Shown here piece after piece: positions 1 through 64,000 of a stretch of DNA of 64,000 nucleotides (position 1 is the stretch's first letter; each line of letters begins with the position of its first letter). Location: the NCBI GenBank assembly GCA_020724585.1, contig DYGS01000001.1, positions 486,002 to 550,001 on the forward strand, in the 5' to 3' direction. This DNA comes from Candidatus Microgenomatus sp. (GTDB lineage: Bacteria; Patescibacteriota; Microgenomatia; UBA8517). The position numbers and the translations under genes are program-made. The notes under the pieces are model-generated. The model worked only from the letters and a program-made list of their open reading frames with translations, searched no databases and was not told the DNA's origin.

Positions 1-298
1 ACTAAATTGTCCCGCACCCCATGCGCAAGCGGTTCCAGTTGATTGCGATGGATCATAAGGACAGCCAGCAATTTGACCCGAAACAGAATCTGGATATCGA
101 CCATAATCGGCATAAAATAGTTCTAAAGAATGGGCAATCTGCTTCAAATCGGATTTTCTTTGCGCGTCGCGGCCCCTAACTTGAGCATTTCTAAAACTGC
201 CAACTGCTAGAGCAGCTAAAACACCGATGATCGACATCACAACAAGTAGTTCAATCAGAGTAAACCCTTTTTTATTTCTTAATTTTTCTTTCTTCATT
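1..298 (-). CDS. Type IV pilin (prepilin-type N-terminal cleavage/methylation domain); 5' partial at window edge
   Basis: Reverse-complement translation starts at the ATG at 298: MKKEKLRNKKGFTLIELLVVMSIIGVLAALAVGSFRNAQ... It has the canonical G/FTLIEL class III signal followed by a hydrophobic helix. It runs off the window start. It is absent from the ORF track because it is truncated. Confidence 0.7.
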
Positions 299-299
299 C

Positions 300-812
300 T
301 TAATTAACTCCTCTTCCATAATTACATATTTGGTTGCCACATTGCAAGTTTTGGCTTTCTGTTTCTTTATTGTACTCAGCTTCGGTTTTCCCTTCCAATG
401 AAACATAAATTTGATAATTTTCACCATCTGAAATATATAAGTAGCTTCGACCATCTTTATATGATGGATCGCGCGGAAGTGTTGGCATATTTTCAAAATT
501 TGACTGCCCCCACTCACAAGCGTTGGCATTTACTGGGCGATTTGAATAAGGATCTAGAATCGGATCTTGGCCGTTAAAGCAACCCACTATTTTGCCATCT
601 TCACTTGATAGGGGATAGGTACCGTATTTTGCTAAATACGATTCGAGGCCTTTCTGAAGAGCCGATAGATCATCTTTTCTGGTTGCATCTCTGCCTTTTC
701 TCATAGATATACTTAAATTAAAGCCAAAGACCAAAGTCAAAAATAAAAAAATTATAATTATTATTTTTGTTTCAGTCTTTGTAAATTTTTCTAATTGTTC
801 CATGGCTGACAT
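300..812 (-). CDS. Pilin-like/pseudopilin-like protein with non-canonical N-terminus
   Basis: It has an N-terminal hydrophobic helix (IIIIIFLFLTLVFGF). This is followed by RKGRDATRKDDLSALQKGLESYLAKYG. That segment resembles the post-helix region of the neighbouring pilins (NAQVRGRDAQRKSDLKQIA...). It lacks the GFTLIE motif. Confidence 0.45.
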   Translation of the reverse strand: MSAMEQLEKFTKTETKIIIIIFLFLTLVFGFNLSISMRKGRDATRKDDLSALQKGLESYLAKYGTYPLSSEDGKIVGCFNGQDPILDPYSNRPVNANACEWGQSNFENMPTLPRDPSYKDGRSYLYISDGENYQIYVSLEGKTEAEYNKETESQNLQCGNQICNYGRGVN

Positions 813-1447
813 TCATTATTTGGATTAGAACACTGGCCATAACATGTCGGATTTTGGAAATTAGGGTCACAAATCGGCCCAGGGCGATTCGGATCCCATT
901 GTATAAGCGTACAAACACCGCTAAAGCATCCATAAAAATCGGTTTGAGGTTCACCTCCACCACCTGGTGGAGGTGTTGTCTGCGATTCTGCCTCAACAAC
1001 AAGAGGAGCATTAGAACTTGCATATACAAAATTAAAAGCGGAGTTTGGCCCGATACCATTTAGATAGTCAGGATCTGCTTCGTTATCCAGCTTTGTGTAA
1101 ATCCTATACCATTTAGGACACGCCGCATCTTCGTGTTCATAAAAATAGGAGGCGCCAGTTACAGGGTCACAGGGAATTTTGTCGATGTAGGGCGTCAAGC
1201 CATTTCCAGGAGAACAGATAACTAAATTTGGCAAGGGATAACAATTTTTATCTTTTTCATACTCTTCAACGGCTTGACCAATTCGTTTAGCTTCAGCTTT
1301 TCTCCTCGCATCGTAGCTTTTTAATATTTGAGAGCGCAGATAAGTAGTTATTAAAATTGCCAGAAAAGCAATGAGACCAATAACAATTAAGATCTCGGTT
1401 AATGTCAGACCTCTGCCCGTGCTAGCAGGCTTTTTTAAGTATTTCAT
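791..1447 (-). CDS. Type IV pilin (prepilin), Cys-rich with Gly/Pro-rich C-terminus
   Basis: The N-terminus is ...GRGLTLTEILIVIGLIAFLAIL, a class III signal plus hydrophobic helix. It also contains a PPPGGGGEP tract and many Cys residues. Confidence 0.65.
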   Translation of the reverse strand: MKYLKKPASTGRGLTLTEILIVIGLIAFLAILITTYLRSQILKSYDARRKAEAKRIGQAVEEYEKDKNCYPLPNLVICSPGNGLTPYIDKIPCDPVTGASYFYEHEDAACPKWYRIYTKLDNEADPDYLNGIGPNSAFNFVYASSNAPLVVEAESQTTPPPGGGGEPQTDFYGCFSGVCTLIQWDPNRPGPICDPNFQNPTCYGQCSNPNNECQPWNN

Positions 1448-2154
1448 CTAAATAAGGTTATCAACCAAAAAGCTATAATTATAAACGGTCCAAAAGCAAT
1501 TTTTGTTTTTAATTTAGCTCTTTTTAATATTAGCATAATAGCAGAAACTATTCCTCCAATAATAAAAGATAAAGATACAAAATATATTAATTTATTTAGC
1601 CCAACTAACATTCCTAAGGGGATAACCAATTTTACATCTCCCAAACCCATACCACGGCCTTTGGTTACAAAATAAAGTGCAAGTAAGAATAATGAAAAAA
1701 CAAAACCACTGAACAAATAGCTATATGGTGTAAGCTCTAAGCCATATGGTGCATATGGCATATAGCATAAAGCATATAACATTGTTAGCCAAACTAATTC
1801 ATCAGGAATAAATTGATGTTCCAGATCTATAACAAGAATAATTAAGGTAATAGTATATAGTATGTAGTATATCGGGGAAAAACTAAAATAAAACAAAAAC
1901 GAAAAACCAATGGCAGTTGCGAGTTCAATTAGGGGATAACGAATAGAAATTTTTTGATTACAACACCTACTTTTTCCTCCATACAAAATATACGAGAGTA
2001 AAGGAATGTTGTCATACCACAAAAGCTTTACTTTACAGACATCACAAAACGATCTGCCTTTAATAAAATCCATTTTCCTGGGAAGTCTGTAGGTAAAAGC
2101 TCCTAAAAAAGAGCCTACCAACAGACTAATCAGGAATACAAACATAACATCCAT
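1444..2154 (-). CDS. pilD: Prepilin peptidase (A24 family)
   Basis: N-terminal Zn-binding CxxC...CC motifs (CDVCKVK...RCCNQ). Polytopic membrane protein. Contains the GMGLGDVKL motif. Confidence 0.85.
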   Translation of the reverse strand: MDVMFVFLISLLVGSFLGAFTYRLPRKMDFIKGRSFCDVCKVKLLWYDNIPLLSYILYGGKSRCCNQKISIRYPLIELATAIGFSFLFYFSFSPIYYILYTITLIILVIDLEHQFIPDELVWLTMLYALCYMPYAPYGLELTPYSYLFSGFVFSLFLLALYFVTKGRGMGLGDVKLVIPLGMLVGLNKLIYFVSLSFIIGGIVSAIMLILKRAKLKTKIAFGPFIIIAFWLITLFR

Positions 2155-2728
2155 TTGTTGTCCAGTTTACACCAGATCCATCGCCATTTGCACCATCACA
2201 TGTCGTAACGGGGCTTCCCCTTTCGCCAGTTGTTGTATTTGGCTGATAAACCTTACCATCTCTGACTGCTGTCTGTTTAGTAGAATTGGCAAGTGGTATA
2301 AAACATGCATAAACCGAAGCTGAAGACCCTGTTTCTTTACCTATTAAAATCTGCTTGTCTATTCCAGTTGCGCTTTTTTGAATAAAGTCTCGGCTTCTAA
2401 ATTCGGTTTTCATTTCATTTGTTGTGATCAAAACGCCGTCTGCCGCACATGTTGCGCCGCAAACACCTGCCTCTTGATCCGCTGCGGTCACAAATCCAAA
2501 CGGATCCTCTGTATCGTAACTCGAATTAACCGTCATCCAAGGAAATTCGGAATTGGCTGCAAAATATCTGTCTATTGCAGATATTAATTGGCCTCCATCA
2601 GATTTAAATCTTGTGTCTCTTGCACGATTGGCCTGTTCAATAGGGTTTATTGCCGCAATAACAATTAGTGCAATTGCCCCAAGAAGGCCTATGACAATCA
2701 AAAGTTCAACAAGAGTAAAACCGCGCAA
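2126..2728 (-). CDS. Type IV pilin (candidate major pilin)
   Basis: N-terminus MRGFTLVELLIVIGLLGAIALIVIA..., a canonical prepilin-type methylation motif. Confidence 0.8.
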   Translation of the reverse strand: MRGFTLVELLIVIGLLGAIALIVIAAINPIEQANRARDTRFKSDGGQLISAIDRYFAANSEFPWMTVNSSYDTEDPFGFVTAADQEAGVCGATCAADGVLITTNEMKTEFRSRDFIQKSATGIDKQILIGKETGSSASVYACFIPLANSTKQTAVRDGKVYQPNTTTGERGSPVTTCDGANGDGSGVNWTTNGCYVCIPD

Positions 2729-2793
2729 GTTATTAATTTTTAATTTATATTTATTAATTGTTGTTCACCTCCTTCATATTTAAGTATCAATCT

Positions 2794-3999
2794 TTAAAAT
2801 TGAGATGTCAAGTTATATATTGGCAAAATGATGGCAATTACCAAAAATCCTACACCCAGGCCAAGTATAACCATAACAATTGGCTCAATGGCTGAAGTCA
2901 ATGTTTTAACTTTTTGGTCTGATTCAACCGCAAAAACATGACTGACTTTTGACAAAACTTCCTCCATTTTTCCCGTTTCCTCTCCGACTGCAACCATCTG
3001 CGAGAGGATAAAAGGAAACGCTTCCGGATGTTTTGCAAAAGCGAAAGAGACAGGGAAACCTTTTTCAACCTGTCTTGAAACATCTTTCAGGGCATTTGAT
3101 ATAACTGCGTTGCCCACAACTTCTGATGTAATATTTAAGCCCTCTAAGATTGAAACTCCCGCACCAGTCATCAAAGAAAGGGTGCTTGTAAGCTCAGTTA
3201 ATACTACTTGTTTTTGAAGCTCGCCTATAACCGGAATTTTAAAAAGCAACTCGTCAGTTTTTAATTTTCCCTCGGGAGTCTTTCTATACGCTAAAAATGC
3301 ATATATAGCAAAAACAACCAGTGATAAAGTAACCGGCCAAAATTTAATCACAGCGTTTGAAATTCCTATTAAAATTTTCGTAGGAAGGGGAAGTTCTGTG
3401 TTAAATTCAGAATAAAGCGAAGTCAGCCGAGGAATAACAAATATCATCATTATGAAAGCTACGACAATCATACCGATAATTATTATTGCGGGGTAAATTA
3501 AAGCTCCTTTTACTTTACCTTTAAATTCTTGTTGCTTTTCCAAGTCATCAGCCAGTTTAACTAAAACTGTGTCCAAAACTCCACCGACCTCTCCCGATTT
3601 TACAAGAGCAATATAAGTTGGAGTAAAAACATTAGGATGCTTGGTTATGGCCTTTGAAAGTGACTCTCCACCCTCCACATCAGCCAATATCTGTGAAACA
3701 ACTTTGCCCATTGAGCCTTTTGCTTGAGAACGAAGAATTAGAAGTGCTTCTGTAATAGGAAGCCCAGCATTAACCATTGTTGCAAACTGCCGAGTAAAAG
3801 TTGCTATATCAGATGGCGTTATCCTGTCTTTGATCCTTTTAACAAAAGCTAAGGGACCCTCAAAAACTGGCTTGACTGATAAAACCAATAACCCCTTGCC
3901 GCGAACAAGTTTGGCCGCATTTGATTCGTTCACAGCTTCAACCTCACCGGTTATTATCTTACCTTCTTTGTTTTTTGCTTTGTAAATAAATCTTTTCAT
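2794..3999 (-). CDS. pilC: Type IV pilus inner-membrane platform protein (GspF/PilC family)
   Basis: 401 aa. Two GspF-like repeats with TM segments. Located between pilT and the pilin/pilD genes. Confidence 0.85.
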   Translation of the reverse strand: MKRFIYKAKNKEGKIITGEVEAVNESNAAKLVRGKGLLVLSVKPVFEGPLAFVKRIKDRITPSDIATFTRQFATMVNAGLPITEALLILRSQAKGSMGKVVSQILADVEGGESLSKAITKHPNVFTPTYIALVKSGEVGGVLDTVLVKLADDLEKQQEFKGKVKGALIYPAIIIIGMIVVAFIMMIFVIPRLTSLYSEFNTELPLPTKILIGISNAVIKFWPVTLSLVVFAIYAFLAYRKTPEGKLKTDELLFKIPVIGELQKQVVLTELTSTLSLMTGAGVSILEGLNITSEVVGNAVISNALKDVSRQVEKGFPVSFAFAKHPEAFPFILSQMVAVGEETGKMEEVLSKVSHVFAVESDQKVKTLTSAIEPIVMVILGLGVGFLVIAIILPIYNLTSQF

Positions 4000-4009
4000 G
4001 AAAAATAAC

Positions 4010-5074
4010 CTATAAGGAGCCTTTGACTAAACGATTTAGCTCTTCCGGCCGAAGCGACCATTCTTTGGCAATTTCCAATGTAATTTTTCCCGATTTAACC
4101 AATTGAGCAAGAGAGTGCTCGAGAGTTGCCATGCCCGTCTCAAGAGAGGTTTGTATTATTGAATCAATTTGATGAGTTTTTCCATCTCTTATCGCCGTTT
4201 TTATGGCAGTCGTACCAAGCATTACTTCATGGGCAACAACCCTACCACCGCCAACAGCAGAAATTAAGCGCTGAGAAAAAACGGCTTCCAAAATTGATGA
4301 CAGCTGCAGTCTAACTTGTGATTGCTGATCCTCGGGAAAGACATCTACAATTCTATCAACTGTTTGAGCAGCTGAATTTGTATGAAGCGTTGCAAAAACC
4401 AAATGACCAGTCTCAGCAATCGTCATGGCCGACTGTATAGTTTCAAAGTCGCGCATCTCGCCGACTAAAACAACATCGGGATCTTCGCGAAGAACCGACC
4501 TTAATGCAACTTGCCATGAATGTGTATCTGAACGCATTTCCCTTTGGGAAATAATTGACTTTATTGGTTTAAAGACAAACTCAACAGGATCTTCAATTGT
4601 AACAATATGGGTTGATCTGGTTTTGTTTATCTCATTTATTATCCCTGCTAATGTGGTTGATTTACCGTGCCCCGTGGGGCCTGTTACCAATACAAGCCCT
4701 TGGCGGAGAGTTGTAAAACTTGTTGCAACTTTTGGAAGTCCGAGTGTTGCAAGTTCAGGAATTTCAAGCGGAATCCGTCTGAAGGCAGCTGCCATTGAAC
4801 CTTTTTGGGTATAGGCATTTACTCTAAATCTTGCCTTGTCAGAAAATGAAAGTGAAAAATCAATTTCTTTATTAACCGTTAATCTTTCAAACTGCTCTCC
4901 GGTTAAGATCCCTTTTAGCCCTTCGGAAATTAGATCGGGAGTTAAAATACCGGAGTCGGGGAGTGACTTTAATTCGCCGTCAATTCTAACAGTTGGAGGA
5001 ACACCAGAAACCAAATGCAAATCTGATGCTTTTAAATCAATTGTCTGCTGCAACAAATGTTTTACATCAATCAT
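4010..5074 (-). CDS. pilT: Twitching-motility retraction ATPase PilT
   Basis: 354 aa. Walker A GPTGHGKSTT. PilT-like N-terminus MIDVKHLLQQTIDLKASDLHL. Lacks the GspE N-domain. Confidence 0.85.
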   Translation of the reverse strand: MIDVKHLLQQTIDLKASDLHLVSGVPPTVRIDGELKSLPDSGILTPDLISEGLKGILTGEQFERLTVNKEIDFSLSFSDKARFRVNAYTQKGSMAAAFRRIPLEIPELATLGLPKVATSFTTLRQGLVLVTGPTGHGKSTTLAGIINEINKTRSTHIVTIEDPVEFVFKPIKSIISQREMRSDTHSWQVALRSVLREDPDVVLVGEMRDFETIQSAMTIAETGHLVFATLHTNSAAQTVDRIVDVFPEDQQSQVRLQLSSILEAVFSQRLISAVGGGRVVAHEVMLGTTAIKTAIRDGKTHQIDSIIQTSLETGMATLEHSLAQLVKSGKITLEIAKEWSLRPEELNRLVKGSL

Positions 5075-5090
5075 ATAAATTAACTATATA

Positions 5091-6800
5091 CTACTCTTGG
5101 GCAACCCTCAATATCTCCTCAATTGATGTTTCCCCGGCCAAAACCTTTAAAAATCCATCCTGCTTCAAAGTAATCATGCCTTCTTCCCGGGCTTTCTTTT
5201 CAATAGCTGACGCCGGCGCCCGCTCCAAAATTAATTTGCCTATAGAGTCGGTAACAGGTAGCACTTCAAAAATTCCAACTCTGCCGTAATAACCGGTCAT
5301 ACCGCATTCTTGACAGCCTTTACCTCTATAAAACTTCACCTCTTTATCACTGGGAAAGTAAGATCCTAAGACAGCTTTCATTTCTTCTAAAACTTTAGGA
5401 TCGGGGGCAAAACTTTCTTTGCAAGCATCATGAACCTTTCTGGCAACTCTTTGAGCCACAATTGCAGTCATCGAAGATGTTAAAAGATAAGGCTCGGCTC
5501 CCATATCCAAAAGACGGGGGAGTGCACCAGATGAATTATTTGTATGCAGTGTTGAAAAAACCAAATGACCGGTTAAAGATGCTTGGATTGCCAGGTCGGC
5601 GGTTTCCTGATCTCTGATTTCTCCAACTAAAATAATATTGGGATCCTGTCTTAAAAATGCACGCAGTCCCGATGCAAAAGTCAGCCCAACCTGAGGATTT
5701 ATTTGTACCTGATTAACGCCTGCAATCTTGTATTCAATCGGGTCTTCCAAAGTCACGATATTTACCTTGGGAGTATTTACTTTTGAAATTATTGAATAAA
5801 GCGTTGTTGTTTTACCTGAACCCGTTGGGCCGCAAATTATAATTATTCCGTGCGGTCTTAAAATTGCCTCCTGCAAATTTGCCAAGGCTTTGCCGCGAAG
5901 GCCCAGAGTTTGAAGCTCAGGCACGCCCCCGGTTTTTTTAAGAAGTCTCATCACAATTTTTTCACCCCAGGTAGTCGGCAGGGTGGACACACGAAGATCA
6001 GTATCCGTATCATTGGCTTTAAAATTAAATCTACCGTCTTGAGGAATTCTTTTCTCGTCAATTTTTAATCCCGACAGTATTTTGATTCTTGAAACCAGTG
6101 AATCGTGAAGTTCTTTTGGAATTGTCAGCTTTTCATACAAAATTCCATCAATCCTATATCTGACTCTTGTTGCCCGTTCTTCGGGTTCAATATGAATATC
6201 CGAGGATCTTGATTTGACCGCAAATTCCAAAATATGGTTTACGATCTCCGATATTTTTTCCTCCCTTATAAATCCAACCTTCAAGTTTTGTAAAGGACTT
6301 ACCTTTTTCTCGGGAGCAACTTCTTTTAAAGCCTCTGTTACCTCTTGGGACAAAGAGGTTGCATATCTGGTTGAAATAATATCATTGAGTTTATCAGGCT
6401 CAACAGCTGCAGGTTTAACACGGAGACCAGTTTTTCTTTCAACAAATTCAATGGCAGTTAAATCCATTGGATCTGCCATAGCCAGAGTTATGGTTCTGCC
6501 TACCTTGTCAACTGAAAGCGGAAAAACATTGAATTTCAAAGAAACCTCTTGAGACAAAATCGACATTGCCTCAGGAGAAGCGGGGGAGGTGGCCAGATCA
6601 ACAAAAGGAATGTTATAAAGAGTTGCCTTGGCCTTGACTATATCGACTGAATTTACTAAATTTTGTTTTCTTAAGATTTCTTCCTGAGTCGTACCATATT
6701 GAACCTCGGCTAATTTTACCTGCTCAGCACGAGTTTTGTCCAACACACCCATTGAAACTAGGATATCGGCAAGATTTGTCCCCTGGGCAGTGTTTGACAT
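5091..6800 (-). CDS. pilB: Type IV pilus assembly ATPase PilB/GspE
   Basis: 569 aa. N-terminal GspII_E N-domain. Walker A GPTGSGKTTT. C-terminal tetracysteine Zn motif (CQECGMTGY...). Confidence 0.9.
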   Translation of the reverse strand: MSNTAQGTNLADILVSMGVLDKTRAEQVKLAEVQYGTTQEEILRKQNLVNSVDIVKAKATLYNIPFVDLATSPASPEAMSILSQEVSLKFNVFPLSVDKVGRTITLAMADPMDLTAIEFVERKTGLRVKPAAVEPDKLNDIISTRYATSLSQEVTEALKEVAPEKKVSPLQNLKVGFIREEKISEIVNHILEFAVKSRSSDIHIEPEERATRVRYRIDGILYEKLTIPKELHDSLVSRIKILSGLKIDEKRIPQDGRFNFKANDTDTDLRVSTLPTTWGEKIVMRLLKKTGGVPELQTLGLRGKALANLQEAILRPHGIIIICGPTGSGKTTTLYSIISKVNTPKVNIVTLEDPIEYKIAGVNQVQINPQVGLTFASGLRAFLRQDPNIILVGEIRDQETADLAIQASLTGHLVFSTLHTNNSSGALPRLLDMGAEPYLLTSSMTAIVAQRVARKVHDACKESFAPDPKVLEEMKAVLGSYFPSDKEVKFYRGKGCQECGMTGYYGRVGIFEVLPVTDSIGKLILERAPASAIEKKAREEGMITLKQDGFLKVLAGETSIEEILRVAQE

Positions 6801-7071
6801 AACATCATTATGAACTATTTTTTGGAGAAATGGTATACCTTTAATTAATCAGTCAGATTTTTTGCAGAAACAAATTCAAATTCAATACTATGTCACCTAA
6901 AATATCATCTATGGCGTGAAAGATGAAGGATGTTAATCGATTAAAAGAAATTCTTTGGATATCTAAAATCTAAATTTAATATTTCCAAGATATTTTTTGA
7001 CAATTCTAGAAAAATTTAGATTTGCATTCAGAGAACCTTTGTTCTCCCATAGTTTGGGAAATAGTAAATTT

Positions 7072-7082
7072 TGGTATATAAT
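7072..7082 (+). promoter_or_regulatory. Candidate extended -10 promoter element (TGgTATATAAT) for the glycan operon
   Basis: Sequence TGGTATATAAT lies ~12 nt upstream of the ATG at 7094. No convincing -35 was found. Confidence 0.35.
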
Positions 7083-7093
7083 TCGCTTAATTT

Positions 7094-7888
7094 ATGGCTG
7101 AAAGAGTAACTTCTATTCTCTATAGAACTTATAGCGGTGAAAACAAAGCTCCTCGCCCTGATTGGTACTCCAAAGAACTATGTCTTAAAAGTATGTTAGT
7201 TTCGTATGACCTTTTGAAACAGCAACTTCCTGCAAATTTTACACTTATGTTTGACGGTGAGCTGAACCCTCACGATGAGTGGGCAAAAACATTAAAAAGA
7301 ATGGTGGAACCACGAGGGCTTATAGTGGAAAAAACGCACCAGGGAAATTGCGAGACAACTATGAATGCTATATATCAAGCCTCAGAGTACCCTGATAATC
7401 AAGTGGTAGTAATAGCGGAAGATGATTATCTATGGCTAGCACCTTCGTTGATCGGGCTTTATCATTCTCTCACTGAATTGCCAGCTCATTATTCCACTCC
7501 ATATGATCACCCAGTAAGATATCAACCTGATTACCCTTTAGGGGCAGATTATCCACATTGGCACAATACCATTTATGTCACATCAGAAAGGCATTGGAGA
7601 ACTCAAGAGTCAACCTGCATGACTTTTGCATCAATCTCAGGAACTTTGCGAGATGATCTGGAATATTTTGAAAAATACAAAGATAACGGTAAAGGAAAAC
7701 CAGAAGACAGGGAGTTGTTCAGAGAAATGCAAGGCCTAGAGGCTTATCAATATAAGCATCCTGATACACCCCGAATTCTTGTTGGACCGATGCCTTCATT
7801 GGCAACACACGCACACCTGCCATGGCTTGCACCACTTATAGATTGGGAAACAGAAGCAAGAAGAGTTAATGATATAAAGTTAGAATAA
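7094..7888 (+). CDS. Hypothetical protein, first gene of the glycan-modification operon
   Basis: 264-aa ORF with tight downstream coupling (4-bp gap to the next gene). No motif recognised. Confidence 0.5.
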   Translation: MAERVTSILYRTYSGENKAPRPDWYSKELCLKSMLVSYDLLKQQLPANFTLMFDGELNPHDEWAKTLKRMVEPRGLIVEKTHQGNCETTMNAIYQASEYPDNQVVVIAEDDYLWLAPSLIGLYHSLTELPAHYSTPYDHPVRYQPDYPLGADYPHWHNTIYVTSERHWRTQESTCMTFASISGTLRDDLEYFEKYKDNGKGKPEDRELFREMQGLEAYQYKHPDTPRILVGPMPSLATHAHLPWLAPLIDWETEARRVNDIKLE

Positions 7889-7891
7889 AAT

Positions 7892-9055
7892 ATGAATGTA
7901 AAAATTGCTGTTATTGGAGGAGGAATCGCTGGCTTATCAATTGCTCGTGATTTGGCTTTGAGAGGTTTTGATATTACTCTTTTTGATAAACAAAAAATAG
8001 GTAATGGAACAACCACTCAGTGCGCGGGAATGCTCCACTCAGGTGCAAGGTACGCAACTAAAAATTTAAGGACAGCAAAGCTCTGTTTGCAAGAAAACAG
8101 AATAGTACAAAAAATTGTTCCTCATGCGGTTGGTAAACAGAAAGCTTATTTCGTAAGATACACAGATGATGAGCCTGAATATGAAAAGAACTTCGTTGAA
8201 AGCTGCAAAAAGGTTGGAATTCCGATTAAGAAAATATCTGGTGATTACGCAAAACAAAATGAACCAATGTTAGGGCCACAGATAAGTCATGCGTTTGAGA
8301 CACCTGACAAAGTAATCGATACTTTCACTCTCGTATTCTCTTATTTTTATGACTTAAAGAAACGAAGTAATGTAAAAATATACGAAAATACAGAAATTAA
8401 GTCTGCGAAATTTGACAAAGACAAATGGGAGATGAAAACAAATAAGGCCACTTTTAGTTTCGACTTTGTAATCAATTCCTCTGGAGACGGTTTAACTCAA
8501 GTTAGTAAGTTATTTGGACGGAATATCGAGCTTTCTTACATCTACGGCTCAATGGCCCTATTTAGTGGCAGATTAAGCTCACGGATAATTACAAGGTGTG
8601 CTCCAAATGCCACGGGAGATGTTATAGTTCCTGCACACAAATATACACTTATTGGATCAACCTGGCACGAGAGAGACAAAAGAAGCGTGGTTAAAATCAA
8701 CAAGGAAGACGAAAAAGAGATAAGAGAAATCGCAGGGAATATGATTCCAAAAGCGAGAGACTCAAAACTGTTGTCTAGCTTAACCAGCGTACGGACTCAT
8801 TTAAGAGATGATTCTTACTCCGATTCTTTTGGTAATAAAAGAGACTTCCTTATACTTGAGCATCAAGACAACGGTAAATATATTAATCTCCTGAGCGTAT
8901 TACCTGGAAAAATGACTATAGCAAGATATGTAGCTGAGCAAGTTGGGGATATTGTATGTAAGAGACTAAATATCAAGAAGAAATCAAAAACGGCAATTAC
9001 ACCAATAAAAAAGCCAATAAATATTTCAAGAAGGTTCAAATTTTATATTAGTTAA
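7892..9055 (+). CDS. FAD-dependent oxidoreductase, glycerol-3-phosphate dehydrogenase/oxidase-like
   Basis: N-terminus KIAVIGGGIAGLSIARDLALRGFDITLFDK...GTTTQCAGMLHSGARY matches the GlpA/GlpD/GlpO dinucleotide-binding and GxxSxxxKLxHGGxRY region. Confidence 0.7.
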   Translation: MNVKIAVIGGGIAGLSIARDLALRGFDITLFDKQKIGNGTTTQCAGMLHSGARYATKNLRTAKLCLQENRIVQKIVPHAVGKQKAYFVRYTDDEPEYEKNFVESCKKVGIPIKKISGDYAKQNEPMLGPQISHAFETPDKVIDTFTLVFSYFYDLKKRSNVKIYENTEIKSAKFDKDKWEMKTNKATFSFDFVINSSGDGLTQVSKLFGRNIELSYIYGSMALFSGRLSSRIITRCAPNATGDVIVPAHKYTLIGSTWHERDKRSVVKINKEDEKEIREIAGNMIPKARDSKLLSSLTSVRTHLRDDSYSDSFGNKRDFLILEHQDNGKYINLLSVLPGKMTIARYVAEQVGDIVCKRLNIKKKSKTAITPIKKPINISRRFKFYIS

Positions 9056-9063
9056 ATCCATAT

Positions 9064-10170
9064 ATGAATAAAAAGAATGCTTGGCAAATTTTATTTACAC
9101 CAGGTCCTGTTGGAGTTAAAAAAAGTGTATTAAAAGAGCTTTCAAAACCAATTCTATTTCATAGAACCAAACCCTTTGAGCAGGTTTACGCGCAAGTAAG
9201 CACTAAACTTAATAGAGTGTTTGATGCTAATGACAAATACTGCACATTAATAATGTCAGGCTCGGGAACTATGGCTAACGAGTCTGTTGTTATTAGTTTA
9301 ATAAACACTGATCAAAAGCTATTAATTGTTTCTAATGGACAATTTGGAGAAAGACTTGCCACAATAGCAAGTGTTCACAATACTAAGCACAAAGTGCTAA
9401 ATTTTGGTTGGGCAAATCCTATCAATATTTCAGAGCTAGAGAAAAAAATAAAAGTGTACAAACCAAACTGGCTTTTTGTGACTCTTCTTGAAACTAGTAC
9501 TGGTATGGCTAACCCCATAAATGAGATTGGAATGTTATGTAAAAAATATCACATAGATCTTTTCGTTGACGCTGTAAGCGGACTTGGAGCCGAACGACTC
9601 TCCATGATTAAAGACAACATAAGTGTGTGTACTTCAGTCCCAAATAAAGCATTAGAGGCACCATCGGGACTAAGTTTTATATGTGTGAGGAGAAACTTGT
9701 TGGATGAAATACATGAGACAAAAAGCTATTATCTTGATCTTAAACGGTATTATGTATCATCACTTAAAAATCAAACACCAACTACCCCTGCACTACCAAA
9801 TTTCGTATCACTTAATAAAGCACTCGATCTCTTACTAAAAGAGGGTGTAAACGGTCGCAGAAAAAGATATCTTAGACTTTCTAGCAAAGTTATGAAATTA
9901 TGCAAATCCTTAAATATTCCAATATTAATAACTACCAAAAAGTATAAAGCGAGTGCCATAACAACTTTAGTATTACCTAGTCACGAGGTGGCTGAAAAAT
10001 TATCCCTTTATTTATTAAAGAAAGGGATGACTGTATGGCACCACGACTATAAACAGGAAGATCCCCGCATGAATAGCCTTATGCAAATCTCCATTATGGG
10101 AGATATTAACTCGTTAGATATAGATAGATTATTTACGGAGATTAAGAACTTCAATATTTATGGCAAGTAA
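9064..10170 (+). CDS. Class V (PLP) aminotransferase, PhnW/AGXT-like
   Basis: 368 aa. N-terminal TPGP...LFHRTKPF pattern is typical of AEP-transaminase and serine-pyruvate aminotransferase. Confidence 0.7.
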   Translation: MNKKNAWQILFTPGPVGVKKSVLKELSKPILFHRTKPFEQVYAQVSTKLNRVFDANDKYCTLIMSGSGTMANESVVISLINTDQKLLIVSNGQFGERLATIASVHNTKHKVLNFGWANPINISELEKKIKVYKPNWLFVTLLETSTGMANPINEIGMLCKKYHIDLFVDAVSGLGAERLSMIKDNISVCTSVPNKALEAPSGLSFICVRRNLLDEIHETKSYYLDLKRYYVSSLKNQTPTTPALPNFVSLNKALDLLLKEGVNGRRKRYLRLSSKVMKLCKSLNIPILITTKKYKASAITTLVLPSHEVAEKLSLYLLKKGMTVWHHDYKQEDPRMNSLMQISIMGDINSLDIDRLFTEIKNFNIYGK

Positions 10171-10942
10171 TGACTTCACTCTTATAATCCTCGCAGGTGG
10201 TGATGGCACAAGAATGAGGCCAGCTAGTTTAATCACTCCTAAACCTCTTCTGGCTACTTACGACGAACCCCTTTTGATACGTCAAGCACGCCAAGCCAAT
10301 GAGGCTGGAATATCAAAAATATTAATCTCTACTAATCCGAAAGACTATACATACTTAAAACAGACACTAAGTCTCTATGGTGTCAAAGCGAAAGTGTTGG
10401 AAAACGAAAAGCATAAAGAAGGATCGTTACCCGCTCTCAATTTTGCTATTGAAAAAGCATTAACTCCAAAGATTCTCATGTCCTTTGCCGATATTTATTT
10501 TTTTAATAATCCATTTCCCAAATTTATGAGCATCAATAAACACTCACTTGGCATATCAAAAGCTTTTGACAAGAGAGAGCTATCTTTTGGTGGAATAGTT
10601 TTTGTAGAAGAAAGTGTAATTCAAAAAATTGTCGAGATGCCAATCAAAAATAATACCAAGGGATATAGATGGAATGGCCTAGCTTTTTTTGACCAGATTG
10701 ATCGCAGTGTCCTCAAAGAGTTTCTTAAAGACAATAGATTAGACTCTCCTGAAGAAGACTTTTTTGAGTATCTACGCACAAAGAAAAAGATAGATTTTTC
10801 AGGTATAGAATGCTCTGATTTTATTAATGTTAACAGAGCAGACAGTTTGTTGGTCGCTGCTATTTACAGGTTATCTGAAGTAAAAAAAGATAAACGACTT
10901 TTAACTCTTGCGAATCAGACACGAATTCGCTTATTAAAATAA
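10160..10942 (+). CDS. Nucleotidyltransferase (LicC/PntC/RmlA-like sugar- or alcohol-phosphate cytidylyl/nucleotidyl-transferase)
   Basis: N-terminus LIILAGGDGTRMRP...PKPLL, the signature of this NTP-transferase family. 260 aa. Confidence 0.7.
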   Translation: MASNDFTLIILAGGDGTRMRPASLITPKPLLATYDEPLLIRQARQANEAGISKILISTNPKDYTYLKQTLSLYGVKAKVLENEKHKEGSLPALNFAIEKALTPKILMSFADIYFFNNPFPKFMSINKHSLGISKAFDKRELSFGGIVFVEESVIQKIVEMPIKNNTKGYRWNGLAFFDQIDRSVLKEFLKDNRLDSPEEDFFEYLRTKKKIDFSGIECSDFINVNRADSLLVAAIYRLSEVKKDKRLLTLANQTRIRLLK

Positions 10943-10950
10943 CCTTAAAT

Positions 10951-12129
10951 ATGAAATTTAAAAGATGCTTTATACTAGAACCTAATTTAAAAAAGTCATA
11001 TGGGCATGTAATAGAATTTCCTTTTACCCTGCAAGAGCATTTAGAAAAGGTAGGCATAGAGGCATTTGTTGTATGCAACAGACAAATCGATAAAGAGTTA
11101 CTAAGCTCTCTAAAAAATACTTATCCCTACATATCCGAAGGTTGTTTTGACGATCTTGGCGACAAAGGAGAAATGTATATTAAAGATTTATTTGATTTAA
11201 ATTCAAAGTTCCAATTTGCAGATGATGACCTAGTAATAAACTTAACAAGTTACACAAATCAGATATATGGAATATCAAAATTTATTAACCAAAACACAAG
11301 GAACAAAACTACCTTTTGTCTTTGGTTCCACCAGCTTTATCCTCCAACCAAGGTGTTTGCTGAAACTCTGTTACCTAGCTTTAAGAAAAATATAGCACAA
11401 AGTTTATCGAGAGCTTTTAAAGAAATAAGAAATTTTGATAATATTCACATATTTACAACTTTGTCTGATACTTTGCGAGATGAGTTTGAGAAACTTTCCC
11501 AGATGGGAGTATACCAATTACCATTGCCATATTCTCGTAGATCAGCAAAAAACAAACCTAAAAAAGATAATAATAAAACTTTTGGTTTTTTGGGTGATGG
11601 TCGTTTTGAAAAGGGTGCACTGCTGGTGCTTGAATTAATCGCCAAAGACATCAACCCAAACAATAATTACATATTTGAGAATATTTACCCACGAGGATAT
11701 TCAGAAACCGACTTAAACAAACTCAATAACCTAAAAAAGGAGCTCTCTGTAAAAACAAATATAAAATTTATTGACGAGCCTCTAAACAACAAAGAATATA
11801 AAGAAACTTTATCCAAAATCGATGTGTTTTTGATGCCTTATCATCCCAATAGTTATGATAAAAGGGTATCAGGCATATTTATCGAAGCAACCATGGCAGA
11901 CATACCAGTTGTAGCTACAAATCACACTTGGATGGCAAAAGAAGTTAATCAATACAAAAATGGAGTTGTTTTTGATTATCAATCAGGAGCTAACGGCCTA
12001 AAAAAAGCTATGCAAAATATAATCTCAGGCTATGATAGCTTCCAAAATAATGCAATATTAGCTAGTCAGAAATATAATCAGATACATTCGCCAGAAAATT
12101 TTATCAGTATGTTGTTAAAATCACTTTAG
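10951..12129 (+). CDS. Glycosyltransferase, GT-B (family 1/4-like)
   Basis: 392 aa. C-terminal region ...EATMADIPVVATNHTWMAKEV..NGVVFDY resembles the GT1 donor-binding domain. Confidence 0.5.
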   Translation: MKFKRCFILEPNLKKSYGHVIEFPFTLQEHLEKVGIEAFVVCNRQIDKELLSSLKNTYPYISEGCFDDLGDKGEMYIKDLFDLNSKFQFADDDLVINLTSYTNQIYGISKFINQNTRNKTTFCLWFHQLYPPTKVFAETLLPSFKKNIAQSLSRAFKEIRNFDNIHIFTTLSDTLRDEFEKLSQMGVYQLPLPYSRRSAKNKPKKDNNKTFGFLGDGRFEKGALLVLELIAKDINPNNNYIFENIYPRGYSETDLNKLNNLKKELSVKTNIKFIDEPLNNKEYKETLSKIDVFLMPYHPNSYDKRVSGIFIEATMADIPVVATNHTWMAKEVNQYKNGVVFDYQSGANGLKKAMQNIISGYDSFQNNAILASQKYNQIHSPENFISMLLKSL

Positions 12130-12134
12130 TTGAT

Positions 12135-12980
12135 ATGTCAGAAGTTACAATCGCCATTCCAACTTACAACAGGGCCTCATTACTGAAAGAGGCTATTCAG
12201 AGTGTGCTGAACCAGACATACAAAGACTTCGAACTACTTGTATGCGATAACGATTCTACTGATAACACTGGGGAGGTTGTATATACATTTTCGGATCCAA
12301 GAATAAAATATCACAAAAATAAAAACAATATTGGTATGATGAATAATTGGAATAAATGTATAGAACTATCTCAAGGAAAATATCTAATGATATTGGGAGA
12401 TGATGACGAATTGTATCCCGAATTTCTAGAAACTTCTCTCGAGGTTCACAAAGATAACCCCGAAATTGGGTTCTCTTTTTCCCACTGTAATAAAGTTGAC
12501 TTAGAGGGTAAGTATTTAACAAGGTGGGGCTATCAGTTTACTCCACACGGAAGACTTAATGAATTTGATTATCTTTACTATACTATTAAGTATGGAGCGT
12601 GTCTTACTAATTCTTCTACGATTTTAATTAATAAATCTGTATTCTCAAAAGTTGGTCTATTTGAGGCACCATATGGAGCAAACACTTTTGATTTCAACAT
12701 GTGGATCAAGATCGGATTAAAATATCCTATTTATTTTATAGATAAAGTGCTGTGTGATTATCGTATCCACAAAAAGCAGGTTAGTGAACTTCATTGGAGG
12801 AGAAAAGAAAAACCGACAGGCAAGATTGGTACTTATTTAGAAATAATCGGTGTTATTGCAAAACTGTTGGATAATAAAAAATTAAAAGACCCCAAGACGA
12901 AAACATTCTTCGTTAAGAGATTGTCAGAGGTTGATAGTGAACTTGCCAATCTACTAAAACAAGTAGTTCCAGAGTTGTAA
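12135..12980 (+). CDS. Glycosyltransferase family 2
   Basis: N-terminus VTIAIPTYNRASLLKEAIQSVLNQTYKDFELLVCDNDSTD, a canonical GT2 signature. Confidence 0.8.
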   Translation: MSEVTIAIPTYNRASLLKEAIQSVLNQTYKDFELLVCDNDSTDNTGEVVYTFSDPRIKYHKNKNNIGMMNNWNKCIELSQGKYLMILGDDDELYPEFLETSLEVHKDNPEIGFSFSHCNKVDLEGKYLTRWGYQFTPHGRLNEFDYLYYTIKYGACLTNSSTILINKSVFSKVGLFEAPYGANTFDFNMWIKIGLKYPIYFIDKVLCDYRIHKKQVSELHWRRKEKPTGKIGTYLEIIGVIAKLLDNKKLKDPKTKTFFVKRLSEVDSELANLLKQVVPEL

Positions 12981-12981
12981 A

Positions 12982-14745
12982 CTAAAGCGCACCAAGGAGT
13001 TCCTCCTTAAAATGTTCTCCTTCCGAAGGAGTTGCCATCAATTTCGAAAGTCTTTTGTTGGAAATTACATAAGACTTATCTACACCAATATTTCTTAAGA
13101 AACTAATATCATGTGATACAACTAAAACTGCTCCTTGGAATTCCTGTAAAACTGCTTCTATCTGCTCAATCGATTCAATATCCAAGTTGTTTGTGGGTTC
13201 ATCTAAAATCAATAAATCCACAGGCTGAATGGCCATCATTGCGAGTGCTAACCTTGCTGTTTCACCACCACTCAGCACTGAGGCCCTTTTGTTTACTTCC
13301 AGAGTTTCTCTAAAAAGGAACCGTGCCAGATGTTGTCGTAATCCACCAGACGGAATAGATGCAGCAACCCTTTGAGCATTTTCCAAGACAGATTGACCAC
13401 GATCAACTATCGCATACCGCTGGTCAAGAAGTTGGACATTAATATTCTGTGCTAGTTGTATATCGCCAGTTGTTACTACATCATTTATACCCAGAACTCC
13501 TTTGATCCAAGTTGATTTTCCAGACCCATTGTTCCCAAATAAGGCTATTCGATCTCCAAAGCTAATATCCATACTCCCGTCTTCAATTACTACCGTATCG
13601 CCATAAGAACAGGAAACTTCGCGAGCTGAAATTAGTCGCTTGCCCTTATGAGCATCAGACTCTACTAAATTAGGTGTAATCTTTGCAGGCGCCCTTCTTT
13701 TAACTGCCTCTAGCTCCTCAATAGTTTCGTCTCTTTTATCCTCAGAAACACGCTTTTTCCTCCCAGCGGTTTTTGTAGCCCTTTCTTTGAAATAATGTGC
13801 ACGAACCCTATCTAGATCATCAGGTTTTCTTGTTAAATCCTTCCTTGCACTATGAGCTGCTCTTTGTTTTTCTTTTTCTATCTGCTTCTTAGCTTTTCTG
13901 ACTTCACCACTCAAACGAACGACCTCCCTTTCTCTAGCAGCTTCTTGTAGGCCTTTTTGTTCTTTGTAAAACTCATAATTTCCACCATAAGGCTGTACCG
14001 AACCATTAGCAAGTTCCCATGTACTTGTAGTAATTTCATTTAAGAAGTCACGATCGTGCGACACAACTAATAGCCCTCCTTGCCATTCAGATATAAATTC
14101 TCTCAACCACAAATTCGCGTGCAAGTCTAGGTGATTTGTAGGCTCGTCTAATATAAGTATGTCTGGTTTTGATATTAAGATCCTTGCCAAAGCAAGCCTC
14201 ATAGTTTGTCCGCCGCTGAGTGTGGACACTTTGGCATCTATTTCTCTACCTACACCAAGATGTTTTAGTATAGTCTGAATATCTGCTTGCAAGTTAAACG
14301 CATTATTATCTTGTAATAAATTTAACAATTGATCATATTTAGACACGAAATTTGGATCATCCGCTTTGTAATCTGAAGACATTGCTTCAAACTCCTCCGA
14401 TACTTTTACAAGATGTGCAATACCTTCAGTCGCCACTTCATAAACCGTCTTTTCTTCATCCATAGTGAAATCTTGAGCTAAATAACCGATTGTTATTCCT
14501 TCTCTTGACACGCTTCCTCTATCTGGTTGTTCAACTCCCGTTAATATTCTAAGTAATGTCGTTTTTCCTGCTCCATTTGACCCAACTAATCCAATCCTGT
14601 CTCCGGGATTAACAGAAACACTCACTCTATCCAAAACCACGCGTTCGCCATACTCCTTGTGAATATCTGTAGCAATAAGAGGTTTCGGGTTTAAAAATTC
14701 TTTAGATCCAATTCGACTTAGCATCTCTTTATTATATCCGCTCAT
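12982..14745 (-). CDS. ABC-F family ATPase (tandem ABC domains, no TMD)
   Basis: 587 aa. Two Walker A motifs (GSNGAGKTT, GNNGSGKST). Two ABC signatures (LSGGQTMRLALA, LSGGETARLALA). A charged inter-domain linker. Confidence 0.85.
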   Translation of the reverse strand: MSGYNKEMLSRIGSKEFLNPKPLIATDIHKEYGERVVLDRVSVSVNPGDRIGLVGSNGAGKTTLLRILTGVEQPDRGSVSREGITIGYLAQDFTMDEEKTVYEVATEGIAHLVKVSEEFEAMSSDYKADDPNFVSKYDQLLNLLQDNNAFNLQADIQTILKHLGVGREIDAKVSTLSGGQTMRLALARILISKPDILILDEPTNHLDLHANLWLREFISEWQGGLLVVSHDRDFLNEITTSTWELANGSVQPYGGNYEFYKEQKGLQEAAREREVVRLSGEVRKAKKQIEKEKQRAAHSARKDLTRKPDDLDRVRAHYFKERATKTAGRKKRVSEDKRDETIEELEAVKRRAPAKITPNLVESDAHKGKRLISAREVSCSYGDTVVIEDGSMDISFGDRIALFGNNGSGKSTWIKGVLGINDVVTTGDIQLAQNINVQLLDQRYAIVDRGQSVLENAQRVAASIPSGGLRQHLARFLFRETLEVNKRASVLSGGETARLALAMMAIQPVDLLILDEPTNNLDIESIEQIEAVLQEFQGAVLVVSHDISFLRNIGVDKSYVISNKRLSKLMATPSEGEHFKEELLGAL

Positions 14746-14923
14746 TGATTATCATTGCCGCTTTGGGTAAAGTCAAATCCTGCAATTTAATACCATTTAT
14801 CACTTCTTTACTGAATTTGATCATAGCCACTCCTTTACGATCAAAATTACAAATAAATTGATGTTATTTGTCAATATTTCGCCTCTTTAAGTTTCAACAA
14901 AAATCAGTTTAAATGTAGTCTAT

Positions 14924-17674
<2,751 letters not shown>

Positions 17675-17723
17675 ACATTAAATATATTCTTGATTTAATA
17701 GTAGGTCAATATATAATAATTGT

Positions 17724-18260
17724 ATGAACTTACTTCATGACATAGCTTTTGGAAAAGTTGATGAATTTGTAAATTCGTTTATTGAAATCCCCAAAGGATC
17801 GATGAATAAAATTGAATATAGATATGAAGAAAATATTTTTGTTCTTGATAGAGTAGAACCAGAGATATTTGCAAAACCTGTAAATTATGGTTTTATTCCA
17901 CAAACATGGGATGAAGATAACGATCCACTTGACACCTTAGTAATTACTTCAGAACCGTTATCAACTGGTCTAATGGTTAAAGCAAAAGTAGTTGGAGTTT
18001 TAAATTTTGTTGACGACGGAGAGCCGGATCATAAGATAATCTGCGTTCCAGAAGATGACCGAAATGAAGGAAATACAATAAATGATTTGACTGATCTTCC
18101 AAAAAGATTAATTGAAAAATTAGAACACCACTTCACGCACTACAAAGATCTTAAAAAACCAGGTTCAACAGTCGTTGAAGGTTGGGGAAATAAAGATGAG
18201 GCATGGAAATTAATAATGGACTGCAACAAAAGATATTCCTCAAAATTCTCTAAATCCTAA
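17724..18260 (+). CDS. ppa: Inorganic pyrophosphatase (family I)
   Basis: 178 aa. Contains EIPKGS.NKIEY and [20 protein letters not shown] signature motifs. Confidence 0.9.
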
Positions 18261-18293
18261 AGCAAGGCAAGCAAGGCCGAAAGATTGGCAGTG

Positions 18294-18322
18294 TTGACAT
18301 GAGAGTGCTAAGTTATTATAAT
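18294..18322 (+). promoter_or_regulatory. Consensus sigma70-type promoter (TTGACA-17 bp-TATAAT) upstream of clpB
   Basis: TTGACA at 18294..18299. 17-nt spacer. TATAAT at 18317..18322. The predicted TSS (~18329) is essentially at the ATG at 18331, so the transcript would be leaderless. Confidence 0.5.
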
Positions 18323-18330
18323 CTTTGTAT

Positions 18331-20436
18331 ATGGATAGTGACTTAGCCAATCTTTTTAAAGCTCCTGATCCAAAAGAAGCTCTTGGCAAATATACGCTAA
18401 ATTTGACCGAACAAGCCAAACTTGGGAAACTTGATCCCGTTATCGGCCGCGACAGGGAAATAAGAAGGGTTATGCAGATATTATCCCGAAGAACTAAAAA
18501 TAATCCCGTTTTAATAGGCGACCCTGGAGTCGGTAAAACTGCCATAGTAGAAGGACTTGCTCAAATGATAGTTTCGGGCGATGTCCCTTCAACACTTGAG
18601 GGAAGGGAACTTTTATCCCTTGATTTTGCACTGCTTCTAGCGGGAACAAAATTTAGAGGAGAGTTTGAAGAGAGGCTAAAGGCGGTAATCAAAGGCTTAG
18701 AAGAAGGTGAGGGAAAGTATATTGTCTTCATCGATGAACTTCATACAATCGTAGGAGGCGGAAACAGCGAAGGTGCAGTCGATGCGGCCAACATGTTAAA
18801 ACCAGCCCTTGCAAGAGGCACGCTTCGCATGATAGGCGCAACAACGGTTGTAGAGTATAGAAAGTATATAGAAAAAGATGCAGCTCTTGCCCGTAGATTT
18901 CAATCTGTTTTAGTTGAAGAGCCAACCATTGAAGATACTGTTTCCATTTTGCGCGGAATTAAAGATAAATACCAACTTCATCATGGCATTCGAATCACTG
19001 ATCAGGCAATCATAGCCGCAACAAAACTTTCGAGCCGCTATATTACCAATAGATTTCTGCCCGATAAAGCAATTGATTTGATTGATGAGGCGGCAAGCGC
19101 AATAAAAATTGAAATTGAAAGCAAGCCTTACGAACTTGATAGTTTAAAAAGGAAGCTTACAGGCTATGAAATTGAGGTTACTGCATTAAAAAAGGAGAAA
19201 ACAGACATCGCCAAAACAAGGATAAATAAACTTTATATGCTTATTGCAGAAATCAAAAAGGAAATAGAAAAACTTGAAAAAGCTTGGGTGTTTCAAAAAG
19301 GAATTATAGAGAAAATACAAAAAACCAGAACGGAAATTGATAACCAGCGCATAAATCTTGAAAAAGCCGAAAAAGAAGTTGACTTAAACAGCGCAGCAGA
19401 GATTAAATACGGTAAACTTCCCAAACTTGAGGAGGAGCTAAAAAATCTTGAAAACGAATGGGGGGAAATTCCTGAAGAAGAAAAAGTATTAAGGCTTGAA
19501 GTTACAGAAACAGATATTGCAAAGGTCGTTTCAGCCTCAACAGGCATAGCGGTTGGGAGACTTGTCTCAACAGAAACAGAAAAAATACTCCATTTAGAGA
19601 AAGAACTTAAAAAATATGTCATTGGCCAGGACGATGCAATAAATAAAATATCTGCAAGCATTAAAAGAGGTAGGGCGGGGTTAAAAGATGAAAATAGACC
19701 AATTGGTTCGTTTTTATTTATGGGGCCAACTGGAGTTGGGAAAACTGAAACAGCAAAAGCTCTCTCAAGAATTCTTTTTGACGATGAAAAGGCTTTAATT
19801 AGAATTGATATGAGTGAATATAGTGAAAGCCACTCGGTAGCAAGATTAATTGGGGCGCCCCCAGGATACATCGGTTTTGAAGAAGGGGGACAATTGACAG
19901 AAGCCGTTAGAAGAAAGCCTTATAGTGTTGTTCTCTTTGACGAAATTGAAAAAGCCAATCCCCAAATTTTTAATGTCTTTTTACAAATTATGGATGATGG
20001 GAGGTTAACCGACGGCAAAGGCGTAACTGTTGACTTTAAAAATACGATAATTATCATGACATCAAATATAAAACCTGACTTAGTTGATAAGACTTTTAAA
20101 CCGGAATTTATCAACAGACTGGACGGACTTGTTGAATTTAAAAACCTAGGTCAAGATGTAATGCAGGATATTGTCAAACTTGCTCTTGAAAAGGCAGTTG
20201 ACAAACTTCAAGAGCAGGAAATTGATCTTGAATATCATGATGATGTAATTAAATATTTCGCGGTTAAAGGCTATGACTCTGACTTTGGAGCAAGACCTTT
20301 AAGACGATTAATAGAATCAGAACTGCTGGATGTAATTGCTGTAAAAATTTTGGATGGTGACTTAAAGCCAAAAGATAAAGTAATATTAAAAATTAAAGAG
20401 GGCAAGTTATATTTTGACGAAAAATTGCAAAACTAA
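18331..20436 (+). CDS. clpB: ClpB-type AAA+ disaggregase lacking the N-terminal domain
   Basis: Two AAA+ modules ([15 protein letters not shown] and [14 protein letters not shown]). A long middle coiled-coil. The ORF track starts at a TTG at 18325; ATG 18331 (MDSDLANL...) is the more likely start. Roughly 150 aa shorter than canonical ClpB. Confidence 0.85.
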
Positions 20437-21044
20437 AAAAGCGCTGTCTGTAAATCCTGCTTTTCTTCCATTTTGGGATAACTAAAATCAACATCAATCA
20501 CCCGAACGGAGTTCCAGAAATCTTTAAACTTAAGTTTTTTATTTTTAATGGCAAAATCATAAATTTCTTTGGTAATTAAGACATCTTCTTCGCAATAATA
20601 TTTTAATTTATTAAGCGAAGCCTCGTCTTTCTTTTGCCAGTAAATAATGGCATTACCGCCCGTATCAACTTTTTGTCTGCCAATTGTTTCTCTAGAAACT
20701 GCATTCAAAGATACCCTTTTACCATTTATCTCTTTTATCTGTTCCAAAATATCAAAATGGGGAAGTTTTAAAAATTCAGGCGGTAAGTAAGGCTTTAAAA
20801 CAGGAATATCAAATTTTTTGGAATTAAAGCCAATAACCCTATCAGCCTTGGAAAAATGTTCCCAAGACTTTTTGACATCCGGTTCAAAAAAAGAAAACAT
20901 TTCTCCTTTAATTTCGGATAAATTTTCATCGACGATTCTTGCATAAAGTGAAAGTATTGAGACGCCAAAAAGCTCAGGGTCTGAAACTTCATCATAAAAT
21001 CGCTGGGTTTCAATATCAAAAATGACCTCATTATATATTTTCAT
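20433..21044 (-). CDS. DEDDh-family 3'-5' exonuclease
   Basis: Exo I motif FDIETQ at the N-terminus. 203 aa. Exo III-like Y....D region present. Confidence 0.65.
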   Translation of the reverse strand: MKIYNEVIFDIETQRFYDEVSDPELFGVSILSLYARIVDENLSEIKGEMFSFFEPDVKKSWEHFSKADRVIGFNSKKFDIPVLKPYLPPEFLKLPHFDILEQIKEINGKRVSLNAVSRETIGRQKVDTGGNAIIYWQKKDEASLNKLKYYCEEDVLITKEIYDFAIKNKKLKFKDFWNSVRVIDVDFSYPKMEEKQDLQTALF

Positions 21045-21098
21045 GAAAACATAGTATATGTCATTGACACACTACTTTTCAAAGAATAGTATTTATAT

Positions 21099-21356
21099 AT
21101 GCTGAAGCCATCAAAAAATAAATATGCAACTGAAGAATTTGTATACAAAGTAACAAATGATCTGGAAAAAAGAATAAATGAAAGGTTTGATGAAGCAGAA
21201 GTCAAAGCTGAAGAAAGATATAGTAAAGTAATTGACCATCTTGATTCTTTAGCTGGTCAATTTAAAAAATTTGATGAAGAAAGAGAAATGATGGCAGACA
21301 AAATTGCCACACATAGCGATCAAATCGAAGAGTTTCAAAAAATTGCCTTCGCTTAA
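21099..21356 (+). CDS. Small coiled-coil protein of the '...AFA' family (copy 2)
   Basis: 85 aa, ending ...DQIEEFQKIAFA. Confidence 0.5.
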   Translation: MLKPSKNKYATEEFVYKVTNDLEKRINERFDEAEVKAEERYSKVIDHLDSLAGQFKKFDEEREMMADKIATHSDQIEEFQKIAFA

Positions 21357-21392
21357 AACAGGGTAATTGTCATTTTACCAAATTTTTGGTGG

Positions 21393-21695
21393 TTGAAAAT
21401 AGTTAAAAAAATTTATTATTTTAACTATGTTTTGGGTATAGAAACTGATGAAATACTACAAAGGATCTTAGCAGAAGAAGCTGAAAAAAAAGCTAAGATT
21501 GCTAGTACTCTGGCAAAAGTACATGATCAGAATGCAGCCGCAGCAAAAGCAGCCGGAATGACACTTGATGAATGGCATGAAGAAATGTCTAGGATTGGAA
21601 ACAAGTCAAATGTTGATGTTGAACCTGAAAAAGTAATGACATCTGCAGAATATGTTTTGGGCTATCTATTTCCAACAGCCAAAAAAAGTAAATAG
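21393..21695 (+). CDS. Hypothetical protein
   Basis: 100-aa ORF with an Ala/Lys-rich helix. No motif recognised. Confidence 0.3.
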   Translation: MKIVKKIYYFNYVLGIETDEILQRILAEEAEKKAKIASTLAKVHDQNAAAAKAAGMTLDEWHEEMSRIGNKSNVDVEPEKVMTSAEYVLGYLFPTAKKSK

Positions 21696-21777
21696 TTCTA
21701 CTTTCCCCTTGCTTCATGAGTATTTTATGGATACAATGTTGCTGGGCTTAGTTTTAGCCTATTTTTGTTCTTAAAAT

Positions 21778-24399
21778 ATGGAAATTGGCAAGATTCAAAC
21801 AACTGAAATAACCTCAGAACTTTCTAAATCATATGTTGATTATGCAATGAGCGTTATCGTAGCTCGCGCTCTCCCCGATGTTAGAGATGGTTTAAAACCG
21901 GTCCATAGAAGAATTCTTTACGCCATGGCTCAAATGGGTCTTAAAAGTTCGGGAAGTTTTACAAAATCGGCAAAAGTTGTAGGTGAAGTGTTGGGAAAAT
22001 ATCATCCCCATGGAGATCAAGCAGTCTACGATACTTTAGTCCGCCTTGCTCAATCATTCTCAATGCGCTACCCACTGATTAAAGGTCAGGGAAATTTCGG
22101 ATCTGTTGATGGCGATTCAGCAGCTGCTATGAGGTATACCGAAGCTAAACTTTCAAGTATTTCTGAATTCATGCTTTTGGACATTGAAAAAGATACCGTT
22201 GATTTTGTCGACAATTTTGACGCCACACTTAAAGAACCTGAATATCTACCCGCTCTTCTTCCAAACTTACTTTTGATGGGTAGTGAGGGAATCGCGGTTG
22301 GGATGGCGACAAAAATTCCCCCGCACAATTTAAGCGAGGTCATTTCAGCTATTAATTTGATTATTAAAAAGGGTAGGGTAGTCGTCCTCTCGGACGAAGA
22401 GCAAAAAAAAGAAACCGATTTTGTCATTAATAAAATTAATTTGGTTGCCGCAGGTGAGGCCAAGCAATTATCAGAAACTGATGTCAACCCTAAAACTATT
22501 TCATTTGAAAGCGATGCCGAAATTGATGAGATTATTAAAGTTTTACCAGGACCGGATTTCCCAACCGGCGGGGCAATTTATGATGCGGAAAGTTTAAGAG
22601 AAGTTTATGCAACAGGAAGGGGTAGGATTATTATCAGGGGAATTGCTGGCATTGAGGAAAGTAAAAGTGGCAAAACTCAAATAATAATTACAGAAATACC
22701 ATACCAGGTTAACAAAGCCGAAATGGTTGCAAAAATTGCAGAGCTTGTAAAAGATAAAAAGATTGTTGGGATTTCCGATTTGAGAGATGAGTCTGATAAA
22801 GAAGGTTTGAGAGTTGTAATTGATTTAAAAAGAGACGCCAAGCCAAAATCAGTTTTGAACAATATTTTCAAACACACAAGGCTTCAGACAACTTTCCCCG
22901 CAAATTTTGTGGCCCTTGTTGACGGCACTCCGCACACATTAAATTTAAAACAAATTTTAGTTGAGTATGTAAAACATAGACAAAAAGTAGTTGTTAGAAG
23001 AACAATATTTGAATTAACTGAAGCCAAAAAAAGAGCTCATATATTAGAAGGCCTTAAAATTGCACTTGATAATTTGGATGCAGTTATAAAAACAATCAGA
23101 GAAAGTAAAACCCAGGAAGACGCCAAAAATAATTTAATAACTCGATTTAAATTGTCAGAAATTCAGGCAACAGCGATTCTTGATATGCAGCTTAGACGGT
23201 TGGCCGCCCTGGAAAGAGAAAAAATTGAAAAAGAGTACGAAGAAATCAAGAAACTTATTGACCAACTAATTGCCATTCTTAGAGATCCTTCAAAAATTTT
23301 AACGATAATAACAGAAGAACTTTCTGATTTAAATCAAAAATTTGGAGATGGCAGAAAGACTAAAATCTACAAAAGCAAAGTCGGGGAGTTTAGCGAAGAA
23401 GATTTGGTTGCCAAGGAAGATGTTTTAATAACAGTTACAAAAACCGGCTATATCAAAAGAGTTTCAAAAAATGCCTACAAAGCTCAGAGAAGAGGAGGTA
23501 AAGGGGTAATTGGGATGACAACTAAAGAAGAGGATGAGATCGACCATCTTGTTTCTGCCTCAACTCACGATCAAGTGCTCTTCTTCACCAATAAAGGCCG
23601 TGTTTTTGGAACAAAAGCTCATGAGATCCCTGAAAGCAGCCGCCAAGCAAAGGGACAAGCGCTGGTTAATTTCCTAAATCTTGAACAGGGGGAAGAAATT
23701 AAATCTGTACTCCCAATGAACAAAGAAAAAGCTCCTAAATATTTAGTTATGGCAACATCTAGCGGGGTAGTTAAAAAGACTGACTTGAAGCAATTTGAAA
23801 ATTTGAGAGCCAATGGACTGATTGCAATAAAGTTGCAAGGCGGAGATAGTTTGGTCTCTGTTCATCCATCCTTCGGAGTTGACAATATCATGCTTTTGAC
23901 CAAAAAGGGGATTGCTATAAGATTTCCGGAGGGAAATGTTAGGCCAATGGGGAGAGCAACAACGGGTGTTACAGGCATAAAACTTGACAGCGGCGATAGC
24001 GTTATTGGAATGGAGGTCTTGCCTGAAAAACTTAATATACCCGAGGACAAACGCAAAAAAGTTTTCATGGATATTTTGACTCTTTCGGTCAATGGTCTTG
24101 GAAAAAGAACAAGTTATAATAACTTTCCAACACAAAAAAGGGCAGGGAGGGGGGTTAAGGCTTGTATAATTGGTAGTAAAACAGGGGACTTAGCATGTGC
24201 AGTCAAAGTTACTGAAAATTCTGATCAATTAGTCATAACATCTAAAAAGGGACAAGTAATTAAACTGCCTATCAAAAATATTCCACAACTAGGTAGAGCT
24301 ACACAAGGAGTAATAGTTATGAGATTCGCAGAAAAAAGTGACTCCGTTGCAGCCGCAACAGTAATTGACAAAAGTGGGGATGATGAGGGTGAAGAATAA
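21778..24399 (+). CDS. gyrA: DNA gyrase subunit A
   Basis: 873 aa. Has the [23 protein letters not shown] and YHPHGD motifs with catalytic Tyr. Has the GPDFPTGG box. C-terminal beta-pinwheel repeats. An insertion lies N-terminal to the GPDFPTGG box. Confidence 0.95.
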
Positions 24400-24406
24400 A
24401 TACTGA

Positions 24407-24673
24407 TTAGGCAAAAGCTGGATGAGAATTGTGGGGATGGATTTTTTCTAATTCTTCTATCCTATCTGTATTATCATAAGTTCTTCCACTAACCATTTTC
24501 ATTTGGTCTTCAATGTCATCTAACCTTTTAAGTATTTTTAAATTTTCCTCAAAAAAAGTATCTTTATCAGGTAAGTATTTCAAGTCTTCTTTTGTGGTTA
24601 TATCCATTTCATCCAAAGCTACTTTTACAGCTTCTTTTATAACCTTAAAAATATTTTCATCTCCCTTTGTCAT
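24407..24673 (-). CDS. Small coiled-coil protein of the '...AFA' family (copy 3)
   Basis: 88 aa, ending ...DRIEELEKIHPHNSHPAFA. Convergent with gyrA. Confidence 0.5.
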   Translation of the reverse strand: MTKGDENIFKVIKEAVKVALDEMDITTKEDLKYLPDKDTFFEENLKILKRLDDIEDQMKMVSGRTYDNTDRIEELEKIHPHNSHPAFA

Positions 24674-24727
24674 ATGTTCATTAAATCACTAATTGAAATT
24701 GGTGTCAATTAAATGTTATATTAAATT

Positions 24728-25477
24728 ATGGAGAGAAGAGTGGAATTTGTAGGCAGTATTATTATCTTTTTTGTGCTTCTTTTTGTATATTCCAAATGGG
24801 GGCCGGCAATTCCTTTTTCAACTACAACACAATCAAAAGGAGAGCCTATGATTGTTAGTGGTGAAGGAAAAGTTAAAGTAACTCCTGATACTGCAGTTGT
24901 TAACTTTGGCATTGAAGATCAAGGCCAAAATTTAAAAGCTCTTCAAGATAGGGTAAATAAAAAATCACAAGATTTGATTAAAGAAATACAAAAATTAGGG
25001 ATTGAGGATAAAAATATCAAAACAACATCATATAATATTTATCCCGAAAATGACTACGGTGATGGACAAGCTAGAATTGTAGGCTACAGAGTTAGTATAA
25101 ATTATGAAGTCAGAATAGAAGATTTTGATAAAATAAACGATACAATATCTACTATTACACAAAATGGGGCCAATGTAGTAAGCGGAATTAGCTTTGAATT
25201 AAGTGAAGAATTAAAAACGGAAAAACTAAATGAGGCAAGAGAGATTGCAGCCAAAGAGGCTAAAAATAAAGCAGAAGGGCTTGCAAAAGCGGCAGGGATT
25301 ACACTGGGTAAAATAATTAATGTTTCTGAAAATCAGGCAGGTGGTTATCCAGCTCCAATGTACGAAAAAATGGCCGTGGGTATGGGTGGATCTGACACAA
25401 CCAATATCGCTCCTGAAATAAAAATGGGTCAAACAGAAATATCAGTTATGGTTAATCTCTCGTACGAAGTTCGCTAA
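24728..25477 (+). CDS. SIMPL-domain (DUF541) protein, membrane-anchored
   Basis: N-terminal TM helix, then ...VSGEGKVKVTPDTAVVNFGIE..., the SIMPL/26-kDa periplasmic immunogenic protein pattern. Confidence 0.7.
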   Translation: MERRVEFVGSIIIFFVLLFVYSKWGPAIPFSTTTQSKGEPMIVSGEGKVKVTPDTAVVNFGIEDQGQNLKALQDRVNKKSQDLIKEIQKLGIEDKNIKTTSYNIYPENDYGDGQARIVGYRVSINYEVRIEDFDKINDTISTITQNGANVVSGISFELSEELKTEKLNEAREIAAKEAKNKAEGLAKAAGITLGKIINVSENQAGGYPAPMYEKMAVGMGGSDTTNIAPEIKMGQTEISVMVNLSYEVR

Positions 25478-25480
25478 AGT

Positions 25481-25553
25481 GTCATTGCGAATACAATAAA
25501 GCAATCCGTCTCAGATCGCCACCCGCCACGCTTCGCTTGCGGTCGCGATGACA
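25481..25553. repeat. GC-rich hairpin-closed repeat element (copy 1), REP/MITE-like
   Basis: GTCATTGCGA...cagatcgccacccgccacgcttcgcttgcggTCGCGATGAC. The two ends form a 10-bp stem. Shares a ~45-bp core with 29401..29483. Lies exactly between the stop codons of convergent genes. Confidence 0.6.
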
Positions 25554-26564
25554 TTATATATTATTCTTAATATACTTTTTTATTTCTTCAAATTTTCCTT
25601 CACCATTTCTTGGAACTAAAATATAGGCTCCTTCTTTACTTTTACTCGATACTAATACATTTTCTTCAGTTAGTTGAATTGAAGAAACTGAATAATCAAG
25701 AGGATTGCCAATACTAGCAAGTATTTCTTTTACACGATTTTCATTTAAATCAGTTTTAACAAAACTAAACACTTCAGCGACTTTATTTACATCTGCTTTT
25801 TGTAATATTGCTTTTAAAACTTCAAACTGATGCTGGCTTCTCACAAAATCACTTCCTCCATGCCTACTTCTAACATACTTTAGGGCGTTTGAGCCATCCA
25901 TCTGATTTAAACCAACAGCATATGATATAGTCTCATATCTACATGTAAATTGCTTTTCAAGTTCAAAACCAGAATATTTTTGATGAAGTTCAGAAACTTT
26001 TTGAGAATCAAAACCACAAAGTTCATTTTCAAGACCTTTTACTGGATAAAAATTATCTGTATATGCCTTTTTAACATCAACACTAATCCCTCCTAGACTA
26101 TCTATAAATTTAATAAAGCTATTAAAATCAACAGATATAGTGTTAGAGATAGCAAGCCCTGTTATGGCATTTAGTGCATCTTTGATTGAGGGATCATTAT
26201 TTATTTTGTGGCCAGAAAAATATAAATCGCGAGGAATTGAAATAAGTGTTGCCTTTTTATCTGTTGTATTAATAGAAACAACTATTATAGAATCCGCCAG
26301 TGTACCGCCGGGGTGCCCTGCACCGCCAAAACCCAATAGTAAAATATTAAACCTATTGGCATCTTTACTAGTTTCTCTTTTTTCCTCAAGAATTGTAGGT
26401 AGGGGAGAGGCATAGGTTTTTGCGAGAGTATTACTGCTTTGTTTTTTATTTAAAAAATATGTTTTATACCCAAAGGATCCTAAAAACATTCCTAATATAA
26501 ATATAAAACCAATAAATAAAGATAATTTGTAAGGATAGGATAGATTTTTAAAAAATTCTTTCAC
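25554..26564 (-). CDS. LytR-CpsA-Psr (LCP) family protein
   Basis: N-terminal TM, then NILLLGFGGAGHPGGTLADSIIVVSIN...ISIPRD, the LCP signature. Confidence 0.8.
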   Translation of the reverse strand: MKEFFKNLSYPYKLSLFIGFIFILGMFLGSFGYKTYFLNKKQSSNTLAKTYASPLPTILEEKRETSKDANRFNILLLGFGGAGHPGGTLADSIIVVSINTTDKKATLISIPRDLYFSGHKINNDPSIKDALNAITGLAISNTISVDFNSFIKFIDSLGGISVDVKKAYTDNFYPVKGLENELCGFDSQKVSELHQKYSGFELEKQFTCRYETISYAVGLNQMDGSNALKYVRSRHGGSDFVRSQHQFEVLKAILQKADVNKVAEVFSFVKTDLNENRVKEILASIGNPLDYSVSSIQLTEENVLVSSKSKEGAYILVPRNGEGKFEEIKKYIKNNI

Positions 26565-26583
26565 AAATTTAAGTATATCAAAA

Positions 26584-26799
26584 TTAACTATTTTTTAATT
26601 TGCCTTCATCTTTTTCATGAATCTGACTCCAGTGAGGTTTAACAACACCCTTATTTTTAGAAAAATACTCAAAGATCTGCGCTTTGTTCATTCCATGATT
26701 AAGCATTATCTCAACAATTCCAAGTTGCTCTGGGCTTAAAAATTTTTTAAACATTCCTCTCAACTTTGGAGTTTTTTCAGTACTTTCTATTTTTGTCAT
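26584..26799 (-). CDS. Small hypothetical protein, possible HTH
   Basis: 71 aa. 4-bp overlap with the upstream recombinase gene. No recognised motif. Confidence 0.3.
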   Translation of the reverse strand: MTKIESTEKTPKLRGMFKKFLSPEQLGIVEIMLNHGMNKAQIFEYFSKNKGVVKPHWSQIHEKDEGKLKNS

Positions 26800-27725
26800 T
26801 TACCCCTCCCGTGGAATGTTTCGTGGATATCTTTTAATTGTTTATTTGTAACATGTGTATATATTTGTGTCGTTGATATATTTTTATGCCCTAACATCTC
26901 TTGCACAGATCTGATATCAGCACCTGCTATTAATAGATCAGTTGCATATGAATGTCTCATGGTATGTGGTGTTGCGTCAATTGGAAGTTTTACTTTTTTA
27001 ACATATTTTTTAATAAGTCTCTCAACTGATCGGGGAGTGAGCCTCATTTTTTCATCACTTGTAGTTGGATCAATTTTACCCTTATGCCTAATGAATAATG
27101 GCTTGAAGTGGTCTTTTCTATTATCCAAATATTTTTTTAAATACTCAGAGGCGCGGCTTGATAAAAAAACAACTCTTGCTCTGCCCCCTTTACCGGTTAT
27201 TCCAAATTCTCTTCTATTAAAATCAATTTTATCTCTATTTAAACTTGTTAGTTCAGATACTCGAAGTCCTGTTGAAAATAATACTTCTAAAATTGCCTTG
27301 TCTCTTATTCCTTGAATATCAGAAAGTGTCGGAGCATTTAAAAGTCTGTCTACCTGCTCACCAGTTAAAAATTTAACTTGTCTATCTGGAACTTTAGGAA
27401 GATCAATTTTAGTAGGTTCCATAACATCAATATCATTTTTAAGTAGCCACTTTAAAAATGAACGAAGAGCAATAGCATGATAGCCTTGTGTCTTTCTACC
27501 CAAACCCAGTTTAGTTAAATGAAGTCGAAAATCATGAACGATATCTTGATTTATATCTTTTAATTTAGCGTTTTCTTTTTTAGTATTTAACCAAATTAAA
27601 AGTCTAGTAAGATAATGTCTATAATTTCTAATTGTTAGGGGAGAGGAGCCGCGCTCAACAGCCAAGTAATCTAAAAAGTCATCTATTTTCTTAACAATTT
27701 CTGATGAATTATTTTGACTGGGCAT
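26796..27725 (-). CDS. xerD: Tyrosine site-specific recombinase, XerC/XerD-like
   Basis: 309 aa. N-terminal SAM-like domain (LDYLAVERGSSPLTIRNY). C-terminal R..HxxR..Y catalytic region (HTMRHSYATDLL...GHKNISTTQIYTHV). Confidence 0.8.
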   Translation of the reverse strand: MPSQNNSSEIVKKIDDFLDYLAVERGSSPLTIRNYRHYLTRLLIWLNTKKENAKLKDINQDIVHDFRLHLTKLGLGRKTQGYHAIALRSFLKWLLKNDIDVMEPTKIDLPKVPDRQVKFLTGEQVDRLLNAPTLSDIQGIRDKAILEVLFSTGLRVSELTSLNRDKIDFNRREFGITGKGGRARVVFLSSRASEYLKKYLDNRKDHFKPLFIRHKGKIDPTTSDEKMRLTPRSVERLIKKYVKKVKLPIDATPHTMRHSYATDLLIAGADIRSVQEMLGHKNISTTQIYTHVTNKQLKDIHETFHGRGK

Positions 27726-27808
27726 CGTCTAATAAAAAGTTTACTCTGAGCTTGTCGAAGAGTCAATAACATTGTACGACATAGATATTTTTCTATGAAT
27801 TTATCTCA

Positions 27809-28810
27809 TTATTCCAATGATTCCCACTTAAAATCCCGCAATAACCAATAAGCTGTGCTTTTGATATCATCTTGCGGAGACCTTCTAAGGATTGAAAGTA
27901 ATGACTCATGAACCCATTGTCTAAAGAGACTCGGATTGCTTGCAACATTTTGTCCATCGAACCTCTCATGATATTGATCAATAAATGAAAAACCTCCTGG
28001 CTCCACTTTCAACTTTCTAAAAAGTCTACAACAACTAATCTCTCTCGTGTTAGATGTCGGACCTGAAAAAAAGGGGCTAGACTCTGGTTTAAAAAACGGG
28101 ATTGGAAAATTATAACTTGCTTTAGTGGTTGTTTGATAAATAATTTCAAGCAATGAAATGTTATTTCGTATTGAATATTGACATATAGCTCCAAATACTA
28201 ATGACCATCTGGAAATAACAGATTGTTGGTAATCACACCATTCTCTTGAGTTCCTATCTAAAGTCCAAGGAGCTTCGTCGCCTGACATTGCACCTAAAAG
28301 CTCAATATTATCTCCTCCAATGTTTTCTTTATACCATTTAACAACTGAGGGGATCGATGATTTTTGAAAGATAGAGTTGACTACCCTTGAGTACAAAGGT
28401 AGCTTAGATTTTAGACAATCAGAAAGTATGTCTTCATTAAGGTACATTACAACATCGTCAGCCAAAATCCCTGCCCCGTTAGCAAAATGTAGTAAAAGGA
28501 AAAGAACATCTCCTAGCTCGCCATATTTTTCAGATGGATTAGCTTTTGCAAACTCGTAACCCTCCTCAACGGCTTGCCTAAGATAGTTGAAATTTACACC
28601 AAAATCCATTTTATAACCATGTTTCTCAGATCTTTTGTATAATCCTTGTTTAATAGCATTCATAACTGATCCCATTGTTGGTCTTTCATCAATCCAAATC
28701 TGGACAGTTTGTAACATCCATGGAAGCTCGGTAAATGCTATTTCTTGAACTGGATCTTCAATATCTCTAGGCACAAAGGGTATTTCTTTTAACATGTTTG
28801 CAATATACAA
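27809..28810 (-). CDS. Protein with MazG-like NTP-pyrophosphohydrolase motif fused to an uncharacterised C-terminal domain
   Basis: ...EKYGELGDVLFLLLHFANGAGI resembles the MazG EExGDLLF helix. The rest has no recognised motif. Confidence 0.4.
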   Translation of the reverse strand: MYIANMLKEIPFVPRDIEDPVQEIAFTELPWMLQTVQIWIDERPTMGSVMNAIKQGLYKRSEKHGYKMDFGVNFNYLRQAVEEGYEFAKANPSEKYGELGDVLFLLLHFANGAGILADDVVMYLNEDILSDCLKSKLPLYSRVVNSIFQKSSIPSVVKWYKENIGGDNIELLGAMSGDEAPWTLDRNSREWCDYQQSVISRWSLVFGAICQYSIRNNISLLEIIYQTTTKASYNFPIPFFKPESSPFFSGPTSNTREISCCRLFRKLKVEPGGFSFIDQYHERFDGQNVASNPSLFRQWVHESLLSILRRSPQDDIKSTAYWLLRDFKWESLE

Positions 28811-29400
28811 GAAATAATTAAATTGTCAAAGTTTTCATGATTTTCACGGACAGAGAGAAAATGGGGGAGAGGGACTACCCTATTTCATAGGGCAAATTTT
28901 TAATTTTAAATTTTTAATTTTTAATAAATTTCTAAAAAAATTATTTAATAAATAATAATTAATAATTTTGATTAATAATTAGTAACTAAGAATTAGAAAT
29001 AGCCTGATAAAATCAGGTTTATAAGTGGCCTCACCAAATCGATTTTAAGGCCTGTCTGGAGAAAAAGACGACTACTAGGTCGTCTAAATATTATGTCGTA
29101 TTTTCGATATAATGTAGCACTTCTCTGAAAAATAGTATATAGGGGATAGTATTTAGTATATTGGAAGCTAGAACCAAAAAGTTTATAGTCAGGATAAATA
29201 TAGAGCAAAATAGTAAAAAAAACTTAATAGAACATTAATGTTATTGTCATAATTAATTTATAATTAGTAATTTTTAATTAAAAACAACACACCTCCCCCT
29301 GACCTAAAATTTATATAGCGTCGTAAAAGTATTATTGTGCGACTACAAATTGTATTAAGTAATGTGTCGTATACTATAAAGAGAATAGTACTATACAAAT

Positions 29401-29483
29401 GTCATTGCGATCCCGCATTGCGGGAGAAGTAATCTAAAAACCCAGATCGCCACCCGCCACGCTTCACTCGCGGTCGCGATGAC
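29401..29483. repeat. GC-rich hairpin-closed repeat element (copy 2), with internal 19-bp hairpin insertion
   Basis: GTCATTGCGA tcccgcattgcgggagaag ...cagatcgccacccgccacgcttcactcgcggTCGCGATGAC. Confidence 0.6.
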
Positions 29484-29619
29484 ACGAAGTTATCCACATG
29501 ATAGTATCAAACTATATCATCCGTGAAAACTATAGGTAATACTCGTGAAAACACACATCCTATAATAATTTCCTCTTTTAACTTCCCTTCCCCCACTCCC
29601 CGGTTTGTATCCGGTAAAT

Positions 29620-30390
29620 TTATCCACCCCAACGAGTTGCAAAAAACATTCCAATTAAGACCAAAAAACCGACTGTTAAATACTCTCTAACAACTGTTGG
29701 GAAAAGCCTGTCTTCAAGTTTAGCCTGCCCAAGTCCTAAAAGAAGGTAGAGGCCGCTAGTTAAAAAAAGCGATCCAACAACAACCGTCACAGGCCAGAAA
29801 AATAAAATCAAAGAAAGCTCGGCGATAATAAGCGAAGACACGAAACTCATAACCAATATTTTTCTATCAAATTTTGACTCCAAATCAATTGACCAAAATC
29901 CTTGATAAAATAACAAAAACGAAATTGTAAATATAAGCGGAACAAGCCATAAGAGACCGCCTCTAACCGAAATAACTGCATCGTAGAGTAAAAAACCAAC
30001 TACAAGAGTCATAACAAATCCAACTCCCCGAGCCGCTCTTAAAAGTGCAATTGTTTTACTGGCTGAAACTGTATAAATATTCATTGTTGATAAAAGAACA
30101 TATATGCCAACCGCATAAAACAAAACTGATGGAATCCTGGTGAAAATATTAACAGGCAACAGAAACCAAAATACGCCAACCCCAAGCGTAAACATTGTAG
30201 GAAGAACCAACGATAAAAGTGTCATGTTTTTGCCCAAACCCTCATAAAAAGACCAAAAAGAGAAAATCGAGGTTAGTATTGTCAAAAAAGCAATTGCCAC
30301 AAATCTTAATTGATTATCCAAGAATTGCATTCCCACAAAACCCAAAGTTAGTATGGCGGAAGAGATTAAAAACCTTATTCTTTTAGGCAT
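29620..30390 (-). CDS. Polytopic integral membrane protein (hypothetical)
   Basis: 256 aa with ~7 hydrophobic helices. No motif recognised. Confidence 0.45.
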   Translation of the reverse strand: MPKRIRFLISSAILTLGFVGMQFLDNQLRFVAIAFLTILTSIFSFWSFYEGLGKNMTLLSLVLPTMFTLGVGVFWFLLPVNIFTRIPSVLFYAVGIYVLLSTMNIYTVSASKTIALLRAARGVGFVMTLVVGFLLYDAVISVRGGLLWLVPLIFTISFLLFYQGFWSIDLESKFDRKILVMSFVSSLIIAELSLILFFWPVTVVVGSLFLTSGLYLLLGLGQAKLEDRLFPTVVREYLTVGFLVLIGMFFATRWGG

Positions 30391-30403
30391 AAAATTGGTT
30401 TAT

Positions 30404-31114
30404 TTAAAAATTGGTAAAGACTCTTTGGACATCATCGTGCTCCTCAAAGGCTTCTATGGCTTTCTCAAGCTTGGCGATTTTTTCCGGATCGTTTATCTCC
30501 ATATAATTTTTAGGCTTGAAGATAATTTCTTGTCTTTTTATCTCAAAACCTTTTTTCGTTATCTCGTCGCTAATAGCCTTAAATTTGTCTACTGGCAAAT
30601 AAACTTCAATACCATCTTCAACAATCTCAAAATCCTCCACTCCCAAGTCGATTAAAGAAAGCGTTTGGGAATCAGGATCATCATTTTTTGCAACCAATAT
30701 AAAACCTTTGTTTTCAAAATTATAGAGAACCGAATTTGGCCCTCCCAATGCTCCCCCATTTTTCTCAAAAATATTTTTCATATCCTGAGCTGTCCTGTTT
30801 TTATTATCGGTTGCAGTTTCAACCACGAAGGCTACTCCAAATGGTCCAAAACCTTCATAAGTAATTTCTTCCAAAGAATCAGCCTTGTTTTCGGCGTTTT
30901 TTAGGATTCTGTCAATATTTTCTTTAGGCATGTTTTCCTGCTTCGCCTTATCAATTGCCACCCTAAGTTTAAAATTCATATCCGGATTTGCACTTCCCCC
31001 CGATTTTATGGCAATAGAAATCATTTTAGACAGCTTTCCAAAAAGATTGCCCTTCTTGGCATCTTTGCTCATCTTTTGTCTTTTGATAGTCGCAAAATGT
31101 GAATGACCAGACAT
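30404..31114 (-). CDS. yebC: YebC/PmpR family transcriptional regulator
   Basis: MSGHSHFATIKRQK...GNLFGKL matches the YebC N-terminus (MAGHSKWANIKH...). Start chosen at the internal Met at 31114, not the ORF-track start. Confidence 0.85.
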   Translation of the reverse strand: MSGHSHFATIKRQKMSKDAKKGNLFGKLSKMISIAIKSGGSANPDMNFKLRVAIDKAKQENMPKENIDRILKNAENKADSLEEITYEGFGPFGVAFVVETATDNKNRTAQDMKNIFEKNGGALGGPNSVLYNFENKGFILVAKNDDPDSQTLSLIDLGVEDFEIVEDGIEVYLPVDKFKAISDEITKKGFEIKRQEIIFKPKNYMEINDPEKIAKLEKAIEAFEEHDDVQRVFTNF

Positions 31115-31241
31115 AATTTGTTCTATTATAGCGAGCACAAAACAAAATGTCACTTTTTTGTGCGAGATATATAGTCATTTTTGTTTTAAAATGATTATAT
31201 ATCATTGACAGCAAAGATCTCACCACTATAATTATTCTGAT

Positions 31242-31841
31242 ATGTCGCCTGATAATTTAGACGAATTAGCCGTTAGCCTTGCACTTCAGTGCGAATGGAA
31301 GAAAGCAATAGAAATTAATAACAAAATTTTATCCATTGATCCAGAAAATATAGATGCCTTAAATAGATTAGCGAGGGCTTATTTTGAAACAGGCAATACA
31401 AAAAGGGCAATTGAAATCTCCAAAAAAGTACTATCAATTGAATCTACTAATACAATTGCAACAAGAGCCATACAAAAATATAAAACTGCAAAAACCAATT
31501 CACTCAAAAATCAGTCAATAAACGCATCTGACTTTATCGAGGAGCCGGGCAAAACTAAAACAGTACTGCTTATAAATCCAGGCCGTGAATCAATAATTTC
31601 TTGCCTTGACAGTGGAGATGAGTTAATGATTCAATCGCACTCTCACAAAGTTAATGTTACAACCATGGATGGAAAATATATAGGAAGATTTCCAGATGAT
31701 ATCTCCGCCGTTGTCAGAAGACTTATAAAAGACGGAGCAATTTTTAAAGTTTTAATTAAATCAGTTGATAACCATGATGTCCGTGTTTTTGTTAAATGCT
31801 CAAAACCTCTGGCTAAACTGAAGTCCCAGGATGACTTCTAA
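31242..31841 (+). CDS. TPR-repeat protein (hypothetical)
   Basis: N-terminal TPR-like repeats (...ALNRLARAYFETGNTKRAIEISKKVL...). Confidence 0.45.
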   Translation: MSPDNLDELAVSLALQCEWKKAIEINNKILSIDPENIDALNRLARAYFETGNTKRAIEISKKVLSIESTNTIATRAIQKYKTAKTNSLKNQSINASDFIEEPGKTKTVLLINPGRESIISCLDSGDELMIQSHSHKVNVTTMDGKYIGRFPDDISAVVRRLIKDGAIFKVLIKSVDNHDVRVFVKCSKPLAKLKSQDDF

Positions 31842-32609
31842 ATCGCTACCCACTTCGTTTGTCTCCTCTACCTCGCATCCCAATGATTTAGCAAGAGAAA
31901 TGATTTCATCTGTTTTCATTTTAAATTTAAAAATACATCCTTTGTCTACGACCTCTTTTCTTTTATAACTGCCTACTTTTAATCCCGCAGATTTAATAAT
32001 TTCCGAAAAATTTTCTGCCCCATCAATACTTCCAGTCGAATCTACTACTTCTATTGATTTATAGTTTTCTGCTAATTCAACATCATAAAAATTAACCAAT
32101 ATCTCGTTTGGCTGACGGCCAACTTTTTTGATATTTAATTCAACGATCTCCGATCTTATTATCCCCTTTTCAAATGAGGTTACAAAAATATTCATTAGTT
32201 TAGGTAAATTTGTCCTATTTTCGCTCTTATAATAATGTATTGGTAGGTAAAAATTTTTAATGATCGTATCAGTCAAAAGACCGCCTTTTAACTTCTCATT
32301 TTGATCAAGCAGCCAAACATTTCCAAGTTTGTATTCACCGTAATTTCTGGCAGAATCAACAGTCAAATTGCTATCGATGCTTATTTTTATGAATTTATTA
32401 TTTTTATTATCAACAATGTTTATGTATATTGGCTCACCGCTCCTCCCCACTTTTACATATATTATGCTATCAATTTTTTTAAGCATCAAAAAAACAGCTG
32501 CAGCCACGGACGAAATGGCAATTAACATTGCCAAGATTAAAAAACTAATATAAAATTTTATCCTTTTTCTTTTTTCTTTCTGGTGTTTAATTTTTTTAAG
32601 TCTTCGCAT
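31800..32609 (-). CDS. Membrane-anchored hypothetical protein
   Basis: Basic N-terminus plus one TM helix. 269 aa. Confidence 0.35.
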   Translation of the reverse strand: MRRLKKIKHQKEKRKRIKFYISFLILAMLIAISSVAAAVFLMLKKIDSIIYVKVGRSGEPIYINIVDNKNNKFIKISIDSNLTVDSARNYGEYKLGNVWLLDQNEKLKGGLLTDTIIKNFYLPIHYYKSENRTNLPKLMNIFVTSFEKGIIRSEIVELNIKKVGRQPNEILVNFYDVELAENYKSIEVVDSTGSIDGAENFSEIIKSAGLKVGSYKRKEVVDKGCIFKFKMKTDEIISLAKSLGCEVEETNEVGSDLEVILGLQFSQRF

Positions 32610-34284
32610 GGGTTTTAATATACATCAATCGGTTAAAATTACTCCTTCCCATCTTGGTTATTCTTTTGCGGCTTAAGCCATGGGTTAAAAATATATGTCT
32701 CAAAAATTCACCCGCAACAATATCAGGATTTAGCACATAATCTGCTCCTGCTTCATAAAGTCTTAAAGACGACTCTCTATCTTCACTGCTCCCTATAAAA
32801 ATCGGCCTTGGAGAATGATTTTTAATTGATGACAAAACTGACAGATTTTCTTCCAAATTTGGAACTGTGCAGATAATCATTTTTGAGTCGGCGAGCTTTA
32901 CTTTTTCCTGAATTTCAGTATCTAATATATCACCCAAGATAGTATTTATATTTTCGCTCGTGAGGCTTATAAAAACTGATGGGTTAAAGTCAACTACAAC
33001 AATGGGAATTTCTCTTTTTAAAAAATAGGGAAGTAAAAGTCTTCCAATTTTGTCGGCGCCTATTAAAACAACATGGTTTTTAATATCTATCTCTTTTTCA
33101 AAAACCGATTCATTTGTTGTTCTTCTTTCAAAAATCTTGAGTAAGTTTTTTAAATATTTATAAATCCTTTCAGATTCCATAATAAGATATGTTGACGCTG
33201 TCATAGTTATAGCTCCAACCAATATGATTAAGGTTAAGGCGCTATCGTCTAAATGCCCCAAGGACCTGCCCATTGCCATTAAAATAAATGAAAATTCCGA
33301 GATCTGAGCAACCGTCACCGAAGCCAGAAAAGAAGTTCTGCTTTTATGCCCCAATAGTCCCATTATCGTCATGACAATTAAAGGGTTTCCTATCAATACA
33401 AAAAGTGACAGTAAAATTGCTTTAGGAAGAAGGTTAAAAGCATCCCAAACAACTAGTTGACTTCCCAAGGAAACAAAAAACAGAGTTAGGAAAAAATCTC
33501 GAAGCGACCTTGTTTTTGAGGCTATGCCAAAATGTTGGGGCAAATTTGAAAGAGCAAGACCTGCCAAAAAACCTCCTATTTCAAAACTAAATCCAAGCGG
33601 TCCCTCAACAAATGAGGCCATTCCCAGTGCCCAAGCTATGCTGATAATAAACAAAAGCTCTTGCGACTGCCCCACAATCTTTGCAAAAATTGTTGGCAAT
33701 ATTTTTTTTGACAACTGCCAAATTACAAAAATCAAGAGACACGATTTTAATAAAGTTAAAAGGACGGAAAAGTAACTTAAATTATTATCTTTAAGTCCCG
33801 CCAGAATAACCAAAAGAAGGACAGCAACAAAATCCTGAACTAACAAAAATCCAACAGAAATTTTACCGTATAAACTTCCTAAATCTTTTTTTTCCGATAA
33901 AAGTTTCACTATTATAATGGTTGAGGAAAAAGTCAAAGCTATGGCGATATAAATCGCGGGTAGTGTATTAAACCCGAGTGCAGATGCGATCAAAAAACCA
34001 AAAGCGGCTGTAAAAATGATCTGTCCCAATCCCGTTGATAATGCCGCCTTCCCCACCCCTGCAATATCCCGAGCATTCATTTCAATACCAACCAAAAACA
34101 AAAGTAGAGCAACTCCTATCTTGCCAAGCATTTCAAAAGATTTGTGATCCGAAAGCATGCCCGTTGAAGCTAAAAACATGCCCGCAAACAAAAAACCTAT
34201 CAAAATTGGCTGTTTAAAAAATCTTGCAAAAATGCCAAAGACTGCAGATACACCCAAAAGCAGCGACAAACTATTAAGTTCCAT
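32596..34284 (-). CDS. Monovalent cation:proton antiporter (CPA2/Kef-type) with C-terminal RCK/TrkA-N domain
   Basis: 562 aa. ~12 TM helices. A Rossmann-like VVLIGADKIG domain follows. Confidence 0.8.
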   Translation of the reverse strand: MELNSLSLLLGVSAVFGIFARFFKQPILIGFLFAGMFLASTGMLSDHKSFEMLGKIGVALLLFLVGIEMNARDIAGVGKAALSTGLGQIIFTAAFGFLIASALGFNTLPAIYIAIALTFSSTIIIVKLLSEKKDLGSLYGKISVGFLLVQDFVAVLLLVILAGLKDNNLSYFSVLLTLLKSCLLIFVIWQLSKKILPTIFAKIVGQSQELLFIISIAWALGMASFVEGPLGFSFEIGGFLAGLALSNLPQHFGIASKTRSLRDFFLTLFFVSLGSQLVVWDAFNLLPKAILLSLFVLIGNPLIVMTIMGLLGHKSRTSFLASVTVAQISEFSFILMAMGRSLGHLDDSALTLIILVGAITMTASTYLIMESERIYKYLKNLLKIFERRTTNESVFEKEIDIKNHVVLIGADKIGRLLLPYFLKREIPIVVVDFNPSVFISLTSENINTILGDILDTEIQEKVKLADSKMIICTVPNLEENLSVLSSIKNHSPRPIFIGSSEDRESSLRLYEAGADYVLNPDIVAGEFLRHIFLTHGLSRKRITKMGRSNFNRLMYIKTHAKT

Positions 34285-34302
34285 AAATCTTATCTTTTAA
34301 GC

Positions 34303-35004
34303 TTAGCTCAATTTTTGCAATATGTCATTAAGATCTTGGGGCAAATCGGAATTGATCTCTAAAACATTCAAAGTTTTCGGGTGAACAAATTTAATATAGC
34401 CTGCATGCAAAAATAATCTCCCACACCATTTTCTGTCTTGCCGAGCAGTTTTCCTGCCAGCGTAAAATTCATCTCCTACAATGGGATGCCCAATGTGTTT
34501 TAAATGGATTCTGATTTGATGAGTACGACCGGTTTTTGGCTTCAGTTCAAGTAATGTAAATTTTTCATTCTTAATATCTATATATTTAATCACCTTATAT
34601 CCGGTTGTTGCTTCCCGACCATTAGGCAACACCCCAAATCTATCTCTCCTCCAAGGAAGTCTTCCCACCGAAGCATCAATAAGACCAAAGCTTTGCTTTA
34701 GCCGTCCATGCACCAACGCCATATATCTCTTTTCTATAATTCTCTCTTTAAACTGCCTCTGCAAATTTTCAAATGACTCCTTTGTTTTTGCAATCAAAAG
34801 TAGCCCCGAGGTTTCCTTATCCAGTCGGTGGACTATGCCGTGTCTGAATTCTTGAAAGTTGAAAATTGGCAATTGGTAATTTTTGGCAATCCAATCCTCA
34901 ACCACAGGCTGGGAGCCGGTGGTGTTTGCCCAGTTAGTTATCCAACCTGACGGTTTATCAATTACCAAAATCTCACTGTCTTGGTAAATTACTTTTGGAG
35001 TCAT
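34303..35004 (-). CDS. RluA-family pseudouridine synthase
   Basis: HRLDKETSGLLLIAKT catalytic-Asp motif. 233 aa. Confidence 0.85.
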   Translation of the reverse strand: MTPKVIYQDSEILVIDKPSGWITNWANTTGSQPVVEDWIAKNYQLPIFNFQEFRHGIVHRLDKETSGLLLIAKTKESFENLQRQFKERIIEKRYMALVHGRLKQSFGLIDASVGRLPWRRDRFGVLPNGREATTGYKVIKYIDIKNEKFTLLELKPKTGRTHQIRIHLKHIGHPIVGDEFYAGRKTARQDRKWCGRLFLHAGYIKFVHPKTLNVLEINSDLPQDLNDILQKLS

Positions 35005-35390
35005 TTCGCCTTTTTCTCTGCCTTTTTCTCACAACTTACACATTTTGTGGCTTCAGGAGTAATTGCTAGTCTATCCGTATCAATCATTTTGCCGCAGACC
35101 TCGCAAGTTCCATATTTGCCCTGTTTTATGCGTCCAAGAGCTTTTTTAATCTGTTCTGATTTATTACTTAATTCTTTTTTAATAGCTAAAACCCTGGCAT
35201 GACCAAATTGTTCCTCTGCTTCAGTATCTGTCGCGGCATTATCAAGCGTCCGAGCTTTATCGTTAAATGGATCCTCTGACGATATTTTCTTCCTATTTAT
35301 TTTGAGCTTCGCAAGCTGAGCCTTCAAGAAATTGGCAACAGGCAATAAAATTTGGGATGGGAATCTAATCTTTTGCATATGACAGAACAA
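35001..35390 (-). CDS. DksA/TraR-family C4 zinc-finger protein
   Basis: C-terminal CEVCG...CVSCE four-Cys finger after a coiled-coil. Confidence 0.7.
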   Translation of the reverse strand: MFCHMQKIRFPSQILLPVANFLKAQLAKLKINRKKISSEDPFNDKARTLDNAATDTEAEEQFGHARVLAIKKELSNKSEQIKKALGRIKQGKYGTCEVCGKMIDTDRLAITPEATKCVSCEKKAEKKAK

Positions 35391-35928
35391 ATAATAGCAC
35401 TAAACTTGAAAAAACTAAAGCAAGAGAAAAATAAAGTTCAATTCCTGTTGAAACAAAAGATTTTACCAAAAACGCTAAAAACAAAGTTACTACCCCCGAA
35501 AATCCTATTCTGCCCGATTTATACCATGTAAATTTTTTATAATTGGCATTCAAGAAGAAGTAAATAAAAATTAAAACAAGGCAAACCCAAAAAGCCAAAA
35601 AGTTATATAAGCTTCTTTCCTTTACAGCATCAGTTAAAAATAAAAGCGATATCCAAGGAAGATAAGAGACAGTAATTGCATCTAGACTCTCAAAAAAGTT
35701 AATTTTCATCCTATAAATGCCGGCTAAATAGAAAATAAACCCGGATGCAAAAGAGACCCAAAATTGATAGTTTACTGCAAAATAAACTGAAACTATTTTT
35801 CCTATTAAAACCCCCGCCAAAACAAGAACTGCCAAGTTAAAAACTTTTTCAGGAGCGTAATCCTCTTTAAGCCGCTTCCAAAAAAGATAGAGGTAAAGTG
35901 TTATACCCAAAAAATTTGCAATTAACAT
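35365..35928 (-). CDS. Integral membrane protein (hypothetical)
   Basis: 187 aa. 5-6 TM helices. Confidence 0.4.
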   Translation of the reverse strand: MLIANFLGITLYLYLFWKRLKEDYAPEKVFNLAVLVLAGVLIGKIVSVYFAVNYQFWVSFASGFIFYLAGIYRMKINFFESLDAITVSYLPWISLLFLTDAVKERSLYNFLAFWVCLVLIFIYFFLNANYKKFTWYKSGRIGFSGVVTLFLAFLVKSFVSTGIELYFSLALVFSSLVLLFVLSYAKD

Positions 35929-35955
35929 TTAAGATATATTATCATAATAAGCACG

Positions 35956-36417
35956 ATGCTTGAAACTCCGCATGTAGCCTTGGGTATTGCAGTTGCCAAA
36001 ACAGTTCCGAATCCTTTAATTTCTATACCTCTTTCGTTTGCGGGGCATTTTTTGCTTGATATGATCCCCCATTGGAATCCCCACTTAAACACAGAGATTA
36101 AAAAATTTGGAAAACTAACAAATAATACATTGTTTATCATTGGACTAGACGCACTAAGCGCTATTTTATTTGTTTACTTTAGCTATAACTTCTTTTCCCA
36201 TGATCCGCTTCTTTCATCTTCTATTCTTTTCTCTTCTTTTGCATCGGTTCTTCCTGACGCTATTGAAGCCCCGTATTATTTAATGGGTATCAAAAATAAA
36301 TTTTTGAACTATTGGATTAAATTCCAGAAATCAATTCAGGCGGATGCTAACCTATTTTGGGGAATTGTCACACAAGTTGCAGTTTTAGCTCTTAGCGCGT
36401 TCTATATATTCTCCTGA
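35956..36417 (+). CDS. Integral membrane protein (hypothetical; possibly metal-dependent membrane hydrolase-like)
   Basis: 153 aa. Hydrophobic. His-rich segment HFLLDMIPHWNPH. Confidence 0.35.
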   Translation: MLETPHVALGIAVAKTVPNPLISIPLSFAGHFLLDMIPHWNPHLNTEIKKFGKLTNNTLFIIGLDALSAILFVYFSYNFFSHDPLLSSSILFSSFASVLPDAIEAPYYLMGIKNKFLNYWIKFQKSIQADANLFWGIVTQVAVLALSAFYIFS

Positions 36418-36972
36418 TCTTGTATCGACAATTATTTTCTCGCCTTGTTTTATAAACAAAGGTACTTTTGTTTCCAATCCGTTAGAAAGTTTTGCTGATT
36501 TGTATAAATTGCTAACAGAATTGCCTTTGACTCCAGGATCACACTCAACAACCTCAAGGGTAATTTTTGGAGGAAGATCAACTGACATTGGTCGGCTTCC
36601 TGCATGAGACGGCAAGTCCCAAAACACTATATCCGCATTTTCACCTTCTTTAAGATAGTAAACATCGTCACCTAAAACAGCAAGAGGAACCTCTATTTGA
36701 TCAAAGGTTGCAGGATCCATAAAATAAGCATTTTTATCGTCTTTATATAAATACTGAAGTTTGCGTTTAGATAAACTCACCTCTTCAAAAGACAAATTTG
36801 AAGAAAATGCATGTTCAACATTGGACCCGTTTTCAAGATTAACGCACGAAACTCTAACAGTTGCGCCGCCTCTGCCCATTTTAATCAGGGAGTACTTTTT
36901 GACCTTAAAGGGCTTCCCTTCATATAAAAAGGCCAGACCAGCTCTTAAATCCGTAGCATTTACGCTTGCCAT
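36385..36972 (-). CDS. efp: Elongation factor P
   Basis: 195 aa with the three-domain EF-P pattern. The modification loop reads KMGRGGATVRV, with Arg at the tip position instead of Lys. Confidence 0.85.
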   Translation of the reverse strand: MASVNATDLRAGLAFLYEGKPFKVKKYSLIKMGRGGATVRVSCVNLENGSNVEHAFSSNLSFEEVSLSKRKLQYLYKDDKNAYFMDPATFDQIEVPLAVLGDDVYYLKEGENADIVFWDLPSHAGSRPMSVDLPPKITLEVVECDPGVKGNSVSNLYKSAKLSNGLETKVPLFIKQGEKIIVDTRSGEYIERAKS

Positions 36973-37018
36973 AATTTTTGACTATTGTACCTAAAAAAAT
37001 AGTATAATACCAGATATT

Positions 37019-37102
37019 GGTGCGGTGCTGGAATTGGTATACAGGTTAGTCTCAAAAACTAATGGTGGCAACACCACGAGGGTTCGAATCCCTCTCGCAC
37101 CA
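37019..37102 (+). tRNA. tRNA-Leu (anticodon CAA), class II with long variable arm
   Basis: Acceptor GGTGCGG/TCGCACC. D-arm CTG-AATTGGTATA-CAG. Anticodon stem TTAGT/ACTAA with loop CTCAAAA, giving anticodon CAA. Variable arm GGTGGCAACACC. T-arm GAGGG-TTCGAAT-CCCTC. Discriminator A. No encoded CCA. Confidence 0.8.
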
Positions 37103-38615
37103 CAAGACAGCGACCTGTCGGGTCGGCGCAAAGCGCCGACCAAGCGTTTCTCCCATCCCCTCGGACAGTTTTGTTTTCTAAAAAGAGGTCTGAGCCGAAG
37201 ATTTTTGCGGCGAAGACCTTTTTAAGTTGCAAGTCCGCAGACTTGGCAACTTGTTCTACTTCTGTAGCCTCAGAAATCCAGTTTTTGAAAGGTTCGATCC
37301 AACTCCCTTGATGTTTTTTGTTGTTAATAATTTGTTCTTCAAAAGTTTTCTTTTGAGATACAAGTTGGAGCTTACTTTCTTGAAATGTTTCTTTATCTAT
37401 AATTTGATCTAAGTAACTATCTAGGAGTAACTTTAGTTTAATATCAATTGCTTCAACTTGTTGTCTTTTCAAATTATTAACCTCAAGGGAGGACTTGGCT
37501 AAATCAGATTCTTCTTTTTTAAGTCTTAATAACATCTGATTAGCCCAAGTCTTTTTCAAAGAATACTTTTTGAGAATATTGGTTAATTGTTGATCAAGAT
37601 CATCTTCTGTGATGTGAGGTTGAGAACAGGAGATTAGCTTATTTTTCTTGGTACAGTGATAATAATGATAAGTTACTTCTCTATTAGTACCTTTGTAGAA
37701 TTTAGTTTTATAATCTCCTGTTATCATCATTCCACACTCACCACACCTTAAAATGCCGTTATATGGCTTAATTGGGTGATCTTGATCTGCTTTTACCCAA
37801 GGGCCATTTCTAATCTTTATAACTTCTTGGACTTTATCAAAAAGTTTCTTTGAAATAATTGGATCGTATCTGCCCTCATATACTTCACCTCCATATTTAA
37901 AAACTCCGTAGTAAAATGAATTTGTAAGTAACTTTTTAGTTTTATCTATCCTTAAATTTTTATTCTTAGAGGTAATAATACCTTTTGATGCTAAAAAGCT
38001 AGAAACTTTCTTTATTTGTATATCTCCTTTGGAATACATTTCAAAAGCCTTAATAATATGTGGTGCAACTTTTTTATTAATAACTATTGATTTATCTCTA
38101 CTGTCATTTAAATATCCAAGAGGAGATCTCCCTGGCATGAAACCGTTTCTAGCTTTTTGCCTTAACCCACGACGAGTGTTTTCACTTAAACTGTCAACAT
38201 AATACTTGCTTTGGCTAAACGAAATTGAAAGCATGAACTTCCCTTGAGGAGTGGGTTCAAACCAAAAGGTATTAAACTTGAGGGCAGATATTTTTCCTGT
38301 ATCTATTAAATAAATAATTCTTCCTCCATCTACTGAGTTTCTTGCCAAACGATCTGGATGCCATGAAATTATTCCAGAAGCACGACCTTTTTCAATACTG
38401 TCTAACATTTTATTAAAAATAGGACGTCCAGGAATCTTGGCAGATTGTTTCTCCACTAATTCTTCTACGATTGTTAGTCCCTCACGTTTGGCAAGTAAAC
38501 GAAGTTCATCAAGTTGACCTTCTATTGATTGTACTTGCATATCCTCAACATCTGTTGATTTACGAGCATACAGGAAAAATTTTTGTGCTATTGGATTATT
38601 TACAATTGTAGCCAT
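37059..38615 (-). CDS. Large serine recombinase (resolvase/invertase catalytic domain + recombinase domain + Zn-ribbon + coiled-coil)
   Basis: N-terminus ...FLYARKSTDVEDMQVQSIEGQ... has the serine-recombinase YxRxST catalytic motif. Also a recombinase domain, a Cys cluster (CGECGMM...HYYHC) and a C-terminal coiled-coil. Start chosen at MATIV (38615), preceded by TATAAAT. The ORF reads through the left repeat into the tRNA, so the true 3' end is uncertain. Confidence 0.8.
   Translation of the reverse strand: MATIVNNPIAQKFFLYARKSTDVEDMQVQSIEGQLDELRLLAKREGLTIVEELVEKQSAKIPGRPIFNKMLDSIEKGRASGIISWHPDRLARNSVDGGRIIYLIDTGKISALKFNTFWFEPTPQGKFMLSISFSQSKYYVDSLSENTRRGLRQKARNGFMPGRSPLGYLNDSRDKSIVINKKVAPHIIKAFEMYSKGDIQIKKVSSFLASKGIITSKNKNLRIDKTKKLLTNSFYYGVFKYGGEVYEGRYDPIISKKLFDKVQEVIKIRNGPWVKADQDHPIKPYNGILRCGECGMMITGDYKTKFYKGTNREVTYHYYHCTKKNKLISCSQPHITEDDLDQQLTNILKKYSLKKTWANQMLLRLKKEESDLAKSSLEVNNLKRQQVEAIDIKLKLLLDSYLDQIIDKETFQESKLQLVSQKKTFEEQIINNKKHQGSWIEPFKNWISEATEVEQVAKSADLQLKKVFAAKIFGSDLFLENKTVRGDGRNAWSALCADPTGRCLVVREGFEPSWCCHH
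37101..37166. repeat. Left copy of a perfect 66-bp inverted repeat flanking the serine recombinase gene
   Basis: 37101..37166 is the exact reverse complement of 38701..38766. Begins at the last 2 nt of tRNA-Leu. GC-rich. Confidence 0.9.
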
Positions 38616-38700
38616 GCTACAATTATTTATACGCCCGTAAATAATCCAAATCAATATATCAAAATATCGCAATATTTTGACTCCTTAATTTGTAGTTTTT

Positions 38701-38766
38701 GTCCGAGGGGATGGGAGAAACGCTTGGTCGGCGCTTTGCGCCGACCCGACAGGTCGCTGTCTTGTG
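38701..38766. repeat. Right copy of the 66-bp inverted repeat
   Basis: Exact reverse complement of 37101..37166. Confidence 0.9.
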
Positions 38767-39030
38767 CCTTTGTATGAAAAGGCACGAACTTATTTTATTC
38801 AAAATTTCTAAAGTACAAAGCATATTTTATCACGAAAGTGACAAACTTGTTTACCACAAAATTTTGATGTGTGAGCGGAGCAACAAGGGAGGGGTTAAAG
38901 GGGAAGGAATTGTTGCGGAGCATCGGGTTCCCGCTCAGCTCCGCTTCGCGGAGCTTCGCTAACCCATATCGTGTGTGCGCTCCAGGCCTCCACTCGCTTC
39001 GCTCGTTTCGGCCTTCCGCTTACCCACTGT
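38763..39030. repeat. 267-bp GC-rich repeat, copy 1 (inverted partner at 59512..59778)
   Basis: ~99% identical in reverse complement to 59512..59778 (one mismatch seen). Abuts the 66-bp repeat with no spacer. The ORFs at 38699..38962 and 59574..59774 are the same sequence read within the two copies. Confidence 0.9.
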
Positions 39031-39129
39031 GTTTTGTTGTTATGCCCAGCCCACGCTTACTGTTAACATAAAATACTCGTTTAACCTTATGAATACTTAT
39101 TTTATACAACTATGCCTGATGTAGCTTTG

Positions 39130-39645
39130 CTATTTCTTCCAAATTCCTATTTTATTTTGTTTTGCTTCTTCTTGTGCTTCTAATAATTGAACTTGATGAA
39201 TAAATGGCTTTCTTTTTTGATATATAACTAATTCAGCCATACCTTTTCGCACAAGTTCAATGGAGATGTTCTTTCCATCAATGATTGGATATGCAAGAAT
39301 TCTTCCAAATTTGTCTGAAGTATAATTGTCATATTCAAGTTTTATTTCTTTACCTTCAACTAAATTTCTATTTGCTTCAGTAGATTCTTTTTCAAAAGGT
39401 TCTCCAGTTTCAGGAGCTGTCATACCAACATATCGTAATACTGTACTGTTAAATAACTCCACAGTGTCTCCATCTATTACTCTTTTAACAACTGCAGTTT
39501 TGGGAAGTTTTGTAATATCATGGCTCTCAATTGCTTCTCTAGAATCTAAAACTTTTCTTATATCATCTTCATATTCTGTACCCTTTGCTAAATCCTTTAA
39601 ATTTTTAAGAAGATCAACTGGAACTAATACGAATTTATTATTCAT
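39130..39645 (-). CDS. Staphylococcal-nuclease (SNase/thermonuclease) family protein
   Basis: ...VIDGDTVELFNS...RYVGMTAPET...KFGRILAY... matches the SNase OB-fold catalytic pattern. Confidence 0.7.
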   Translation of the reverse strand: MNNKFVLVPVDLLKNLKDLAKGTEYEDDIRKVLDSREAIESHDITKLPKTAVVKRVIDGDTVELFNSTVLRYVGMTAPETGEPFEKESTEANRNLVEGKEIKLEYDNYTSDKFGRILAYPIIDGKNISIELVRKGMAELVIYQKRKPFIHQVQLLEAQEEAKQNKIGIWKK

Positions 39646-39674
39646 AATTTAATAATACTACCTTTTAATTATCC

Positions 39675-40955
39675 TTAAAACCAATCCCATTCTGGATTAT
39701 CTACTTCCTCAATTTTACTTTTGTTCATCTTGAACATGTTATCCTCTAAAACTGTTTCCCATGTCCCTTGGTAATAATGTGTTTCAAGTTCTCCATCTAC
39801 CCAGTTTTGAGTTGAAAATTTTACATACACAGTATCTTTAGAATTTTCATACTTTTCTGTATTTATGACTTCAACGTCTAAAATATCTGTAAATCTATTC
39901 GTCCATTCAGTAAAGTTTGTTTTTTCTAAATATTTTGAACTTAACAATTCAAATCCTTTTTCCATTTGTCGTGCTTTTAGATATGTGTAAAAAGCAAAAA
40001 CAGCGTCTTCAGGAGATTTTGTAGGATCGACTTCAATCTTTGTGATTTCTTGATCAGTTAAGTTGTGTAAATTGTTTTTAACATCAAAAGCTGTGATAAA
40101 AAATGATATACCTGCCAAACTTTGTGTATTTACACCGACAAGATTACCACATTGATCAACCAATGGACCACCACTCATTCCTTTAACCAAACTAATATTT
40201 GTTTGAATATATCCTACAAAATCTCTCCTACTTCTTCTGAAATCAATAAAATTACCCTTAACAATTGTTGGATTACCTGTTATCTCAGACCCCAATGGGT
40301 AACCAGCAGAGAGTAATATTTCGTCGTCATGCAAATCATACAAATCTCGAAGCTCATATACTTTCTCGGGATAATTTCCTGCAAGTGTTAAAACTGCAAT
40401 ATCCATATTTTTGTCTCCAACTATCTTTATTGGGGTTTCAAAATGTCCATCAGAAAAAACAACTTTTGGGCTAGGTTCATCTGCGATTACATGGAAATTT
40501 GTTACAACTTCAGTTGGAGTTATAAAAAATCCTGATCCTTCGCCATATCCACCTATAATTCTAGCAACAGATGATTGAAGTTTTGTTTTTACTCCAACAT
40601 CGCACCACAATTTACTGATATCACCATATTGTCTAGTAATGTAATCAGCAATAACTAAAAGTGAAAAGCAAATATATATAGTTAACCCGAACCAAACAAT
40701 AGTTTTTATAAAATTAGTAAATTTCAAAAATGGCCACTTAATCAAGAACCAAAGTAATTTAAATAGCTTAATTAAAAATACTATTAAGAATTTAACAAAA
40801 TAATAAGTTGAATAAGTTAAAAGTTTGATTGGAAATAGATATAAAGGGAAAAGAAGCCGTTTTATATATTTTTTAAACTTATCAAGGAATATAGTAGCTT
40901 TACCATGAAGTATGTTTGAAATTTTATCAATATTTTTGTTTATAATATTTTTCAC
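39675..40955 (-). CDS. Trypsin-like (S1/HtrA-type) serine protease with N-terminal membrane region
   Basis: TNFHVI (His), ...DIAVL (Asp) and GMSGGPLV (Ser) catalytic-triad motifs. N-terminal TM helices. Confidence 0.7.
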   Translation of the reverse strand: MKNIINKNIDKISNILHGKATIFLDKFKKYIKRLLFPLYLFPIKLLTYSTYYFVKFLIVFLIKLFKLLWFLIKWPFLKFTNFIKTIVWFGLTIYICFSLLVIADYITRQYGDISKLWCDVGVKTKLQSSVARIIGGYGEGSGFFITPTEVVTNFHVIADEPSPKVVFSDGHFETPIKIVGDKNMDIAVLTLAGNYPEKVYELRDLYDLHDDEILLSAGYPLGSEITGNPTIVKGNFIDFRRSRRDFVGYIQTNISLVKGMSGGPLVDQCGNLVGVNTQSLAGISFFITAFDVKNNLHNLTDQEITKIEVDPTKSPEDAVFAFYTYLKARQMEKGFELLSSKYLEKTNFTEWTNRFTDILDVEVINTEKYENSKDTVYVKFSTQNWVDGELETHYYQGTWETVLEDNMFKMNKSKIEEVDNPEWDWF

Positions 40956-40960
40956 TTCTC

Positions 40961-43900
40961 TTAATCAACATCATTCGTAGCAATATTAAAGAATCTTTCA
41001 AAGAATCTTGTTAGTTTATCAAGTACATTCTCACGTTTTTTGCTACGTTCGCCCGTTGGAGAAAAACGACCACCAGCAGGTAGTATTTTAGTGATCTCTG
41101 TACCTGTTGTTGCAACATTTCCGTTACGAAAAGCATTTTTAATAAATCGATATGTTGCTTCATGATCAAGATTTTCACTTGTAATAATTTGTTCAAGTTC
41201 TTCTACCTTTTTACCCTCAACAAATTTTTGCCAATCCTCCTCCACTACTGAATGTATATCAAGCGAAGATATAAACTGATTAATAAGATCTTTTTTGTTC
41301 CTAAGTTCGACGCTTGAATCTATAGCCTTATTTATATCAAGCAGTAATTCTTTATTTTTAGTATGATCCTCATGATATTTTTTAATTAAACCTAAGATAT
41401 AATCAATATTGATATCTATTTGTTTGATAAGCTCCATCTCAAAAACAATATCATCATTGACATTTTCCTTATCTACCTCGATATCTTTACGAAATTCGTT
41501 ATAAATATCGATGTAAGCACTGTGATAATCTTGAATATCTCGATCAGTCAAAATCTCGTTTCCTAAAAATTCATCAAAAGTAGCAAGTATATTTCGTACA
41601 CGTAAAATAGCACCATACAATTTAATAAAGTCTTTTTGATTCTGCTCGCCAACAATTCTTTCTCCAACAGGAAACTTTTCAAGTAGTTCTCTAACTAGAC
41701 TTTCATATCCACGTACATCCTTACCATCATCTTTATATCCGAAGTAATAATCATTATAAGCTTTTAAAAGAACGATTCCGCTAGCTTCTTTGTCACCAAA
41801 AAGAGCAATAGATTCATTTGTAGCTTTTTCAAGATTACGAAAACAAATAATATTACCAAAAGTTTTTATGCTATTTAAAATACGATTAGTCCTAGAAAAC
41901 GCTTGTAATAATCCATGCAATCTTAAATTCTTATCCACCCATAAAGTGTTTAGCGTTGTGGCATCAAATCCTGTCAAAAACATATTAACCACAATTAAAA
42001 TATCAATCTCACGATTTTTCATTCTTTCGCTTACATCTTTGTAATAGTTTTGAAATTTGTCGGATGAAGTATCATATGAAGTTCCAAACATCTGATTATA
42101 ATCACCAATAGCTTTTTCTAAGAAGTCTCTTGAGCTAACATCAAGTCCTGTTGTATCTTCTGAGTTTTCATCAATCATGCCATCCAAATCATCATCGTTT
42201 ACACCAAAACTATAAATTGTTGCAATTTTAAGTTGCTTATCGCTTGGAAGCCCTTCTAATTGTTTCTTAAATTCAGCGTAATATTTTTTAGCCACATCAA
42301 TTGTGGAAACAGCAAATATTGAGTTAAATCCTGCAAGTCTTCGATCCTTTAGTTTATAAAAAGTATTGCGCTTTGTTTTTTGATCAAAATGCTCTCTTAT
42401 ATACGTAACAATATTTGAAAGTCTCTCGGGAGCAGCTAAAATTGCCTCACGGTCTATATCACTTACTTTCTTATCTTCAATATTCTCGGCCTCACGAACT
42501 GTAGAAACGTAATCTACTTTAAACGGTAAAACGTTTTTATCAGATATAGCATCAACAATTGTATAAGTGTGTAATTTATCTCCAAACGCCTGTTCTGTTG
42601 TCTTTAAATTTGGTGTACCACCAGACGATGAATTCATGGCAAATATCGGTGTACCCGTAAATCCAAATATATGATAATTTTTAAATGCCTTAGTAATTGC
42701 TGTGTGCATATCACCAAATTGAGAGCGATGGCACTCGTCAAATATTAAAACAATATGATCTTCAAAAATTGTATGACCTGTATTTTTATTTATAAAACGA
42801 TCTAATTTTTGAATTGTGGTAATAATTATTTTCGCTTCTGGGTCACCCAATTGACGTTTCAAAATAGATGTACTTTTGTTACTATTGGCAGCACCTTTTT
42901 CAAATTTGTCATATTCCTTCATTGTTTGGTAATCTAAATCTTTACGATCAACAACAAAAACTACCTTTTTAATGTAAGGTAATTTACTAACAAGTTGCGC
43001 AGTCTTAAAACTTGTTAGTGTCTTTCCAGATCCGGTAGTGTGCCAAACATATCCACCTGCCTCGATTGTGCCTAACTTTTTATAATTTGTACTTATCTCA
43101 ATTCTTTTTAAAATTTTCTCAGTAGCAACTATTTGGTATGGTCGCATCACTAAAAGTAGTCGATCTGTTGTAAACACACAGTATTTAGTAAGGATATTCA
43201 GGAGCGTATGCTTAGCAAAGAATGTTTTAGCAAAATCAACTAAGTCAGTAATAGGACGGTTTGTTGCATCAGCCCACCAACTTGTAAATTCAAAACTATT
43301 ACTTGTTCTCTTTCCATTTTTAACAGAATTTCCGCCATTTTCTTTGACATACTGAAATCTAGTTGTATTACTATAATATTTTGTGTGTGTACCATTTGAA
43401 ATAATAAAAATTTGTATATACTCAAAAAGACCTGATTGAGCCCAAAAACTTTCTCTGTTATACCGATTAATTTGATTAAAAGCCTCTTGGATTGCCACGC
43501 CACGACGTTTAAGTTCGATATGTATAAGTGGCAGTCCATTAACTAGAACCGTAACATCGTATCGATTAGCGCGTTCTCCCTCGTCTGTTGCGTATTGATT
43601 AATAACTTGCAAACTATTGTCATGAATCGAATCTTTTTTAATAAGATAAATATTTTTAATAGCCCCATCATCACAAGTTAAATTTTTAATATAATCTTCT
43701 TGAATTGTAGTTGTTTTCTCAATAATGCTCTGATTTGGATTAGCAATTTCATTTTTGAAAAATCTTTCCCACTCTAAATCAGTAAAATTATATGAATTTA
43801 GTTTTTCAAGTTGTTTACGTAAATTTACAACCAAATCATTTTCAGATTTAATAGAAATATATTCGTATGCCTGTGATACAAGCTGTTTAATAAATTCTTT

Positions 43901-44023
43901 TTCCAGTTCAGCTTCACTTTGATACGTAGATTCACGTAGGTTGTTAGCAATCTCTGAGTAGTCAGCTACAACAGTACTTTCATTATTTTGTGAAACAATA
44001 TTATAATTTTGACTATTCGACAT
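40961..44023 (-). CDS. hsdR: Type I restriction enzyme R subunit
   Basis: 1020 aa. N-terminal PD-(D/E)xK region. SF2 helicase motifs (TGSGKT, DECH). Confidence 0.9.
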   Translation of the reverse strand: MSNSQNYNIVSQNNESTVVADYSEIANNLRESTYQSEAELEKEFIKQLVSQAYEYISIKSENDLVVNLRKQLEKLNSYNFTDLEWERFFKNEIANPNQSIIEKTTTIQEDYIKNLTCDDGAIKNIYLIKKDSIHDNSLQVINQYATDEGERANRYDVTVLVNGLPLIHIELKRRGVAIQEAFNQINRYNRESFWAQSGLFEYIQIFIISNGTHTKYYSNTTRFQYVKENGGNSVKNGKRTSNSFEFTSWWADATNRPITDLVDFAKTFFAKHTLLNILTKYCVFTTDRLLLVMRPYQIVATEKILKRIEISTNYKKLGTIEAGGYVWHTTGSGKTLTSFKTAQLVSKLPYIKKVVFVVDRKDLDYQTMKEYDKFEKGAANSNKSTSILKRQLGDPEAKIIITTIQKLDRFINKNTGHTIFEDHIVLIFDECHRSQFGDMHTAITKAFKNYHIFGFTGTPIFAMNSSSGGTPNLKTTEQAFGDKLHTYTIVDAISDKNVLPFKVDYVSTVREAENIEDKKVSDIDREAILAAPERLSNIVTYIREHFDQKTKRNTFYKLKDRRLAGFNSIFAVSTIDVAKKYYAEFKKQLEGLPSDKQLKIATIYSFGVNDDDLDGMIDENSEDTTGLDVSSRDFLEKAIGDYNQMFGTSYDTSSDKFQNYYKDVSERMKNREIDILIVVNMFLTGFDATTLNTLWVDKNLRLHGLLQAFSRTNRILNSIKTFGNIICFRNLEKATNESIALFGDKEASGIVLLKAYNDYYFGYKDDGKDVRGYESLVRELLEKFPVGERIVGEQNQKDFIKLYGAILRVRNILATFDEFLGNEILTDRDIQDYHSAYIDIYNEFRKDIEVDKENVNDDIVFEMELIKQIDINIDYILGLIKKYHEDHTKNKELLLDINKAIDSSVELRNKKDLINQFISSLDIHSVVEEDWQKFVEGKKVEELEQIITSENLDHEATYRFIKNAFRNGNVATTGTEITKILPAGGRFSPTGERSKKRENVLDKLTRFFERFFNIATNDVD

Positions 44024-45257
44024 ATTCTTTAAATGTTAGCAGTTTATTCCGATAGTATTCATATTGCAATCTACGGGCTTCAAGTTCAGCAGGTAAACCA
44101 ACTGAAATATCATTTACTAACGCGTCAAATTTATCCAAAATCGATACGATTCGATTTTGTTCGGATAAGGATGGAACAGGTACCTTAATTTTAGCAAGAT
44201 CCTTTGCAGAAACATCAATAACTTTAGTACCTTTTGCTAATTTTTTCTTTTCATCGAAAAAATATTTTGTTTGAGTGTAATAACTTAGATATTTTGGATT
44301 TTCCTTGTGTTTGAAAATTGAGGCATGTCCACCAGTAACAATCTCTTCATTTCCAAGCCAGGCGACGGTTTTACAAACGTCTTCAATATTCTCACTAGTA
44401 TTGGTTATTATCAAATCATTCTTTTGTACCCTTTGTAGTCTTTTGGCAGTTTCTCGAGATACAAAAGACTTAGTTTTATCGGCATAAGTACCGTAGTGTG
44501 TGTATATTTGACCATAGTGAATACATCCAACTCCATTTTCTGTAAAATCACTTTTAGGCAAGCCATTACCTCTCACAAATACACCAATATCTCCTAGTGC
44601 CTTTTGTTCTACTTTATCATCAAAAGTCATTAATTTATCTTTGTAATATCTATATTGTTTATTCCTTGCTTCTAATTCTGCTTCTAATTCTGCTTCTAAT
44701 TCTGCTTCTAATTCTGTAAAACTATTAAGAATTTTGACAATCTCATTTTGAATTGTAAGTGGTGGAACGGGAATTTTAAATTTTGTAAATTCCTCTTTTG
44801 TAATTGTTTTGATAGTACTACCACGAGCAATTTGCCTTTCAATATTAAATTTACTTTGTAGTTGATATGCAAAATATTTTTTATTTATCTCAATCTTATA
44901 ACTTTCGAAAATTGCCAGTGTACGATCTACATAACAATCATATTGGGTAATTGCAACTCGGCCTATGCTACCCTGCAAAGTCACAAGTACTGTATCCATT
45001 GGTACAAAAACGCTCATTTTTTGTGCTAACTTTGAGATTTTACGTTTTGTATTGTTAACTAACCGCATATCCTTAGCAACATCTGCAACCTGCACAAAAG
45101 GCTTCGCGTCTTCACCGTCGTACCAATTCTTATCACCATATGGTTGAGGAAATGAACCACGTCGATATGCCGCTATTTCACCTAGCTCCATATATTTCAC
45201 ACCATTAGGACATAACTCTAAAATCAGCTGATCAAATTTGCTTTGGTGCTTTGTCAT
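44013..45257 (-). CDS. hsdS: Type I R-M specificity subunit
   Basis: 414 aa. Two target-recognition domains separated by a central coiled-coil containing (ELEA)x4. Overlaps hsdR by 11 bp. Confidence 0.85.
   Translation of the reverse strand: MTKHQSKFDQLILELCPNGVKYMELGEIAAYRRGSFPQPYGDKNWYDGEDAKPFVQVADVAKDMRLVNNTKRKISKLAQKMSVFVPMDTVLVTLQGSIGRVAITQYDCYVDRTLAIFESYKIEINKKYFAYQLQSKFNIERQIARGSTIKTITKEEFTKFKIPVPPLTIQNEIVKILNSFTELEAELEAELEAELEARNKQYRYYKDKLMTFDDKVEQKALGDIGVFVRGNGLPKSDFTENGVGCIHYGQIYTHYGTYADKTKSFVSRETAKRLQRVQKNDLIITNTSENIEDVCKTVAWLGNEEIVTGGHASIFKHKENPKYLSYYTQTKYFFDEKKKLAKGTKVIDVSAKDLAKIKVPVPSLSEQNRIVSILDKFDALVNDISVGLPAELEARRLQYEYYRNKLLTFKEYVE
44668..44715. repeat. Perfect 12-bp x4 tandem repeat (gcttctaattct) inside the hsdS central conserved region
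   Basis: Four identical head-to-tail units, in frame, encoding ELEAELEAELEAELEA. Confidence 0.9.
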
Positions 45258-45272
45258 AAAAAATATTTATAT

Positions 45273-46598
45273 TTACTCTTCTTTATTTACTCCCAATGTA
45301 ACATCAAGATAACTAACATAGTTTTCTAGATTTCGAATCAATTCATCAAAGAGAACTATATCGATATTATTGAATGTAGTTTTTAGTTTTTTTATTTCCT
45401 TCTCTAATCGTGCTGTTAATTCGTCATTGACACTTTCAGACGTAATATGATCCCTAGAAGAAATTATTAAAATACCTCTTGGCCTATATATTTTATCGTT
45501 TTCAATTAGGGATTTTGTATATTTGTTTTCAATCTGAGTTGTATCTATGTTTTCAGTTCGCAGATCCATGTACTTGTTTAATTGAAAAATAGATTTGTTT
45601 AGATCATGAGAAGGATAATATGAATCCCTTCCTTTCTCTTTTCTAAATAAAATCGTCCGATGTGTTTTAATTTCGATAATATCTATGTTGTTGTAAATAT
45701 CTACAGCTAAAAAATCTGGTCTGGTTTCTTTTTCATAACCATCCATTTCCTTAAATACTATCTGAGAATAAAACTCCTTATAGTTCATTAAAAGAATTCT
45801 TAAGTATCGATCAAAATATAATTGCCAACACGATTCTAAACTTTTTCGCTCTTCGCCAAAGACTTTTTTTGAAAATGATTTGAGTTTAGTTTTATTGCCA
45901 GTGAGTGTCAAAAGTTCAGTACCAACTTTAATAATTTCTCTTATGCTTTCCTTATACAAAGGAAGGGTTTCTTTCATAGTAATCTTGTAAGCTCCATCTT
46001 TAATTTGTTCATCCATGAAATTCTTTATAAATGTTCTATCGCCCTTACTTAGAGCAATATATTTACCTTCAAATCCTTTAACCACATATCCAACATTTGC
46101 AAAAATAGCTGATGTATCAACTTGCGCACTGTCCCTCATGTTAAACTTATCTCTAACTATTTTTGATGTTTTCGTCTTAATCATCGTCACTTTGCTTAAA
46201 TGATCAAGGTAGTTATCAAATTTTCTAACATCAATTATTACAACATCATTGACGTCATATTCAGATGGAATATCACGCATAAAACTTAAGTATTTCTTTT
46301 GAATGTCCTGTAGGCTAGCAAACTCTTTAAGTTCTTTTTTAATCGTAAAGTTTTCAAAAGAAAAGTACTTATCTGTTATCTCTAATGAATTTTTATCCAA
46401 AATTACAGCACAAAAAAAATCATCTCTTTGTTTAACTTCGTCGATAGTATTTCTTTCACCGTCTTGATATACACTATCTTTTCTGTGCACGTTATAAAGC
46501 TTAAGAGTTATATAATTTTCATTTTGTGAAATAACAGGGTCTTCTTTACGATTCTGTTTGAAGCTATCAATTTTTATGTTTAGCGCATTTATATCCAT
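45273..46598 (-). CDS. PD-(D/E)xK nuclease-fold protein inserted between hsdM and hsdS (Shedu/DUF4263-like?)
   Basis: 441 aa. The C-terminal region ...RPDFLAVDIYNNIDIIEIKTH... fits the PD-x(n)-ExK restriction-endonuclease-fold motif. The N-terminal region is unrecognised. Confidence 0.4.
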   Translation of the reverse strand: MDINALNIKIDSFKQNRKEDPVISQNENYITLKLYNVHRKDSVYQDGERNTIDEVKQRDDFFCAVILDKNSLEITDKYFSFENFTIKKELKEFASLQDIQKKYLSFMRDIPSEYDVNDVVIIDVRKFDNYLDHLSKVTMIKTKTSKIVRDKFNMRDSAQVDTSAIFANVGYVVKGFEGKYIALSKGDRTFIKNFMDEQIKDGAYKITMKETLPLYKESIREIIKVGTELLTLTGNKTKLKSFSKKVFGEERKSLESCWQLYFDRYLRILLMNYKEFYSQIVFKEMDGYEKETRPDFLAVDIYNNIDIIEIKTHRTILFRKEKGRDSYYPSHDLNKSIFQLNKYMDLRTENIDTTQIENKYTKSLIENDKIYRPRGILIISSRDHITSESVNDELTARLEKEIKKLKTTFNNIDIVLFDELIRNLENYVSYLDVTLGVNKEE

Positions 46599-46601
46599 AC
46601 A

Positions 46602-48155
46602 TCAACCTTCTATATCTTCGACGATTTTGTCAATTTCAATTCTTAATTCATTTTGTCTTGACACAATTTTTGCAATTTTGGCATTTAATTCTGCTATATT
46701 TACTACTTCTCTTTTGTTTTCTGCTACTACATAACCTGATACCCCAATATTGTAATCATTTTCTGCAACTGCCTTGTTATCGACAAGTTTTGAAAAATAT
46801 TCGATATCTGTACGATCTGTAAATGCTTTTAAGATTTTTAATCTATTTGTTTCACTTAATTTGTTTTTGTTTCCATTTCGCACAAATTCTGAAGATGCAT
46901 CAATGAAAAGTGTTTTGTTATCACTTTTACTTTTCTTTAAGACAATAATACAAGTTGCAATTGTTGTTCCAAAGAATAAATCTGGTGGTAACTGAATTAC
47001 AGTATCAATGTAATTATTATCGATTAAATATTTTCTAATTTTTTGTTCAGCTCCACTACGATATAGAACTCCTGGAAATTCAACAATTGCAGCCGTTCCA
47101 CTTGTTGAAAGCCAAGATAGCATATGCATAGTAAAGGCAAGGTCAGCCTTACTCTTTGGAGCCAATACTCCTGCAGGAGAAAAACGAGGATCGTTTATCA
47201 AAAGTGGATTAGAATCACCTTCCCATTTAATTGAATATGGAGGATTTGAAACTATTGCATCAAACGGCTCATCATCCCAATGTTTCGGATCCGTTAGTGT
47301 ATCACCAAGTGCAACATTGAAATTATTATAATTAACATCATGTAAAAACATATTAATACGACAAAGGTTATAAGTAGTAATATTAATTTCTTGACCAAAA
47401 AACCCTTGACGAACATTTTCTTTCCCTAGAACCTTAGCAAATTTAAGAAGTAAAGATCCAGAACCACAAGCAGGGTCATAAACTTTATTTACTTCTTTTT
47501 TACCAACTGTTGTAATTTCTGCTAGCAGTTCGCTAACCTCTTGTGGTGTATAGAATTCTCCTCCAGATTTACCAGCGTTAGAAGCATACATGGTCATCAA
47601 AAACTCATAGGCATCACCGAACGCGTCAATTGTATTGTCAGAATAATTACCTAATTTAAGATTTCCTATTGCTTCAACTATTTTTGTAAGTTTTTGATTA
47701 CGTTGTTCGACTGTATTTCCAAGTTTGTTTGAATTGACATCAAGATCTGCGAACAAACCCTTCAAATCATCTTCACTATCTGTGCCTTTTGCTGAATTTT
47801 CAATTTTCTTGAATACTAACGATAGAGTTTCGTTTAGATTATTATCTGCACGAGCTTTTTTGCAAACATTTACAAAAAGTTCACTTGGTAATATATAAAA
47901 CCCTTTTTCCTTTATAGTATCTACTCGTCCAAATTCTGCTTCTTTATCTGAAAGGTTTGTATAATCAAAATCTTTATTACCTCCTCTATGTTCATCAGCA
48001 TTTATATAATTAACTAAGTTTTCACTAATAAAACGATAGAATAGCATTCCTAATACATATTGTTTGAAGTCCCAGCCATCAACACTACCGCGCAAATCGT
48101 TAGCAATTTGCCATATTGTACGATGTAATTCTGCACGTTCTTGTTCTTTATTCAT
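46602..48155 (-). CDS. hsdM: Type I R-M N6-adenine DNA methyltransferase subunit
   Basis: 517 aa. HsdM N-domain. SAM motif (DPACGSGSLL). Catalytic NPPY (VSNPPYS). Confidence 0.9.
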   Translation of the reverse strand: MNKEQERAELHRTIWQIANDLRGSVDGWDFKQYVLGMLFYRFISENLVNYINADEHRGGNKDFDYTNLSDKEAEFGRVDTIKEKGFYILPSELFVNVCKKARADNNLNETLSLVFKKIENSAKGTDSEDDLKGLFADLDVNSNKLGNTVEQRNQKLTKIVEAIGNLKLGNYSDNTIDAFGDAYEFLMTMYASNAGKSGGEFYTPQEVSELLAEITTVGKKEVNKVYDPACGSGSLLLKFAKVLGKENVRQGFFGQEINITTYNLCRINMFLHDVNYNNFNVALGDTLTDPKHWDDEPFDAIVSNPPYSIKWEGDSNPLLINDPRFSPAGVLAPKSKADLAFTMHMLSWLSTSGTAAIVEFPGVLYRSGAEQKIRKYLIDNNYIDTVIQLPPDLFFGTTIATCIIVLKKSKSDNKTLFIDASSEFVRNGNKNKLSETNRLKILKAFTDRTDIEYFSKLVDNKAVAENDYNIGVSGYVVAENKREVVNIAELNAKIAKIVSRQNELRIEIDKIVEDIEG

Positions 48156-48213
48156 AATATGTGCTTAATTTGCCTTGTTTTTATTTTACTACTTTTTAAT
48201 ATAAAATGACTAT

Positions 48214-48606
48214 GTGATTAAAAAAGATATCATTTCAAAATATCTACCTTTGCTTGTCTTTATATTTGGTTTCTCAATAATAGCCTTTTTGATTATTTCT
48301 CTTTCCGTAAACGAAAACCCGTCCGCAAAATATGATTTTGGCGACTATACTAGGAATGAGGTTTCTGATATAAACAAGGATATTAAAATAAGAGTATATG
48401 AATTATGCTCAGATGCTCCTAAATCTGATGAATGTAAATTTGCAATCAAACAGTGTTACGAAAATCAAAGTTGTCAAAATATGGTGTCCACATATCAACT
48501 TGCAAGAAATAAAACACCTGAGTTAGATAATTCAGCATTTATAAACGCATCGAAGGAATACATAAACATGTCACGTGCGAAACTAGGATTGCCAATATTA
48601 AAATAA
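48214..48606 (+). CDS. Small Cys-containing hypothetical protein with N-terminal TM/signal
   Basis: 130 aa. Hydrophobic N-terminus. Six Cys residues. Confidence 0.3.
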   Translation: MIKKDIISKYLPLLVFIFGFSIIAFLIISLSVNENPSAKYDFGDYTRNEVSDINKDIKIRVYELCSDAPKSDECKFAIKQCYENQSCQNMVSTYQLARNKTPELDNSAFINASKEYINMSRAKLGLPILK

Positions 48607-48617
48607 TAATTAGGAAT

Positions 48618-48965
48618 TTAAATTTTCTTCCTTAAAATAACATGTTTAAACCATTTTTCTTGAAATTCTGTTAGTTTTTCAATTTCTGAATCTGAAAAGT
48701 CTTGGCCATCTTGCGTAACAATTAATTTGTCATCGTCATCATCTGTTCTTCTGATTACTGCAACGCAAATTCCTTTAGTTTCTGTAATTGGTTTATCTAC
48801 TCCTAAAATATATGCATCTAGTTCTTCTCCATCTGCAGATTTTGTGTTTGGAATATAGCCATAGTTAACTTCATATGTAAAACCATGTTTTGGATGTTTC
48901 GATCCTAATGGTCTGTCAACTACTACATTTACTTTTTGGCCAATGAAAGTTAATGAGTTTACCAT
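48618..48965 (-). CDS. Mini inorganic-pyrophosphatase-like protein
   Basis: 115 aa. The segment ...VNYGYIPNTKSADGEELDAYILGV... parallels the ppa motif [21 protein letters not shown] found at 17724..18260. Confidence 0.4.
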   Translation of the reverse strand: MVNSLTFIGQKVNVVVDRPLGSKHPKHGFTYEVNYGYIPNTKSADGEELDAYILGVDKPITETKGICVAVIRRTDDDDDKLIVTQDGQDFSDSEIEKLTEFQEKWFKHVILRKKI

Positions 48966-49444
48966 AATTTTGTATTATATTCCTTTAGAACTCCTTCTGT
49001 AATTTCTACTTGGTTTGGAAATCTTAAATAATCTTTGAATTCATTTCTTTTAATCCATTTAATTTTTCTAATTTCAGAAGGATCTGGCTTTATATCTGAC
49101 TTCTTGCCTACAAATTTAACTATATATTGTCTTTGGGATTGACCAAGATATAACTGATGTTTTTTAAAAATTCTTTGGATAATTACTTTTAGTGGCCAGT
49201 TGTATGTAACTAAATTTTTACTTTTGAAAACAATTTCAAATTTGTTTGTTCCTAATTCTTCATGAAGTTCTCTTAATAATCCTTGTTCTTCTGTCTCACC
49301 TTTTTCAATTCCACCACCTGAAAAATTCCAATCATTTTCTCCATAGCTTACTAATTGATCAATCAAAAATTCATCTTTGTCATTAAATATAATTGCAATC
49401 GACTTTTTCCTATACAGATGTTCTATCATCCAGTTTTTAATCAT
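48959..49444 (-). CDS. NUDIX hydrolase
   Basis: Nudix box GGGIEKGETEEQGLLRELHEELG. Confidence 0.8.
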   Translation of the reverse strand: MIKNWMIEHLYRKKSIAIIFNDKDEFLIDQLVSYGENDWNFSGGGIEKGETEEQGLLRELHEELGTNKFEIVFKSKNLVTYNWPLKVIIQRIFKKHQLYLGQSQRQYIVKFVGKKSDIKPDPSEIRKIKWIKRNEFKDYLRFPNQVEITEGVLKEYNTKLW

Positions 49445-49473
49445 TTGTTAAAAGTATTATATAATCAAACTAA

Positions 49474-50469
49474 ATGAATCAAAATAAACAAAAGGATGAA
49501 AACTATCAATCTTTTCTTGAAAATCTGCATGGTAAATTAAATGCTTCTGATAATGTTCTTGAAGCTATTGTCAAAAGTTCTGTTGGATTTAGAGTTAAGG
49601 AAAAAAGAAAAGTTGTAGAGGGCGAAGTAAATGAAGTATATGATATTACACCCACACATGGTGAGAATATAATAGTTAGGATTTCAAGAGAGAAACACAA
49701 TCGTTTTGAAGCCGAAAAATGGGCATTGGATAAATGCAGGGATACTGGAGTCCAAGTTCCCGAGATACATTTGATAAGTGAGGTAGAAACAGATAAAGAA
49801 AAACTACATGTTTGTGTAGAATCTAAAATTGAGGGTGTTTCATTACAAACACTTATTAAACAAAATGCATTAAGTCAAAATGAGATTAAAGAAATAACAA
49901 TTAGTGCTGGTGAAATTCTTTCAAAAATTCATAGTATCAAAACAACAGGTTTTGGTGAAATAAACACCTTTGGTGTTGGTGAGTTTGAAACTTGGTCAGA
50001 ATACATGCTCAATCAGGACAAAAAAAGAGATCAGATCTTAGAAGAAGCAAGGAAAATAGGAGTTGATACCAAACTAGTTCAACAAGCCTTTGCTATACTT
50101 GATAAAAATAAAGATATTTATGAACATACAGATTCAAGACTAGCCCATTCGGACTATGGCATAAAACACATGCTTATTCATAAAGATAAAATAAATGGAA
50201 TAATAGATTTTGAAAATTGTAGAGGAGCAGATATTGCATACGACTTCTCTTGGTGGAACTACTTCGGACAAAACAGACCTCCAGTTGAATGGCTTATTGA
50301 AGGATACAAAAAGGATGGAAACTTAGGAGAAAACTTTGAAACAAGAATGCATTTAGTAAAAATAAGGATTGCTCTTGATCTTTTAATGTATTATGGAGAT
50401 ACAGGTCATAGTTTTGCAAAAGATATCACTGTCAGAAATTTAACTGAAGATATTACTTTCTTTAAATAG
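49474..50469 (+). CDS. Aminoglycoside-phosphotransferase (APH)/choline-kinase-family small-molecule kinase
   Basis: 331 aa. Brenner-type catalytic loop HSDYGIKHMLI and IDFENC (DFG-like) of the APH family. Confidence 0.6.
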   Translation: MNQNKQKDENYQSFLENLHGKLNASDNVLEAIVKSSVGFRVKEKRKVVEGEVNEVYDITPTHGENIIVRISREKHNRFEAEKWALDKCRDTGVQVPEIHLISEVETDKEKLHVCVESKIEGVSLQTLIKQNALSQNEIKEITISAGEILSKIHSIKTTGFGEINTFGVGEFETWSEYMLNQDKKRDQILEEARKIGVDTKLVQQAFAILDKNKDIYEHTDSRLAHSDYGIKHMLIHKDKINGIIDFENCRGADIAYDFSWWNYFGQNRPPVEWLIEGYKKDGNLGENFETRMHLVKIRIALDLLMYYGDTGHSFAKDITVRNLTEDITFFK

Positions 50470-50527
50470 GTACCAATCAAAACTTTTTTTCCTGATCAAC
50501 TTAGATAATTTATATTATAATTCCTAC

Positions 50528-51892
50528 ATGGCTAAAAAAATATCGTATGGTATAGATTTTGGTACCACCAACTCAACAATTGCTTATATCAATGAGAGGG
50601 ACGAACCTGTTAAGTTAAAAATTGACCCAAATGCTGATAATCCCTGCGTTATGCGTTCCGTGATCTATGTTAATCAAAAATTAGACATGTTGTTTGGCAA
50701 ACCTGCTGTTGACGCATACATAACAGATGTCGCTCTAAACAAAGAAAGCAAAAAAAGGATAATTGAAACAGGAAGAATGATAAAAGTCGCCCAACCTGCA
50801 AATGCAGGCGGATTTGTACCAGACAAAATTGTACCTGAAATTATTGAAGTTGAAGAGTCTGATGGAGGAAGGCTCTTGCAAGCACTTAAAAGTAATCTAT
50901 CAAGTCAAATTGTTTCTAATATTAATTTGTTTGGAAGCAACAAACCTATTGAATGGGTGGTGGGACAATTTTTAAAAGAAATGAAGCAAAGAGCTGACGA
51001 AATTATCGGAGAATCTATAAATAAAGTAGTTATAGGTAGACCTGTTGAATACGTTGGCGGTAACAATCAATTAGCCATCGACAGAATGAGATCTGCAGCA
51101 AAAATTGCCGGCTTTAAGGAGATAGAATTTGAATATGAGCCCATAGCAGCTGCATATGATTATGGAATTGATATTAAGAATAAACAAATATCACTAATAT
51201 ACGACTTCGGCGGAGGCACATTAGATATTTCAATCGTAAGATTCCCAGAAAAGGAAGTTTTAGCAAACGTAGGATTGCCAATTGGAGGTGATCATTTTAA
51301 TACAAAAATTTTTACTTCTGAACTTTCACAATATTTTGGGAAGGGTTCAAAATATGGACTAAGACAATTAAGTTTACCTGAAAGCATATTTGCTTCAATG
51401 AAAAACTGGTATTTAATATCATTATTAAAAACAGAAAGTTTTGCCAACAGTATCGAACATTTTAAATTTATGAATACCAACCCCAAAGCACTTTTAGCTC
51501 TAAAATCTTTAGTGTTTAATAACCTAGGATTTGGTATATATGAAGAAATTGAAAAAGTTAAAAAAAATCTCTCTTCAAAGGAATTTGAAAAATATAATTT
51601 TATAGCTAAAGATATTGAAATTAACACTACGATTACTAAAAATGTATTTGAGAAGATAATCCAAGATGATTTAGTTAATATAGACAAAACAATTAATAAA
51701 GCACTTAAAGCAGCAAATATAAAAAGTGAGGAAATAGACGCTGTAGCAACAACAGGAGGATCTTCTTTGATTCCCGCAATCTATAAACAGCTTCAAAATA
51801 AATTTGGAGCCAAAAAGATTAAAGAAAGTGATGCCTTTACGTCAGTTGCCGCAGGACTAGCCCACAGAGCTAAGGAAATTTTTAGTCGTTAG
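50528..51892 (+). CDS. Hsp70-family (actin-like ATPase) protein, NBD-only (YegD-like)
   Basis: GIDFGTTNS (phosphate-1), DFGGGTLD (phosphate-2) and TTGGSSLIPAI (adenosine) motifs. 454 aa, so no substrate-binding domain. Confidence 0.65.
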   Translation: MAKKISYGIDFGTTNSTIAYINERDEPVKLKIDPNADNPCVMRSVIYVNQKLDMLFGKPAVDAYITDVALNKESKKRIIETGRMIKVAQPANAGGFVPDKIVPEIIEVEESDGGRLLQALKSNLSSQIVSNINLFGSNKPIEWVVGQFLKEMKQRADEIIGESINKVVIGRPVEYVGGNNQLAIDRMRSAAKIAGFKEIEFEYEPIAAAYDYGIDIKNKQISLIYDFGGGTLDISIVRFPEKEVLANVGLPIGGDHFNTKIFTSELSQYFGKGSKYGLRQLSLPESIFASMKNWYLISLLKTESFANSIEHFKFMNTNPKALLALKSLVFNNLGFGIYEEIEKVKKNLSSKEFEKYNFIAKDIEINTTITKNVFEKIIQDDLVNIDKTINKALKAANIKSEEIDAVATTGGSSLIPAIYKQLQNKFGAKKIKESDAFTSVAAGLAHRAKEIFSR

Positions 51893-51906
51893 GATTATAA
51901 TCAATC

Positions 51907-52674
51907 ATGGCTAATAATTTCTGGGAATATTACGATCTCTTCGATAAAAATCAATATATAGATACTAAGCGTACAGATAATGAAATCAATTTCATCAAAA
52001 AGTATCTACCTTTAAATAAATACAAAAAAATAATTGATGTTGCCTGTGGTACAGGTAGAATAGCAATACCCCTTTCAAAAAGTGGTTATACTTTATTAGG
52101 TATAGACAATAATAAAGATTTTATAAATCAAGCAAAAAAGGAGGCTTTAAATAACTTCACTAATATAAATTTTATTAATTCAGACTATAGAGATTTACCA
52201 GATATCTTAGAATTTGACGCCGCAATTTTTATATATTCCTCGTTTGGTTATTTTAGCGACAGAGAAAACATAAAATTACTTAGAAGTATAAACACGAGAC
52301 TCCGAGACAATGGTCTAATTATTTTAGATAATTTAAATTATTATTGGGCCAAGAATAAACCAGAGGGTTTTTGGAAGGATTTAACTACAAGATTTGAGGA
52401 TAATTTTTTGAAGTTGCACAATTTTTCTCAAATTAAAAGGTTAAGGCTAATAACTGAGGATGACAAATATGAAAAGACTACATATAAAGTTAGATACAAT
52501 AGTGGTAAAATACAAACAGCTAGTTTTAAACAAAGACTTTTTAATAAACAGGATATGGACAATTTCCTTAAAAAGTCAGGTTTTAAAACATTAAATATTT
52601 TCGGCGACTTTGAAATGTCAACTTATACCAAAAAAAGTCCGAGAATAATTGTTATTGCTAAAAAAATAAAATAA
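51907..52674 (+). CDS. Class I SAM-dependent methyltransferase
   Basis: Motif I IIDVACGTGRIAIPL. 255 aa. Confidence 0.75.
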   Translation: MANNFWEYYDLFDKNQYIDTKRTDNEINFIKKYLPLNKYKKIIDVACGTGRIAIPLSKSGYTLLGIDNNKDFINQAKKEALNNFTNINFINSDYRDLPDILEFDAAIFIYSSFGYFSDRENIKLLRSINTRLRDNGLIILDNLNYYWAKNKPEGFWKDLTTRFEDNFLKLHNFSQIKRLRLITEDDKYEKTTYKVRYNSGKIQTASFKQRLFNKQDMDNFLKKSGFKTLNIFGDFEMSTYTKKSPRIIVIAKKIK

Positions 52675-52676
52675 GT

Positions 52677-53450
52677 ATGAAAAAAATAACAGATGTTCAA
52701 GGCCAAGTAGATTTACGTGACCTTGATATCAAAAAGGTCGGTATAACAGGATATGCATATAGAGGTATGTTGTTGCTCGGAAAAGAAATTGTTCCTGCAC
52801 AAGGAACAGCTAATTGTTTCGCCTACCTAGACAAAAGTAAAAAAGGAACACATATGTCACGCATGTCAAGGAATTTGAATCAACTAATTGACAAAACAAT
52901 TTCGCTTGATAATTTTGAACCTGTCTTACAAAAAATATATTCGGATTTAGAAACCCCTCAAATATATGTAGAAATAACAGCCAATTCAATTAGAACAAAA
53001 GAATCACCTGTATCTAAAAATGTTGGATTTGAGGAATTTAAAATTAACCTAGATCTAAAAATAGACAATGGTGACTTCTACGGAACATGTACGCTAGCAT
53101 TTACAGGTACATCTTTGTGCCCCGCATCAAAAACAAATAGCAAGCATGGTGCCCACAATCAAAGGTCAGTAGTTAAAGTCAAGTTTCCATTTGAAGAAAT
53201 CAATAAATTAGGCGACTATTTACACACAGCGGAAGAACAATTAAGCGCAATCGTGTACCCAGTAATTAAGTTAGACGACGAGGCCTATATTACAGAGAAG
53301 GCTTATGAAAATGCTAAATTTGTTGAAGATATTGTACGCGATGTTGTCAGAGGTCTCCAAAAGAACGATTTAAAATTTACATTAGTTTCATGCGAAAACC
53401 TCGAGTCAATACATACGCACAATGCATATGCTGAAATTGTTATTAAATAA
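52677..53450 (+). CDS. GTP cyclohydrolase FolE2/MptA family (DUF198)-like
   Basis: 257 aa. Contains ITDVQGQVDLRDLDIKKVGI..., GTHMSRMS and LCPASK, which parallel the FolE2 conserved DVQ, HMSR and Cys motifs. Confidence 0.55.
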   Translation: MKKITDVQGQVDLRDLDIKKVGITGYAYRGMLLLGKEIVPAQGTANCFAYLDKSKKGTHMSRMSRNLNQLIDKTISLDNFEPVLQKIYSDLETPQIYVEITANSIRTKESPVSKNVGFEEFKINLDLKIDNGDFYGTCTLAFTGTSLCPASKTNSKHGAHNQRSVVKVKFPFEEINKLGDYLHTAEEQLSAIVYPVIKLDDEAYITEKAYENAKFVEDIVRDVVRGLQKNDLKFTLVSCENLESIHTHNAYAEIVIK

Positions 53451-54724
53451 TGAATTATTTTTTGACTGGAAAAAAAATAACAGAAAACTTTGTTAACAAC
53501 TTAACTTCAGTTAATAAAAACATTAGTTTTCTTGTAGCAGGAGGATTGGGTTATGATTCAATAAAATATAAAGGGTCTAATACATACGGCGACTATGACT
53601 TTTTGTGTTTGGTTGAAAAACCTGAAGATATAGAATCAATTATTTTTAATAAAGATCTTCTTAGTAAAATGGGGTTTGACTGTAGTAAATCGAAAGACGT
53701 TTACAAAAAGGATATTCAGCTATTTAATCAAGGAGTGATATCAATTATTGGTTACTCCGGAATTGTAGATAGATACAAAACATCAATAAACTTCAGTACT
53801 TATAGTCGAATATCTTCAATGATTTCAAATCCAAATAAGAAATTCTATAAAATAAGGCACGGCGAATGTTTTAATTTGTTTATTGCTAAAGGAACAAATG
53901 GGGATGATTTAATTGTTTGTAGAATATCACCAGAAGTATCATCATTTTATAATGACAGTAAGCTTCATTTTTTAGTACCAAGCGTGGGATGGCTTACAAA
54001 CGGTGATTCAATACATTTAGGTATTTATACCGATATGATTTCAAAGGGGTACGTAGCCTACGACCAGAACAATAAACTAATAAATATACAAAAAACCATA
54101 TGGCAAAAAATGGTGCAACACGCTTCTCCTGAAATCTCATTAAAAAACGAATGGTATAGAATGTTCGCTAGTTCACATTATTTCTCGAAGAGTTTTATAA
54201 CTAGAATTAACAGATCATTAAAAGCTATTGCCTTGAGCATAAATTGCCCGCCGAGTAAAAACTACTCAACAAAGAAAATTCACAACACTCTAGTCACAAT
54301 ATTTGCTGAGAAAAAGTATTATACGCCAGATAAATTGTCTGATAAATCTGCTAAATTAGATTATTTCATTAGAAACGACAAATATTATTCACTCGCACAG
54401 ATTATAAATGATGATTCTAAAGGTAAATTAGACTTTATGAACCAACTACATTATATTAACGCAGAATCAAATAGACTTAGTAATTTAATTTCATTATCAG
54501 CAAATAAGAATGAGATACTTCCTGTAAAAATGGACTGCAAATCTGTATATGTAAATGCAGACGGTAAATTTTACTATTCAAGCAAGACAAGATCTCGGTT
54601 AAATTTACTTGCTCATCTACTAGATTCGAATAAAAAAGATGAAGAAGTTTATTCAAGCTCTTTTTCTGTACTATTCAAACAAATAAACGAGTTGAGGAAT
54701 CAGGTCACAGATTACATTAAATAA
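53450..54724 (+). CDS. Hypothetical protein with possible pol-beta-type nucleotidyltransferase motif
   Basis: The N-terminal FLVAGGLGYDS...GSNTYGDYDFLCLV fits the hG[GS]...[DE]h[DE]h pattern. 424 aa. The rest is unrecognised. Confidence 0.35.
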   Translation: MNYFLTGKKITENFVNNLTSVNKNISFLVAGGLGYDSIKYKGSNTYGDYDFLCLVEKPEDIESIIFNKDLLSKMGFDCSKSKDVYKKDIQLFNQGVISIIGYSGIVDRYKTSINFSTYSRISSMISNPNKKFYKIRHGECFNLFIAKGTNGDDLIVCRISPEVSSFYNDSKLHFLVPSVGWLTNGDSIHLGIYTDMISKGYVAYDQNNKLINIQKTIWQKMVQHASPEISLKNEWYRMFASSHYFSKSFITRINRSLKAIALSINCPPSKNYSTKKIHNTLVTIFAEKKYYTPDKLSDKSAKLDYFIRNDKYYSLAQIINDDSKGKLDFMNQLHYINAESNRLSNLISLSANKNEILPVKMDCKSVYVNADGKFYYSSKTRSRLNLLAHLLDSNKKDEEVYSSSFSVLFKQINELRNQVTDYIK

Positions 54725-54727
54725 AAT

Positions 54728-55879
54728 GTGCGTATGTCAAGTGATATAACTATAAATACTAAATTATATAAACAAATATTTGAGGAAACTACAAATATAC
54801 ACGATGATACAGTCTCAACCGTTGACCATGTTTTTGGCAGCCCTCCTTTAAGACTCATTGATAGCCACTCAAAAATGATAAAGTTTAATTCCGCGACTCC
54901 AATCTTGTGGGATACAACCAAGCCAAATATTGATAAGTACAGAGTTGAATTAATATTGGATCTTGGATTTTTATCATCTAAAAATAATGAGTATCTACTT
55001 TATAACCCGCGAGAATACTATTGTTTATCTGAAACAAGAGATGTTAATTTTAACAAGCAAAGGGAACAGTTGAAATGTATTATGAAACATCCATTCTTAA
55101 ATACTATTTCATCTAGTGATAAACAAAAATATCTTAATAGAGTTGATAAACTAATTAACATCTATTCTGAGTTGTTGCATAATAAAGCCAATTGTAGTGA
55201 TTTTTATATACAGCTGTTATCAGAAATCTATAAACTATTAGGATTCACAGATTTATCAAGTTTTATTAGCAATAAAATGATTTCACAATATAATTCAGGT
55301 CTTATTGACAAATATATTCCGGAAATGATTACCATAACAAAAAATGATGTCTTTGGGTTTTTGAATCTGCTTGATAAAGGGAGTTTCTTTACACCACCTT
55401 ATTTTAGATCAATAAAACCTAATATATATGGAGTTGATAAATTTGATAAAAATGAGGTTATCAAAAATATTGAGTTAATCATTAAGCTACTTCAGAAGAA
55501 AGTTATTTTACCTCACCATTCAATTTATTTTTGGGCTTGGGGTTTGTCTGGAATCAATCATTTTGGTAACGATTACGGCGACTTTACACAGATTGAAGAT
55601 ACACTGTTAAATTTAAATATCAAAAATAACATTTCAAAATTACAATTAACATTACCAAAACAGGATGGTTTGAATTTTGCATTTTTTAAAAATACATGCA
55701 CTTTTTCATCAAAAAAAGCATTGAGCACAACTAAATTTAATGTTAGTAATACAAAACCATCAAGGGCTAGTAATATTTGTTCAATCTATTTAAATTCAGG
55801 GGATCATTTTATTGAATATTGGAATGATTATAAAAATTACAAAAAAATATCTGAGCTAGATATGAAAAATATTGTTTAG
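54728..55879 (+). CDS. Hypothetical protein
   Basis: 383-aa ORF, tightly coupled to the upstream gene (4-bp gap). Confidence 0.35.
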   Translation: MRMSSDITINTKLYKQIFEETTNIHDDTVSTVDHVFGSPPLRLIDSHSKMIKFNSATPILWDTTKPNIDKYRVELILDLGFLSSKNNEYLLYNPREYYCLSETRDVNFNKQREQLKCIMKHPFLNTISSSDKQKYLNRVDKLINIYSELLHNKANCSDFYIQLLSEIYKLLGFTDLSSFISNKMISQYNSGLIDKYIPEMITITKNDVFGFLNLLDKGSFFTPPYFRSIKPNIYGVDKFDKNEVIKNIELIIKLLQKKVILPHHSIYFWAWGLSGINHFGNDYGDFTQIEDTLLNLNIKNNISKLQLTLPKQDGLNFAFFKNTCTFSSKKALSTTKFNVSNTKPSRASNICSIYLNSGDHFIEYWNDYKNYKKISELDMKNIV

Positions 55880-56547
55880 AGCATTCTCAATCTATTAAGT
55901 AACTCTTGATTATTATCTTCTGAAATGGATTTTGCATATCTGGTTACTGTATACGCACGTTTGTATTCGTCCATCTTATCTTGTTCGTTTAATCTAAGCG
56001 CAAGCAATAACCTTATTTTTTCTCTAGGATGAATTTCTTGGTACTCTGTAACTAATACATTCTTGCCTGCTTTCAAAGATTCCAATGCATTTTCTCGGCT
56101 ACTTTTAAATAGTCGGATCGAATAAAAGGTTAGAACATTACCAATTTTAAAATATCTATCTAATGCCTCTTCGTGACCATAATCAAACTCCTCATCTAGT
56201 AATCTACTATCTCTAACTGGCAATGGATAAAAATCAACAAACTCAATTTTATTTTGTCCTAAAAAATTAGCTGGATTTGAATCAATGCCATATCGATCAA
56301 ATTTGAGTTTTGTTAATGCCTGAACAATTTCAGAAATGTTTCTAGACTCTTTGGAAGCTATCACGTCTTGTTCAAAAACTAAAGAATTATCAACAAATCT
56401 TACATTTGTTGTGGGTGAACTTATCCCTACATCCCCCAACCAATCTCTATACCCCTGTAATTCATTTTTAATTACTTCATATGCATATTCTGTTGCTGGA
56501 ACTCTTTTATATATAGTCTGATTGTCTATATGAATTTCAGCCCTCAT
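55876..56547 (-). CDS. Hypothetical protein
   Basis: 223 aa. Overlaps the upstream P-loop gene by 11 bp. Confidence 0.35.
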   Translation of the reverse strand: MRAEIHIDNQTIYKRVPATEYAYEVIKNELQGYRDWLGDVGISSPTTNVRFVDNSLVFEQDVIASKESRNISEIVQALTKLKFDRYGIDSNPANFLGQNKIEFVDFYPLPVRDSRLLDEEFDYGHEEALDRYFKIGNVLTFYSIRLFKSSRENALESLKAGKNVLVTEYQEIHPREKIRLLLALRLNEQDKMDEYKRAYTVTRYAKSISEDNNQELLNRLRML

Positions 56548-57118
56548 AGTATTTTAGTTTGTCATCCAGTAAATTTTCTAGATGAGCCTCTGTTTTTAAG
56601 AGGGTCTCTTGAAAATTACCATTGTTTTGAATTAATTTGAATTTTTTATTCTGATGATATTTTACGTTCTTGATGCCGTGTTCCTTAATTGATCGTTTAA
56701 AATGTGTGTTAGGATATTCACCACGAACATATATTATCTCCTCTTCTACATCTAATATTACACCGCCAATAACTTTTTCATTCGAGGTTAAATACTGGGT
56801 GTCTGTTTGAACTCCGTCAAATATAGCGTTAACTCCAGTTGAATCGTATGAATCAATCATAAAATCAATAGCTTTATTGAAAATAATATTAGCTTCATTG
56901 TGTTCAAAATTCTCTAATTGATTAACAGGTATGTCTGGCCTAAAAAAACGTAGCAGTTTGCTAATAATGCCTAAGTTAACTGACTGATAAAAATCATATT
57001 TCTTAATAATCTCTTTTGTTAAGGCTGTCTTGCCCGTTGAATTATTCCCAGTTATAAAAAAGATAACAGGTGCACCTTTTTGATTGAGTTTTTTTATTTT
57101 ATCGTTTATTTCGCTCAT
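56537..57118 (-). CDS. P-loop NTPase/kinase-like protein
   Basis: Walker A FFITGNNSTGKTAL. 193 aa, the size of small nucleoside/nucleotide kinases or zeta-toxin-like kinases. Confidence 0.45.
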   Translation of the reverse strand: MSEINDKIKKLNQKGAPVIFFITGNNSTGKTALTKEIIKKYDFYQSVNLGIISKLLRFFRPDIPVNQLENFEHNEANIIFNKAIDFMIDSYDSTGVNAIFDGVQTDTQYLTSNEKVIGGVILDVEEEIIYVRGEYPNTHFKRSIKEHGIKNVKYHQNKKFKLIQNNGNFQETLLKTEAHLENLLDDKLKYYEG

Positions 57119-57164
57119 AATTTAAATTATACAGTAATAATTACGTTTGTGATAAAATCTAAAT

Positions 57165-57797
57165 ATGAATTTATATTTAGTTAGACATGGCAAAACTGAT
57201 GCAAAAGAAAATAACAAAAAACAAGATCCTACAACACCTTTAAGTGTCGAGGGCATAAAACAAGCTGAGGCTGTAGCCGATAGACTTTTAAAAGAGCAAG
57301 TAGACGTACTTATTTCAAGCAAATGGGACAGGGCATACCAAACTGCAGAATTTATATCTAAAAAACTTAGTCTTGATTTAACTACCACTGAAGGGATACA
57401 AGAAAAAGAACACAATCCAATTATCTATGGCGTAGATCGAAATAGTGAAGTATTTAAGAAGTTTAATGAAGAATCTGAAACTTTAGGTAACAACCTAGAT
57501 TGGAAATTTGAAGGCAAGGGTGAATCTGTTAGAGATTTGATTAACAGAGCGATTAAATTTCAAAAGTATCTAATTGATAATTATTCAGATAAAAATGTAT
57601 TAGTTGTAAGTCATGGACAATTTATTCGAGCCTTTACGATTATTTCTCTATTAGGTTTAGACTACAACGATGAAACATTTTATAAATTATATACAAGCAT
57701 ATCTCCAAGCAATACAGGAATAACACATTTTGAATATGATACAGAAAGAGACCATTGGGAACTTGTTTATTTTAATGACCATCTTCATATTAGATAA
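57165..57797 (+). CDS. Histidine phosphatase (phosphoglycerate-mutase-like) family protein
   Basis: LYLVRHGKT (RHG catalytic motif). 210 aa. Confidence 0.75.
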   Translation: MNLYLVRHGKTDAKENNKKQDPTTPLSVEGIKQAEAVADRLLKEQVDVLISSKWDRAYQTAEFISKKLSLDLTTTEGIQEKEHNPIIYGVDRNSEVFKKFNEESETLGNNLDWKFEGKGESVRDLINRAIKFQKYLIDNYSDKNVLVVSHGQFIRAFTIISLLGLDYNDETFYKLYTSISPSNTGITHFEYDTERDHWELVYFNDHLHIR

Positions 57798-57800
57798 ATC

Positions 57801-58541
57801 CTAAATTGTAGTTGTTGGAGCAGGGGTTGGTTCCATGGTTGAAACAACTGTAGGAATAGGAGTGGATGTTTCAGTTGGCTTTGGTGTTGGAGTAACTGTA
57901 GGAATTGGTACTGGTGTTGTTGATAATACTTCAAGATCTTGTATATCTTCAACTTCAAGTACTTTGTTTTTTGAATCATATGTACCTACTGCAAGTATTC
58001 TTTTTCCAACAAGAGAATTTAAATTAAAACCAATTGGTATTTCAAGAGTTACCGCTTCTGTAGAAGTAGTAATTAAATAGAATTTAACAGGATTAGTATT
58101 TGTTTTTGTTAATGTTCCTTTTAATGCAGTATCTTTTAGTAACTCAGGTTGTGGAGTTGGGGTTTTATTAGTGACAATTGCACTGTTAAATTTAAGGTTA
58201 GGAAAGAACATTGGAAAAACAACTCCTCCTAACCCAAATACTCCTGAAAATATAATTAAGGCTAGACCAAAAATTGTTAGTGGTTTAACCTTAATTTTCA
58301 TCTCTAACCCTTCATTTGCAAGTATTCTTTTCCACCAGTATTTAATATATACAAGTGGATTAGTTACTTTTAAATTAACAAGATCAGGTGGATTAGTAGT
58401 GTTTACACTTGTTGGGTTGTTTGTAGTTATTGTAATTGGTGGTAGTTTAGTTACATCTTCTTTTGGAACAAACTTTCCGTCAGCATCACGTTTCTGATTC
58501 TTTGCAATATTACTTCTAATTGGATCAACTGTTTCATCCAT
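57801..58541 (-). CDS. Secreted/membrane-anchored hypothetical protein with Thr/Pro-rich C-terminal tail
   Basis: One TM helix. C-terminus ...PVPIPTVTPTPKPTETSTPIPTVVSTMEPTPAPTTTI. Confidence 0.35.
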   Translation of the reverse strand: MDETVDPIRSNIAKNQKRDADGKFVPKEDVTKLPPITITTNNPTSVNTTNPPDLVNLKVTNPLVYIKYWWKRILANEGLEMKIKVKPLTIFGLALIIFSGVFGLGGVVFPMFFPNLKFNSAIVTNKTPTPQPELLKDTALKGTLTKTNTNPVKFYLITTSTEAVTLEIPIGFNLNSLVGKRILAVGTYDSKNKVLEVEDIQDLEVLSTTPVPIPTVTPTPKPTETSTPIPTVVSTMEPTPAPTTTI

Positions 58542-58619
58542 ACAATATAAATATATTCCTGTAGAAATTAAGAAGCAATGGCAATTTAAAAAGGTATATA
58601 ATAAATTTATTCATAGACA

Positions 58620-59117
58620 ATGAAACTAAACAAAATACATATATTCTTATTGATATCCTTTGCTTTTATTGCCATTTTATTTTCAACCTCAAATGTTTCT
58701 GCAGGTGGTGGTCCACAATTTGTTTGTAAAGAAATGGCTCAAAAACAAGGATGGTTAATTGATGACACAAAGTTTGATGAAGATTTATCTAGTAATGCTT
58801 GTATTTCAAGAAACCCAACAACTGAAGAAAAAGATAAAATTTTTGAATTTTGTAAGGCAGAACCAAAAGGAGAATTTAGGATTGATTGTTTAGATAAATG
58901 TAGAAAGTATTATTCTGACACTACATTTCGTGAATGTAGTAAAAATGAAATTAGCTCAATAAAATCTGCGATGTTTACATCTAAGGCTAAGAGTATTTTT
59001 AATAGACAATTAACATTAACAGAAACAATTGTTGTTGCTTTTGTGGTTGTTTTAATCTTCTACTTAATTGTTTCCTTATTTAAAAGTAAAAAATCTTCAA
59101 ATAAACAAAGTGTCTAA
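58620..59117 (+). CDS. Hypothetical secreted protein with C-terminal membrane anchor
   Basis: Signal peptide. Cys-rich. C-terminal TM helix. Confidence 0.35.
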   Translation: MKLNKIHIFLLISFAFIAILFSTSNVSAGGGPQFVCKEMAQKQGWLIDDTKFDEDLSSNACISRNPTTEEKDKIFEFCKAEPKGEFRIDCLDKCRKYYSDTTFRECSKNEISSIKSAMFTSKAKSIFNRQLTLTETIVVAFVVVLIFYLIVSLFKSKKSSNKQSV

Positions 59118-59511
59118 TAACTGTTCCGTCCTGCCCTATACATTGGCCAAAGGCCAACCACACCTGTAAGCTCTGGAGTGTTTTTGTGTTGGGCAGGATT
59201 CCCTGTTAAGGGAATATTTCAGGAGCAATGATTTTGTTGTTCTGCCTTCTAACCAAGTGCTGTGCCAAAGGCACTTTGTAGCTGTTTTCTAGCACTTGGT
59301 TTAGTTGCCCTAAATGGGCAAATTGCGACTGAAATTGTTCTAGTTTTAGGTACTTTAACGGTAACGGTAGCCGTTACCGTCAGCCGTCAACCGTCATACG
59401 GTAGTTTGGCCGAAAATACGGCTATTTGACGGATTCTGTAAAGTACCTGACGGGTATCCGTCAAGCCCTTCATAAGGGCTAACTACAAATAATCCCCTTT
59501 TCCTTAAAGTG
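59118..59511. ncRNA. Candidate structured non-coding RNA, identity undetermined, contiguous with repeat copy 2
   Basis: ~400 bp with no ORF. GC-rich relative to the flanks. It contains many perfect local stems: cctgccc/gggcagg, accaagtgct/agcacttggt, gtgcc-aaa-ggcac, and ggtaacggtagccgttacc. It is contiguous with the duplicated GC-rich 267-bp segment at 59512..59778. Confidence 0.35.
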
Positions 59512-59778
59512 GGTAAGCGGAAGGCCGGAACGAGCGAAGCGAGTGGAGGCCTGGAGCGCACACACGATATGGGTTAGCGAAGCTCCGCGAAGCGGAGCTG
59601 AGCGGGAACCCGATGCTCCGCAACAATTCCTTCCCCTTTAACCCCTCCCTTGTTGCTCCGCTCACACATCAAAATTTTGTGGTAAACAAGTTTGTCACTT
59701 TCGTGATAAAATATGCTTTGTACTTTAGAAATTTTGAATAAAATAAGTTCGTGCCTTTTCATACAAAGGCACAAAAAC
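59512..59778. repeat. 267-bp GC-rich repeat, copy 2 (inverted relative to 38763..39030)
   Basis: Reverse complement of copy 1. Contains mutually exclusive helices GCTCCGC-gaa-GCGGAGC and GCGGAGC-n16-GCTCCGC. Confidence 0.9.
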
Positions 59779-62363
59779 TAATGTTTGGTGTCTCTTGAGA
59801 AAAATCTAATTCTGTCGCCTTTGAAGTAAAGCGGAATTGAAGCCAGCGGGCCGTTTCTGTGTTTGGCAATATCCAAAACCACATTTTCCAAATTCTCATC
59901 ATCTTCGCGCCACAAAAACATAACCACATCTGCATCCTGTTCGATGCTATTGTGAACTATGATATTATTCGCTACAAAATTAGAATTTTTTGGCACGGTT
60001 GCGTCATATACTTTTCTAACTCCTACATATTCAATTTCTTTGACTTCGTCCCAATATATGTCAGAATTCGCTAATAACTTTAACTTCTCATTTTTTATTT
60101 TTGAATAAATCTGCATAAGTCTTCTCCTACTTATTCCATTCCCAAATCTTTGTGTTCCGCTGTAAGCCCACCCCATAAGCTTATGAAATTCTCTATGTGT
60201 CATATTCTTCTCTTTAACTACCATTTTAATTAAGCTCCAAACCTCTTTTGGAATAACATCATTATTAGGATTTTCTATTATATTTCGTAAAAATTTAATT
60301 GCTTCTTTTACTTTTTCATTTTTTTTACCAACACAACCTATTTCGTTTAAAAATTTCAATTGACTTTCTTTTCCATAAATATTGATATTAAACACATCTT
60401 TGTGTCCCTTATTAATAGATTTTGATATCTTGGAGATAATTCCTAGCCGAGTTAATAAGTATTGAATTTGAGAGACAAGAGTATAACTATTTGAAGCGTA
60501 GTAGACTGTAACTTTAGATTTTTTCTTACCAACTTGTGTATGGATACAACCATCTGTTGCCCATAAATGCTTTAAAAATAATTTAATTTTAGTGTTATCC
60601 AAATTCATAACTTCATCGGGTATTAACTTTTGGTATGAATGATGACCATATATTTTTAGGTCTCTAAACCACCTAACGATTGGATTATGTCTACCTCTTG
60701 CCAATTTTCCTTTTGAAGATAAATAAAGGTGATACCAACTTTTTTGTTTAATCACCCTTGGGTTAATTTCAAACTCATCTAATGCTGCTTTTTTAAGAAT
60801 ATTAATTAAACTCATATCTGAATTTGTATAATGTAAAGGTTGACCTTCTACATAACAACCATCACCAATCATGTGAGCTAAAACAATTAGATTGCTGTCT
60901 GAAATGTTTCCCGTACCCTTAACATTAATTACTCGAGGAACGGCTATACGATCACCTATCTCCAACTTATCTAATCTTTGCCATTGTTCAAATTTCAAAA
61001 ATTTGTGATTTCCAGAGGCCACAATTTCTCTTCCACTTTTTAGTTTTAGTTTATATACCTTTTTTCTGCCACTATTAAAAACTTTAGTGACTTTTGATGG
61101 TACTAATTTCATATCTTCATTTAAGGATATAATTTCAAAGTTATCCTTACCCACAAGCTCGTCAATTCTTATTTGTTTACCTGTTGGATAAATTGTTACA
61201 AGACTATCTCCTAATAGGCATCCGCTCTCGCGAAGGTCAGAAAGTTGTGGTTTTTTAATATTTCTTGATTCCACTCCTCGAGACAGCTGTGACAATGCCA
61301 AAACAGGAACCTTAAGTTCTCTGGCTAAGTTTTTTAAACCCTGTGAAATTTCTGATACTTCTTGAACCCTATTTTCCAAATTCCTGCTTCGAGCAAGCTG
61401 GAGATAATCAACCACAATTAAATCAACTCCATGCTCTACCTGCAATCTCCTTGCCTTTGTTCTCATTTCAAGAATTGACAGAGCGGGAGTATCGTCTATA
61501 AAAAGCGGTGCTTCGGCCAAAACCCCCATGGCTGTTGAGAGTTTGGCAAAATCATCTTCCGACAGTTTACCTGTTTTTAACTTCCAAGCATCAATATCTG
61601 CCTGACTCACCAATAATCTATCAACCAATTCCTCCCTGCTCATTTCAAGTGAGAAAAAGCCAACAGGTCTTTTGGTCAAAACCGAAACATTTTGAGCAAT
61701 TGAAAGAGCCATTGTGGTTTTTCCAACACCTGGCCGTGCTGCCAGAATTATTAAATTACTTTTCTGCATTCCCGCAAGAGCACTATCCAGATCGGCAAAA
61801 CCAGTCGCGACCCCTCTTAAACCCTCCCCTTGCTTCTGCAGTTCATCAAGTCTATCAAAACTTTCTGCTAGAGTGTCTCTAACTGATGTAAATGCGCTTT
61901 TGATGGTCTTTTGCGAAAGAGAAAAAATTTCGCTTTCTGCTTTGTCTAATAATTCTTCAGATGAAACCCCAACATCAGTTGACATGCCTACAAGTTTTGT
62001 TGCCGACTTCAATAAGCTTCTCTTTATTGCAGTATCTTTAACAATTCTGCCGTAATGCTCAACATGAGCGCTGGTTGGAACTTTATTAACTATGTCCGTC
62101 AAATACGAAGCGCCGCCTATTATTTTTAAATCTTTTCTTTTTTTAAGCCTTTCAGTAACTGTCAAAACATCAACAGGCACTCTCTCTTCATACAAAGAAA
62201 GCATTGCCTCAAATATTTTTTTGTGGCGGTCATCATAAAAATCATCCGGCGACAAAAATTCAGAAACAGCAATTACTGCATCTTTATCCAAAAGAAGTGC
62301 TCCCAAAACACTTTGTTCAGCATCTACACTGTGGGGTGAGGTCTTAATATCAATATCAGCCAT
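59778..62363 (-). CDS. dnaB: Replicative DNA helicase DnaB containing a 424-aa intein
   Basis: DnaB N-domain and Walker A (ARPGVGKTTMALS). The host motif SDLRESG is interrupted by CLLGDSLV...IIVHN, then resumes SIEQDADVVMFL. The extein totals 437 aa. Confidence 0.95.
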   Translation of the reverse strand: MADIDIKTSPHSVDAEQSVLGALLLDKDAVIAVSEFLSPDDFYDDRHKKIFEAMLSLYEERVPVDVLTVTERLKKRKDLKIIGGASYLTDIVNKVPTSAHVEHYGRIVKDTAIKRSLLKSATKLVGMSTDVGVSSEELLDKAESEIFSLSQKTIKSAFTSVRDTLAESFDRLDELQKQGEGLRGVATGFADLDSALAGMQKSNLIILAARPGVGKTTMALSIAQNVSVLTKRPVGFFSLEMSREELVDRLLVSQADIDAWKLKTGKLSEDDFAKLSTAMGVLAEAPLFIDDTPALSILEMRTKARRLQVEHGVDLIVVDYLQLARSRNLENRVQEVSEISQGLKNLARELKVPVLALSQLSRGVESRNIKKPQLSDLRESGCLLGDSLVTIYPTGKQIRIDELVGKDNFEIISLNEDMKLVPSKVTKVFNSGRKKVYKLKLKSGREIVASGNHKFLKFEQWQRLDKLEIGDRIAVPRVINVKGTGNISDSNLIVLAHMIGDGCYVEGQPLHYTNSDMSLINILKKAALDEFEINPRVIKQKSWYHLYLSSKGKLARGRHNPIVRWFRDLKIYGHHSYQKLIPDEVMNLDNTKIKLFLKHLWATDGCIHTQVGKKKSKVTVYYASNSYTLVSQIQYLLTRLGIISKISKSINKGHKDVFNINIYGKESQLKFLNEIGCVGKKNEKVKEAIKFLRNIIENPNNDVIPKEVWSLIKMVVKEKNMTHREFHKLMGWAYSGTQRFGNGISRRRLMQIYSKIKNEKLKLLANSDIYWDEVKEIEYVGVRKVYDATVPKNSNFVANNIIVHNSIEQDADVVMFLWREDDENLENVVLDIAKHRNGPLASIPLYFKGDRIRFFSRDTKH
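59949..61220 (-). mobile_element. Intein (Cys1 ... His-Asn, +1 Ser) with LAGLIDADG homing-endonuclease domain inside dnaB
   Basis: Splice junctions ESG|C and HN|S. Internal LAGLIDADG-type motifs (LIVLAHMIGDGCYVEG; LKHLWATDGCIHTQ). Coordinates come from codon counting: Cys382 at 61220..61218 and Asn805 at 59951..59949. Confidence 0.85.
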
Positions 62364-62414
62364 AAAATTATTTAAAAATGGGGCAGGACAAAAATGGAAT
62401 CTAGCAAATAAAAG

Positions 62415-62918
62415 CTAGAATTCTAAAACAACAATTTGAGTTGGCATATCCTCAATTATTTCTTCCTTCTTAAGGCTAAATTTGGGCATTTGGTTAACTA
62501 CTAAGCCGCTTTCTTTTAAAAATTTGTCAAGGGAATCAGTGTTCCCATTAATGACTATTGGCAAAACAAAATAAGGTTCAATCTGCTGCATTATTTCAAT
62601 TGATTTGCTATGGGTTCCAAGAAGCAATACATCAATGTCGCCAAGCTGTTGAAGCTTATTCTCATTAAGTTTCTCAGAAATTGCCGTTAAATTGGCAATT
62701 CTTAAGTTATCAACCTCATAAACAAAAGCTGTCCCTTCCCCATCAGTTACTCCAATAACCGAGATTCCCGAAACTTCGTACTCCCCTGCGCCCCCGAAGC
62801 GCTTGGCATTATCTTCGCCTAGAGAAGATATTTCAAAGCCGTCTTTTCCAAGAATGGCTTGTAAAATCCCTGTCTTTCCCTTTATACGAATAGCACCATT
62901 TTTAATGACAATTTCCAT
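62415..62918 (-). CDS. Hypothetical protein
   Basis: 167-aa ORF upstream of dnaB. No motif confidently recognised. Confidence 0.35.
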   Translation of the reverse strand: MEIVIKNGAIRIKGKTGILQAILGKDGFEISSLGEDNAKRFGGAGEYEVSGISVIGVTDGEGTAFVYEVDNLRIANLTAISEKLNENKLQQLGDIDVLLLGTHSKSIEIMQQIEPYFVLPIVINGNTDSLDKFLKESGLVVNQMPKFSLKKEEIIEDMPTQIVVLEF

Positions 62919-62956
62919 ACATCTACTTTATATCCTATATCCCCTTCCTTGACAAG

Positions 62957-63862
62957 ATGGTTTTCTTAAGGTTAAATACCCCAAGACCCATGAAAAAAGA
63001 GGTTGCCTTTGCAATTTTAGCCGGTGTTTTCTTCGGCCTTGTTTTTGCCTTCGGCGTCTGGAGATTAGCTTTAAAATTTAGGGGTGGCAATAACATTGTC
63101 TATCGACAAACTACTCCAAAACCGGTTCTTAATTCACCACTTACAATTTCAAATTTGAATGATTTTGATGTTGTAACTCAAAGCGGAATAAAAATAATAG
63201 GCAAATCAAAACCGGAAAGTTTTATTACGGCCTCCACCCTTTTGGAAGATTATTTTACAAAAACCAATCCCGATGGGGAATTCGAAATTGAAATCAAAGC
63301 GCCTTCAAATCTTTTTGAAGTAAAATTAACAACCATAGACGGCAATAACTTGGTCGCAGAGAAAAAAATAAATCTTGTTTCAAGCGAAAAAATCGAGGAT
63401 GCAAATTTATCCGCCTTTGTCGGTACAATAACTGATATCACCAACGAAACCATTCAAATCAAGACAAAAAATGGCGAGATTTTGCAGGGAGCGATCACTT
63501 CAGATACTAACTATCAAAATCTTTTAAATAAACCCCAAACAGTTAAATTGACTGACATTGCAATCGGTGATTTTGCCGTATTAATCGGAGTTGTTAATGG
63601 AAACAAAGTCTTAAAAACAGGACAGGTTTTGATCACAAAGGATATCGAGGAGGTTAAAACAGAGGTTGTAGCAGGCAAGCTGTTATCCAAAACTAAATCA
63701 CAAATAGTCGTCGAGACGGCAGAAAGCCAGGAAAAAATCACACTCCCCAAATCATGGAAAGGACCTGAAATAAAAGAGATGAACACAGGTGACTTGATAA
63801 TCTTAGTTGGAACCAAAACTACAGACAAATTTGACCTCAGAAGCATATATGTAATAAGATAA
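62957..63862 (+). CDS. Membrane-anchored hypothetical protein
   Basis: N-terminal TM helix. 301 aa. Beta-rich composition. Confidence 0.35.
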   Translation: MVFLRLNTPRPMKKEVAFAILAGVFFGLVFAFGVWRLALKFRGGNNIVYRQTTPKPVLNSPLTISNLNDFDVVTQSGIKIIGKSKPESFITASTLLEDYFTKTNPDGEFEIEIKAPSNLFEVKLTTIDGNNLVAEKKINLVSSEKIEDANLSAFVGTITDITNETIQIKTKNGEILQGAITSDTNYQNLLNKPQTVKLTDIAIGDFAVLIGVVNGNKVLKTGQVLITKDIEEVKTEVVAGKLLSKTKSQIVVETAESQEKITLPKSWKGPEIKEMNTGDLIILVGTKTTDKFDLRSIYVIR

Positions 63863-63866
63863 CACT

Positions 63867-64000
63867 GTGAAAAAAGGGCCGCCGACACCAAAAGGTTTTA
63901 AGGATATAATGCCAAAAGAGGCTAGGCTTAGGCGTGAATATTTTAATAAACTGGCTGAAGTTTTAGAAAAATATGGTTTCTCCCCTCTTGAAACGCCTGT
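63867..64000 (+). CDS. hisS: Histidyl-tRNA synthetase, N-terminal fragment (3' partial at window edge; GTG start)
   Basis: VKKGPPTPKGFKDIMPKEARLRREYFNKLAEVLEKYGFSPLETP matches the HisS N-terminal G(F/M)xDxLP...YG(F/Y)..I.TP pattern. Confidence 0.65.
   Translation, partial: MKKGPPTPKGFKDIMPKEARLRREYFNKLAEVLEKYGFSPLETP

What the first reader, a model, noticed from the sequence alone, without database searches (positions are those of the whole stretch)
37019..38766. Large serine recombinase gene enclosed by perfect 66-bp inverted repeats, beginning at the 3' end of tRNA-Leu(CAA)
37101..37166 and 38701..38766 are exact reverse complements. They are GC-rich, and the left copy starts in the last 2 nt of the tRNA. 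Between them is a single large serine recombinase gene. Its ORF reads through the left repeat into the tRNA on the opposite strand. A recombinase bracketed by long perfect inverted repeats is the architecture of an invertible DNA switch or a TIR-bounded mobile unit. The tRNA 3'-end location is a classic integration hotspot. Perfect identity of the arms implies recent formation or ongoing gene conversion/inversion.
Basis: seen in the sequence. Interest (0 to 1): 0.7.

Follow-up and report, generated by a model that had tools for sequence, protein, structure and literature searches.

The report
Integrase flanked by duplicated attachment site
The perfect inverted repeat is real: it is one arm of the attachment site of a 22.7-kb mobile island inserted at the end of a tRNA gene, and a second, inverted copy of that whole site sits upstream of the integrase, a layout shared by a large family of elements in candidate-phyla-radiation (CPR) bacteria for which my literature searches found no description.

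Summary
Arms 37101-37167 and 38700-38766 are exact reverse complements. They enclose one large serine recombinase gene whose ORF runs through the left arm into tRNA-Leu(CAA).

The window holds a second inverted repeat of 267 nt with one mismatch (38762-39028 / 59508-59774). It shares the 5-nt core CACAA with the first.

The layout on the + strand is: tRNA | arm | integrase | arm' | D1' | 20.5-kb low-GC cargo (type I restriction-modification, Shedu, nuclease) | D2 | native trailer next to dnaB. So attL is tRNA·arm and attR is D2·trailer. An intact inverted copy of the reconstructed attP (D1·arm) lies just upstream of the integrase.

The layout recurs across 160 related Patescibacteria loci:
- 56 of 64 loci with enough flank have such arms; 32 are perfect; median 114 nt.
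- 84 of 98 abut a tRNA 3' end (29 anticodons).
- About 25 loci show the D2 copy followed by a terminator-like trailer.

The D arm carries a T-loop mimic set 4 nt further out than the real T-loop, resembling the reported attP/attB offset.

The recombinase cassette is not a TIR-bounded transposon. Its inversion is possible but was not seen in unambiguous contigs. The function of the spare attP is unknown.

The parts
37019..37103 (+). tRNA-Leu(CAA), the integration target. Its T-loop and acceptor form the bacterial half-site (T) of attL.
   Evidence: ARAGORN; Rfam tRNA 55.2 bits; cloverleaf fold.
37101..37105 (+). Core CACAA at attL (tRNA position 72, discriminator, then CAA in the CCA position). 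The crossover must lie in this shared stretch.
   Evidence: The same 5 nt follow T (37101), D1 (38766-38762 on the minus strand) and D2 (59770-59774); sequences diverge on both sides.
37101..37167 (.). Proximal arm (ARM_p). It is the element-side arm of attL, it encodes the last ~22 codons of the integrase before the junction, and on the tRNA strand it carries a 9-bp GC hairpin directly after the tRNA.
   Evidence: Third codon positions in the arm are as conserved as first and second positions.
37059..38615 (-). Large serine recombinase (integrase) ORF, 518 aa. The last 14 codons are the antisense of the tRNA.
   Evidence: tails of homologues contain G[FIL]EP, the antisense of the T-loop; distant CcrB/XisF hits; residues 474-518 pLDDT below 50.
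38616..38699 (-). Unique leader/promoter region of the integrase, between the distal arm and the ATG.
   Evidence: It is 95% identical in L001. By eye it contains TTGATT-17-TATAAA; this was not reported by the consensus scan.
38700..38766 (.). Distal arm (ARM_d), an exact inverted copy of ARM_p and part of the internal attP copy.
38762..39028 (-). D1, the P-type arm of the internal attP copy. It holds a 60-nt conserved core with T-loop mimic (AAAATAAGTTCGTGC), three TTTTGnnATAAAAT-like boxes and GC-rich hairpin modules.
   Evidence: Inverted repeat I1; alignment; family consensus; one mismatch at 39008.
38881..38915 (-). Hairpin CAACAA / 23-nt C,U-rich loop / TTGTTG inside D1 (copy in D2 at 59621-59655).
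   Evidence: Loop conserved and stems fully different in 9 further loci. No Rfam match.
39029..59507 (.). Cargo, 20.5 kb, GC 31% against 36% in the flanks. It encodes an SNase nuclease, a trypsin-like protease, type I restriction-modification (hsdR, hsdS, hsdM) with a Shedu gene between hsdS and hsdM, NUDIX, an APH-like kinase, an Hsp70-like protein, a methyltransferase, FolE2 and unknowns.
59508..59774 (+). D2, an inverted copy of D1 ending in the core CACAA. It is the element-side arm of attR.
   Evidence: An independent Logan contig reads dnaB-D2-cargo exactly as in the window.
59775..59800 (+). Y, the native sequence that followed the tRNA before insertion. The dnaB stop codon is 3 nt from the core.
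   Evidence: In 9 other loci the sequence after D2-CACCA is a terminator-like hairpin. dnaB identified.

Best explanation
The recombinase is the integrase of a 22.7-kb genomic island (about 37101-59774) inserted at the 3' end of tRNA-Leu(CAA), between the discriminator/CCA position and the tRNA's former trailer.

Shown:
- attL is tRNA·arm (37101-37167).
- attR is D2·trailer (59508-59774, then Y).
- The two junctions share only the core CACAA in direct orientation, as expected for a serine-integrase product.
- The reconstructed attP is therefore D·arm, and it overlaps the 3' end of the integrase ORF.
- A complete second copy of this attP (D1·ARM_d, 38700-39028) lies in inverted orientation just upstream of the integrase.
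- This creates two adjacent inverted-repeat pairs: 67 nt around the integrase and 267 nt around the cargo.

Inferred:
- The integrase reads the tRNA T-loop/acceptor as its bacterial half-site and a T-loop mimic in D, set 4 nt further from the core, as its element half-site.
- Strand exchange occurs within tRNA positions 72-74.
- The arm replaces the tRNA's displaced trailer with its own hairpin.
- The excised form would be a circle in which two inverted attP copies separate an integrase arc from a cargo arc.
- The copies stay identical through gene conversion or flip-flop recombination between them.

What the spare attP does is not established. My preferred guess is control of the integrase (operator, or antisense/panhandle RNA), together with a capacity to invert the two arcs.
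For: Window anatomy: two inverted-repeat pairs that share the core. The cargo is compositionally distinct and rich in defence genes.

Family evidence from two independent collections (analysed in 25, 69 and 73):
- 56 of 64 loci with enough flank have arms of at least 40 nt (32 perfect, median 114 nt, range 54-219).
- 84 of 98 proximal arms abut a tRNA 3' end, covering 29 anticodons and 14 amino acids.
- The arm starts with position 72 + discriminator + CCA, and the distal copy carries the same discriminator (A or T) as the local tRNA.

D2 copies of 150-300 nt, mostly 100% identical, lie 0.9-4 kb upstream in about 25 loci. They are followed by CACCA plus a terminator-like hairpin.

The D core consensus places GTTCGA at -25..-20 from CCA, against -21..-16 for the real T-loop. 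This resembles the ZD-motif offset reported for LI integrase attP versus attB (PMC3783163).

The constraint on the arm is at DNA level. Third-position identity in the arm against the rest of the ORF is 0.83 vs 0.62 (L003), 0.96 vs 0.71 (L002) and 0.78 vs 0.53 (L097). The arm-encoded tail is modelled with pLDDT below 50.

The arms co-vary perfectly between loci. Mismatches in imperfect arms rise from the core outward to the inner end, with counts of 16, 21, 30, 44 and 40 per fifth.

Contigs end k minus 4-7 nt beyond the distal arm: 134-137 nt for k141, 121-123 for k127, and three further contigs at 48-93 nt where the k values are my guesses. The D1/D2 repeat explains this.

Cargo differs between relatives, and no cargo gene is conserved.
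Against: - No empty attB (tRNA·Y) and no unambiguous excised circle was found. One metagenome pattern scan returned nothing, and exact-protein look-ups returned only occupied sites.
- No recombination directionality factor is identifiable in the small cargos, so excision is unproven.
- D·arm shows no clear dyad symmetry in my test.
- A circle with two equivalent attP copies should integrate in both orientations, yet the integrase 3' end nearly always faces the tRNA.
- Three loci with perfect arms abut non-tRNA sequence (L043, L053, L061).
- Two loci (L002, L029) have mismatched arms.
- The 4-nt offset differs from the published 5 bp.
- Activity of this protein has never been tested.
Confidence: 0.8

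Rival explanations
1. Self-inverting switch. The integrase recombines tRNA·arm with D1·arm (inverted sites with identical core and identical inner halves). The products are again the same two sites, so the cassette flips back and forth. This would change what is transcribed into the tRNA and the last ~14 residues of the integrase. It could coexist with the island model rather than replace it.
For: The geometry and matched non-palindromic core are what serine-recombinase inversion requires. Arms are kept identical family-wide. Five contigs (L014, L021, L025, L036, L171) have a tRNA upstream of the integrase. L126 and L182 have the 3' arm joined to D. An IR-flanked cargo segment is inverted between two samples of one population (L105 against L109). 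The two tails would be ...CLVVREGFEPSWCCHH and ...CLVPLYEKARTYFIQNF.
Against: Every contig with arms clearly shorter than k, plus the presumed long-read contig L037, shows one orientation. These are L001, L003, L005, L012, L084-L088, L093, L099 and L101. The opposite cases all have arms of at least ~125 nt and break off in the other arm, so they may be graph ambiguity. Known serine integrases recombine attP only with attB, not with attL (PMC3783163, abstract). The observed cargo inversion has its breakpoints at short S sites at the outer edge of D, not at the core.
Confidence: 0.25
2. TIR-bounded mini-transposon. The 1.7-kb unit arm-integrase-arm moves on its own and has inserted next to the tRNA.
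For: Long perfect terminal inverted repeats around a single recombinase gene; many different tRNA targets.
Against: In 36 of 36 aligned loci the distal arm is followed by the same conserved D core. Homology between elements at different tRNAs extends 170-300 nt beyond the arm. No locus has the distal arm next to a trailer. The two junction cores are inverted and non-palindromic, so excision by a serine recombinase would leave non-complementary overhangs (inference from established mechanism). No tRNA among 193 scanned has a bare tRNA·D' junction, which is the expected empty site of such a unit.
Confidence: 0.03
3. Assembly artefact or functionless recent duplication.
For: Perfect identity and a repeat length close to common k-mer sizes; many related contigs break nearby.
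Against: The same architecture appears in more than 100 contigs from different assemblers, samples and phylum-level CPR lineages. Arm lengths run from 54 to 219 nt, unrelated to k. One presumed long-read contig shows it too. Independent Logan and JGI contigs reproduce the window junctions base for base. Conservation of the layout alongside sequence divergence argues for selection.
Confidence: 0.02

Closest known systems
Phage-type serine integrases (phiC31, Bxb1, Listeria A118/LI) with attP x attB integration
   Same: Same three-domain architecture: catalytic, recombinase and zinc ribbon with coiled coil. Junctions share only a short core. The element half-site carries the same motif as the bacterial half-site but further from the centre, as reported for LI.
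   Different: The target is the discriminator/CCA end of many different tRNAs. attP overlaps the integrase's own 3' coding end. A second, intact, inverted attP is kept inside the integrated element. No directionality factor is recognisable. The cargo is not a phage. Only very distant sequence relatives have solved structures.
tRNA/tmRNA-targeting genomic islands with tyrosine integrases (Islander-type)
   Same: An island with the integrase next to a tRNA 3' end, the tRNA end restored by island sequence, and variable low-GC cargo that includes defence genes.
   Different: The recombinase family differs. Only 3-5 nt are replaced, rather than a long direct repeat of the tRNA 3' part. Inverted, not direct, repeats dominate the structure.
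Hin/Gin-type DNA invertases
   Same: In Salmonella the hin gene lies inside the segment bounded by inverted hix sites; here the recombinase also lies between inverted sites with an identical core.
   Different: Hin is a small serine recombinase with 26-bp sites and an enhancer. Here the enzyme is a large serine recombinase with 54-219-nt arms, and no orientation polymorphism of the cassette has been demonstrated.
Yeast 2-micron plasmid (FLP/FRT inverted repeats)
   Same: The predicted circular form would have two long inverted repeats, each holding a recombination site, dividing the circle into two unique arcs that can flip relative to each other.
   Different: FLP is a tyrosine recombinase and the 2-micron circle is an autonomous replicon that uses inversion for amplification. 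No replicon function is known here, and the circle itself has not been observed.
Non-phage large serine recombinases: CcrA/B (SCCmec), XisF, TnpX/TndX
   Same: These are the best NCBIfam hits (CcrB 111 bits, XisF 86 bits). They move or excise non-phage elements, some without a classical directionality factor (the latter point is from my own knowledge).
   Different: Scores are far below the family cut-offs (900 and 375). Those elements have no inverted duplication of the attachment site and no tRNA CCA-end targeting.
Engineered inverted-attP cassettes for recombinase-mediated cassette exchange (e.g. MiMIC)
   Same: A segment flanked by two inverted attP sites (bioRxiv 10.1101/2020.08.13.249656, listed).
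   Different: This is a man-made design. My searches found no natural counterpart.

Membership tests
Large serine recombinase / serine integrase | N-terminal resolvase catalytic domain with the serine nucleophile | tested here: met
   PF00239 E=2.5e-21 over residues 14-158. YARKS(20)TD is invariant in 22 homologues.
Large serine recombinase / serine integrase | Recombinase domain plus zinc ribbon with an inserted coiled coil | tested here: met
   PF07508 E=3.7e-12 and PF13408 E=3.4e-10. Four invariant Cys (C291, C294, C321, C330). Long helices at 355-435 in the model.
Large serine recombinase / serine integrase | Short att sites that share only a central dinucleotide; hybrid attL and attR after integration | tested here: met
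   tRNA·arm and D2·Y share only CACAA in the window. The minimal shared stretch in other loci is CAC or CTC.
Large serine recombinase / serine integrase | Catalysis of attP x attB recombination; a directionality factor for excision | not testable with these tools
   No biochemical data. No conserved cargo gene that could be a directionality factor.
tRNA-integrated genomic island | Integrase adjacent to a tRNA 3' end, with element boundaries marked by a repeated core | tested here: met
   family-wide.
tRNA-integrated genomic island | Cargo of atypical composition that varies between relatives | tested here: met
   GC 31% against 36%. L002 has the same tRNA and integrase but different genes beyond the nuclease. 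No cargo gene is shared among 13 elements.
tRNA-integrated genomic island | Empty target site in related genomes, or an excised circle | tested here: inconclusive
   None found. The searchable data were limited to exact matches.
Invertible DNA switch (Hin/Gin-like or inverton) | Inverted recombination sites flanking the segment | tested here: met
   identical core and arm at both sites.
Invertible DNA switch (Hin/Gin-like or inverton) | Both orientations present in populations or relatives | tested here: not met
   Integrase cassette: one orientation in all unambiguous contigs; the 5 opposite cases are ambiguous. Cargo segment: both orientations are seen in one related element.
Invertible DNA switch (Hin/Gin-like or inverton) | Small serine invertase with C-terminal HTH, or a tyrosine invertase | tested here: not met
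   518-aa large serine recombinase.
TIR-bounded transposon / insertion sequence | The inverted repeats are the termini of the mobile unit | tested here: not met
   Conserved D sequence continues beyond the distal arm in all aligned loci. The real right end is D2 at 59774.
TIR-bounded transposon / insertion sequence | Target-site duplication as direct repeats flanking the TIRs | tested here: not met
   The flanks are tRNA on one side and D on the other. The shared 5 nt are inverted, not direct.

The most novel reading that the evidence does not exclude
The twin inverted attP design is a functional device, not a by-product. It would give a normally one-way serine integrase a reversible or self-regulating behaviour without a directionality factor. 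Examples would be flip-flop of the integrase and cargo arcs (as in the 2-micron circle), cassette exchange of cargo between elements, or integration-state sensing through the arm that is at once attP half-site, integrase C-terminus, tRNA trailer/terminator and antisense partner of the integrase leader. The conserved C,U-loop hairpin in D might be a further RNA or DNA cofactor of the reaction.
Probability: 0.25. Interest if true: 0.85.

Novelty: new variant of a known kind. Interest (0 to 1): 0.68.

Why it matters
Candidate-phyla-radiation bacteria have tiny genomes and few described mobile elements. These integrative elements carry variable cargo, including restriction-modification and Shedu defence genes, to the ends of at least 29 different tRNA species.

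The att sites can be read directly from the sequence, which is rare for serine integrases. They include a natural T-loop mimic whose offset resembles the structural model of attP/attB discrimination. That makes the family useful for studying, and perhaps re-targeting, serine integrases.

The retained inverted attP copy is something I found no natural precedent for. It may point to a new way of controlling directionality or expression.

On the practical side, database proteins of this family carry spurious C-terminal tails that are antisense translations of tRNAs. The nested repeats also systematically break short-read assemblies of these genomes.

Tried and rejected
- **Known RNA in the arm or D region.** Rfam at gathering and at E up to 5 found only the tRNA.
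- **Exact look-up of the integrase.** Not on record.
- **Empty-site search.** The pattern CGAATCCCTCTCGCACCACAAAAAC in JGI metagenomes gave 0 hits. EF-P and DnaB look-ups returned only occupied or truncated contigs.
- **Viral collection.** Only 8 distant relatives, so this is not a typical prophage family.
- **Mini-element models.** I considered the integrase cassette and the cargo as two separate TIR elements with palindromic attP sites. This was rejected because of the inverted non-palindromic cores, and because no tRNA·D' junction exists among 193 tRNAs.
- **Dyad-symmetry test of D·arm and tRNA·arm.** No signal; uninformative.
- **RNAalifold on nine D regions.** The alignment was too gappy and predicted no pairs. 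A MAFFT alignment of the hairpins was out of register. I rely on the per-locus stem analysis instead.
- **L151.** This palindrome-ended contig looked like a circle junction, but its flank is neither D nor tRNA, so I treat it as graph ambiguity.
- **Reconstructed attB of L053.** It does not restore a disrupted gene; the insertion is intergenic at a pseudo-site.
- **Literature.** Four searches for CPR or Saccharibacteria serine recombinases at tRNAs, or for natural inverted attP, found nothing relevant.
Full report
**Observation.** Arms 37101-37167 and 38700-38766 are 67 nt long and 100% complementary. No chance occurrence appeared in 100 shuffles. Arm GC is 64% in a 34.5% GC window. tRNA-Leu(CAA) is at 37019-37103. 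The only real gene between the arms is a 518-aa large serine recombinase on the minus strand (37059-38615) with Resolvase, Recombinase and Zn_ribbon_recom domains. Its ORF crosses the left arm and stops inside the tRNA on the opposite strand.

**The same thing in relatives.** The protein has thousands of homologues, nearly all from Patescibacteria/CPR assemblies.
- The closest ones already show the architecture. L001 (93% identical protein, same EF-P/tRNA-Leu neighbourhood) has 69-nt perfect arms. L003 (76% identical) has 69-nt perfect arms next to tRNA-Tyr. L002 has diverged arms, 57 nt at 88%.
- I analysed 160 loci from two independent collections. Of the 64 with enough flanking sequence, 56 have arms of at least 40 nt. 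Thirty-two are perfect, 42 are at least 98% identical, the median is 114 nt and the range 54-219 nt.
- In 84 of 98 cases the arm at the gene's 3' end abuts the 3' end of a tRNA gene on the other strand. This covers 29 anticodon species and 14 amino acids.
- The protein alignment explains an oddity of database entries. Almost every homologue ends in ...VRGDGxNxWSALRAxPTGR (the translated arm) followed by G[FIL]EP, the antisense of a T-loop.

**What the arm is.**
- Arms begin with tRNA position 72, the discriminator and CCA (CACCA, CTCCA, TACCA, GCTCCA). The distal copy carries the same discriminator as the local tRNA.
- In the window the three codon positions of the arm are about equally conserved. 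In the rest of the gene third positions are much freer: 0.83 against 0.62 for L003 and 0.96 against 0.71 for L002.
- The arm-encoded tail is modelled without confidence, with residues 474-518 at pLDDT below 50 from a shallow alignment. The constraint is therefore on the nucleic acid.
- On the tRNA strand the arm supplies a small hairpin and a strong 9-bp GC hairpin directly after the tRNA.

**Beyond the distal arm.**
- The 60 nt outside the distal arm are conserved family-wide: A..aTTtt..t.AAAATagGTTCgAgC.t.GTtGTA.Aa...CA|CCA. They contain a copy of the T-loop motif 4 nt further from CCA than the real T-loop is.
- Similarity between elements at different tRNAs runs 170-300 nt and then stops.
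- Many contigs end k minus 4-7 nt beyond this arm, which pointed to a second junction partner for this flank.
- Searching a palindromic box from the flank found a second perfect copy 20.8 kb away on the other strand.
- Alignment and the repeat finder then showed a 267-nt inverted repeat, 38762-39028 against 59508-59774, with a single mismatch at 39008.
- After the far copy (D2) comes CACAA and then unrelated sequence, with the stop codon of an intein-containing dnaB 3 nt away.

**Resulting map (+ strand).** tRNA | arm | integrase (minus strand) | arm' | D1' | cargo 39029-59507 | D2 | Y.
- tRNA·arm and D2·Y share only the core, in direct orientation. This is the signature of attL and attR of a serine integrase.
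- The reconstructed attP is D·arm, and D1·ARM_d is an intact inverted copy of it.
- The cargo has 31% GC against 36% in both flanks. It encodes an SNase, a trypsin-like protease, a type I restriction-modification system with a Shedu nuclease gene between hsdS and hsdM, and assorted enzymes.
- Independent Logan and JGI contigs reproduce both outer junction regions base for base.

**Generality of the full layout.**
- In about 25 other loci an inverted D2 copy (150-300 nt, mostly 100% identical) lies 0.9-4 kb upstream of D1.
- In 9 of the 13 D2 junctions I read out, the sequence after D2-CACCA is a terminator-like hairpin, as expected for a displaced tRNA trailer.
- The minimal shared stretch is CAC or CTC (L053, L035). 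This places strand exchange within tRNA positions 72-74.
- Cargo is unrelated between elements, and no cargo gene is conserved.

- The arm junctions are inverted and the core cannot be palindromic. From established serine-recombinase chemistry, with 2-nt overhangs that must be complementary, these two sites can invert the cassette but cannot excise it. The same holds for the cargo between D1 and D2.
- Only tRNA·arm with D2·Y can release a circle. The TIR-bounded-unit reading is therefore rejected. It is further contradicted by the constant presence of D next to the distal arm (36 of 36) and by the absence of bare tRNA·D' junctions.
- The switch reading stays open. One related element shows its cargo segment in both orientations in two samples of one study, although the breakpoints lie at short sites at the outer edge of D.
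- For the integrase cassette itself, all contigs with arms clearly shorter than k, and the presumed long-read contig, agree on one orientation. The five opposite contigs, and the two or three contigs with the 3' arm joined to D, are all open to assembly ambiguity.

**Mechanism.**
- Shown: the anatomy, its conservation, the position of the core, DNA-level constraint on the arm, and concerted evolution of both repeat pairs. The window and L003 differ at the same 7 of 67 positions in both arms.
- Consistent with published structural work: in LI integrase the zinc-ribbon motif sits at bp 16-24 in attP half-sites and 11-19 in attB half-sites (PMC3783163). Here the T-loop motif sits about 4 nt further out in D than in the tRNA.
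- Inferred: integration by attP x attB at the tRNA end, a circular intermediate with twin inverted attP copies, and homogenisation by gene conversion. Mismatches in imperfect arms increase away from the core, with counts of 16, 21, 30, 44 and 40 per fifth across 46 loci. That pattern fits either selection on both copies near the core or conversion starting there.
- Not explained: why a spare attP is kept, why the integrase almost always points at the tRNA, and how excision happens without a recognisable directionality factor.

**Comparison with the known.** The enzyme is a divergent large serine recombinase. Its best named relatives are CcrB and XisF, far below family cut-offs, and only catalytic-domain fragments have solved structures. 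The element behaves like a tRNA-targeting genomic island. The retained inverted attP, the nested repeats, the attP that doubles as integrase 3' end and tRNA trailer, and the T-loop mimic are features I found no description of. I therefore file it as a new variant of a known kind.

Noticed in passing
window 38881-38915 (-) and 59621-59655 (+); also L003, L005, L006, L011, L063, L084, L091, L097, L126: Hairpin inside the D repeat with a conserved 23-27-nt C,U-rich loop (UUCCUU(U)CCCCUUUAACCCCU...). Its 5-14-bp stems differ completely from locus to locus, which is clear covariation. There is no Rfam match. It could be an RNA or a DNA hairpin, and its role is unknown.
   Followed up: partly
window 38767-38870 (-), copy at 59666-59769 (+): Three TTTTGnnATAAAAT-like boxes precede the T-loop mimic in the window and L002; other subfamilies have one. 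They look like extended -10 promoters or iterated protein-binding sites.
   Followed up: no
L109/L106/L104 against L105 (same integrase protein P0095, different samples): A 3.3-kb block next to the integrase is inverted between samples. It holds a 912-aa gene, a 90-aa gene and GC-rich modules. The breakpoints are short imperfect repeats: GCAAAATTTTTCGCGCCG and CGACGCTAACAATTTTTAGG. In the inverted form the small upstream ORF is longer (at least 133 aa).
   Followed up: partly
L011 4788-4871; also L008, L047, L049, L070, L046, L126 (integrase leaders): A different conserved structured motif lies in the 5' leader of the integrase in some subfamilies: a long stem enclosing ...UUUUUAAUGGSCRUCUUGG... 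and ...ACCARGGYGSCCAUUU. There is no Rfam match.
   Followed up: partly
window 37168-37200 and homologous positions in other loci: The invariant integrase motif FGS(N)L is encoded by TTTGGCTCGAACCT. Its complement GGTTCGAGCC is the same 9-10-mer as the T-loop mimic of the D core. The inner end of the long arms falls inside this motif. Coincidence, common origin or a third binding site?
   Followed up: no
window 59117-59508: A 390-nt non-coding, hairpin-rich stretch with ACGGTA/TACCGT repeats at the cargo end next to D2. There is no Rfam match at gathering level.
   Followed up: partly
window 45273-46598 (-): A Shedu (SduA_C) nuclease gene is inserted between hsdS and hsdM of the type I restriction-modification operon in the cargo.
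   Followed up: no
window 59778-62363 (-): dnaB with an intein (Intein_splicing + LAGLIDADG_3). Its stop codon lies 3 nt from the att core, so tRNA-Leu and dnaB were almost touching before insertion.
   Followed up: no
L002 5358-5414 against 6950-7006; L029 upstream region: Hybrid elements. The proximal arm is of one lineage (window type) and the distal arm plus D are of another (L037 or L034 type). This suggests exchange of modules between related elements.
   Followed up: partly
L024, L046, L062: Relatives of the integrase sit directly downstream of a tRNA-Ala-like 3' end with its own terminator. It may be tmRNA by the look of the 3' end; in L062 ARAGORN calls a full tRNA-Ala. In L024 and L046 a second tRNA lies at the integrase 3' end. 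This arrangement was not resolved.
   Followed up: no
L043, L053, L061: Perfect arms whose proximal copy abuts non-tRNA sequence. In L053 the flank has GGTTCC 20 nt from the core, a possible pseudo-site.
   Followed up: partly
protein databases (P0001-P0120): Annotated lengths of these recombinases vary (404-904 aa). One reason is that gene callers run the ORF through the arm into the antisense tRNA. Another is that they start at upstream TTG/GTG codons within the conserved leader.
   Followed up: no

Follow-up and report, generated by a model that had tools for sequence, protein, structure and literature searches.

As judged by sequence comparison, the DNA between a tRNA-Leu gene and dnaB in the window (the whole 64-kb stretch analyzed here) is a 22.7-kb mobile island. 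A large serine recombinase (LSR) inserted it at the end of the tRNA gene, an event that cut the LSR's own gene. With moderate confidence, we favor the overall explanation that the segment 37101-59774 is an LSR integrative element of a kind spread across Patescibacteria, and preferably one that is self-limiting by design.

Extent of the insertion

On the left, the insertion adjoins a tRNA-Leu(CAA) gene (37019..37103, plus strand), identified by ARAGORN, by Rfam (tRNA, 55.2 bits) and from the junction sequences. The segment of this gene from the T-arm to the CCA end forms the left (B) attachment half-site, and the gene is intact after insertion. On the right lies the host flank, consisting of an intein-containing dnaB (59778..62363, minus strand; Pfam), with 3 nt between attR and the dnaB stop codon. 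The two ends, attL and attR, share only a 5-nt core, at 37101 and 59770. A first-pass annotation of this DNA had proposed that a relative with tRNA-Leu directly next to dnaB would identify the region as an insertion, and such an empty site is present in L091, where the order is dnaB, 4 nt, tRNA-Leu and EF-P. As the L091 tRNA-Leu sits 4 nt from the dnaB stop codon, the whole of 37104-59774 was inserted, with the LSR gene as part of it; the absence of the recombinase from the L091 empty site likewise places the LSR gene within the mobile unit (37101-59774). The earlier proposal of a 20.5-kb mobile cassette was therefore drawn too narrowly. Synteny is also kept in L092 and L094, both of which lack the LSR.

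Repeats and attachment sites

Two pairs of inverted repeats were delimited by repeat search and direct comparison. The first, a/a' (37101-37167 and 38700-38766), is 67 nt long without mismatches and encloses the LSR gene. The second, b/b' (38762-39028 and 59508-59774), is 267 nt long and 99.6% identical, with a single mismatch at 39008 (T against C), and encloses 20.5 kb of cargo. No additional copies of either repeat were present within the window, and repeats this long cannot have originated by chance. The first-pass annotation had been right about 267-bp arms of about 99% identity, and its pairing of the copies holds; it gave the shorter repeat as 66 bp and placed the far arm 4 nt off, at 59512-59778.

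The a' and b copies form one contiguous block (38700-39028) in which they overlap by 5 nt, TTGTG, the reverse complement of CACAA. In reverse complement, the block is cut exactly at the pentamer, one part lying at the tRNA-Leu 3' end (37101) and the other at the dnaB stop (59774). This agrees with the earlier suggestion that a split at a common nucleotide marks a site-specific crossover, for which the adjacent serine recombinase is a fitting enzyme. Of the three junctions, tRNA-Leu|a corresponds to attL, a'|b to an intact attP in inverted orientation, and b'|dnaB to attR, with the core CACAA common to all (37101..37105, 38762..38766 and 59770..59774, respectively). Arm a (37101..37167) comprises the P' arm of attP and the last 22 recombinase codons before the crossover (VRGDGRNAWSALCADPTGRCLV), while a' (38700..38766) repeats the recombinase 3' end in inverted form, on the upstream side of the putative recombinase promoter. 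The near arm b (38762..39028) is the P arm of attP; it contains a tRNA-like GTTCG hairpin (38764-38785), a promoter-like, outward-facing extended -10 that reads across the core (38832 to 38824, minus strand) and a conserved hairpin (38880-38916). The 267-bp arms had been taken for the ends of a cassette, but the far arm b' (59508..59774) represents one half of a split attP, the one now at attR, and the near arm is part of a second, intact and inverted attP.

The recombinase gene

The LSR gene as integrated (37059..38615, minus strand) encodes 518 aa with the Pfam domains Resolvase (PF00239, E 2.5e-21; N-terminal, catalytic), Recombinase and Zn_ribbon_recom (PF07508 and PF13408). The YARKSTD motif, which contains the nucleophilic serine S20, and residues D88, R89 and R92 did not vary among 34 sequences, and homologues reach 93% identity. 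One homologue (P0004), as modeled with AF2, forms a long helical hairpin over 370-449 and in Foldseek matched the SPbeta integrase (E 2e-20) and also the LI, Bxb1 and PhiC31 integrases, the top hits being full-length. A promoter-like element, TTGATT-17 nt-TATAAA(T) (38625..38654, minus strand), was recognized by sequence comparison about 10 nt 5' of the ATG and is kept in L008, L009 and L010.

The body of the gene is intact, but the tRNA gene supplies the 13 residues at its end (VREGFEPSWCCHH) as well as the stop. The reading frame runs through the attP core, and the native last 14 codons, stop and 3' UTR are encoded in b. Because the frame crosses the core of the attP used for integration (P1, see below), the gene body was left at attL with 13 tRNA-encoded residues and the native tail at attR, where its coding sequence lies inside b', parted from the gene (59725-59769, minus strand). 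The position of the LSR 3' end within the repeats had been overlooked by the first-pass annotation.

The native tail, xLYxxARTYFxxNx*, has 12-16 residues, which are replaced by tRNA-encoded ones when the element is integrated. A spare copy (PLYEKARTYFIQNF plus stop; 38767..38811, plus strand), recognized through virtual ORFs and codon analysis of 36 loci, shares its frame with a' and is unconnected to the gene in the present orientation. Beyond the core, [LFI]Yxx[AVI]RT[YH]FxxNx* was encoded in 36 distinct loci with the signs of a coding sequence, namely third-position wobble, synonymous CGA/AGA arginine codons and a fixed stop. The tails actually present in integrated copies are variable, tRNA-derived sequence, and the native tail was present in about 9 of about 105 complete database homologues.

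Cargo

The 20.5-kb cargo (39029..59507; Pfam and PADLOC) includes an SNase, a trypsin-like protease and a complete type I R-M system with an embedded Shedu-like gene. It further holds NUDIX, PPase-like and histidine phosphatase genes and an operon encoding a kinase, an Hsp70-like protein, a MTase, FolE2 and unknowns. Pfam thus confirmed the nuclease, protease, R-M system and operon noted in the first-pass annotation. The SNase gene with a 100-nt spacer (39029..39645, minus strand) adjoins the near arm and is kept in the related elements L010 and L044 (80-82% identity by blastn). At the other end, a module with CCGTCA/TGACGG repeats (59300..59507; sequence comparison) also adjoins a far arm in L010. 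No virion, packaging or conjugation genes were found among the cargo proteins with Pfam and PADLOC, and a comparison with 2.9 million viral contigs yielded only six, weak, relatives of the LSR.

Distribution in Patescibacteria

On comparison of related loci, the layout is a family trait, common to dozens of elements in ultra-small (CPR) bacteria. A repeat flanks the LSR in 43 of 49 evaluable Patescibacteria loci (at least 98% identical in 27 of those 43), and the distal arm adjoins a tRNA 3' end in 60 of 65, with at least 16 tRNA types represented. A second repeat, present in 18 of 28 loci, meets the first with an overlap of 3-10 nt and encloses 0.87-9 kb of unrelated cargo. LSR identity within the family falls to 44%. 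The duplicated stretch is perfect, 130-600 bp long, and always runs from a conserved SNL motif at the LSR 3' end to beyond the stop. We found no published description of such a nested-repeat, self-splitting LSR layout.

In 30 of 35 loci, the distance to the core is 23 nt from GTTC[GT] in the P arm and 19 nt from the GTTCRA T-loop motif in the tRNA arm. This 4-nt offset agrees with the published attP/attB offset of LSR DBD2 motifs, which lie about 5 bp nearer the center in attB than in attP (PMC11722253). Neither a candidate recombination directionality factor (RDF) nor a second conserved protein was found in the family elements, and minimal elements of 3 kb hold the LSR and one unrelated gene only. 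An RDF could be host-encoded or absent.

Isomers

Across the family, 60 loci have the canonical orientation and 4 are flipped. Flipped integrated isomers with a full-length LSR include L177 and, as judged by layout, L021, L028 and L032. In three short contigs (L178, L179 and L180), the LSR has on either side a repeat that continues through the core; these double-attP contigs may not be circles, because the upstream genes of L180 look host-like. Flipped, full-length and double-attP forms make up about 6-8% of cases in assemblies. Further, L025 and L030 share cargo that lies in opposite orientations. These comparisons support inversion of both cargo and LSR segment at the level of the family only, and the earlier idea of an invertible region is sustained to that extent. 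As described for A118 (PMC3556126), attP is a poor partner for a second attP with published LSRs and does not react with attL or attR at all, so that the inversions would be mostly the work of homologous recombination.

Proposed mechanism

Integration went through P1, the attP into which the LSR gene runs at its 3' end. P2, the internal attP, keeps a spare native 3' end, inverted and just upstream of the LSR promoter, and would serve the LSR as a reserve. Excision would recombine site 1 with site 3, in direct orientation, and should yield a circle in which the LSR gene is flanked by two inverted copies of attP. Recombination within a/a' is predicted to flip the 1.5-kb LSR segment, and recombination within b/b' the cargo, with every junction unchanged in either case. 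Inversion of the LSR segment would rejoin the gene with a native tail. Truncation of the recombinase by integration may thus produce the common, stable state, and rare inversion would give back the full-length enzyme for the next round.

Several observations count against this explanation, among them the restricted choice of att partners in published LSRs and the failure to find an RDF candidate. Two identical attP on a circle also predict equal numbers of the integrated isomers, and the observed canonical to flipped ratio of about 15:1 requires an extra assumption such as survivorship or cis preference. Only 14 residues are exchanged at the LSR end, and in the P0004 model the tail is a short terminal helix behind a disordered linker, without informative contact. 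We raise only tentatively the broader idea of a bacterial serine-recombinase 'suicidal integrase' with inversion reset and state-controlled directionality, in a family of compact integrases that would recognize the universal stretch of tRNA genes from T-loop to CCA end. If this idea is correct, the arrangement in which recombination has left the recombinase gene would set directionality, replacing a separate directionality factor; loss of the tail on integration would lock the element, and a/a' inversion would re-arm it via the spare tail.

Alternative explanations

A rather unlikely alternative, though one to be taken seriously, accepts the same element but gives the internal attP no regulatory role: the circle would carry two equivalent inverted attP, either of which could serve for integration, gene conversion would keep the repeats identical, and selection after integration would cause the orientation bias. 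The occurrence of both integrated isomers and of double-attP contigs is compatible with this, and arms that are identical inside one element and diverged between elements point to concerted evolution. Equivalent sites nevertheless leave unexplained why the duplication constantly covers the stretch from the SNL motif to beyond the stop, and why a neutral duplication would last through phylum-level divergence. The 15:1 ratio of isomers is not accounted for either.

We give little credence to the first-pass proposal of a 20.5-kb cassette that the recombinase inverts or excises by acting on the 267-bp arms. The arms are indeed inverted and nearly identical, and the L025/L030 pair shows common cargo in both orientations; the L091 empty site, however, defines a larger inserted unit. 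As the arm cores are inverted, recombination between them can invert but never excise, and, as different elements hold unrelated cargo and none of the genes extends across an arm, inversion would have no evident switching output.

It is similarly improbable that the internal attP is an operator or decoy. On this view the LSR would bind a'|b, which lies 85 nt upstream of the LSR promoter, and so autoregulate its transcription or be titrated in the integrated state. The site does lie directly upstream of the conserved LSR promoter, and the promoter-like extended -10 in b reads over the core. About 50 bp would suffice for such a role, however, leaving superfluous a perfect copy of 130-600 bp with coding tail, stop and 3' UTR.

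By analogy with CTX-phi and integron attC sites, a single-stranded stage might be imagined in which a/a' and b/b' pair and the stems stack into a double-stranded attP. The geometry would agree, with a'b contiguous and b'|a abutting, and CPR bacteria probably depend on taking up DNA. Serine recombinases cut all four strands, however, and recombination of such a dumbbell with attB would leave hairpin-capped chromosome ends, which makes this reading very unlikely.

It is scarcely credible that the repeats stem from faulty assembly, through collapse or a chimeric join: public short-read assemblies identical to the window (L001-L007, independent, 100%) do end about 30 nt (k-1) into the repeats, and order across repeats is hard to assemble, but L005, from another run, continues from dnaB through b' to 59200 as the window does, which makes a chimeric join unlikely, and dozens of independent assemblies, from various assemblers and phyla-level lineages, have this architecture too. 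Equally hard to credit are two independent side-by-side elements, a-LSR-a' and b-cargo-b', each forming its own circle; both segments do have an inverted repeat of their own at the ends, and the cargo is modular, yet the end cores are inverted and CACAA has no palindromic dinucleotide, so that conservative serine recombination would invert rather than excise them, and no t|a-LSR-a'|c locus lacking b was found where the flank sufficed.

Comparison with known systems

The element resembles those of large serine integrases (PhiC31, Bxb1, A118/LI, SPbeta; TnpX/TndX) in domain set and fold, in having short att sites that share a tiny core, in its attB/attP/attL/attR logic, and in a motif whose distance from the center is greater in attP than in attB (4 nt greater here, 5 bp as published). 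It differs in that the attP core falls inside the recombinase reading frame and in carrying a second intact inverted attP, so that the integrated element has attL, attP and attR together. In addition, no RDF candidate was found, phage and conjugation genes are lacking, and the family targets many different tRNAs at the universal stretch between T-loop and CCA end.

Integration at tRNA genes and variable cargo are shared with the tycheposons of Prochlorococcus, which are reportedly small, located at tRNA genes and equipped with variable niche-related cargo in streamlined genomes; we know of no tycheposon with nested inverted repeats or a self-splitting recombinase gene. The predicted circle recalls the yeast 2-micron plasmid, in which FLP/FRT lies inside 599-bp inverted repeats and inversion drives copy-number amplification. 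In both, a long inverted repeat containing the recombinase target divides the circle, with the recombinase gene in one unique segment. The 2-micron plasmid is eukaryotic and non-integrating, however, FLP is a tyrosine recombinase, and the present element shows no sign of replication.

In the Mu Gin/G segment, P1 Cin and the R64 shufflon, inverted repeats lie in coding sequence and inversion swaps the C-termini of genes. Alternative C-termini may likewise be produced here, loci of both orientations being known in nature across the family. In contrast to these switches, the gene with alternative ends is that of the recombinase itself and one of the ends is accidental tRNA sequence. A 518-aa LSR with zinc ribbon and coiled coil takes the place of a small invertase with a C-terminal HTH and an enhancer, and arms of 60-220 nt, as opposed to short gix/hix-type sites, suggest homologous recombination.

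A parallel to the split gene is provided by the 'suicidal' SSV-type tyrosine integrases of archaeal viruses and plasmids, in which the core also lies inside the integrase ORF and integration splits the gene (PMC8371274). The same 2021 review places self-disrupting recombinases exclusively in Archaea. As the present enzyme is a serine recombinase from a Patescibacteria host, the resemblance is one of analogy and not of membership; moreover, integration here detaches just the last 12-16 codons, and a spare copy of them lies beside the gene.

Inverted repeats and their common core

A repeat search and direct comparison of the arms confirmed the two pairs of inverted repeats and the shared split point that had been reported in the first-pass annotation. 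Arms a (37101-37167) and a' (38700-38766) flank the gene for a large serine recombinase (LSR) and are 67 nt long with 0 mismatches. Arms b (38762-39028) and b' (59508-59774) flank a 20.5-kb cargo and are 267 nt long with a single mismatch at 39008; the earlier description holds apart from its far-arm coordinates, which were 4 nt off. Because a' and b share a 5-nt overlap (TTGTG, whose reverse complement is CACAA), the segment 38700-39028 is contiguous. Its reverse complement is split at CACAA between the 3' end of tRNA-Leu(CAA) (37019-37103), which adjoins arm a, and a point 3 nt from the dnaB stop (59778). No further copies of either repeat were found elsewhere in the 64-kb window.

Seven public contigs identical to the window (L001-L007) terminate about 30 nt inside the repeats, the usual behaviour of de Bruijn graphs at repeat borders, and L005, which derives from a separate run, continues from dnaB through b' to 59200 in the same order as the window. 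Judging from these contigs, an assembly artefact is unlikely. L005 (a Logan contig, SRR6488399) stops at 59200 within the unique far-end region, where there is no repeat border; this could reflect a strain variant or a drop in coverage.

Insertion between tRNA-Leu and dnaB

In one common orientation, the junction of the tRNA 3' end (t) with a (site 1) reads ...CTCTCGCAC CACAA GACAGCG..., the b'/a junction, which is the reverse complement of a'/b (site 2), reads ...ACAAAGG CACAA GACAGCG..., and the junction of b' with the dnaB-side flank c (site 3) reads ...ACAAAGG CACAA AAACTAATG.... By sequence, these junctions are the attL/attP/attR pattern of site-specific insertion at an attB of the form t/c, and an intact, inverted attP persists in the integrated element. 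The cores of sites 1 and 3 are direct, so their recombination would excise the element. The core of site 2 is inverted relative to both and CACAA contains no palindromic dinucleotide; if site 2 recombined with either of them by the conservative serine mechanism, inversion would therefore be the only outcome. Two independent, abutting terminal-inverted-repeat elements are ruled out by the core polarity.

The flanking genes encode EF-P on the left and DnaB with an intein on the right, and relatives were found by scanning metagenome contigs with the EF-P protein. In L091 (EF-P 74% identity; DnaB 77-86% identity, without intein), the order is an MBL-like gene, dnaB, 4 nt, tRNA-Leu(CAA) and EF-P, with the junction ...AGCCACAAATTATTTTGAATGCTTAG...; the empty site predicted for the window is ...TCGCACCACAAAAACTAATG.... 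Two further relatives (L092, L094) carry dnaB no more than 1.7 kb from tRNA-Leu, with no LSR and no repeat between them. Since these three relatives lack an LSR at this position, the inserted unit extends beyond the 20.5 kb between the long arms: by this comparison, 37104-59774, recombinase included, is the true insertion. The first-pass annotation had proposed that adjacency of tRNA-Leu and dnaB in a relative would identify the island as an insertion, and L091 bears this out. Its site-specific crossover, mobilisable region and fitting adjacent recombinase also stand, while its arm-to-arm boundaries give way to 37104-59774; the splitting of the recombinase gene had been overlooked. The dnaB gene itself (59778-62363, minus strand) encodes 861 aa including an intein with a LAGLIDADG homing-endonuclease domain, and the L091 orthologue (441 aa) has no intein.

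Recombinase and cargo

The LSR gene (ATG at 38615, stop at 37059, minus strand) lies in the 1.53 kb between a and a' and encodes 518 aa with Resolvase, Recombinase and zinc-ribbon domains. The structure model of an 81%-identical homologue matches the full-length SPbeta, LI, Bxb1 and PhiC31 integrases. An exact-protein look-up of the 518-aa LSR gave no match, probably because short-read contigs are broken inside the repeat at the 3' end of the gene.

The cargo between b and b' encodes an SNase, a trypsin-like protease, a histidine phosphatase and a type I R-M system with an inserted Shedu-like gene (45273-46598, minus strand; SduA_C/DUF4263, PADLOC SduA 1.4e-17), situated between hsdS and hsdM. 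An operon at 48618-55879 encodes an APH-like kinase, an Hsp70/MreB-like ATPase, a SAM methyltransferase (PADLOC mad2, 2.5e-19), a FolE2-type GTP cyclohydrolase I and two proteins without a Pfam match; genes for a NUDIX and a pyrophosphatase-like protein lie divergently upstream. This operon may be a nucleotide-modification or defence module. No phage or conjugation genes were seen in the element.

The recombinase gene crosses attP

In the protein alignment, the LSR stretch encoded by arm a is conserved (...FGSNLxLENKxVRGDGxxxWSALRAxPTGRxxV, with W492 invariant); in many loci the conserved SNL motif marks the inner border of this arm. The residues that follow derive from the tRNA T-loop (GxEP). 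When each LSR was joined in silico across the core to its neighbouring b arm, the window and 35 other distinct loci yielded a native tail of 12-16 residues with the consensus [LFI]-Y-x-x-[AVI]-R-T-[YH]-F-x-x-N-x-stop. In the window this tail is PLYEKARTYFIQNF, giving a native-tailed protein of 519 aa, and in L009 (LSR 76% identical, at tRNA-Tyr) it is PLFKKVRTYFIQNF, each followed by a stop; across TYFIQNF there are 4 synonymous and 0 non-synonymous changes. Variation falls mostly at third codon positions, arginine alternates between CGA and AGA, and the stop position is fixed in 29 of the 36 loci, all of which argues for protein-coding constraint. Integrated copies instead end in tRNA-derived tails of 3 to more than 50 residues (VREGFEPSWCCHH and a stop in the window).

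On these reconstructions, b comprises the tail, stop and 3' UTR with which the LSR transcription unit natively ends, and integration via P1, the attP at the LSR 3' end, split the gene. P2, the internal a'/b site, is an inverted spare of the last 36 LSR codons and the 3' UTR, placed 85 nt upstream of the ATG. A promoter in b driving the LSR, considered as a reason for the near arm, was weakened by a conserved promoter-like element in the unique 84 nt beside the ATG. An AF2 model of a full-length homologue was uninformative on the partner of the tail.

The shared core usually corresponds to the NCCA end of the tRNA (CACCA, CTCCA or TACCA). Measured from the repeat border, the tRNA T-loop motif GTTCRA is at 19 nt, and the P-arm motif GTTC[GT], which falls within the tail's Ala-Arg-Thr codons, is at 23 nt; 30 of 35 loci show an offset of exactly 4 nt. 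Structural work on LSRs placed the DBD2 motifs 5 bp nearer the centre in attB than in attP (PMC11722253). Because the 4-nt offset resembles this difference, the P arm looks like a tRNA 3'-end mimic shifted outward. This supports reading t as the B-type and b' as the P-type half-site, and explains the use of many tRNAs.

A conserved layout

LSR homologues number in the thousands (best 93% identity) and occur mostly in CPR/Patescibacteria. We examined 83 loci, 3 from exact-protein look-ups (L008-L010) and 80 (L011-L090) from one representative genome per species, with LSR identities of 44-67%. An inverted repeat of 40-220 nt surrounds the LSR gene in 43 of the 49 loci whose flanks were long enough (27 of the 43 repeats being at least 98% identical), and a tRNA gene of at least 16 types abuts the LSR 3' end in 60 of 65. 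Where at least 5 kb of upstream sequence was available, 18 of 28 loci carry a second inverted repeat of 137-317 nt (at least 99% identical in 11), which begins at the end of the first with an overlap of 3-10 nt and encloses 0.87-9 kb. The L008 and L009 contigs (k = 141) end about 140 nt beyond the core, within b, so b is repeated in those genomes as well. By this comparison, the window represents the conserved design with a large cargo: tRNA, a, LSR, a' joined to b, cargo, b' and flank.

The smallest cargos are single unrelated genes (for a hydrolase-like protein; a GNAT; an alanine racemase-like protein; ProRS with a kinase). No second protein is conserved across the cargos of the compared elements, and hence there is no obvious directionality factor. 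A scan of viral contigs with the LSR returned only 6 weak loci, and a phage family was rejected on that basis.

A second b-like arm with its own far-end module lies 4-9 kb past the tRNA in L010 (9010-9145) and L044 (20293-20436). As it is just 85-88% identical and has that module of its own, an alternative arrangement was rejected; a neighbouring second element probably ends there, suggesting that LSR elements cluster. In a large share of the CPR MAG contigs (L011-L090), at most a few hundred bases separate the LSR from a contig end. From this pattern, LSR-element repeats appear to break CPR metagenome assemblies systematically where tRNA genes lie, with consequences for MAG quality.

Small features of the b arms

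A search of 36000-61000 against Rfam (E up to 1) returned the tRNA, two chance-level matches and nothing else. On both strands b is predicted to fold into stable RNA (z -3.9 and -4.6), which is uninformative on strand or function. A conserved hairpin in b (38880-38916 and 59620-59656), with a 23-nt loop GGGAGGGGTTAAAGGGGAAGGAA on the LSR-sense strand, had no Rfam match; its stem covaries, being GCAACAA/TTGTTGC in the window and L010 and TTCTCCAA/TTGGAGAA in L008 and L009. Each b arm also contains an extended -10-like element, TGATAAAAT, at 38824-38832 (minus) and 59704-59712 (plus), directed outward over the crossover core and kept in L008, L009 and L010 as TGGTAAAAT, TGGTAAACT and TGATATAAT. 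The putative far-arm copy would read antisense to the dnaB 3' end. A far-end module at 59300-59507 comprises four CCGTCA, two TGACGG and the perfect hairpin GGTAACGG-TAG-CCGTTACC; it is conserved beside a far arm in L010 (9145-9400) and could be a protein-binding array or an origin.

Alternative isomers

Four loci (L021, L028, L032 and perhaps L069) have a flipped layout, with the tRNA 5' of the LSR, a beside the tRNA and the contig ending in a'. L177 is a complete flipped isomer: host genes, tRNA-Val, a and a full-length LSR ending in SVYDSARTYFTTNF and a stop, with the contig end 50 nt on. Among the 120 best database homologues, about 89 have tRNA-type tails and about 9 the native tail.

In L178, the repeat (153 nt, 1 mismatch) extends over the core, so that each side of the LSR carries the tail, the stop and a further 32 nt, and 10 kb of cargo comes next; similar forms, with arms 88-90% identical, occur in L179 and L180. 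This order (P1, LSR, P2, cargo) would be the arrangement expected for an excised circle. L180 carries a full-length LSR between two attP-type arms (79-2023) beside SufC/SufD-like genes that resemble host core genes, and these upstream genes do not fit a simple excised circle. Cargo genes common to L025 and L030 (LSR 83% DNA identity) point in opposite directions with respect to the LSR. Within an element the arms are identical, yet between elements they have diverged, so recombination or gene conversion between arms must be ongoing.

Proposed mechanism

The att sites, insertion, LSR identity, split reading frame, spare 3' end, family-wide layout and alternative isomers in assemblies are established at the level of sequence comparison, and the following steps are proposed. 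Recombination of site 1 with site 3 would release a circle with two inverted attP copies. The LSR segment would invert across a/a' and the cargo across b/b'. The A118 integrase did not recombine attL or attR with attP, and its attP x attP rate was below 5% of that for attP x attB (PMC3556126); for this reason the inversions are probably mostly homologous recombination. Inversion of the LSR segment would reconnect the native tail.

These steps could form a self-limiting cycle, in which integration via P1 strips the native tail to give a stable, prevalent form and rare inversion restores the full-length enzyme. We put this forward tentatively, as possible rather than probable. Under such a cycle, the roughly 15:1 bias between isomers would reflect stability or survivorship of the truncated state. 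In the main rival reading, the second attP does no more than permit integration via either site. It is less likely that the internal attP is an operator or decoy, or that the repeats serve a single-stranded DNA fold. The self-limiting cycle would offer a possible control of LSR direction without a directionality factor, which is open to testing.

Comparison with known systems

Patescibacteria have tiny genomes and few recognised mobile elements. LSR elements are a major route by which these bacteria gain genes, and one that is apparently undescribed; their cargo can be as little as one metabolic gene or as much as a 20-kb island for defence and nucleotide salvage. As compact LSRs whose target is set by the universal tRNA T-loop and CCA end, they could serve as integration tools, including in hard-to-manipulate CPR bacteria. 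No description of the architecture was found in open-access papers and bioRxiv.

The element agrees with large-serine-integrase integrative elements in the sequence-level features that could be tested. It differs from them in retaining attL, attP and attR together, in having the attP core inside the recombinase gene, and in its lack of a visible RDF or of phage or conjugation genes. Gin, Cin and shufflons swap C-termini via repeats in coding sequence, and the repeat-within-coding-sequence logic here recalls them by analogy; the predicted circle similarly recalls the 2-micron plasmid. The closest analogy for the split gene is provided by the SSV-type 'suicidal' tyrosine integrases, whose self-splitting genes were described as exclusive to Archaea in a 2021 review (PMC8371274). 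The window element is no member of that group, as both the chemistry and the domain of life differ, and it extends self-splitting integrase genes from archaeal tyrosine to bacterial serine recombinases.

What the first reader, a model, noticed from the sequence alone, without database searches (positions are those of the whole stretch)
39130..48155. Island left half: secreted SNase-like nuclease and S1 protease followed by a type I R-M system with an embedded PD-(D/E)xK gene
hsdR-hsdS-[441-aa gene]-hsdM are co-directional and overlapping. The inserted gene has a PD-x10-EIK nuclease motif in its C-terminal third. Accessory nuclease or abortive-infection genes (Shedu/DUF4263, PrrC/RloC, Abi) are typically wedged into type I R-M loci at this position. 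The R-M gene composition argues for a defence island.
Basis: partly seen in the sequence, partly recalled or inferred. Interest (0 to 1): 0.55.

Follow-up and report, generated by a model that had tools for sequence, protein, structure and literature searches.

The report
Shedu nuclease inside type-I restriction operon
A known kind of anti-phage nuclease gene (Shedu) sits between the methylase and specificity genes of an EcoR124-type restriction system in a tiny-genome (candidate phyla radiation) bacterium; the finding is confirmed, but this arrangement is already documented.

Summary
They are hsdM, a 441-aa gene, hsdS and hsdR of a type IC (EcoR124-family) restriction-modification system, followed by a membrane-anchored S1 protease and an SNase-family nuclease.

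The 441-aa protein is a Shedu (SduA/DUF4263) nuclease:
- It matches Pfam PF14082 at 4.6e-17, above the cut-off.
- All four PD-(D/E)xK motifs are invariant: E255, D295, E309-x-K311, Q339.
- The AlphaFold model hits E. coli SduA best.

Its N-terminal half of about 215-250 aa is specific to its own family, with no Pfam match, no PDB fold match and only 13 hits in 1.84 billion proteins.

Close orthologues (55-82% identity) occur inside type I systems in 4 of 12 contexts and elsewhere in 8. The gene is therefore an autonomous cassette, not a restriction-modification (R-M) subunit. Shedu genes inside R-M systems are already published (602 cases), so this is a new member of a known kind.

- Only hsdS and hsdR overlap.
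- The motif is PD-x13-EIK.
- The SNase has no signal peptide.
- The SNase and protease are lineage-conserved genes that also occur next to other genes.

Beyond the finding, a 267-nt inverted repeat brackets the 20.5-kb low-GC segment. The adjacent serine-recombinase gene is a cassette with terminal inverted repeats that abuts tRNA 3' ends in 25 loci.

The parts
46602..48155 (-). hsdM, type I m6A methyltransferase subunit (517 aa); first gene of the block
   Evidence: Pfam N6_Mtase 7.4e-112 and HsdM_N 6.7e-19. NCBIfam TIGR00497 hsdM 752 bits against a 243-bit cut-off. The DPACGSG and NPPY motifs are visible in the translation.
45273..46598 (-). sduA: Type 1 Shedu nuclease (441 aa), inserted between hsdM and hsdS
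   Evidence: Pfam SduA_C PF14082 4.6e-17, 63.1 bits against a 27-bit cut-off, residues 253-421. PADLOC SduA 1.4e-17. A profile of the family hits E. coli SduA 8ps4 at 1.9e-19 and B. cereus Shedu 8ti9 at 3e-07. The AF2 model hits 8ps4_A at Foldseek E 1.1e-9.
45288..45842 (-). DUF4263 PD-(D/E)xK nuclease domain of Shedu (residues 253-437). Motifs: I E255, II D295, III E309-x-K311, IV Q339.
   Evidence: All five residues are invariant in 21 and in 64 homologues. They align with the catalytic residues of E. coli SduA. Their spacing parallels B. cereus E204/D249/E264/K266/Q295. pLDDT is mostly 75-90.
45843..46598 (-). Family-specific N-terminal half of Shedu (residues 1-252). It comprises an alpha/beta domain (1-150), a conserved but poorly modelled segment (160-215, invariant D187) and a helical linker (216-250).
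   Evidence: No Pfam family in 16 members. No PDB fold match, best Foldseek E about 1. Only 13 hits in 1.84 billion representative proteins, all from its own family or fragments. Distant Shedu homologues align only from residue 183 or 216 onward.
44013..45257 (-). hsdS specificity subunit (414 aa), with two target-recognition domains
   Evidence: Pfam Methylase_S 1.5e-38, two stretches. The best solved relative is EcoR124II HsdS 7bst at 5e-34.
44667..44716 (-). Perfect 12-nt tandem repeat, 4.2 copies, encoding (LEAE)4 in the central conserved region of HsdS
   Evidence: TRF reports 100% matches, score 100.
40961..44023 (-). hsdR, type IC restriction/translocase subunit (1020 aa); overlaps hsdS by 11 nt
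   Evidence: phmmer against EcoR124I/II HsdR (2w00, 4be7) gives 1e-257. Pfam HSDR_N, SWI2_SNF2, T1R_D3-like and EcoR124_C 4.2e-65. The DECH box is visible in the translation.
39675..40955 (-). Membrane-anchored S1C (HtrA/MarP-like) serine protease (426 aa). It is a lineage-conserved gene lying at the edge of variable defence cargo, not an R-M component.
   Evidence: Trypsin_2 2.4e-20. Hydrophobic segments at 50-77 and 82-107. At least 57% identity in more than 120 clusters. Neighbours differ in L057, L059, L060, L063 and L139.
39130..39645 (-). SNase/thermonuclease-family protein (171 aa) with no signal peptide. It is the conserved neighbour of the recombinase cassette.
   Evidence: PF00565 2.9e-19. 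80-89% identity in more than 120 clusters. It lies near a SerRec homologue in the window, L064, L066, L067, L099, L120, L139 and L148: within about 0.5 kb in most, about 1.7 kb in L067. No hydrophobic N-terminal segment.
38762..39028 (+). Left copy of a 267-nt inverted repeat that bounds the low-GC segment
   Evidence: 99.6% identical to 59774-59508 on the opposite strand. Related copies occur in L064 and L066.
59508..59774 (-). Right copy of the 267-nt inverted repeat; begins 4 nt after the dnaB stop codon
   Evidence: blastn of the two regions.
37101..38766 (-). 1.67-kb cassette: a large serine recombinase gene (ORF 37059-38672) bracketed by perfect 67-nt inverted repeats (37101-37167 and 38700-38766)
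   Evidence: the repeat finder I1, 100% complementary. Pfam Resolvase, Recombinase and Zn_ribbon_recom. The same architecture occurs in L064, L066 and 22 metagenome loci.
37019..37103 (+). tRNA-Leu(caa); its 3' end is overlapped by 2-3 nt by the cassette's inverted repeat
   Evidence: ARAGORN. Rfam RF00005, 55.2 bits.

Best explanation
The block is a complete type IC (EcoR124-family) restriction-modification operon, hsdM-hsdS-hsdR. A self-sufficient single-gene Shedu defence nuclease has been inserted between hsdM and hsdS.

Shown here:
- The gene identities.
- An intact PD-(D/E)xK catalytic set and a Shedu fold.
- Tight co-directional packing, with no terminator-like site at any of the gene junctions.
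- The same Shedu orthologue occurring both inside and outside type I systems.

Inferred:
- The four genes are co-transcribed from upstream of hsdM.
- The R-M enzyme methylates host DNA and cuts unmodified DNA after translocation.
- Shedu acts independently as a second layer. By analogy with the solved enzymes, it would form a tetramer whose nuclease is held inactive by the N-terminal sensor half until an infection-associated nucleic-acid cue releases it to nick or cut invading DNA. In E. coli SduA that cue is a free DNA end.
- The sensor half here is family-specific, so its cue is unknown.

The protease and SNase downstream are conserved lineage genes, not components of the R-M system or of Shedu.
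For: Identity of the embedded gene:
- Pfam, PADLOC and PDB-profile hits.
- Invariant motif residues in 64 homologues.
- AF2 model with mean pLDDT 79; the top nine PDB fold hits are all Shedu structures.

Type IC assignment:
- HsdR against EcoR124I at 1e-257, and the EcoR124_C domain.
- HsdS is closest to EcoR124II HsdS.

Autonomy of Shedu:
- Orthologues of 55-82% identity lie between hsdM and hsdS in the window, L004, L005/L046 and L055/56. In L055/56 an extra RhuM gene shares the slot.
- Orthologues also lie beside AAA_13 ATPases (L052, L010), a type III-like enzyme (L003), a BpuSI-like type IIG enzyme (L007) and GIY-YIG helicases (L008, L009), or among ordinary genes (L054, L006). Sources.
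- Embedded and non-embedded orthologues interleave in a neighbour-joining tree.

Published precedent: 602 Shedu genes inside R-M systems, including type I (Gu et al., PMC10441436).

Mechanism of the solved Shedu enzymes.
Against: - Nothing was tested experimentally.
- The N-terminal half has no detectable relative outside its family, so the DNA-end-sensing mechanism of E. coli SduA cannot simply be transferred.
- In the four embedded loci, Shedu, HsdM and HsdR diverge in step (81/86/78%, 78/85/79%, 67/76/71%). The block is inherited as a unit, and functional interplay is not excluded.
- The consensus promoter scan was uninformative: 33 sites were found against 51 expected. Co-transcription therefore rests on spacing alone.
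Confidence: 0.8

Rival explanations
1. Shedu here is an R-M 'guardian' or amplifier that is functionally coupled to the type IC enzyme. Either it is switched on when phage anti-restriction proteins block the enzyme, as PrrC is in EcoprrI, or it attacks the free DNA ends that HsdR cleavage creates.
For: - It is embedded in a type IC locus, as prrC is in EcoprrI.
- It lies 3 nt after hsdM and in the same frame.
- It is co-inherited with the same R-M lineage in four loci.
- A distant Shedu sits directly after an 85%-identical hsdR in L012.
- E. coli SduA senses free DNA ends.
Against: - 8 of 12 orthologue contexts have no type I system. These include orthologues of 80-82% identity, as close to the window protein as the embedded ones.
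- Shedu works as a single gene in published tests.
- No interaction domain is recognisable.
Confidence: 0.13
2. All six genes (hsdM, Shedu, hsdS, hsdR, protease, SNase) form one multi-component defence system, in which the protease and SNase act as effectors.
For: - The genes are co-directional with gaps of 5-30 nt.
- The protease domain resembles protease effectors in PADLOC models (RT-Protease_XI, LmuA, Avs1b), and the SNase resembles candidate C3a212.
- The protease again follows an unrelated hsdR in L057.
Against: - The protease occurs with five other sets of neighbours, and without R-M genes, in L059, L060, L063 and L139.
- The SNase occurs without the protease or R-M genes in L064 and L066 and tracks the recombinase cassette.
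- The related R-M/Shedu blocks in L004, L046 and L055 lack both genes.
- The PADLOC hits cover only the generic catalytic domains.
Confidence: 0.04
3. The 441-aa protein is a housekeeping repair or recombination nuclease (NucS/EndoMS-like or RecB-like) that happens to lie in the operon.
For: The DUF4263 fold is related to EndoMS/NucS, which appear as weak fold hits (E 0.02-0.03).
Against: - Shedu structures score 5-7 orders of magnitude better.
- The distribution is patchy, across unrelated candidate phyla radiation (CPR) lineages and one Acholeplasmataceae genome.
- Neighbourhoods are variable and mostly defence-type.
- One orthologue is disrupted (L010).
Confidence: 0.03

Closest known systems
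Shedu (SduA, DUF4263): E. coli SduA (PDB 8PS4/8PS5) and B. cereus Shedu (8TI8/8TI9)
   Same: - The C-terminal PD-(D/E)xK nuclease domain carries motifs I-IV.
- The helical linker precedes it.
- Overall size is similar (441 aa against 411 aa).
- It is a single-gene system found in defence islands.
   Different: - The N-terminal half shows no sequence or fold similarity to the E. coli clamp domain or to anything else in the PDB.
- The host is a CPR/Patescibacteria bacterium, a group not listed among the main hosts in the 7,687-protein survey.
- Oligomeric state and trigger were not tested.
Shedu genes encoded within restriction-modification systems (Gu et al., 602 of 5,499 loci, including type I)
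   Same: It is exactly this arrangement: Shedu nested in an R-M operon.
   Different: This is a specific case: a type IC system, the hsdM/hsdS junction, and a family-specific N-terminal region. I could not compare that region with the authors' N1-N59 domain clusters.
EcoR124I/EcoR124II (type IC R-M)
   Same: - HsdR is homologous over residues 12-832 (1e-257) and has the EcoR124_C domain.
- HsdS is closest to EcoR124II HsdS.
- HsdS carries a 4-residue repeat in its central conserved region.
   Different: - An extra gene sits between hsdM and hsdS.
- The repeat is (LEAE)x4, rather than the TAEL x2 or x3 that I recall for EcoR124I/II (own knowledge).
- The recognition sequence is unknown.
PrrC anticodon nuclease embedded in the type IC locus EcoprrI; RloC
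   Same: An accessory defence gene sits inside a type IC operon.
   Different: These are a different protein family: an ABC-ATPase plus tRNA anticodon nuclease. SduA_C was the only Pfam hit for the 441-aa protein at E <= 0.01 and NCBIfam gave none. PrrC is physically silenced by its R-M enzyme; no such dependence is indicated here.
[quoted passage not shown]
   Same: An independent restriction-type system is nested inside a type I R-M cluster and acts on its own.
   Different: TgvAB is a two-gene DUF262/DUF1524 type IV enzyme, not a DUF4263 protein.
Tycheposons and SCCmec-type elements (tRNA- or site-specific islands moved by large serine recombinases); compared with the island backbone, not with Shedu
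   Same: A large serine recombinase (best NCBIfam matches CcrB, XisF and CcrA, all below their cut-offs) sits beside a tRNA gene at the edge of a cargo island.
   Different: - The recombinase gene is itself bracketed by perfect 66-70-nt inverted repeats.
- The repeat abuts the 3' ends of at least 18 different tRNA species.
- Two copies occur on one 3.9-kb contig.
- The island is bounded by inverted, not direct, 267-nt repeats.

Membership tests
Shedu / SduA (DUF4263, PF14082) | Match to the SduA_C/DUF4263 profile above the curated cut-off | tested here: met
   63.1 bits against a 27-bit cut-off, E 4.6e-17, profile positions 2-159 of 159. Seven PADLOC SduA models hit, the best at 1.4e-17.
Shedu / SduA (DUF4263, PF14082) | PD-(D/E)xK motifs I-IV (E ... 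D ... ExK ... Q) intact | tested here: met
   E255, D295, E309, K311 and Q339 are invariant in 64 sequences and align with the E. coli SduA residues. Their spacing matches B. cereus E204/D249/E264/K266/Q295.
Shedu / SduA (DUF4263, PF14082) | Fold of the nuclease domain matches solved Shedu structures | tested here: met
   Foldseek: 8ps4_A at E 1.1e-9 (prob 1.00) and 8ti9_C at 1.8e-4. The top nine hits are all Shedu.
Shedu / SduA (DUF4263, PF14082) | N-terminal regulatory domain of a described class (Type 1A sPC4/Whirly, 1B NRF1, 1C NRF2, 1D-1G) | tested here: inconclusive
   An N-terminal region of about 250 aa is present, which makes this Type 1 rather than Type 2. It has no Pfam match, no PDB fold match and no relatives outside its own family. 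The published N1-N59 models were not available for comparison.
Shedu / SduA (DUF4263, PF14082) | Homotetramer; nuclease activity; anti-phage protection | not testable with these tools
   This needs multimer modelling or biochemistry, and plaque assays.
Type IC restriction-modification (EcoR124 family) | HsdR with N-terminal nuclease, SF2 motor and an EcoR124-type C-terminal domain, closely related to EcoR124I HsdR | tested here: met
   phmmer against 2w00 at 1e-257. PF04313, PF18766, PF22679 and PF12008 at 4.2e-65.
Type IC restriction-modification (EcoR124 family) | HsdM (m6A methyltransferase) and HsdS (two target-recognition domains) both present and intact | tested here: met
   TIGR00497 at 752 bits. 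Methylase_S in two stretches, and 7bst at 5e-34.
Type IC restriction-modification (EcoR124 family) | Short peptide repeat in the HsdS central conserved region that sets the spacer length | tested here: met
   A (LEAE)x4 repeat is encoded by a perfect 12-nt x4.2 tandem repeat at 44667-44716. Its effect on the spacer was not tested.
PrrC / RloC anticodon nucleases | ABC-type ATPase N-domain plus anticodon-nuclease C-domain | tested here: not met
   Searches of the 441-aa protein returned no ATPase or PrrC-type hit: SduA_C was the only Pfam hit at E <= 0.01, only SduA models hit in PADLOC, and NCBIfam returned none at E <= 0.001.
Secreted staphylococcal-type thermonuclease | SNase fold plus an N-terminal signal peptide | tested here: not met
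   The SNase domain is present (PF00565, 2.9e-19). There is no hydrophobic N-terminal segment: the best 19-aa window is below 1.6, and the N-terminus reads MNNKFVLVPVDLLKNLKDLAKGTEYEDD. No dedicated signal-peptide predictor was available.
S1C (HtrA/MarP-like) serine protease | Trypsin-like fold with a His/Asp/Ser triad, and a membrane anchor | tested here: met
   Trypsin_2 at 2.4e-20. The TNFHV, MDIAVL and GMSGGP motifs are visible in the sequence. There are two hydrophobic segments. All NCBIfam HtrA and MarP matches fall below their cut-offs, so it is not an equivalog of any of them.

The most novel reading that the evidence does not exclude
The R-M/Shedu block is cargo of an undescribed island system in Woesebacteria-like CPR genomes.

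The first component is a multicopy 1.6-1.7-kb cassette. It consists only of a large serine recombinase gene and perfect 66-70-nt terminal inverted repeats, and it sits exactly at the 3' ends of many different tRNA genes.

The second component is the pair of 267-nt inverted repeats bounding the 20.5-kb low-GC segment. Together with the cassette, they would drive inversion, exchange or mobilisation of defence cargo.

A weaker variant of this reading is that the family-specific N-terminal half of this Shedu reads out the activity or inhibition of the type IC enzyme.
Probability: 0.25. Interest if true: 0.6.

Novelty: new member of a known kind. Interest (0 to 1): 0.3.

Why it matters
For the finding itself the value is modest.
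- It adds a candidate phyla radiation (CPR) example of layered defence, type IC restriction plus Shedu, in genomes of about 0.75 Mb.
- It defines a Shedu clade whose sensor half has no known relative. That clade is a useful test of whether DNA-end sensing generalises across Shedu.
- It corrects the idea that the neighbouring SNase and protease belong to the system.

The by-products may matter more.
- A serine-recombinase cassette associated with tRNA 3' ends, with long perfect inverted repeats, could explain rearrangement and island turnover in CPR genomes.
- If it is site-specific, it would add large serine recombinases with new target sites.

Tried and rejected
1. PrrC, RloC and Abi assignments for the 441-aa gene are rejected. 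SduA_C was the only Pfam hit at E <= 0.01, only SduA models hit in PADLOC, and NCBIfam returned nothing.
3. 'Secreted SNase' is rejected on hydrophobicity.
4. The protease and SNase as R-M accessories are rejected on comparative context.
5. The promoter and terminator scan was uninformative, with fewer promoter-like sites than in shuffles.
6. Rfam found only the tRNA. Nothing matched the GC-rich repeat.
7. PADLOC on the recombinase and the right half of the island gave only weak, domain-level hits.
8. A tRNA-derived direct repeat marking the far end of the island was not found. An inverted repeat was found instead.
9. 78 of the 100 metagenome hits to the inverted-repeat pattern were chance matches in high-GC contigs and were discarded.
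10. The L055 orthologue could not be placed in the tree, because it does not translate under table 11.


Full report
**1. What is there**

Six ORFs lie head-to-tail on the minus strand between 39130 and 48155. In transcription order they are:
- 46602-48155: HsdM. N6_Mtase 7.4e-112; TIGR00497 752 bits against a cut-off of 243.
- 45273-46598: a 441-aa protein.
- 44013-45257: HsdS. Methylase_S, two stretches.
- 40961-44023: HsdR. HSDR_N, SWI2_SNF2, T1R_D3-like and EcoR124_C.
- 39675-40955: a Trypsin_2 protease.
- 39130-39645: an SNase-family protein.

HsdR matches EcoR124I/II HsdR at 1e-257, and HsdS is closest to EcoR124II HsdS. The system is therefore type IC.

Gene junctions:
- hsdM and the 441-aa gene are 3 nt apart, in the same frame (TGA-TGT-ATG).
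- The 441-aa gene and hsdS are 15 nt apart.
- hsdS and hsdR overlap by 11 nt.
- hsdR and the protease are 5 nt apart.

GC content is 0.29-0.32 from 39 to 58 kb, against 0.33-0.40 outside that range.

**2. The embedded gene is Shedu**

- Residues 253-421 match Pfam SduA_C (PF14082) end to end at 4.6e-17, 63 bits against a 27-bit cut-off. Seven PADLOC SduA models also match.
- A profile of 21 homologues hits the solved E. coli SduA (8ps4, 1.9e-19) and the B. cereus Shedu nuclease domain (8ti9, 3e-07), and nothing else in the PDB.
- E255, D295, E309, K311 and Q339 are invariant in 64 homologues. They correspond to motifs I-IV, which Gu et al. give as E204/D249/E264/K266/Q295.
- An AlphaFold2 model has mean pLDDT 79, with the nuclease domain mostly at 75-90. 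It finds E. coli SduA first (Foldseek E 1.1e-9), and the top nine hits are all Shedu structures. EndoMS/NucS follow at E about 0.02.

**3. The N-terminal half**

- Residues 1-150 model confidently (pLDDT about 90) as an alpha/beta domain.
- Residues 160-215 are among the most conserved in the family, with D187 invariant, yet they model poorly.
- Residues 216-250 are helical, like the Shedu linker.
- This half has no Pfam family in 16 members.
- It has no PDB fold match, with best E about 1.
- In an exhaustive HMMER search of 1.84 billion representative proteins it has only 13 hits, all from its own family or fragments of it.
- More distant Shedu proteins align only from residue 183 or 216 onward.

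The protein is therefore a Type 1 Shedu in the sense of Gu et al., with a sensor I cannot assign to a class. Unclassified N-termini are common in that survey: 59 novel clusters and 1,355 'Type 1X' proteins.

**4. Is Shedu coupled to the R-M system?**

Close orthologues (55-91% identity) come from Patescibacteria/CPR genomes assembled from metagenomes, plus one Acholeplasmataceae genome.

I could read twelve distinct contexts.

Four have the gene between hsdM and hsdS of the same R-M lineage:
- the window;
- L004;
- L005 with L046;
- L055/56, where a RhuM gene shares the slot and a 387-aa gene sits before hsdR.

Eight do not:
- beside AAA_13 ATPases (L052, L010);
- beside a type III-like enzyme and a LexA-like protein (L003);
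- beside a BpuSI-type IIG enzyme with methyltransferases (L007);
- beside GIY-YIG/Schlafen-type helicases (L008, L009);
- among ordinary genes (L054, L006).

Non-embedded orthologues at 80-82% identity are as close to the window protein as the embedded ones, and they interleave with them in a neighbour-joining tree.

The gene therefore behaves as an autonomous cassette that has landed in a known cargo slot of type I operons. Gu et al. already report 602 Shedu genes inside R-M systems, including type I. PrrC in EcoprrI and TgvAB in Vibrio VPI-2 are other embedded systems.

Within the four embedded loci, Shedu, HsdM and HsdR diverge in step. This shows block inheritance and leaves some room, which I put at about 0.13, for functional interplay.

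**5. Mechanism**

Shown here:
- a complete type IC enzyme set with intact motifs;
- an intact Shedu nuclease;
- tight packing, with no terminator-like site at any of the junctions.

Inferred:
- The genes are co-transcribed from upstream of hsdM.
- The R-M system restricts unmethylated DNA.
- Shedu independently senses an infection-associated nucleic-acid feature through its N-terminal half and then nicks or cuts DNA. The analogies are end-sensing by E. coli SduA and release of N-terminal auto-inhibition in B. cereus Shedu.
- The cue is unknown, because the sensor half is unrelated to the solved ones.

**6. The protease and the SNase**

The protease:
- It has an S1C catalytic domain, with visible TNFHV, MDIAVL and GMSGGP motifs.
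- It has two strong hydrophobic segments and a C-terminal domain with no Pfam match.
- It is at least 57% identical in more than 120 clusters. Those that carry names are labelled Woesebacteria or Patescibacteria group.
- Its neighbours differ each time and are mostly defence-type:
  - an unrelated hsdR (L057);
  - a type II R-M, a ThsB-like TIR protein and DUF3800 (L059);
  - GmrSD-HNH and PDDEXK_1 (L060);
  - a reverse transcriptase, PDDEXK_1 and a different Shedu (L063);
  - a HARE-HTH protein and FtsK-gamma (L139).
- A Nudix gene 65% identical to 48959-49444 lies upstream of the protease in L059, in the same order and orientation as in the window.
- I read the protease as a conserved gene bordering a variable defence slot, not as an R-M component.

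The SNase:
- It is 80-89% identical in more than 120 clusters.
- It has no signal-peptide-like segment.
- It lies near a homologue of the serine recombinase in the window and seven other loci, within about 0.5 kb in most and about 1.7 kb in L067. It occurs without the protease or R-M genes in L064 and L066.

**7. Island structure, outside the stated coordinates**

The recombinase cassette:
- The large serine recombinase gene (37059-38672) is bracketed by perfect 67-nt inverted repeats at 37101-37167 and 38700-38766. The left arm overlaps the 3' end of tRNA-Leu(caa) by 2-3 nt.
- The same architecture occurs in L064 at tRNA-Trp and in L066 at tRNA-Gly. The arms are 100% identical within a genome but only 77-81% identical between genomes.
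- A metagenome scan with the conserved arm core gave 22 genuine low-GC loci. In all 18 where the tRNA-side arm is on the contig, that arm lies within about 8 nt of a tRNA gene's 3' end, and a recombinase homologue is detected in all 22.
- Counting the window and L064, 18 different tRNA species are neighbours.
- One 3.9-kb contig carries two cassettes (L127), and there are truncated remnants (L075, L115).
- This looks like an IS-like element built on a large serine recombinase. I found no description of it in a limited literature search. Tycheposons are the nearest published analogue.

The large inverted repeat:
- A 267-nt inverted repeat, 99.6% identical, lies at 38762-39028 and 59774-59508. 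It brackets exactly the low-GC 20.5 kb.
- Its GC-rich core folds better than shuffled sequence on the minus strand (z = -2.8) but not on the plus strand (z = -0.27). It has no Rfam match.
- Whether the segment inverts or moves was not tested.

**8. Verdict**

It is wrong or unsupported about secretion of the SNase and about the SNase and protease belonging to the system.
- This is a new member of a known kind, and interest for the finding itself is low to moderate.
- The recombinase cassette and the large inverted repeat are the parts most worth a separate look.

Noticed in passing
window 37101-38766 (arms 37101-37167 and 38700-38766); also L064, L066, L097, L099, L120, L127, L139 and others: A large serine recombinase gene is bracketed by perfect 66-70-nt inverted repeats. 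The outer arm abuts or overlaps the 3' end of a tRNA gene. This is seen in the window, in two genome loci and in 22 metagenome loci, next to 18 different tRNA species. Two copies lie on one 3.9-kb contig (L127), and there are truncated remnants (L075, L115). The arms are identical within a genome but 77-81% identical between genomes. It looks like an undescribed IS-like element.
   Followed up: yes
window 38762-39028 and 59508-59774: A 267-nt inverted repeat (99.6% identical) brackets exactly the low-GC 20.5-kb segment that holds the SNase, the protease, the R-M/Shedu block and the right-half genes. Each copy starts with the hairpin GTGCCTTTGTATGAAAAGGCAC. The right copy begins 4 nt after the dnaB stop codon. 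In L066 the related element also occurs as an inverted pair, there flanking the recombinase and four tRNAs.
   Followed up: partly
window 38860-39035: The GC-rich core of the 267-nt repeat is up to 97% identical to copies in other genomes. It contains a UUCG-loop hairpin. It folds with z = -2.8 on the minus strand (the strand of the SNase and recombinase) but z = -0.27 on the plus strand. There is no Rfam match. It could be a structured RNA or a recombination site.
   Followed up: partly
window 44667-44716 (in hsdS): A perfect 12-nt tandem repeat (4.2 copies) encodes (LEAE)4 in the central conserved region of HsdS. In EcoR124I/II the copy number of the analogous repeat changes the spacer of the recognition site (own knowledge). 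This could therefore be a slippage-driven specificity switch.
   Followed up: no
window 39675-40955; L057, L059, L060, L063, L139: The conserved membrane-anchored S1 protease lies beside defence-type genes in all six contexts examined. It directly follows two unrelated hsdR genes, and in L063 it lies between a PDDEXK_1 gene and a different Shedu. Either it marks an insertion hotspot or it is itself associated with defence.
   Followed up: partly
window 39130-39645 with 37059-38672: An SNase-family nuclease paired with a serine recombinase recalls the RP4 parCBA operon. In that operon ParA is a resolvase, and ParB is an SNase-like nuclease (own knowledge, not checked here). The SNase reads RYVGMTAPE where staphylococcal nuclease has D40 (own knowledge), so one Ca2+ ligand may be replaced.
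   Followed up: no
L055/L056 (protein P0046): This Shedu orthologue does not translate under table 11: it stops after 47 codons. Its database protein has W where every other family member has a conserved G (for example ANVWYIVKGFEW, RPRW). This pattern suggests UGA = Gly (code 25). The same R-M/Shedu block would then also exist in a recoded CPR lineage.
   Followed up: partly
window 46596-46604: The hsdM stop codon (TGA) is followed by TGT and then by the Shedu ATG, all in the same frame. Read-through of TGA would fuse HsdM to Shedu. The frame relationship is not conserved in L004.
   Followed up: no
window 45954-46121 (Shedu residues 160-215): This is the most conserved stretch of the N-terminal half, with D187 invariant and T162, N168, G170, Y171, K174, Y180, S184 and F190 nearly so. 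It has the lowest model confidence (pLDDT 42-60). It may be an interface or a ligand site that orders only in the oligomer.
   Followed up: no
window 48214-58541: The right half of the low-GC segment holds a small membrane protein, a pyrophosphatase-like gene, a Nudix gene, an APH-type kinase, an Hsp70-like ATPase, a SAM methyltransferase, FolE2 GTP cyclohydrolase, five ORFs without a Pfam match, one with only a weak sub-threshold ATPase match, and a histidine phosphatase. PADLOC gives only weak domain-level hits. This may be a nucleotide- or base-modification module.
   Followed up: partly
window 59778-62363: The replicative helicase DnaB carries an intein with a LAGLIDADG homing-endonuclease domain.
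   Followed up: no
L012 2-5411; L063 9314-10693: Distant Shedu genes (32-34% identity) also sit in equivalent places. One lies directly after an hsdR that is 85% identical to the window's, next to a serine recombinase (L012). The other lies directly after the conserved protease (L063).
   Followed up: no
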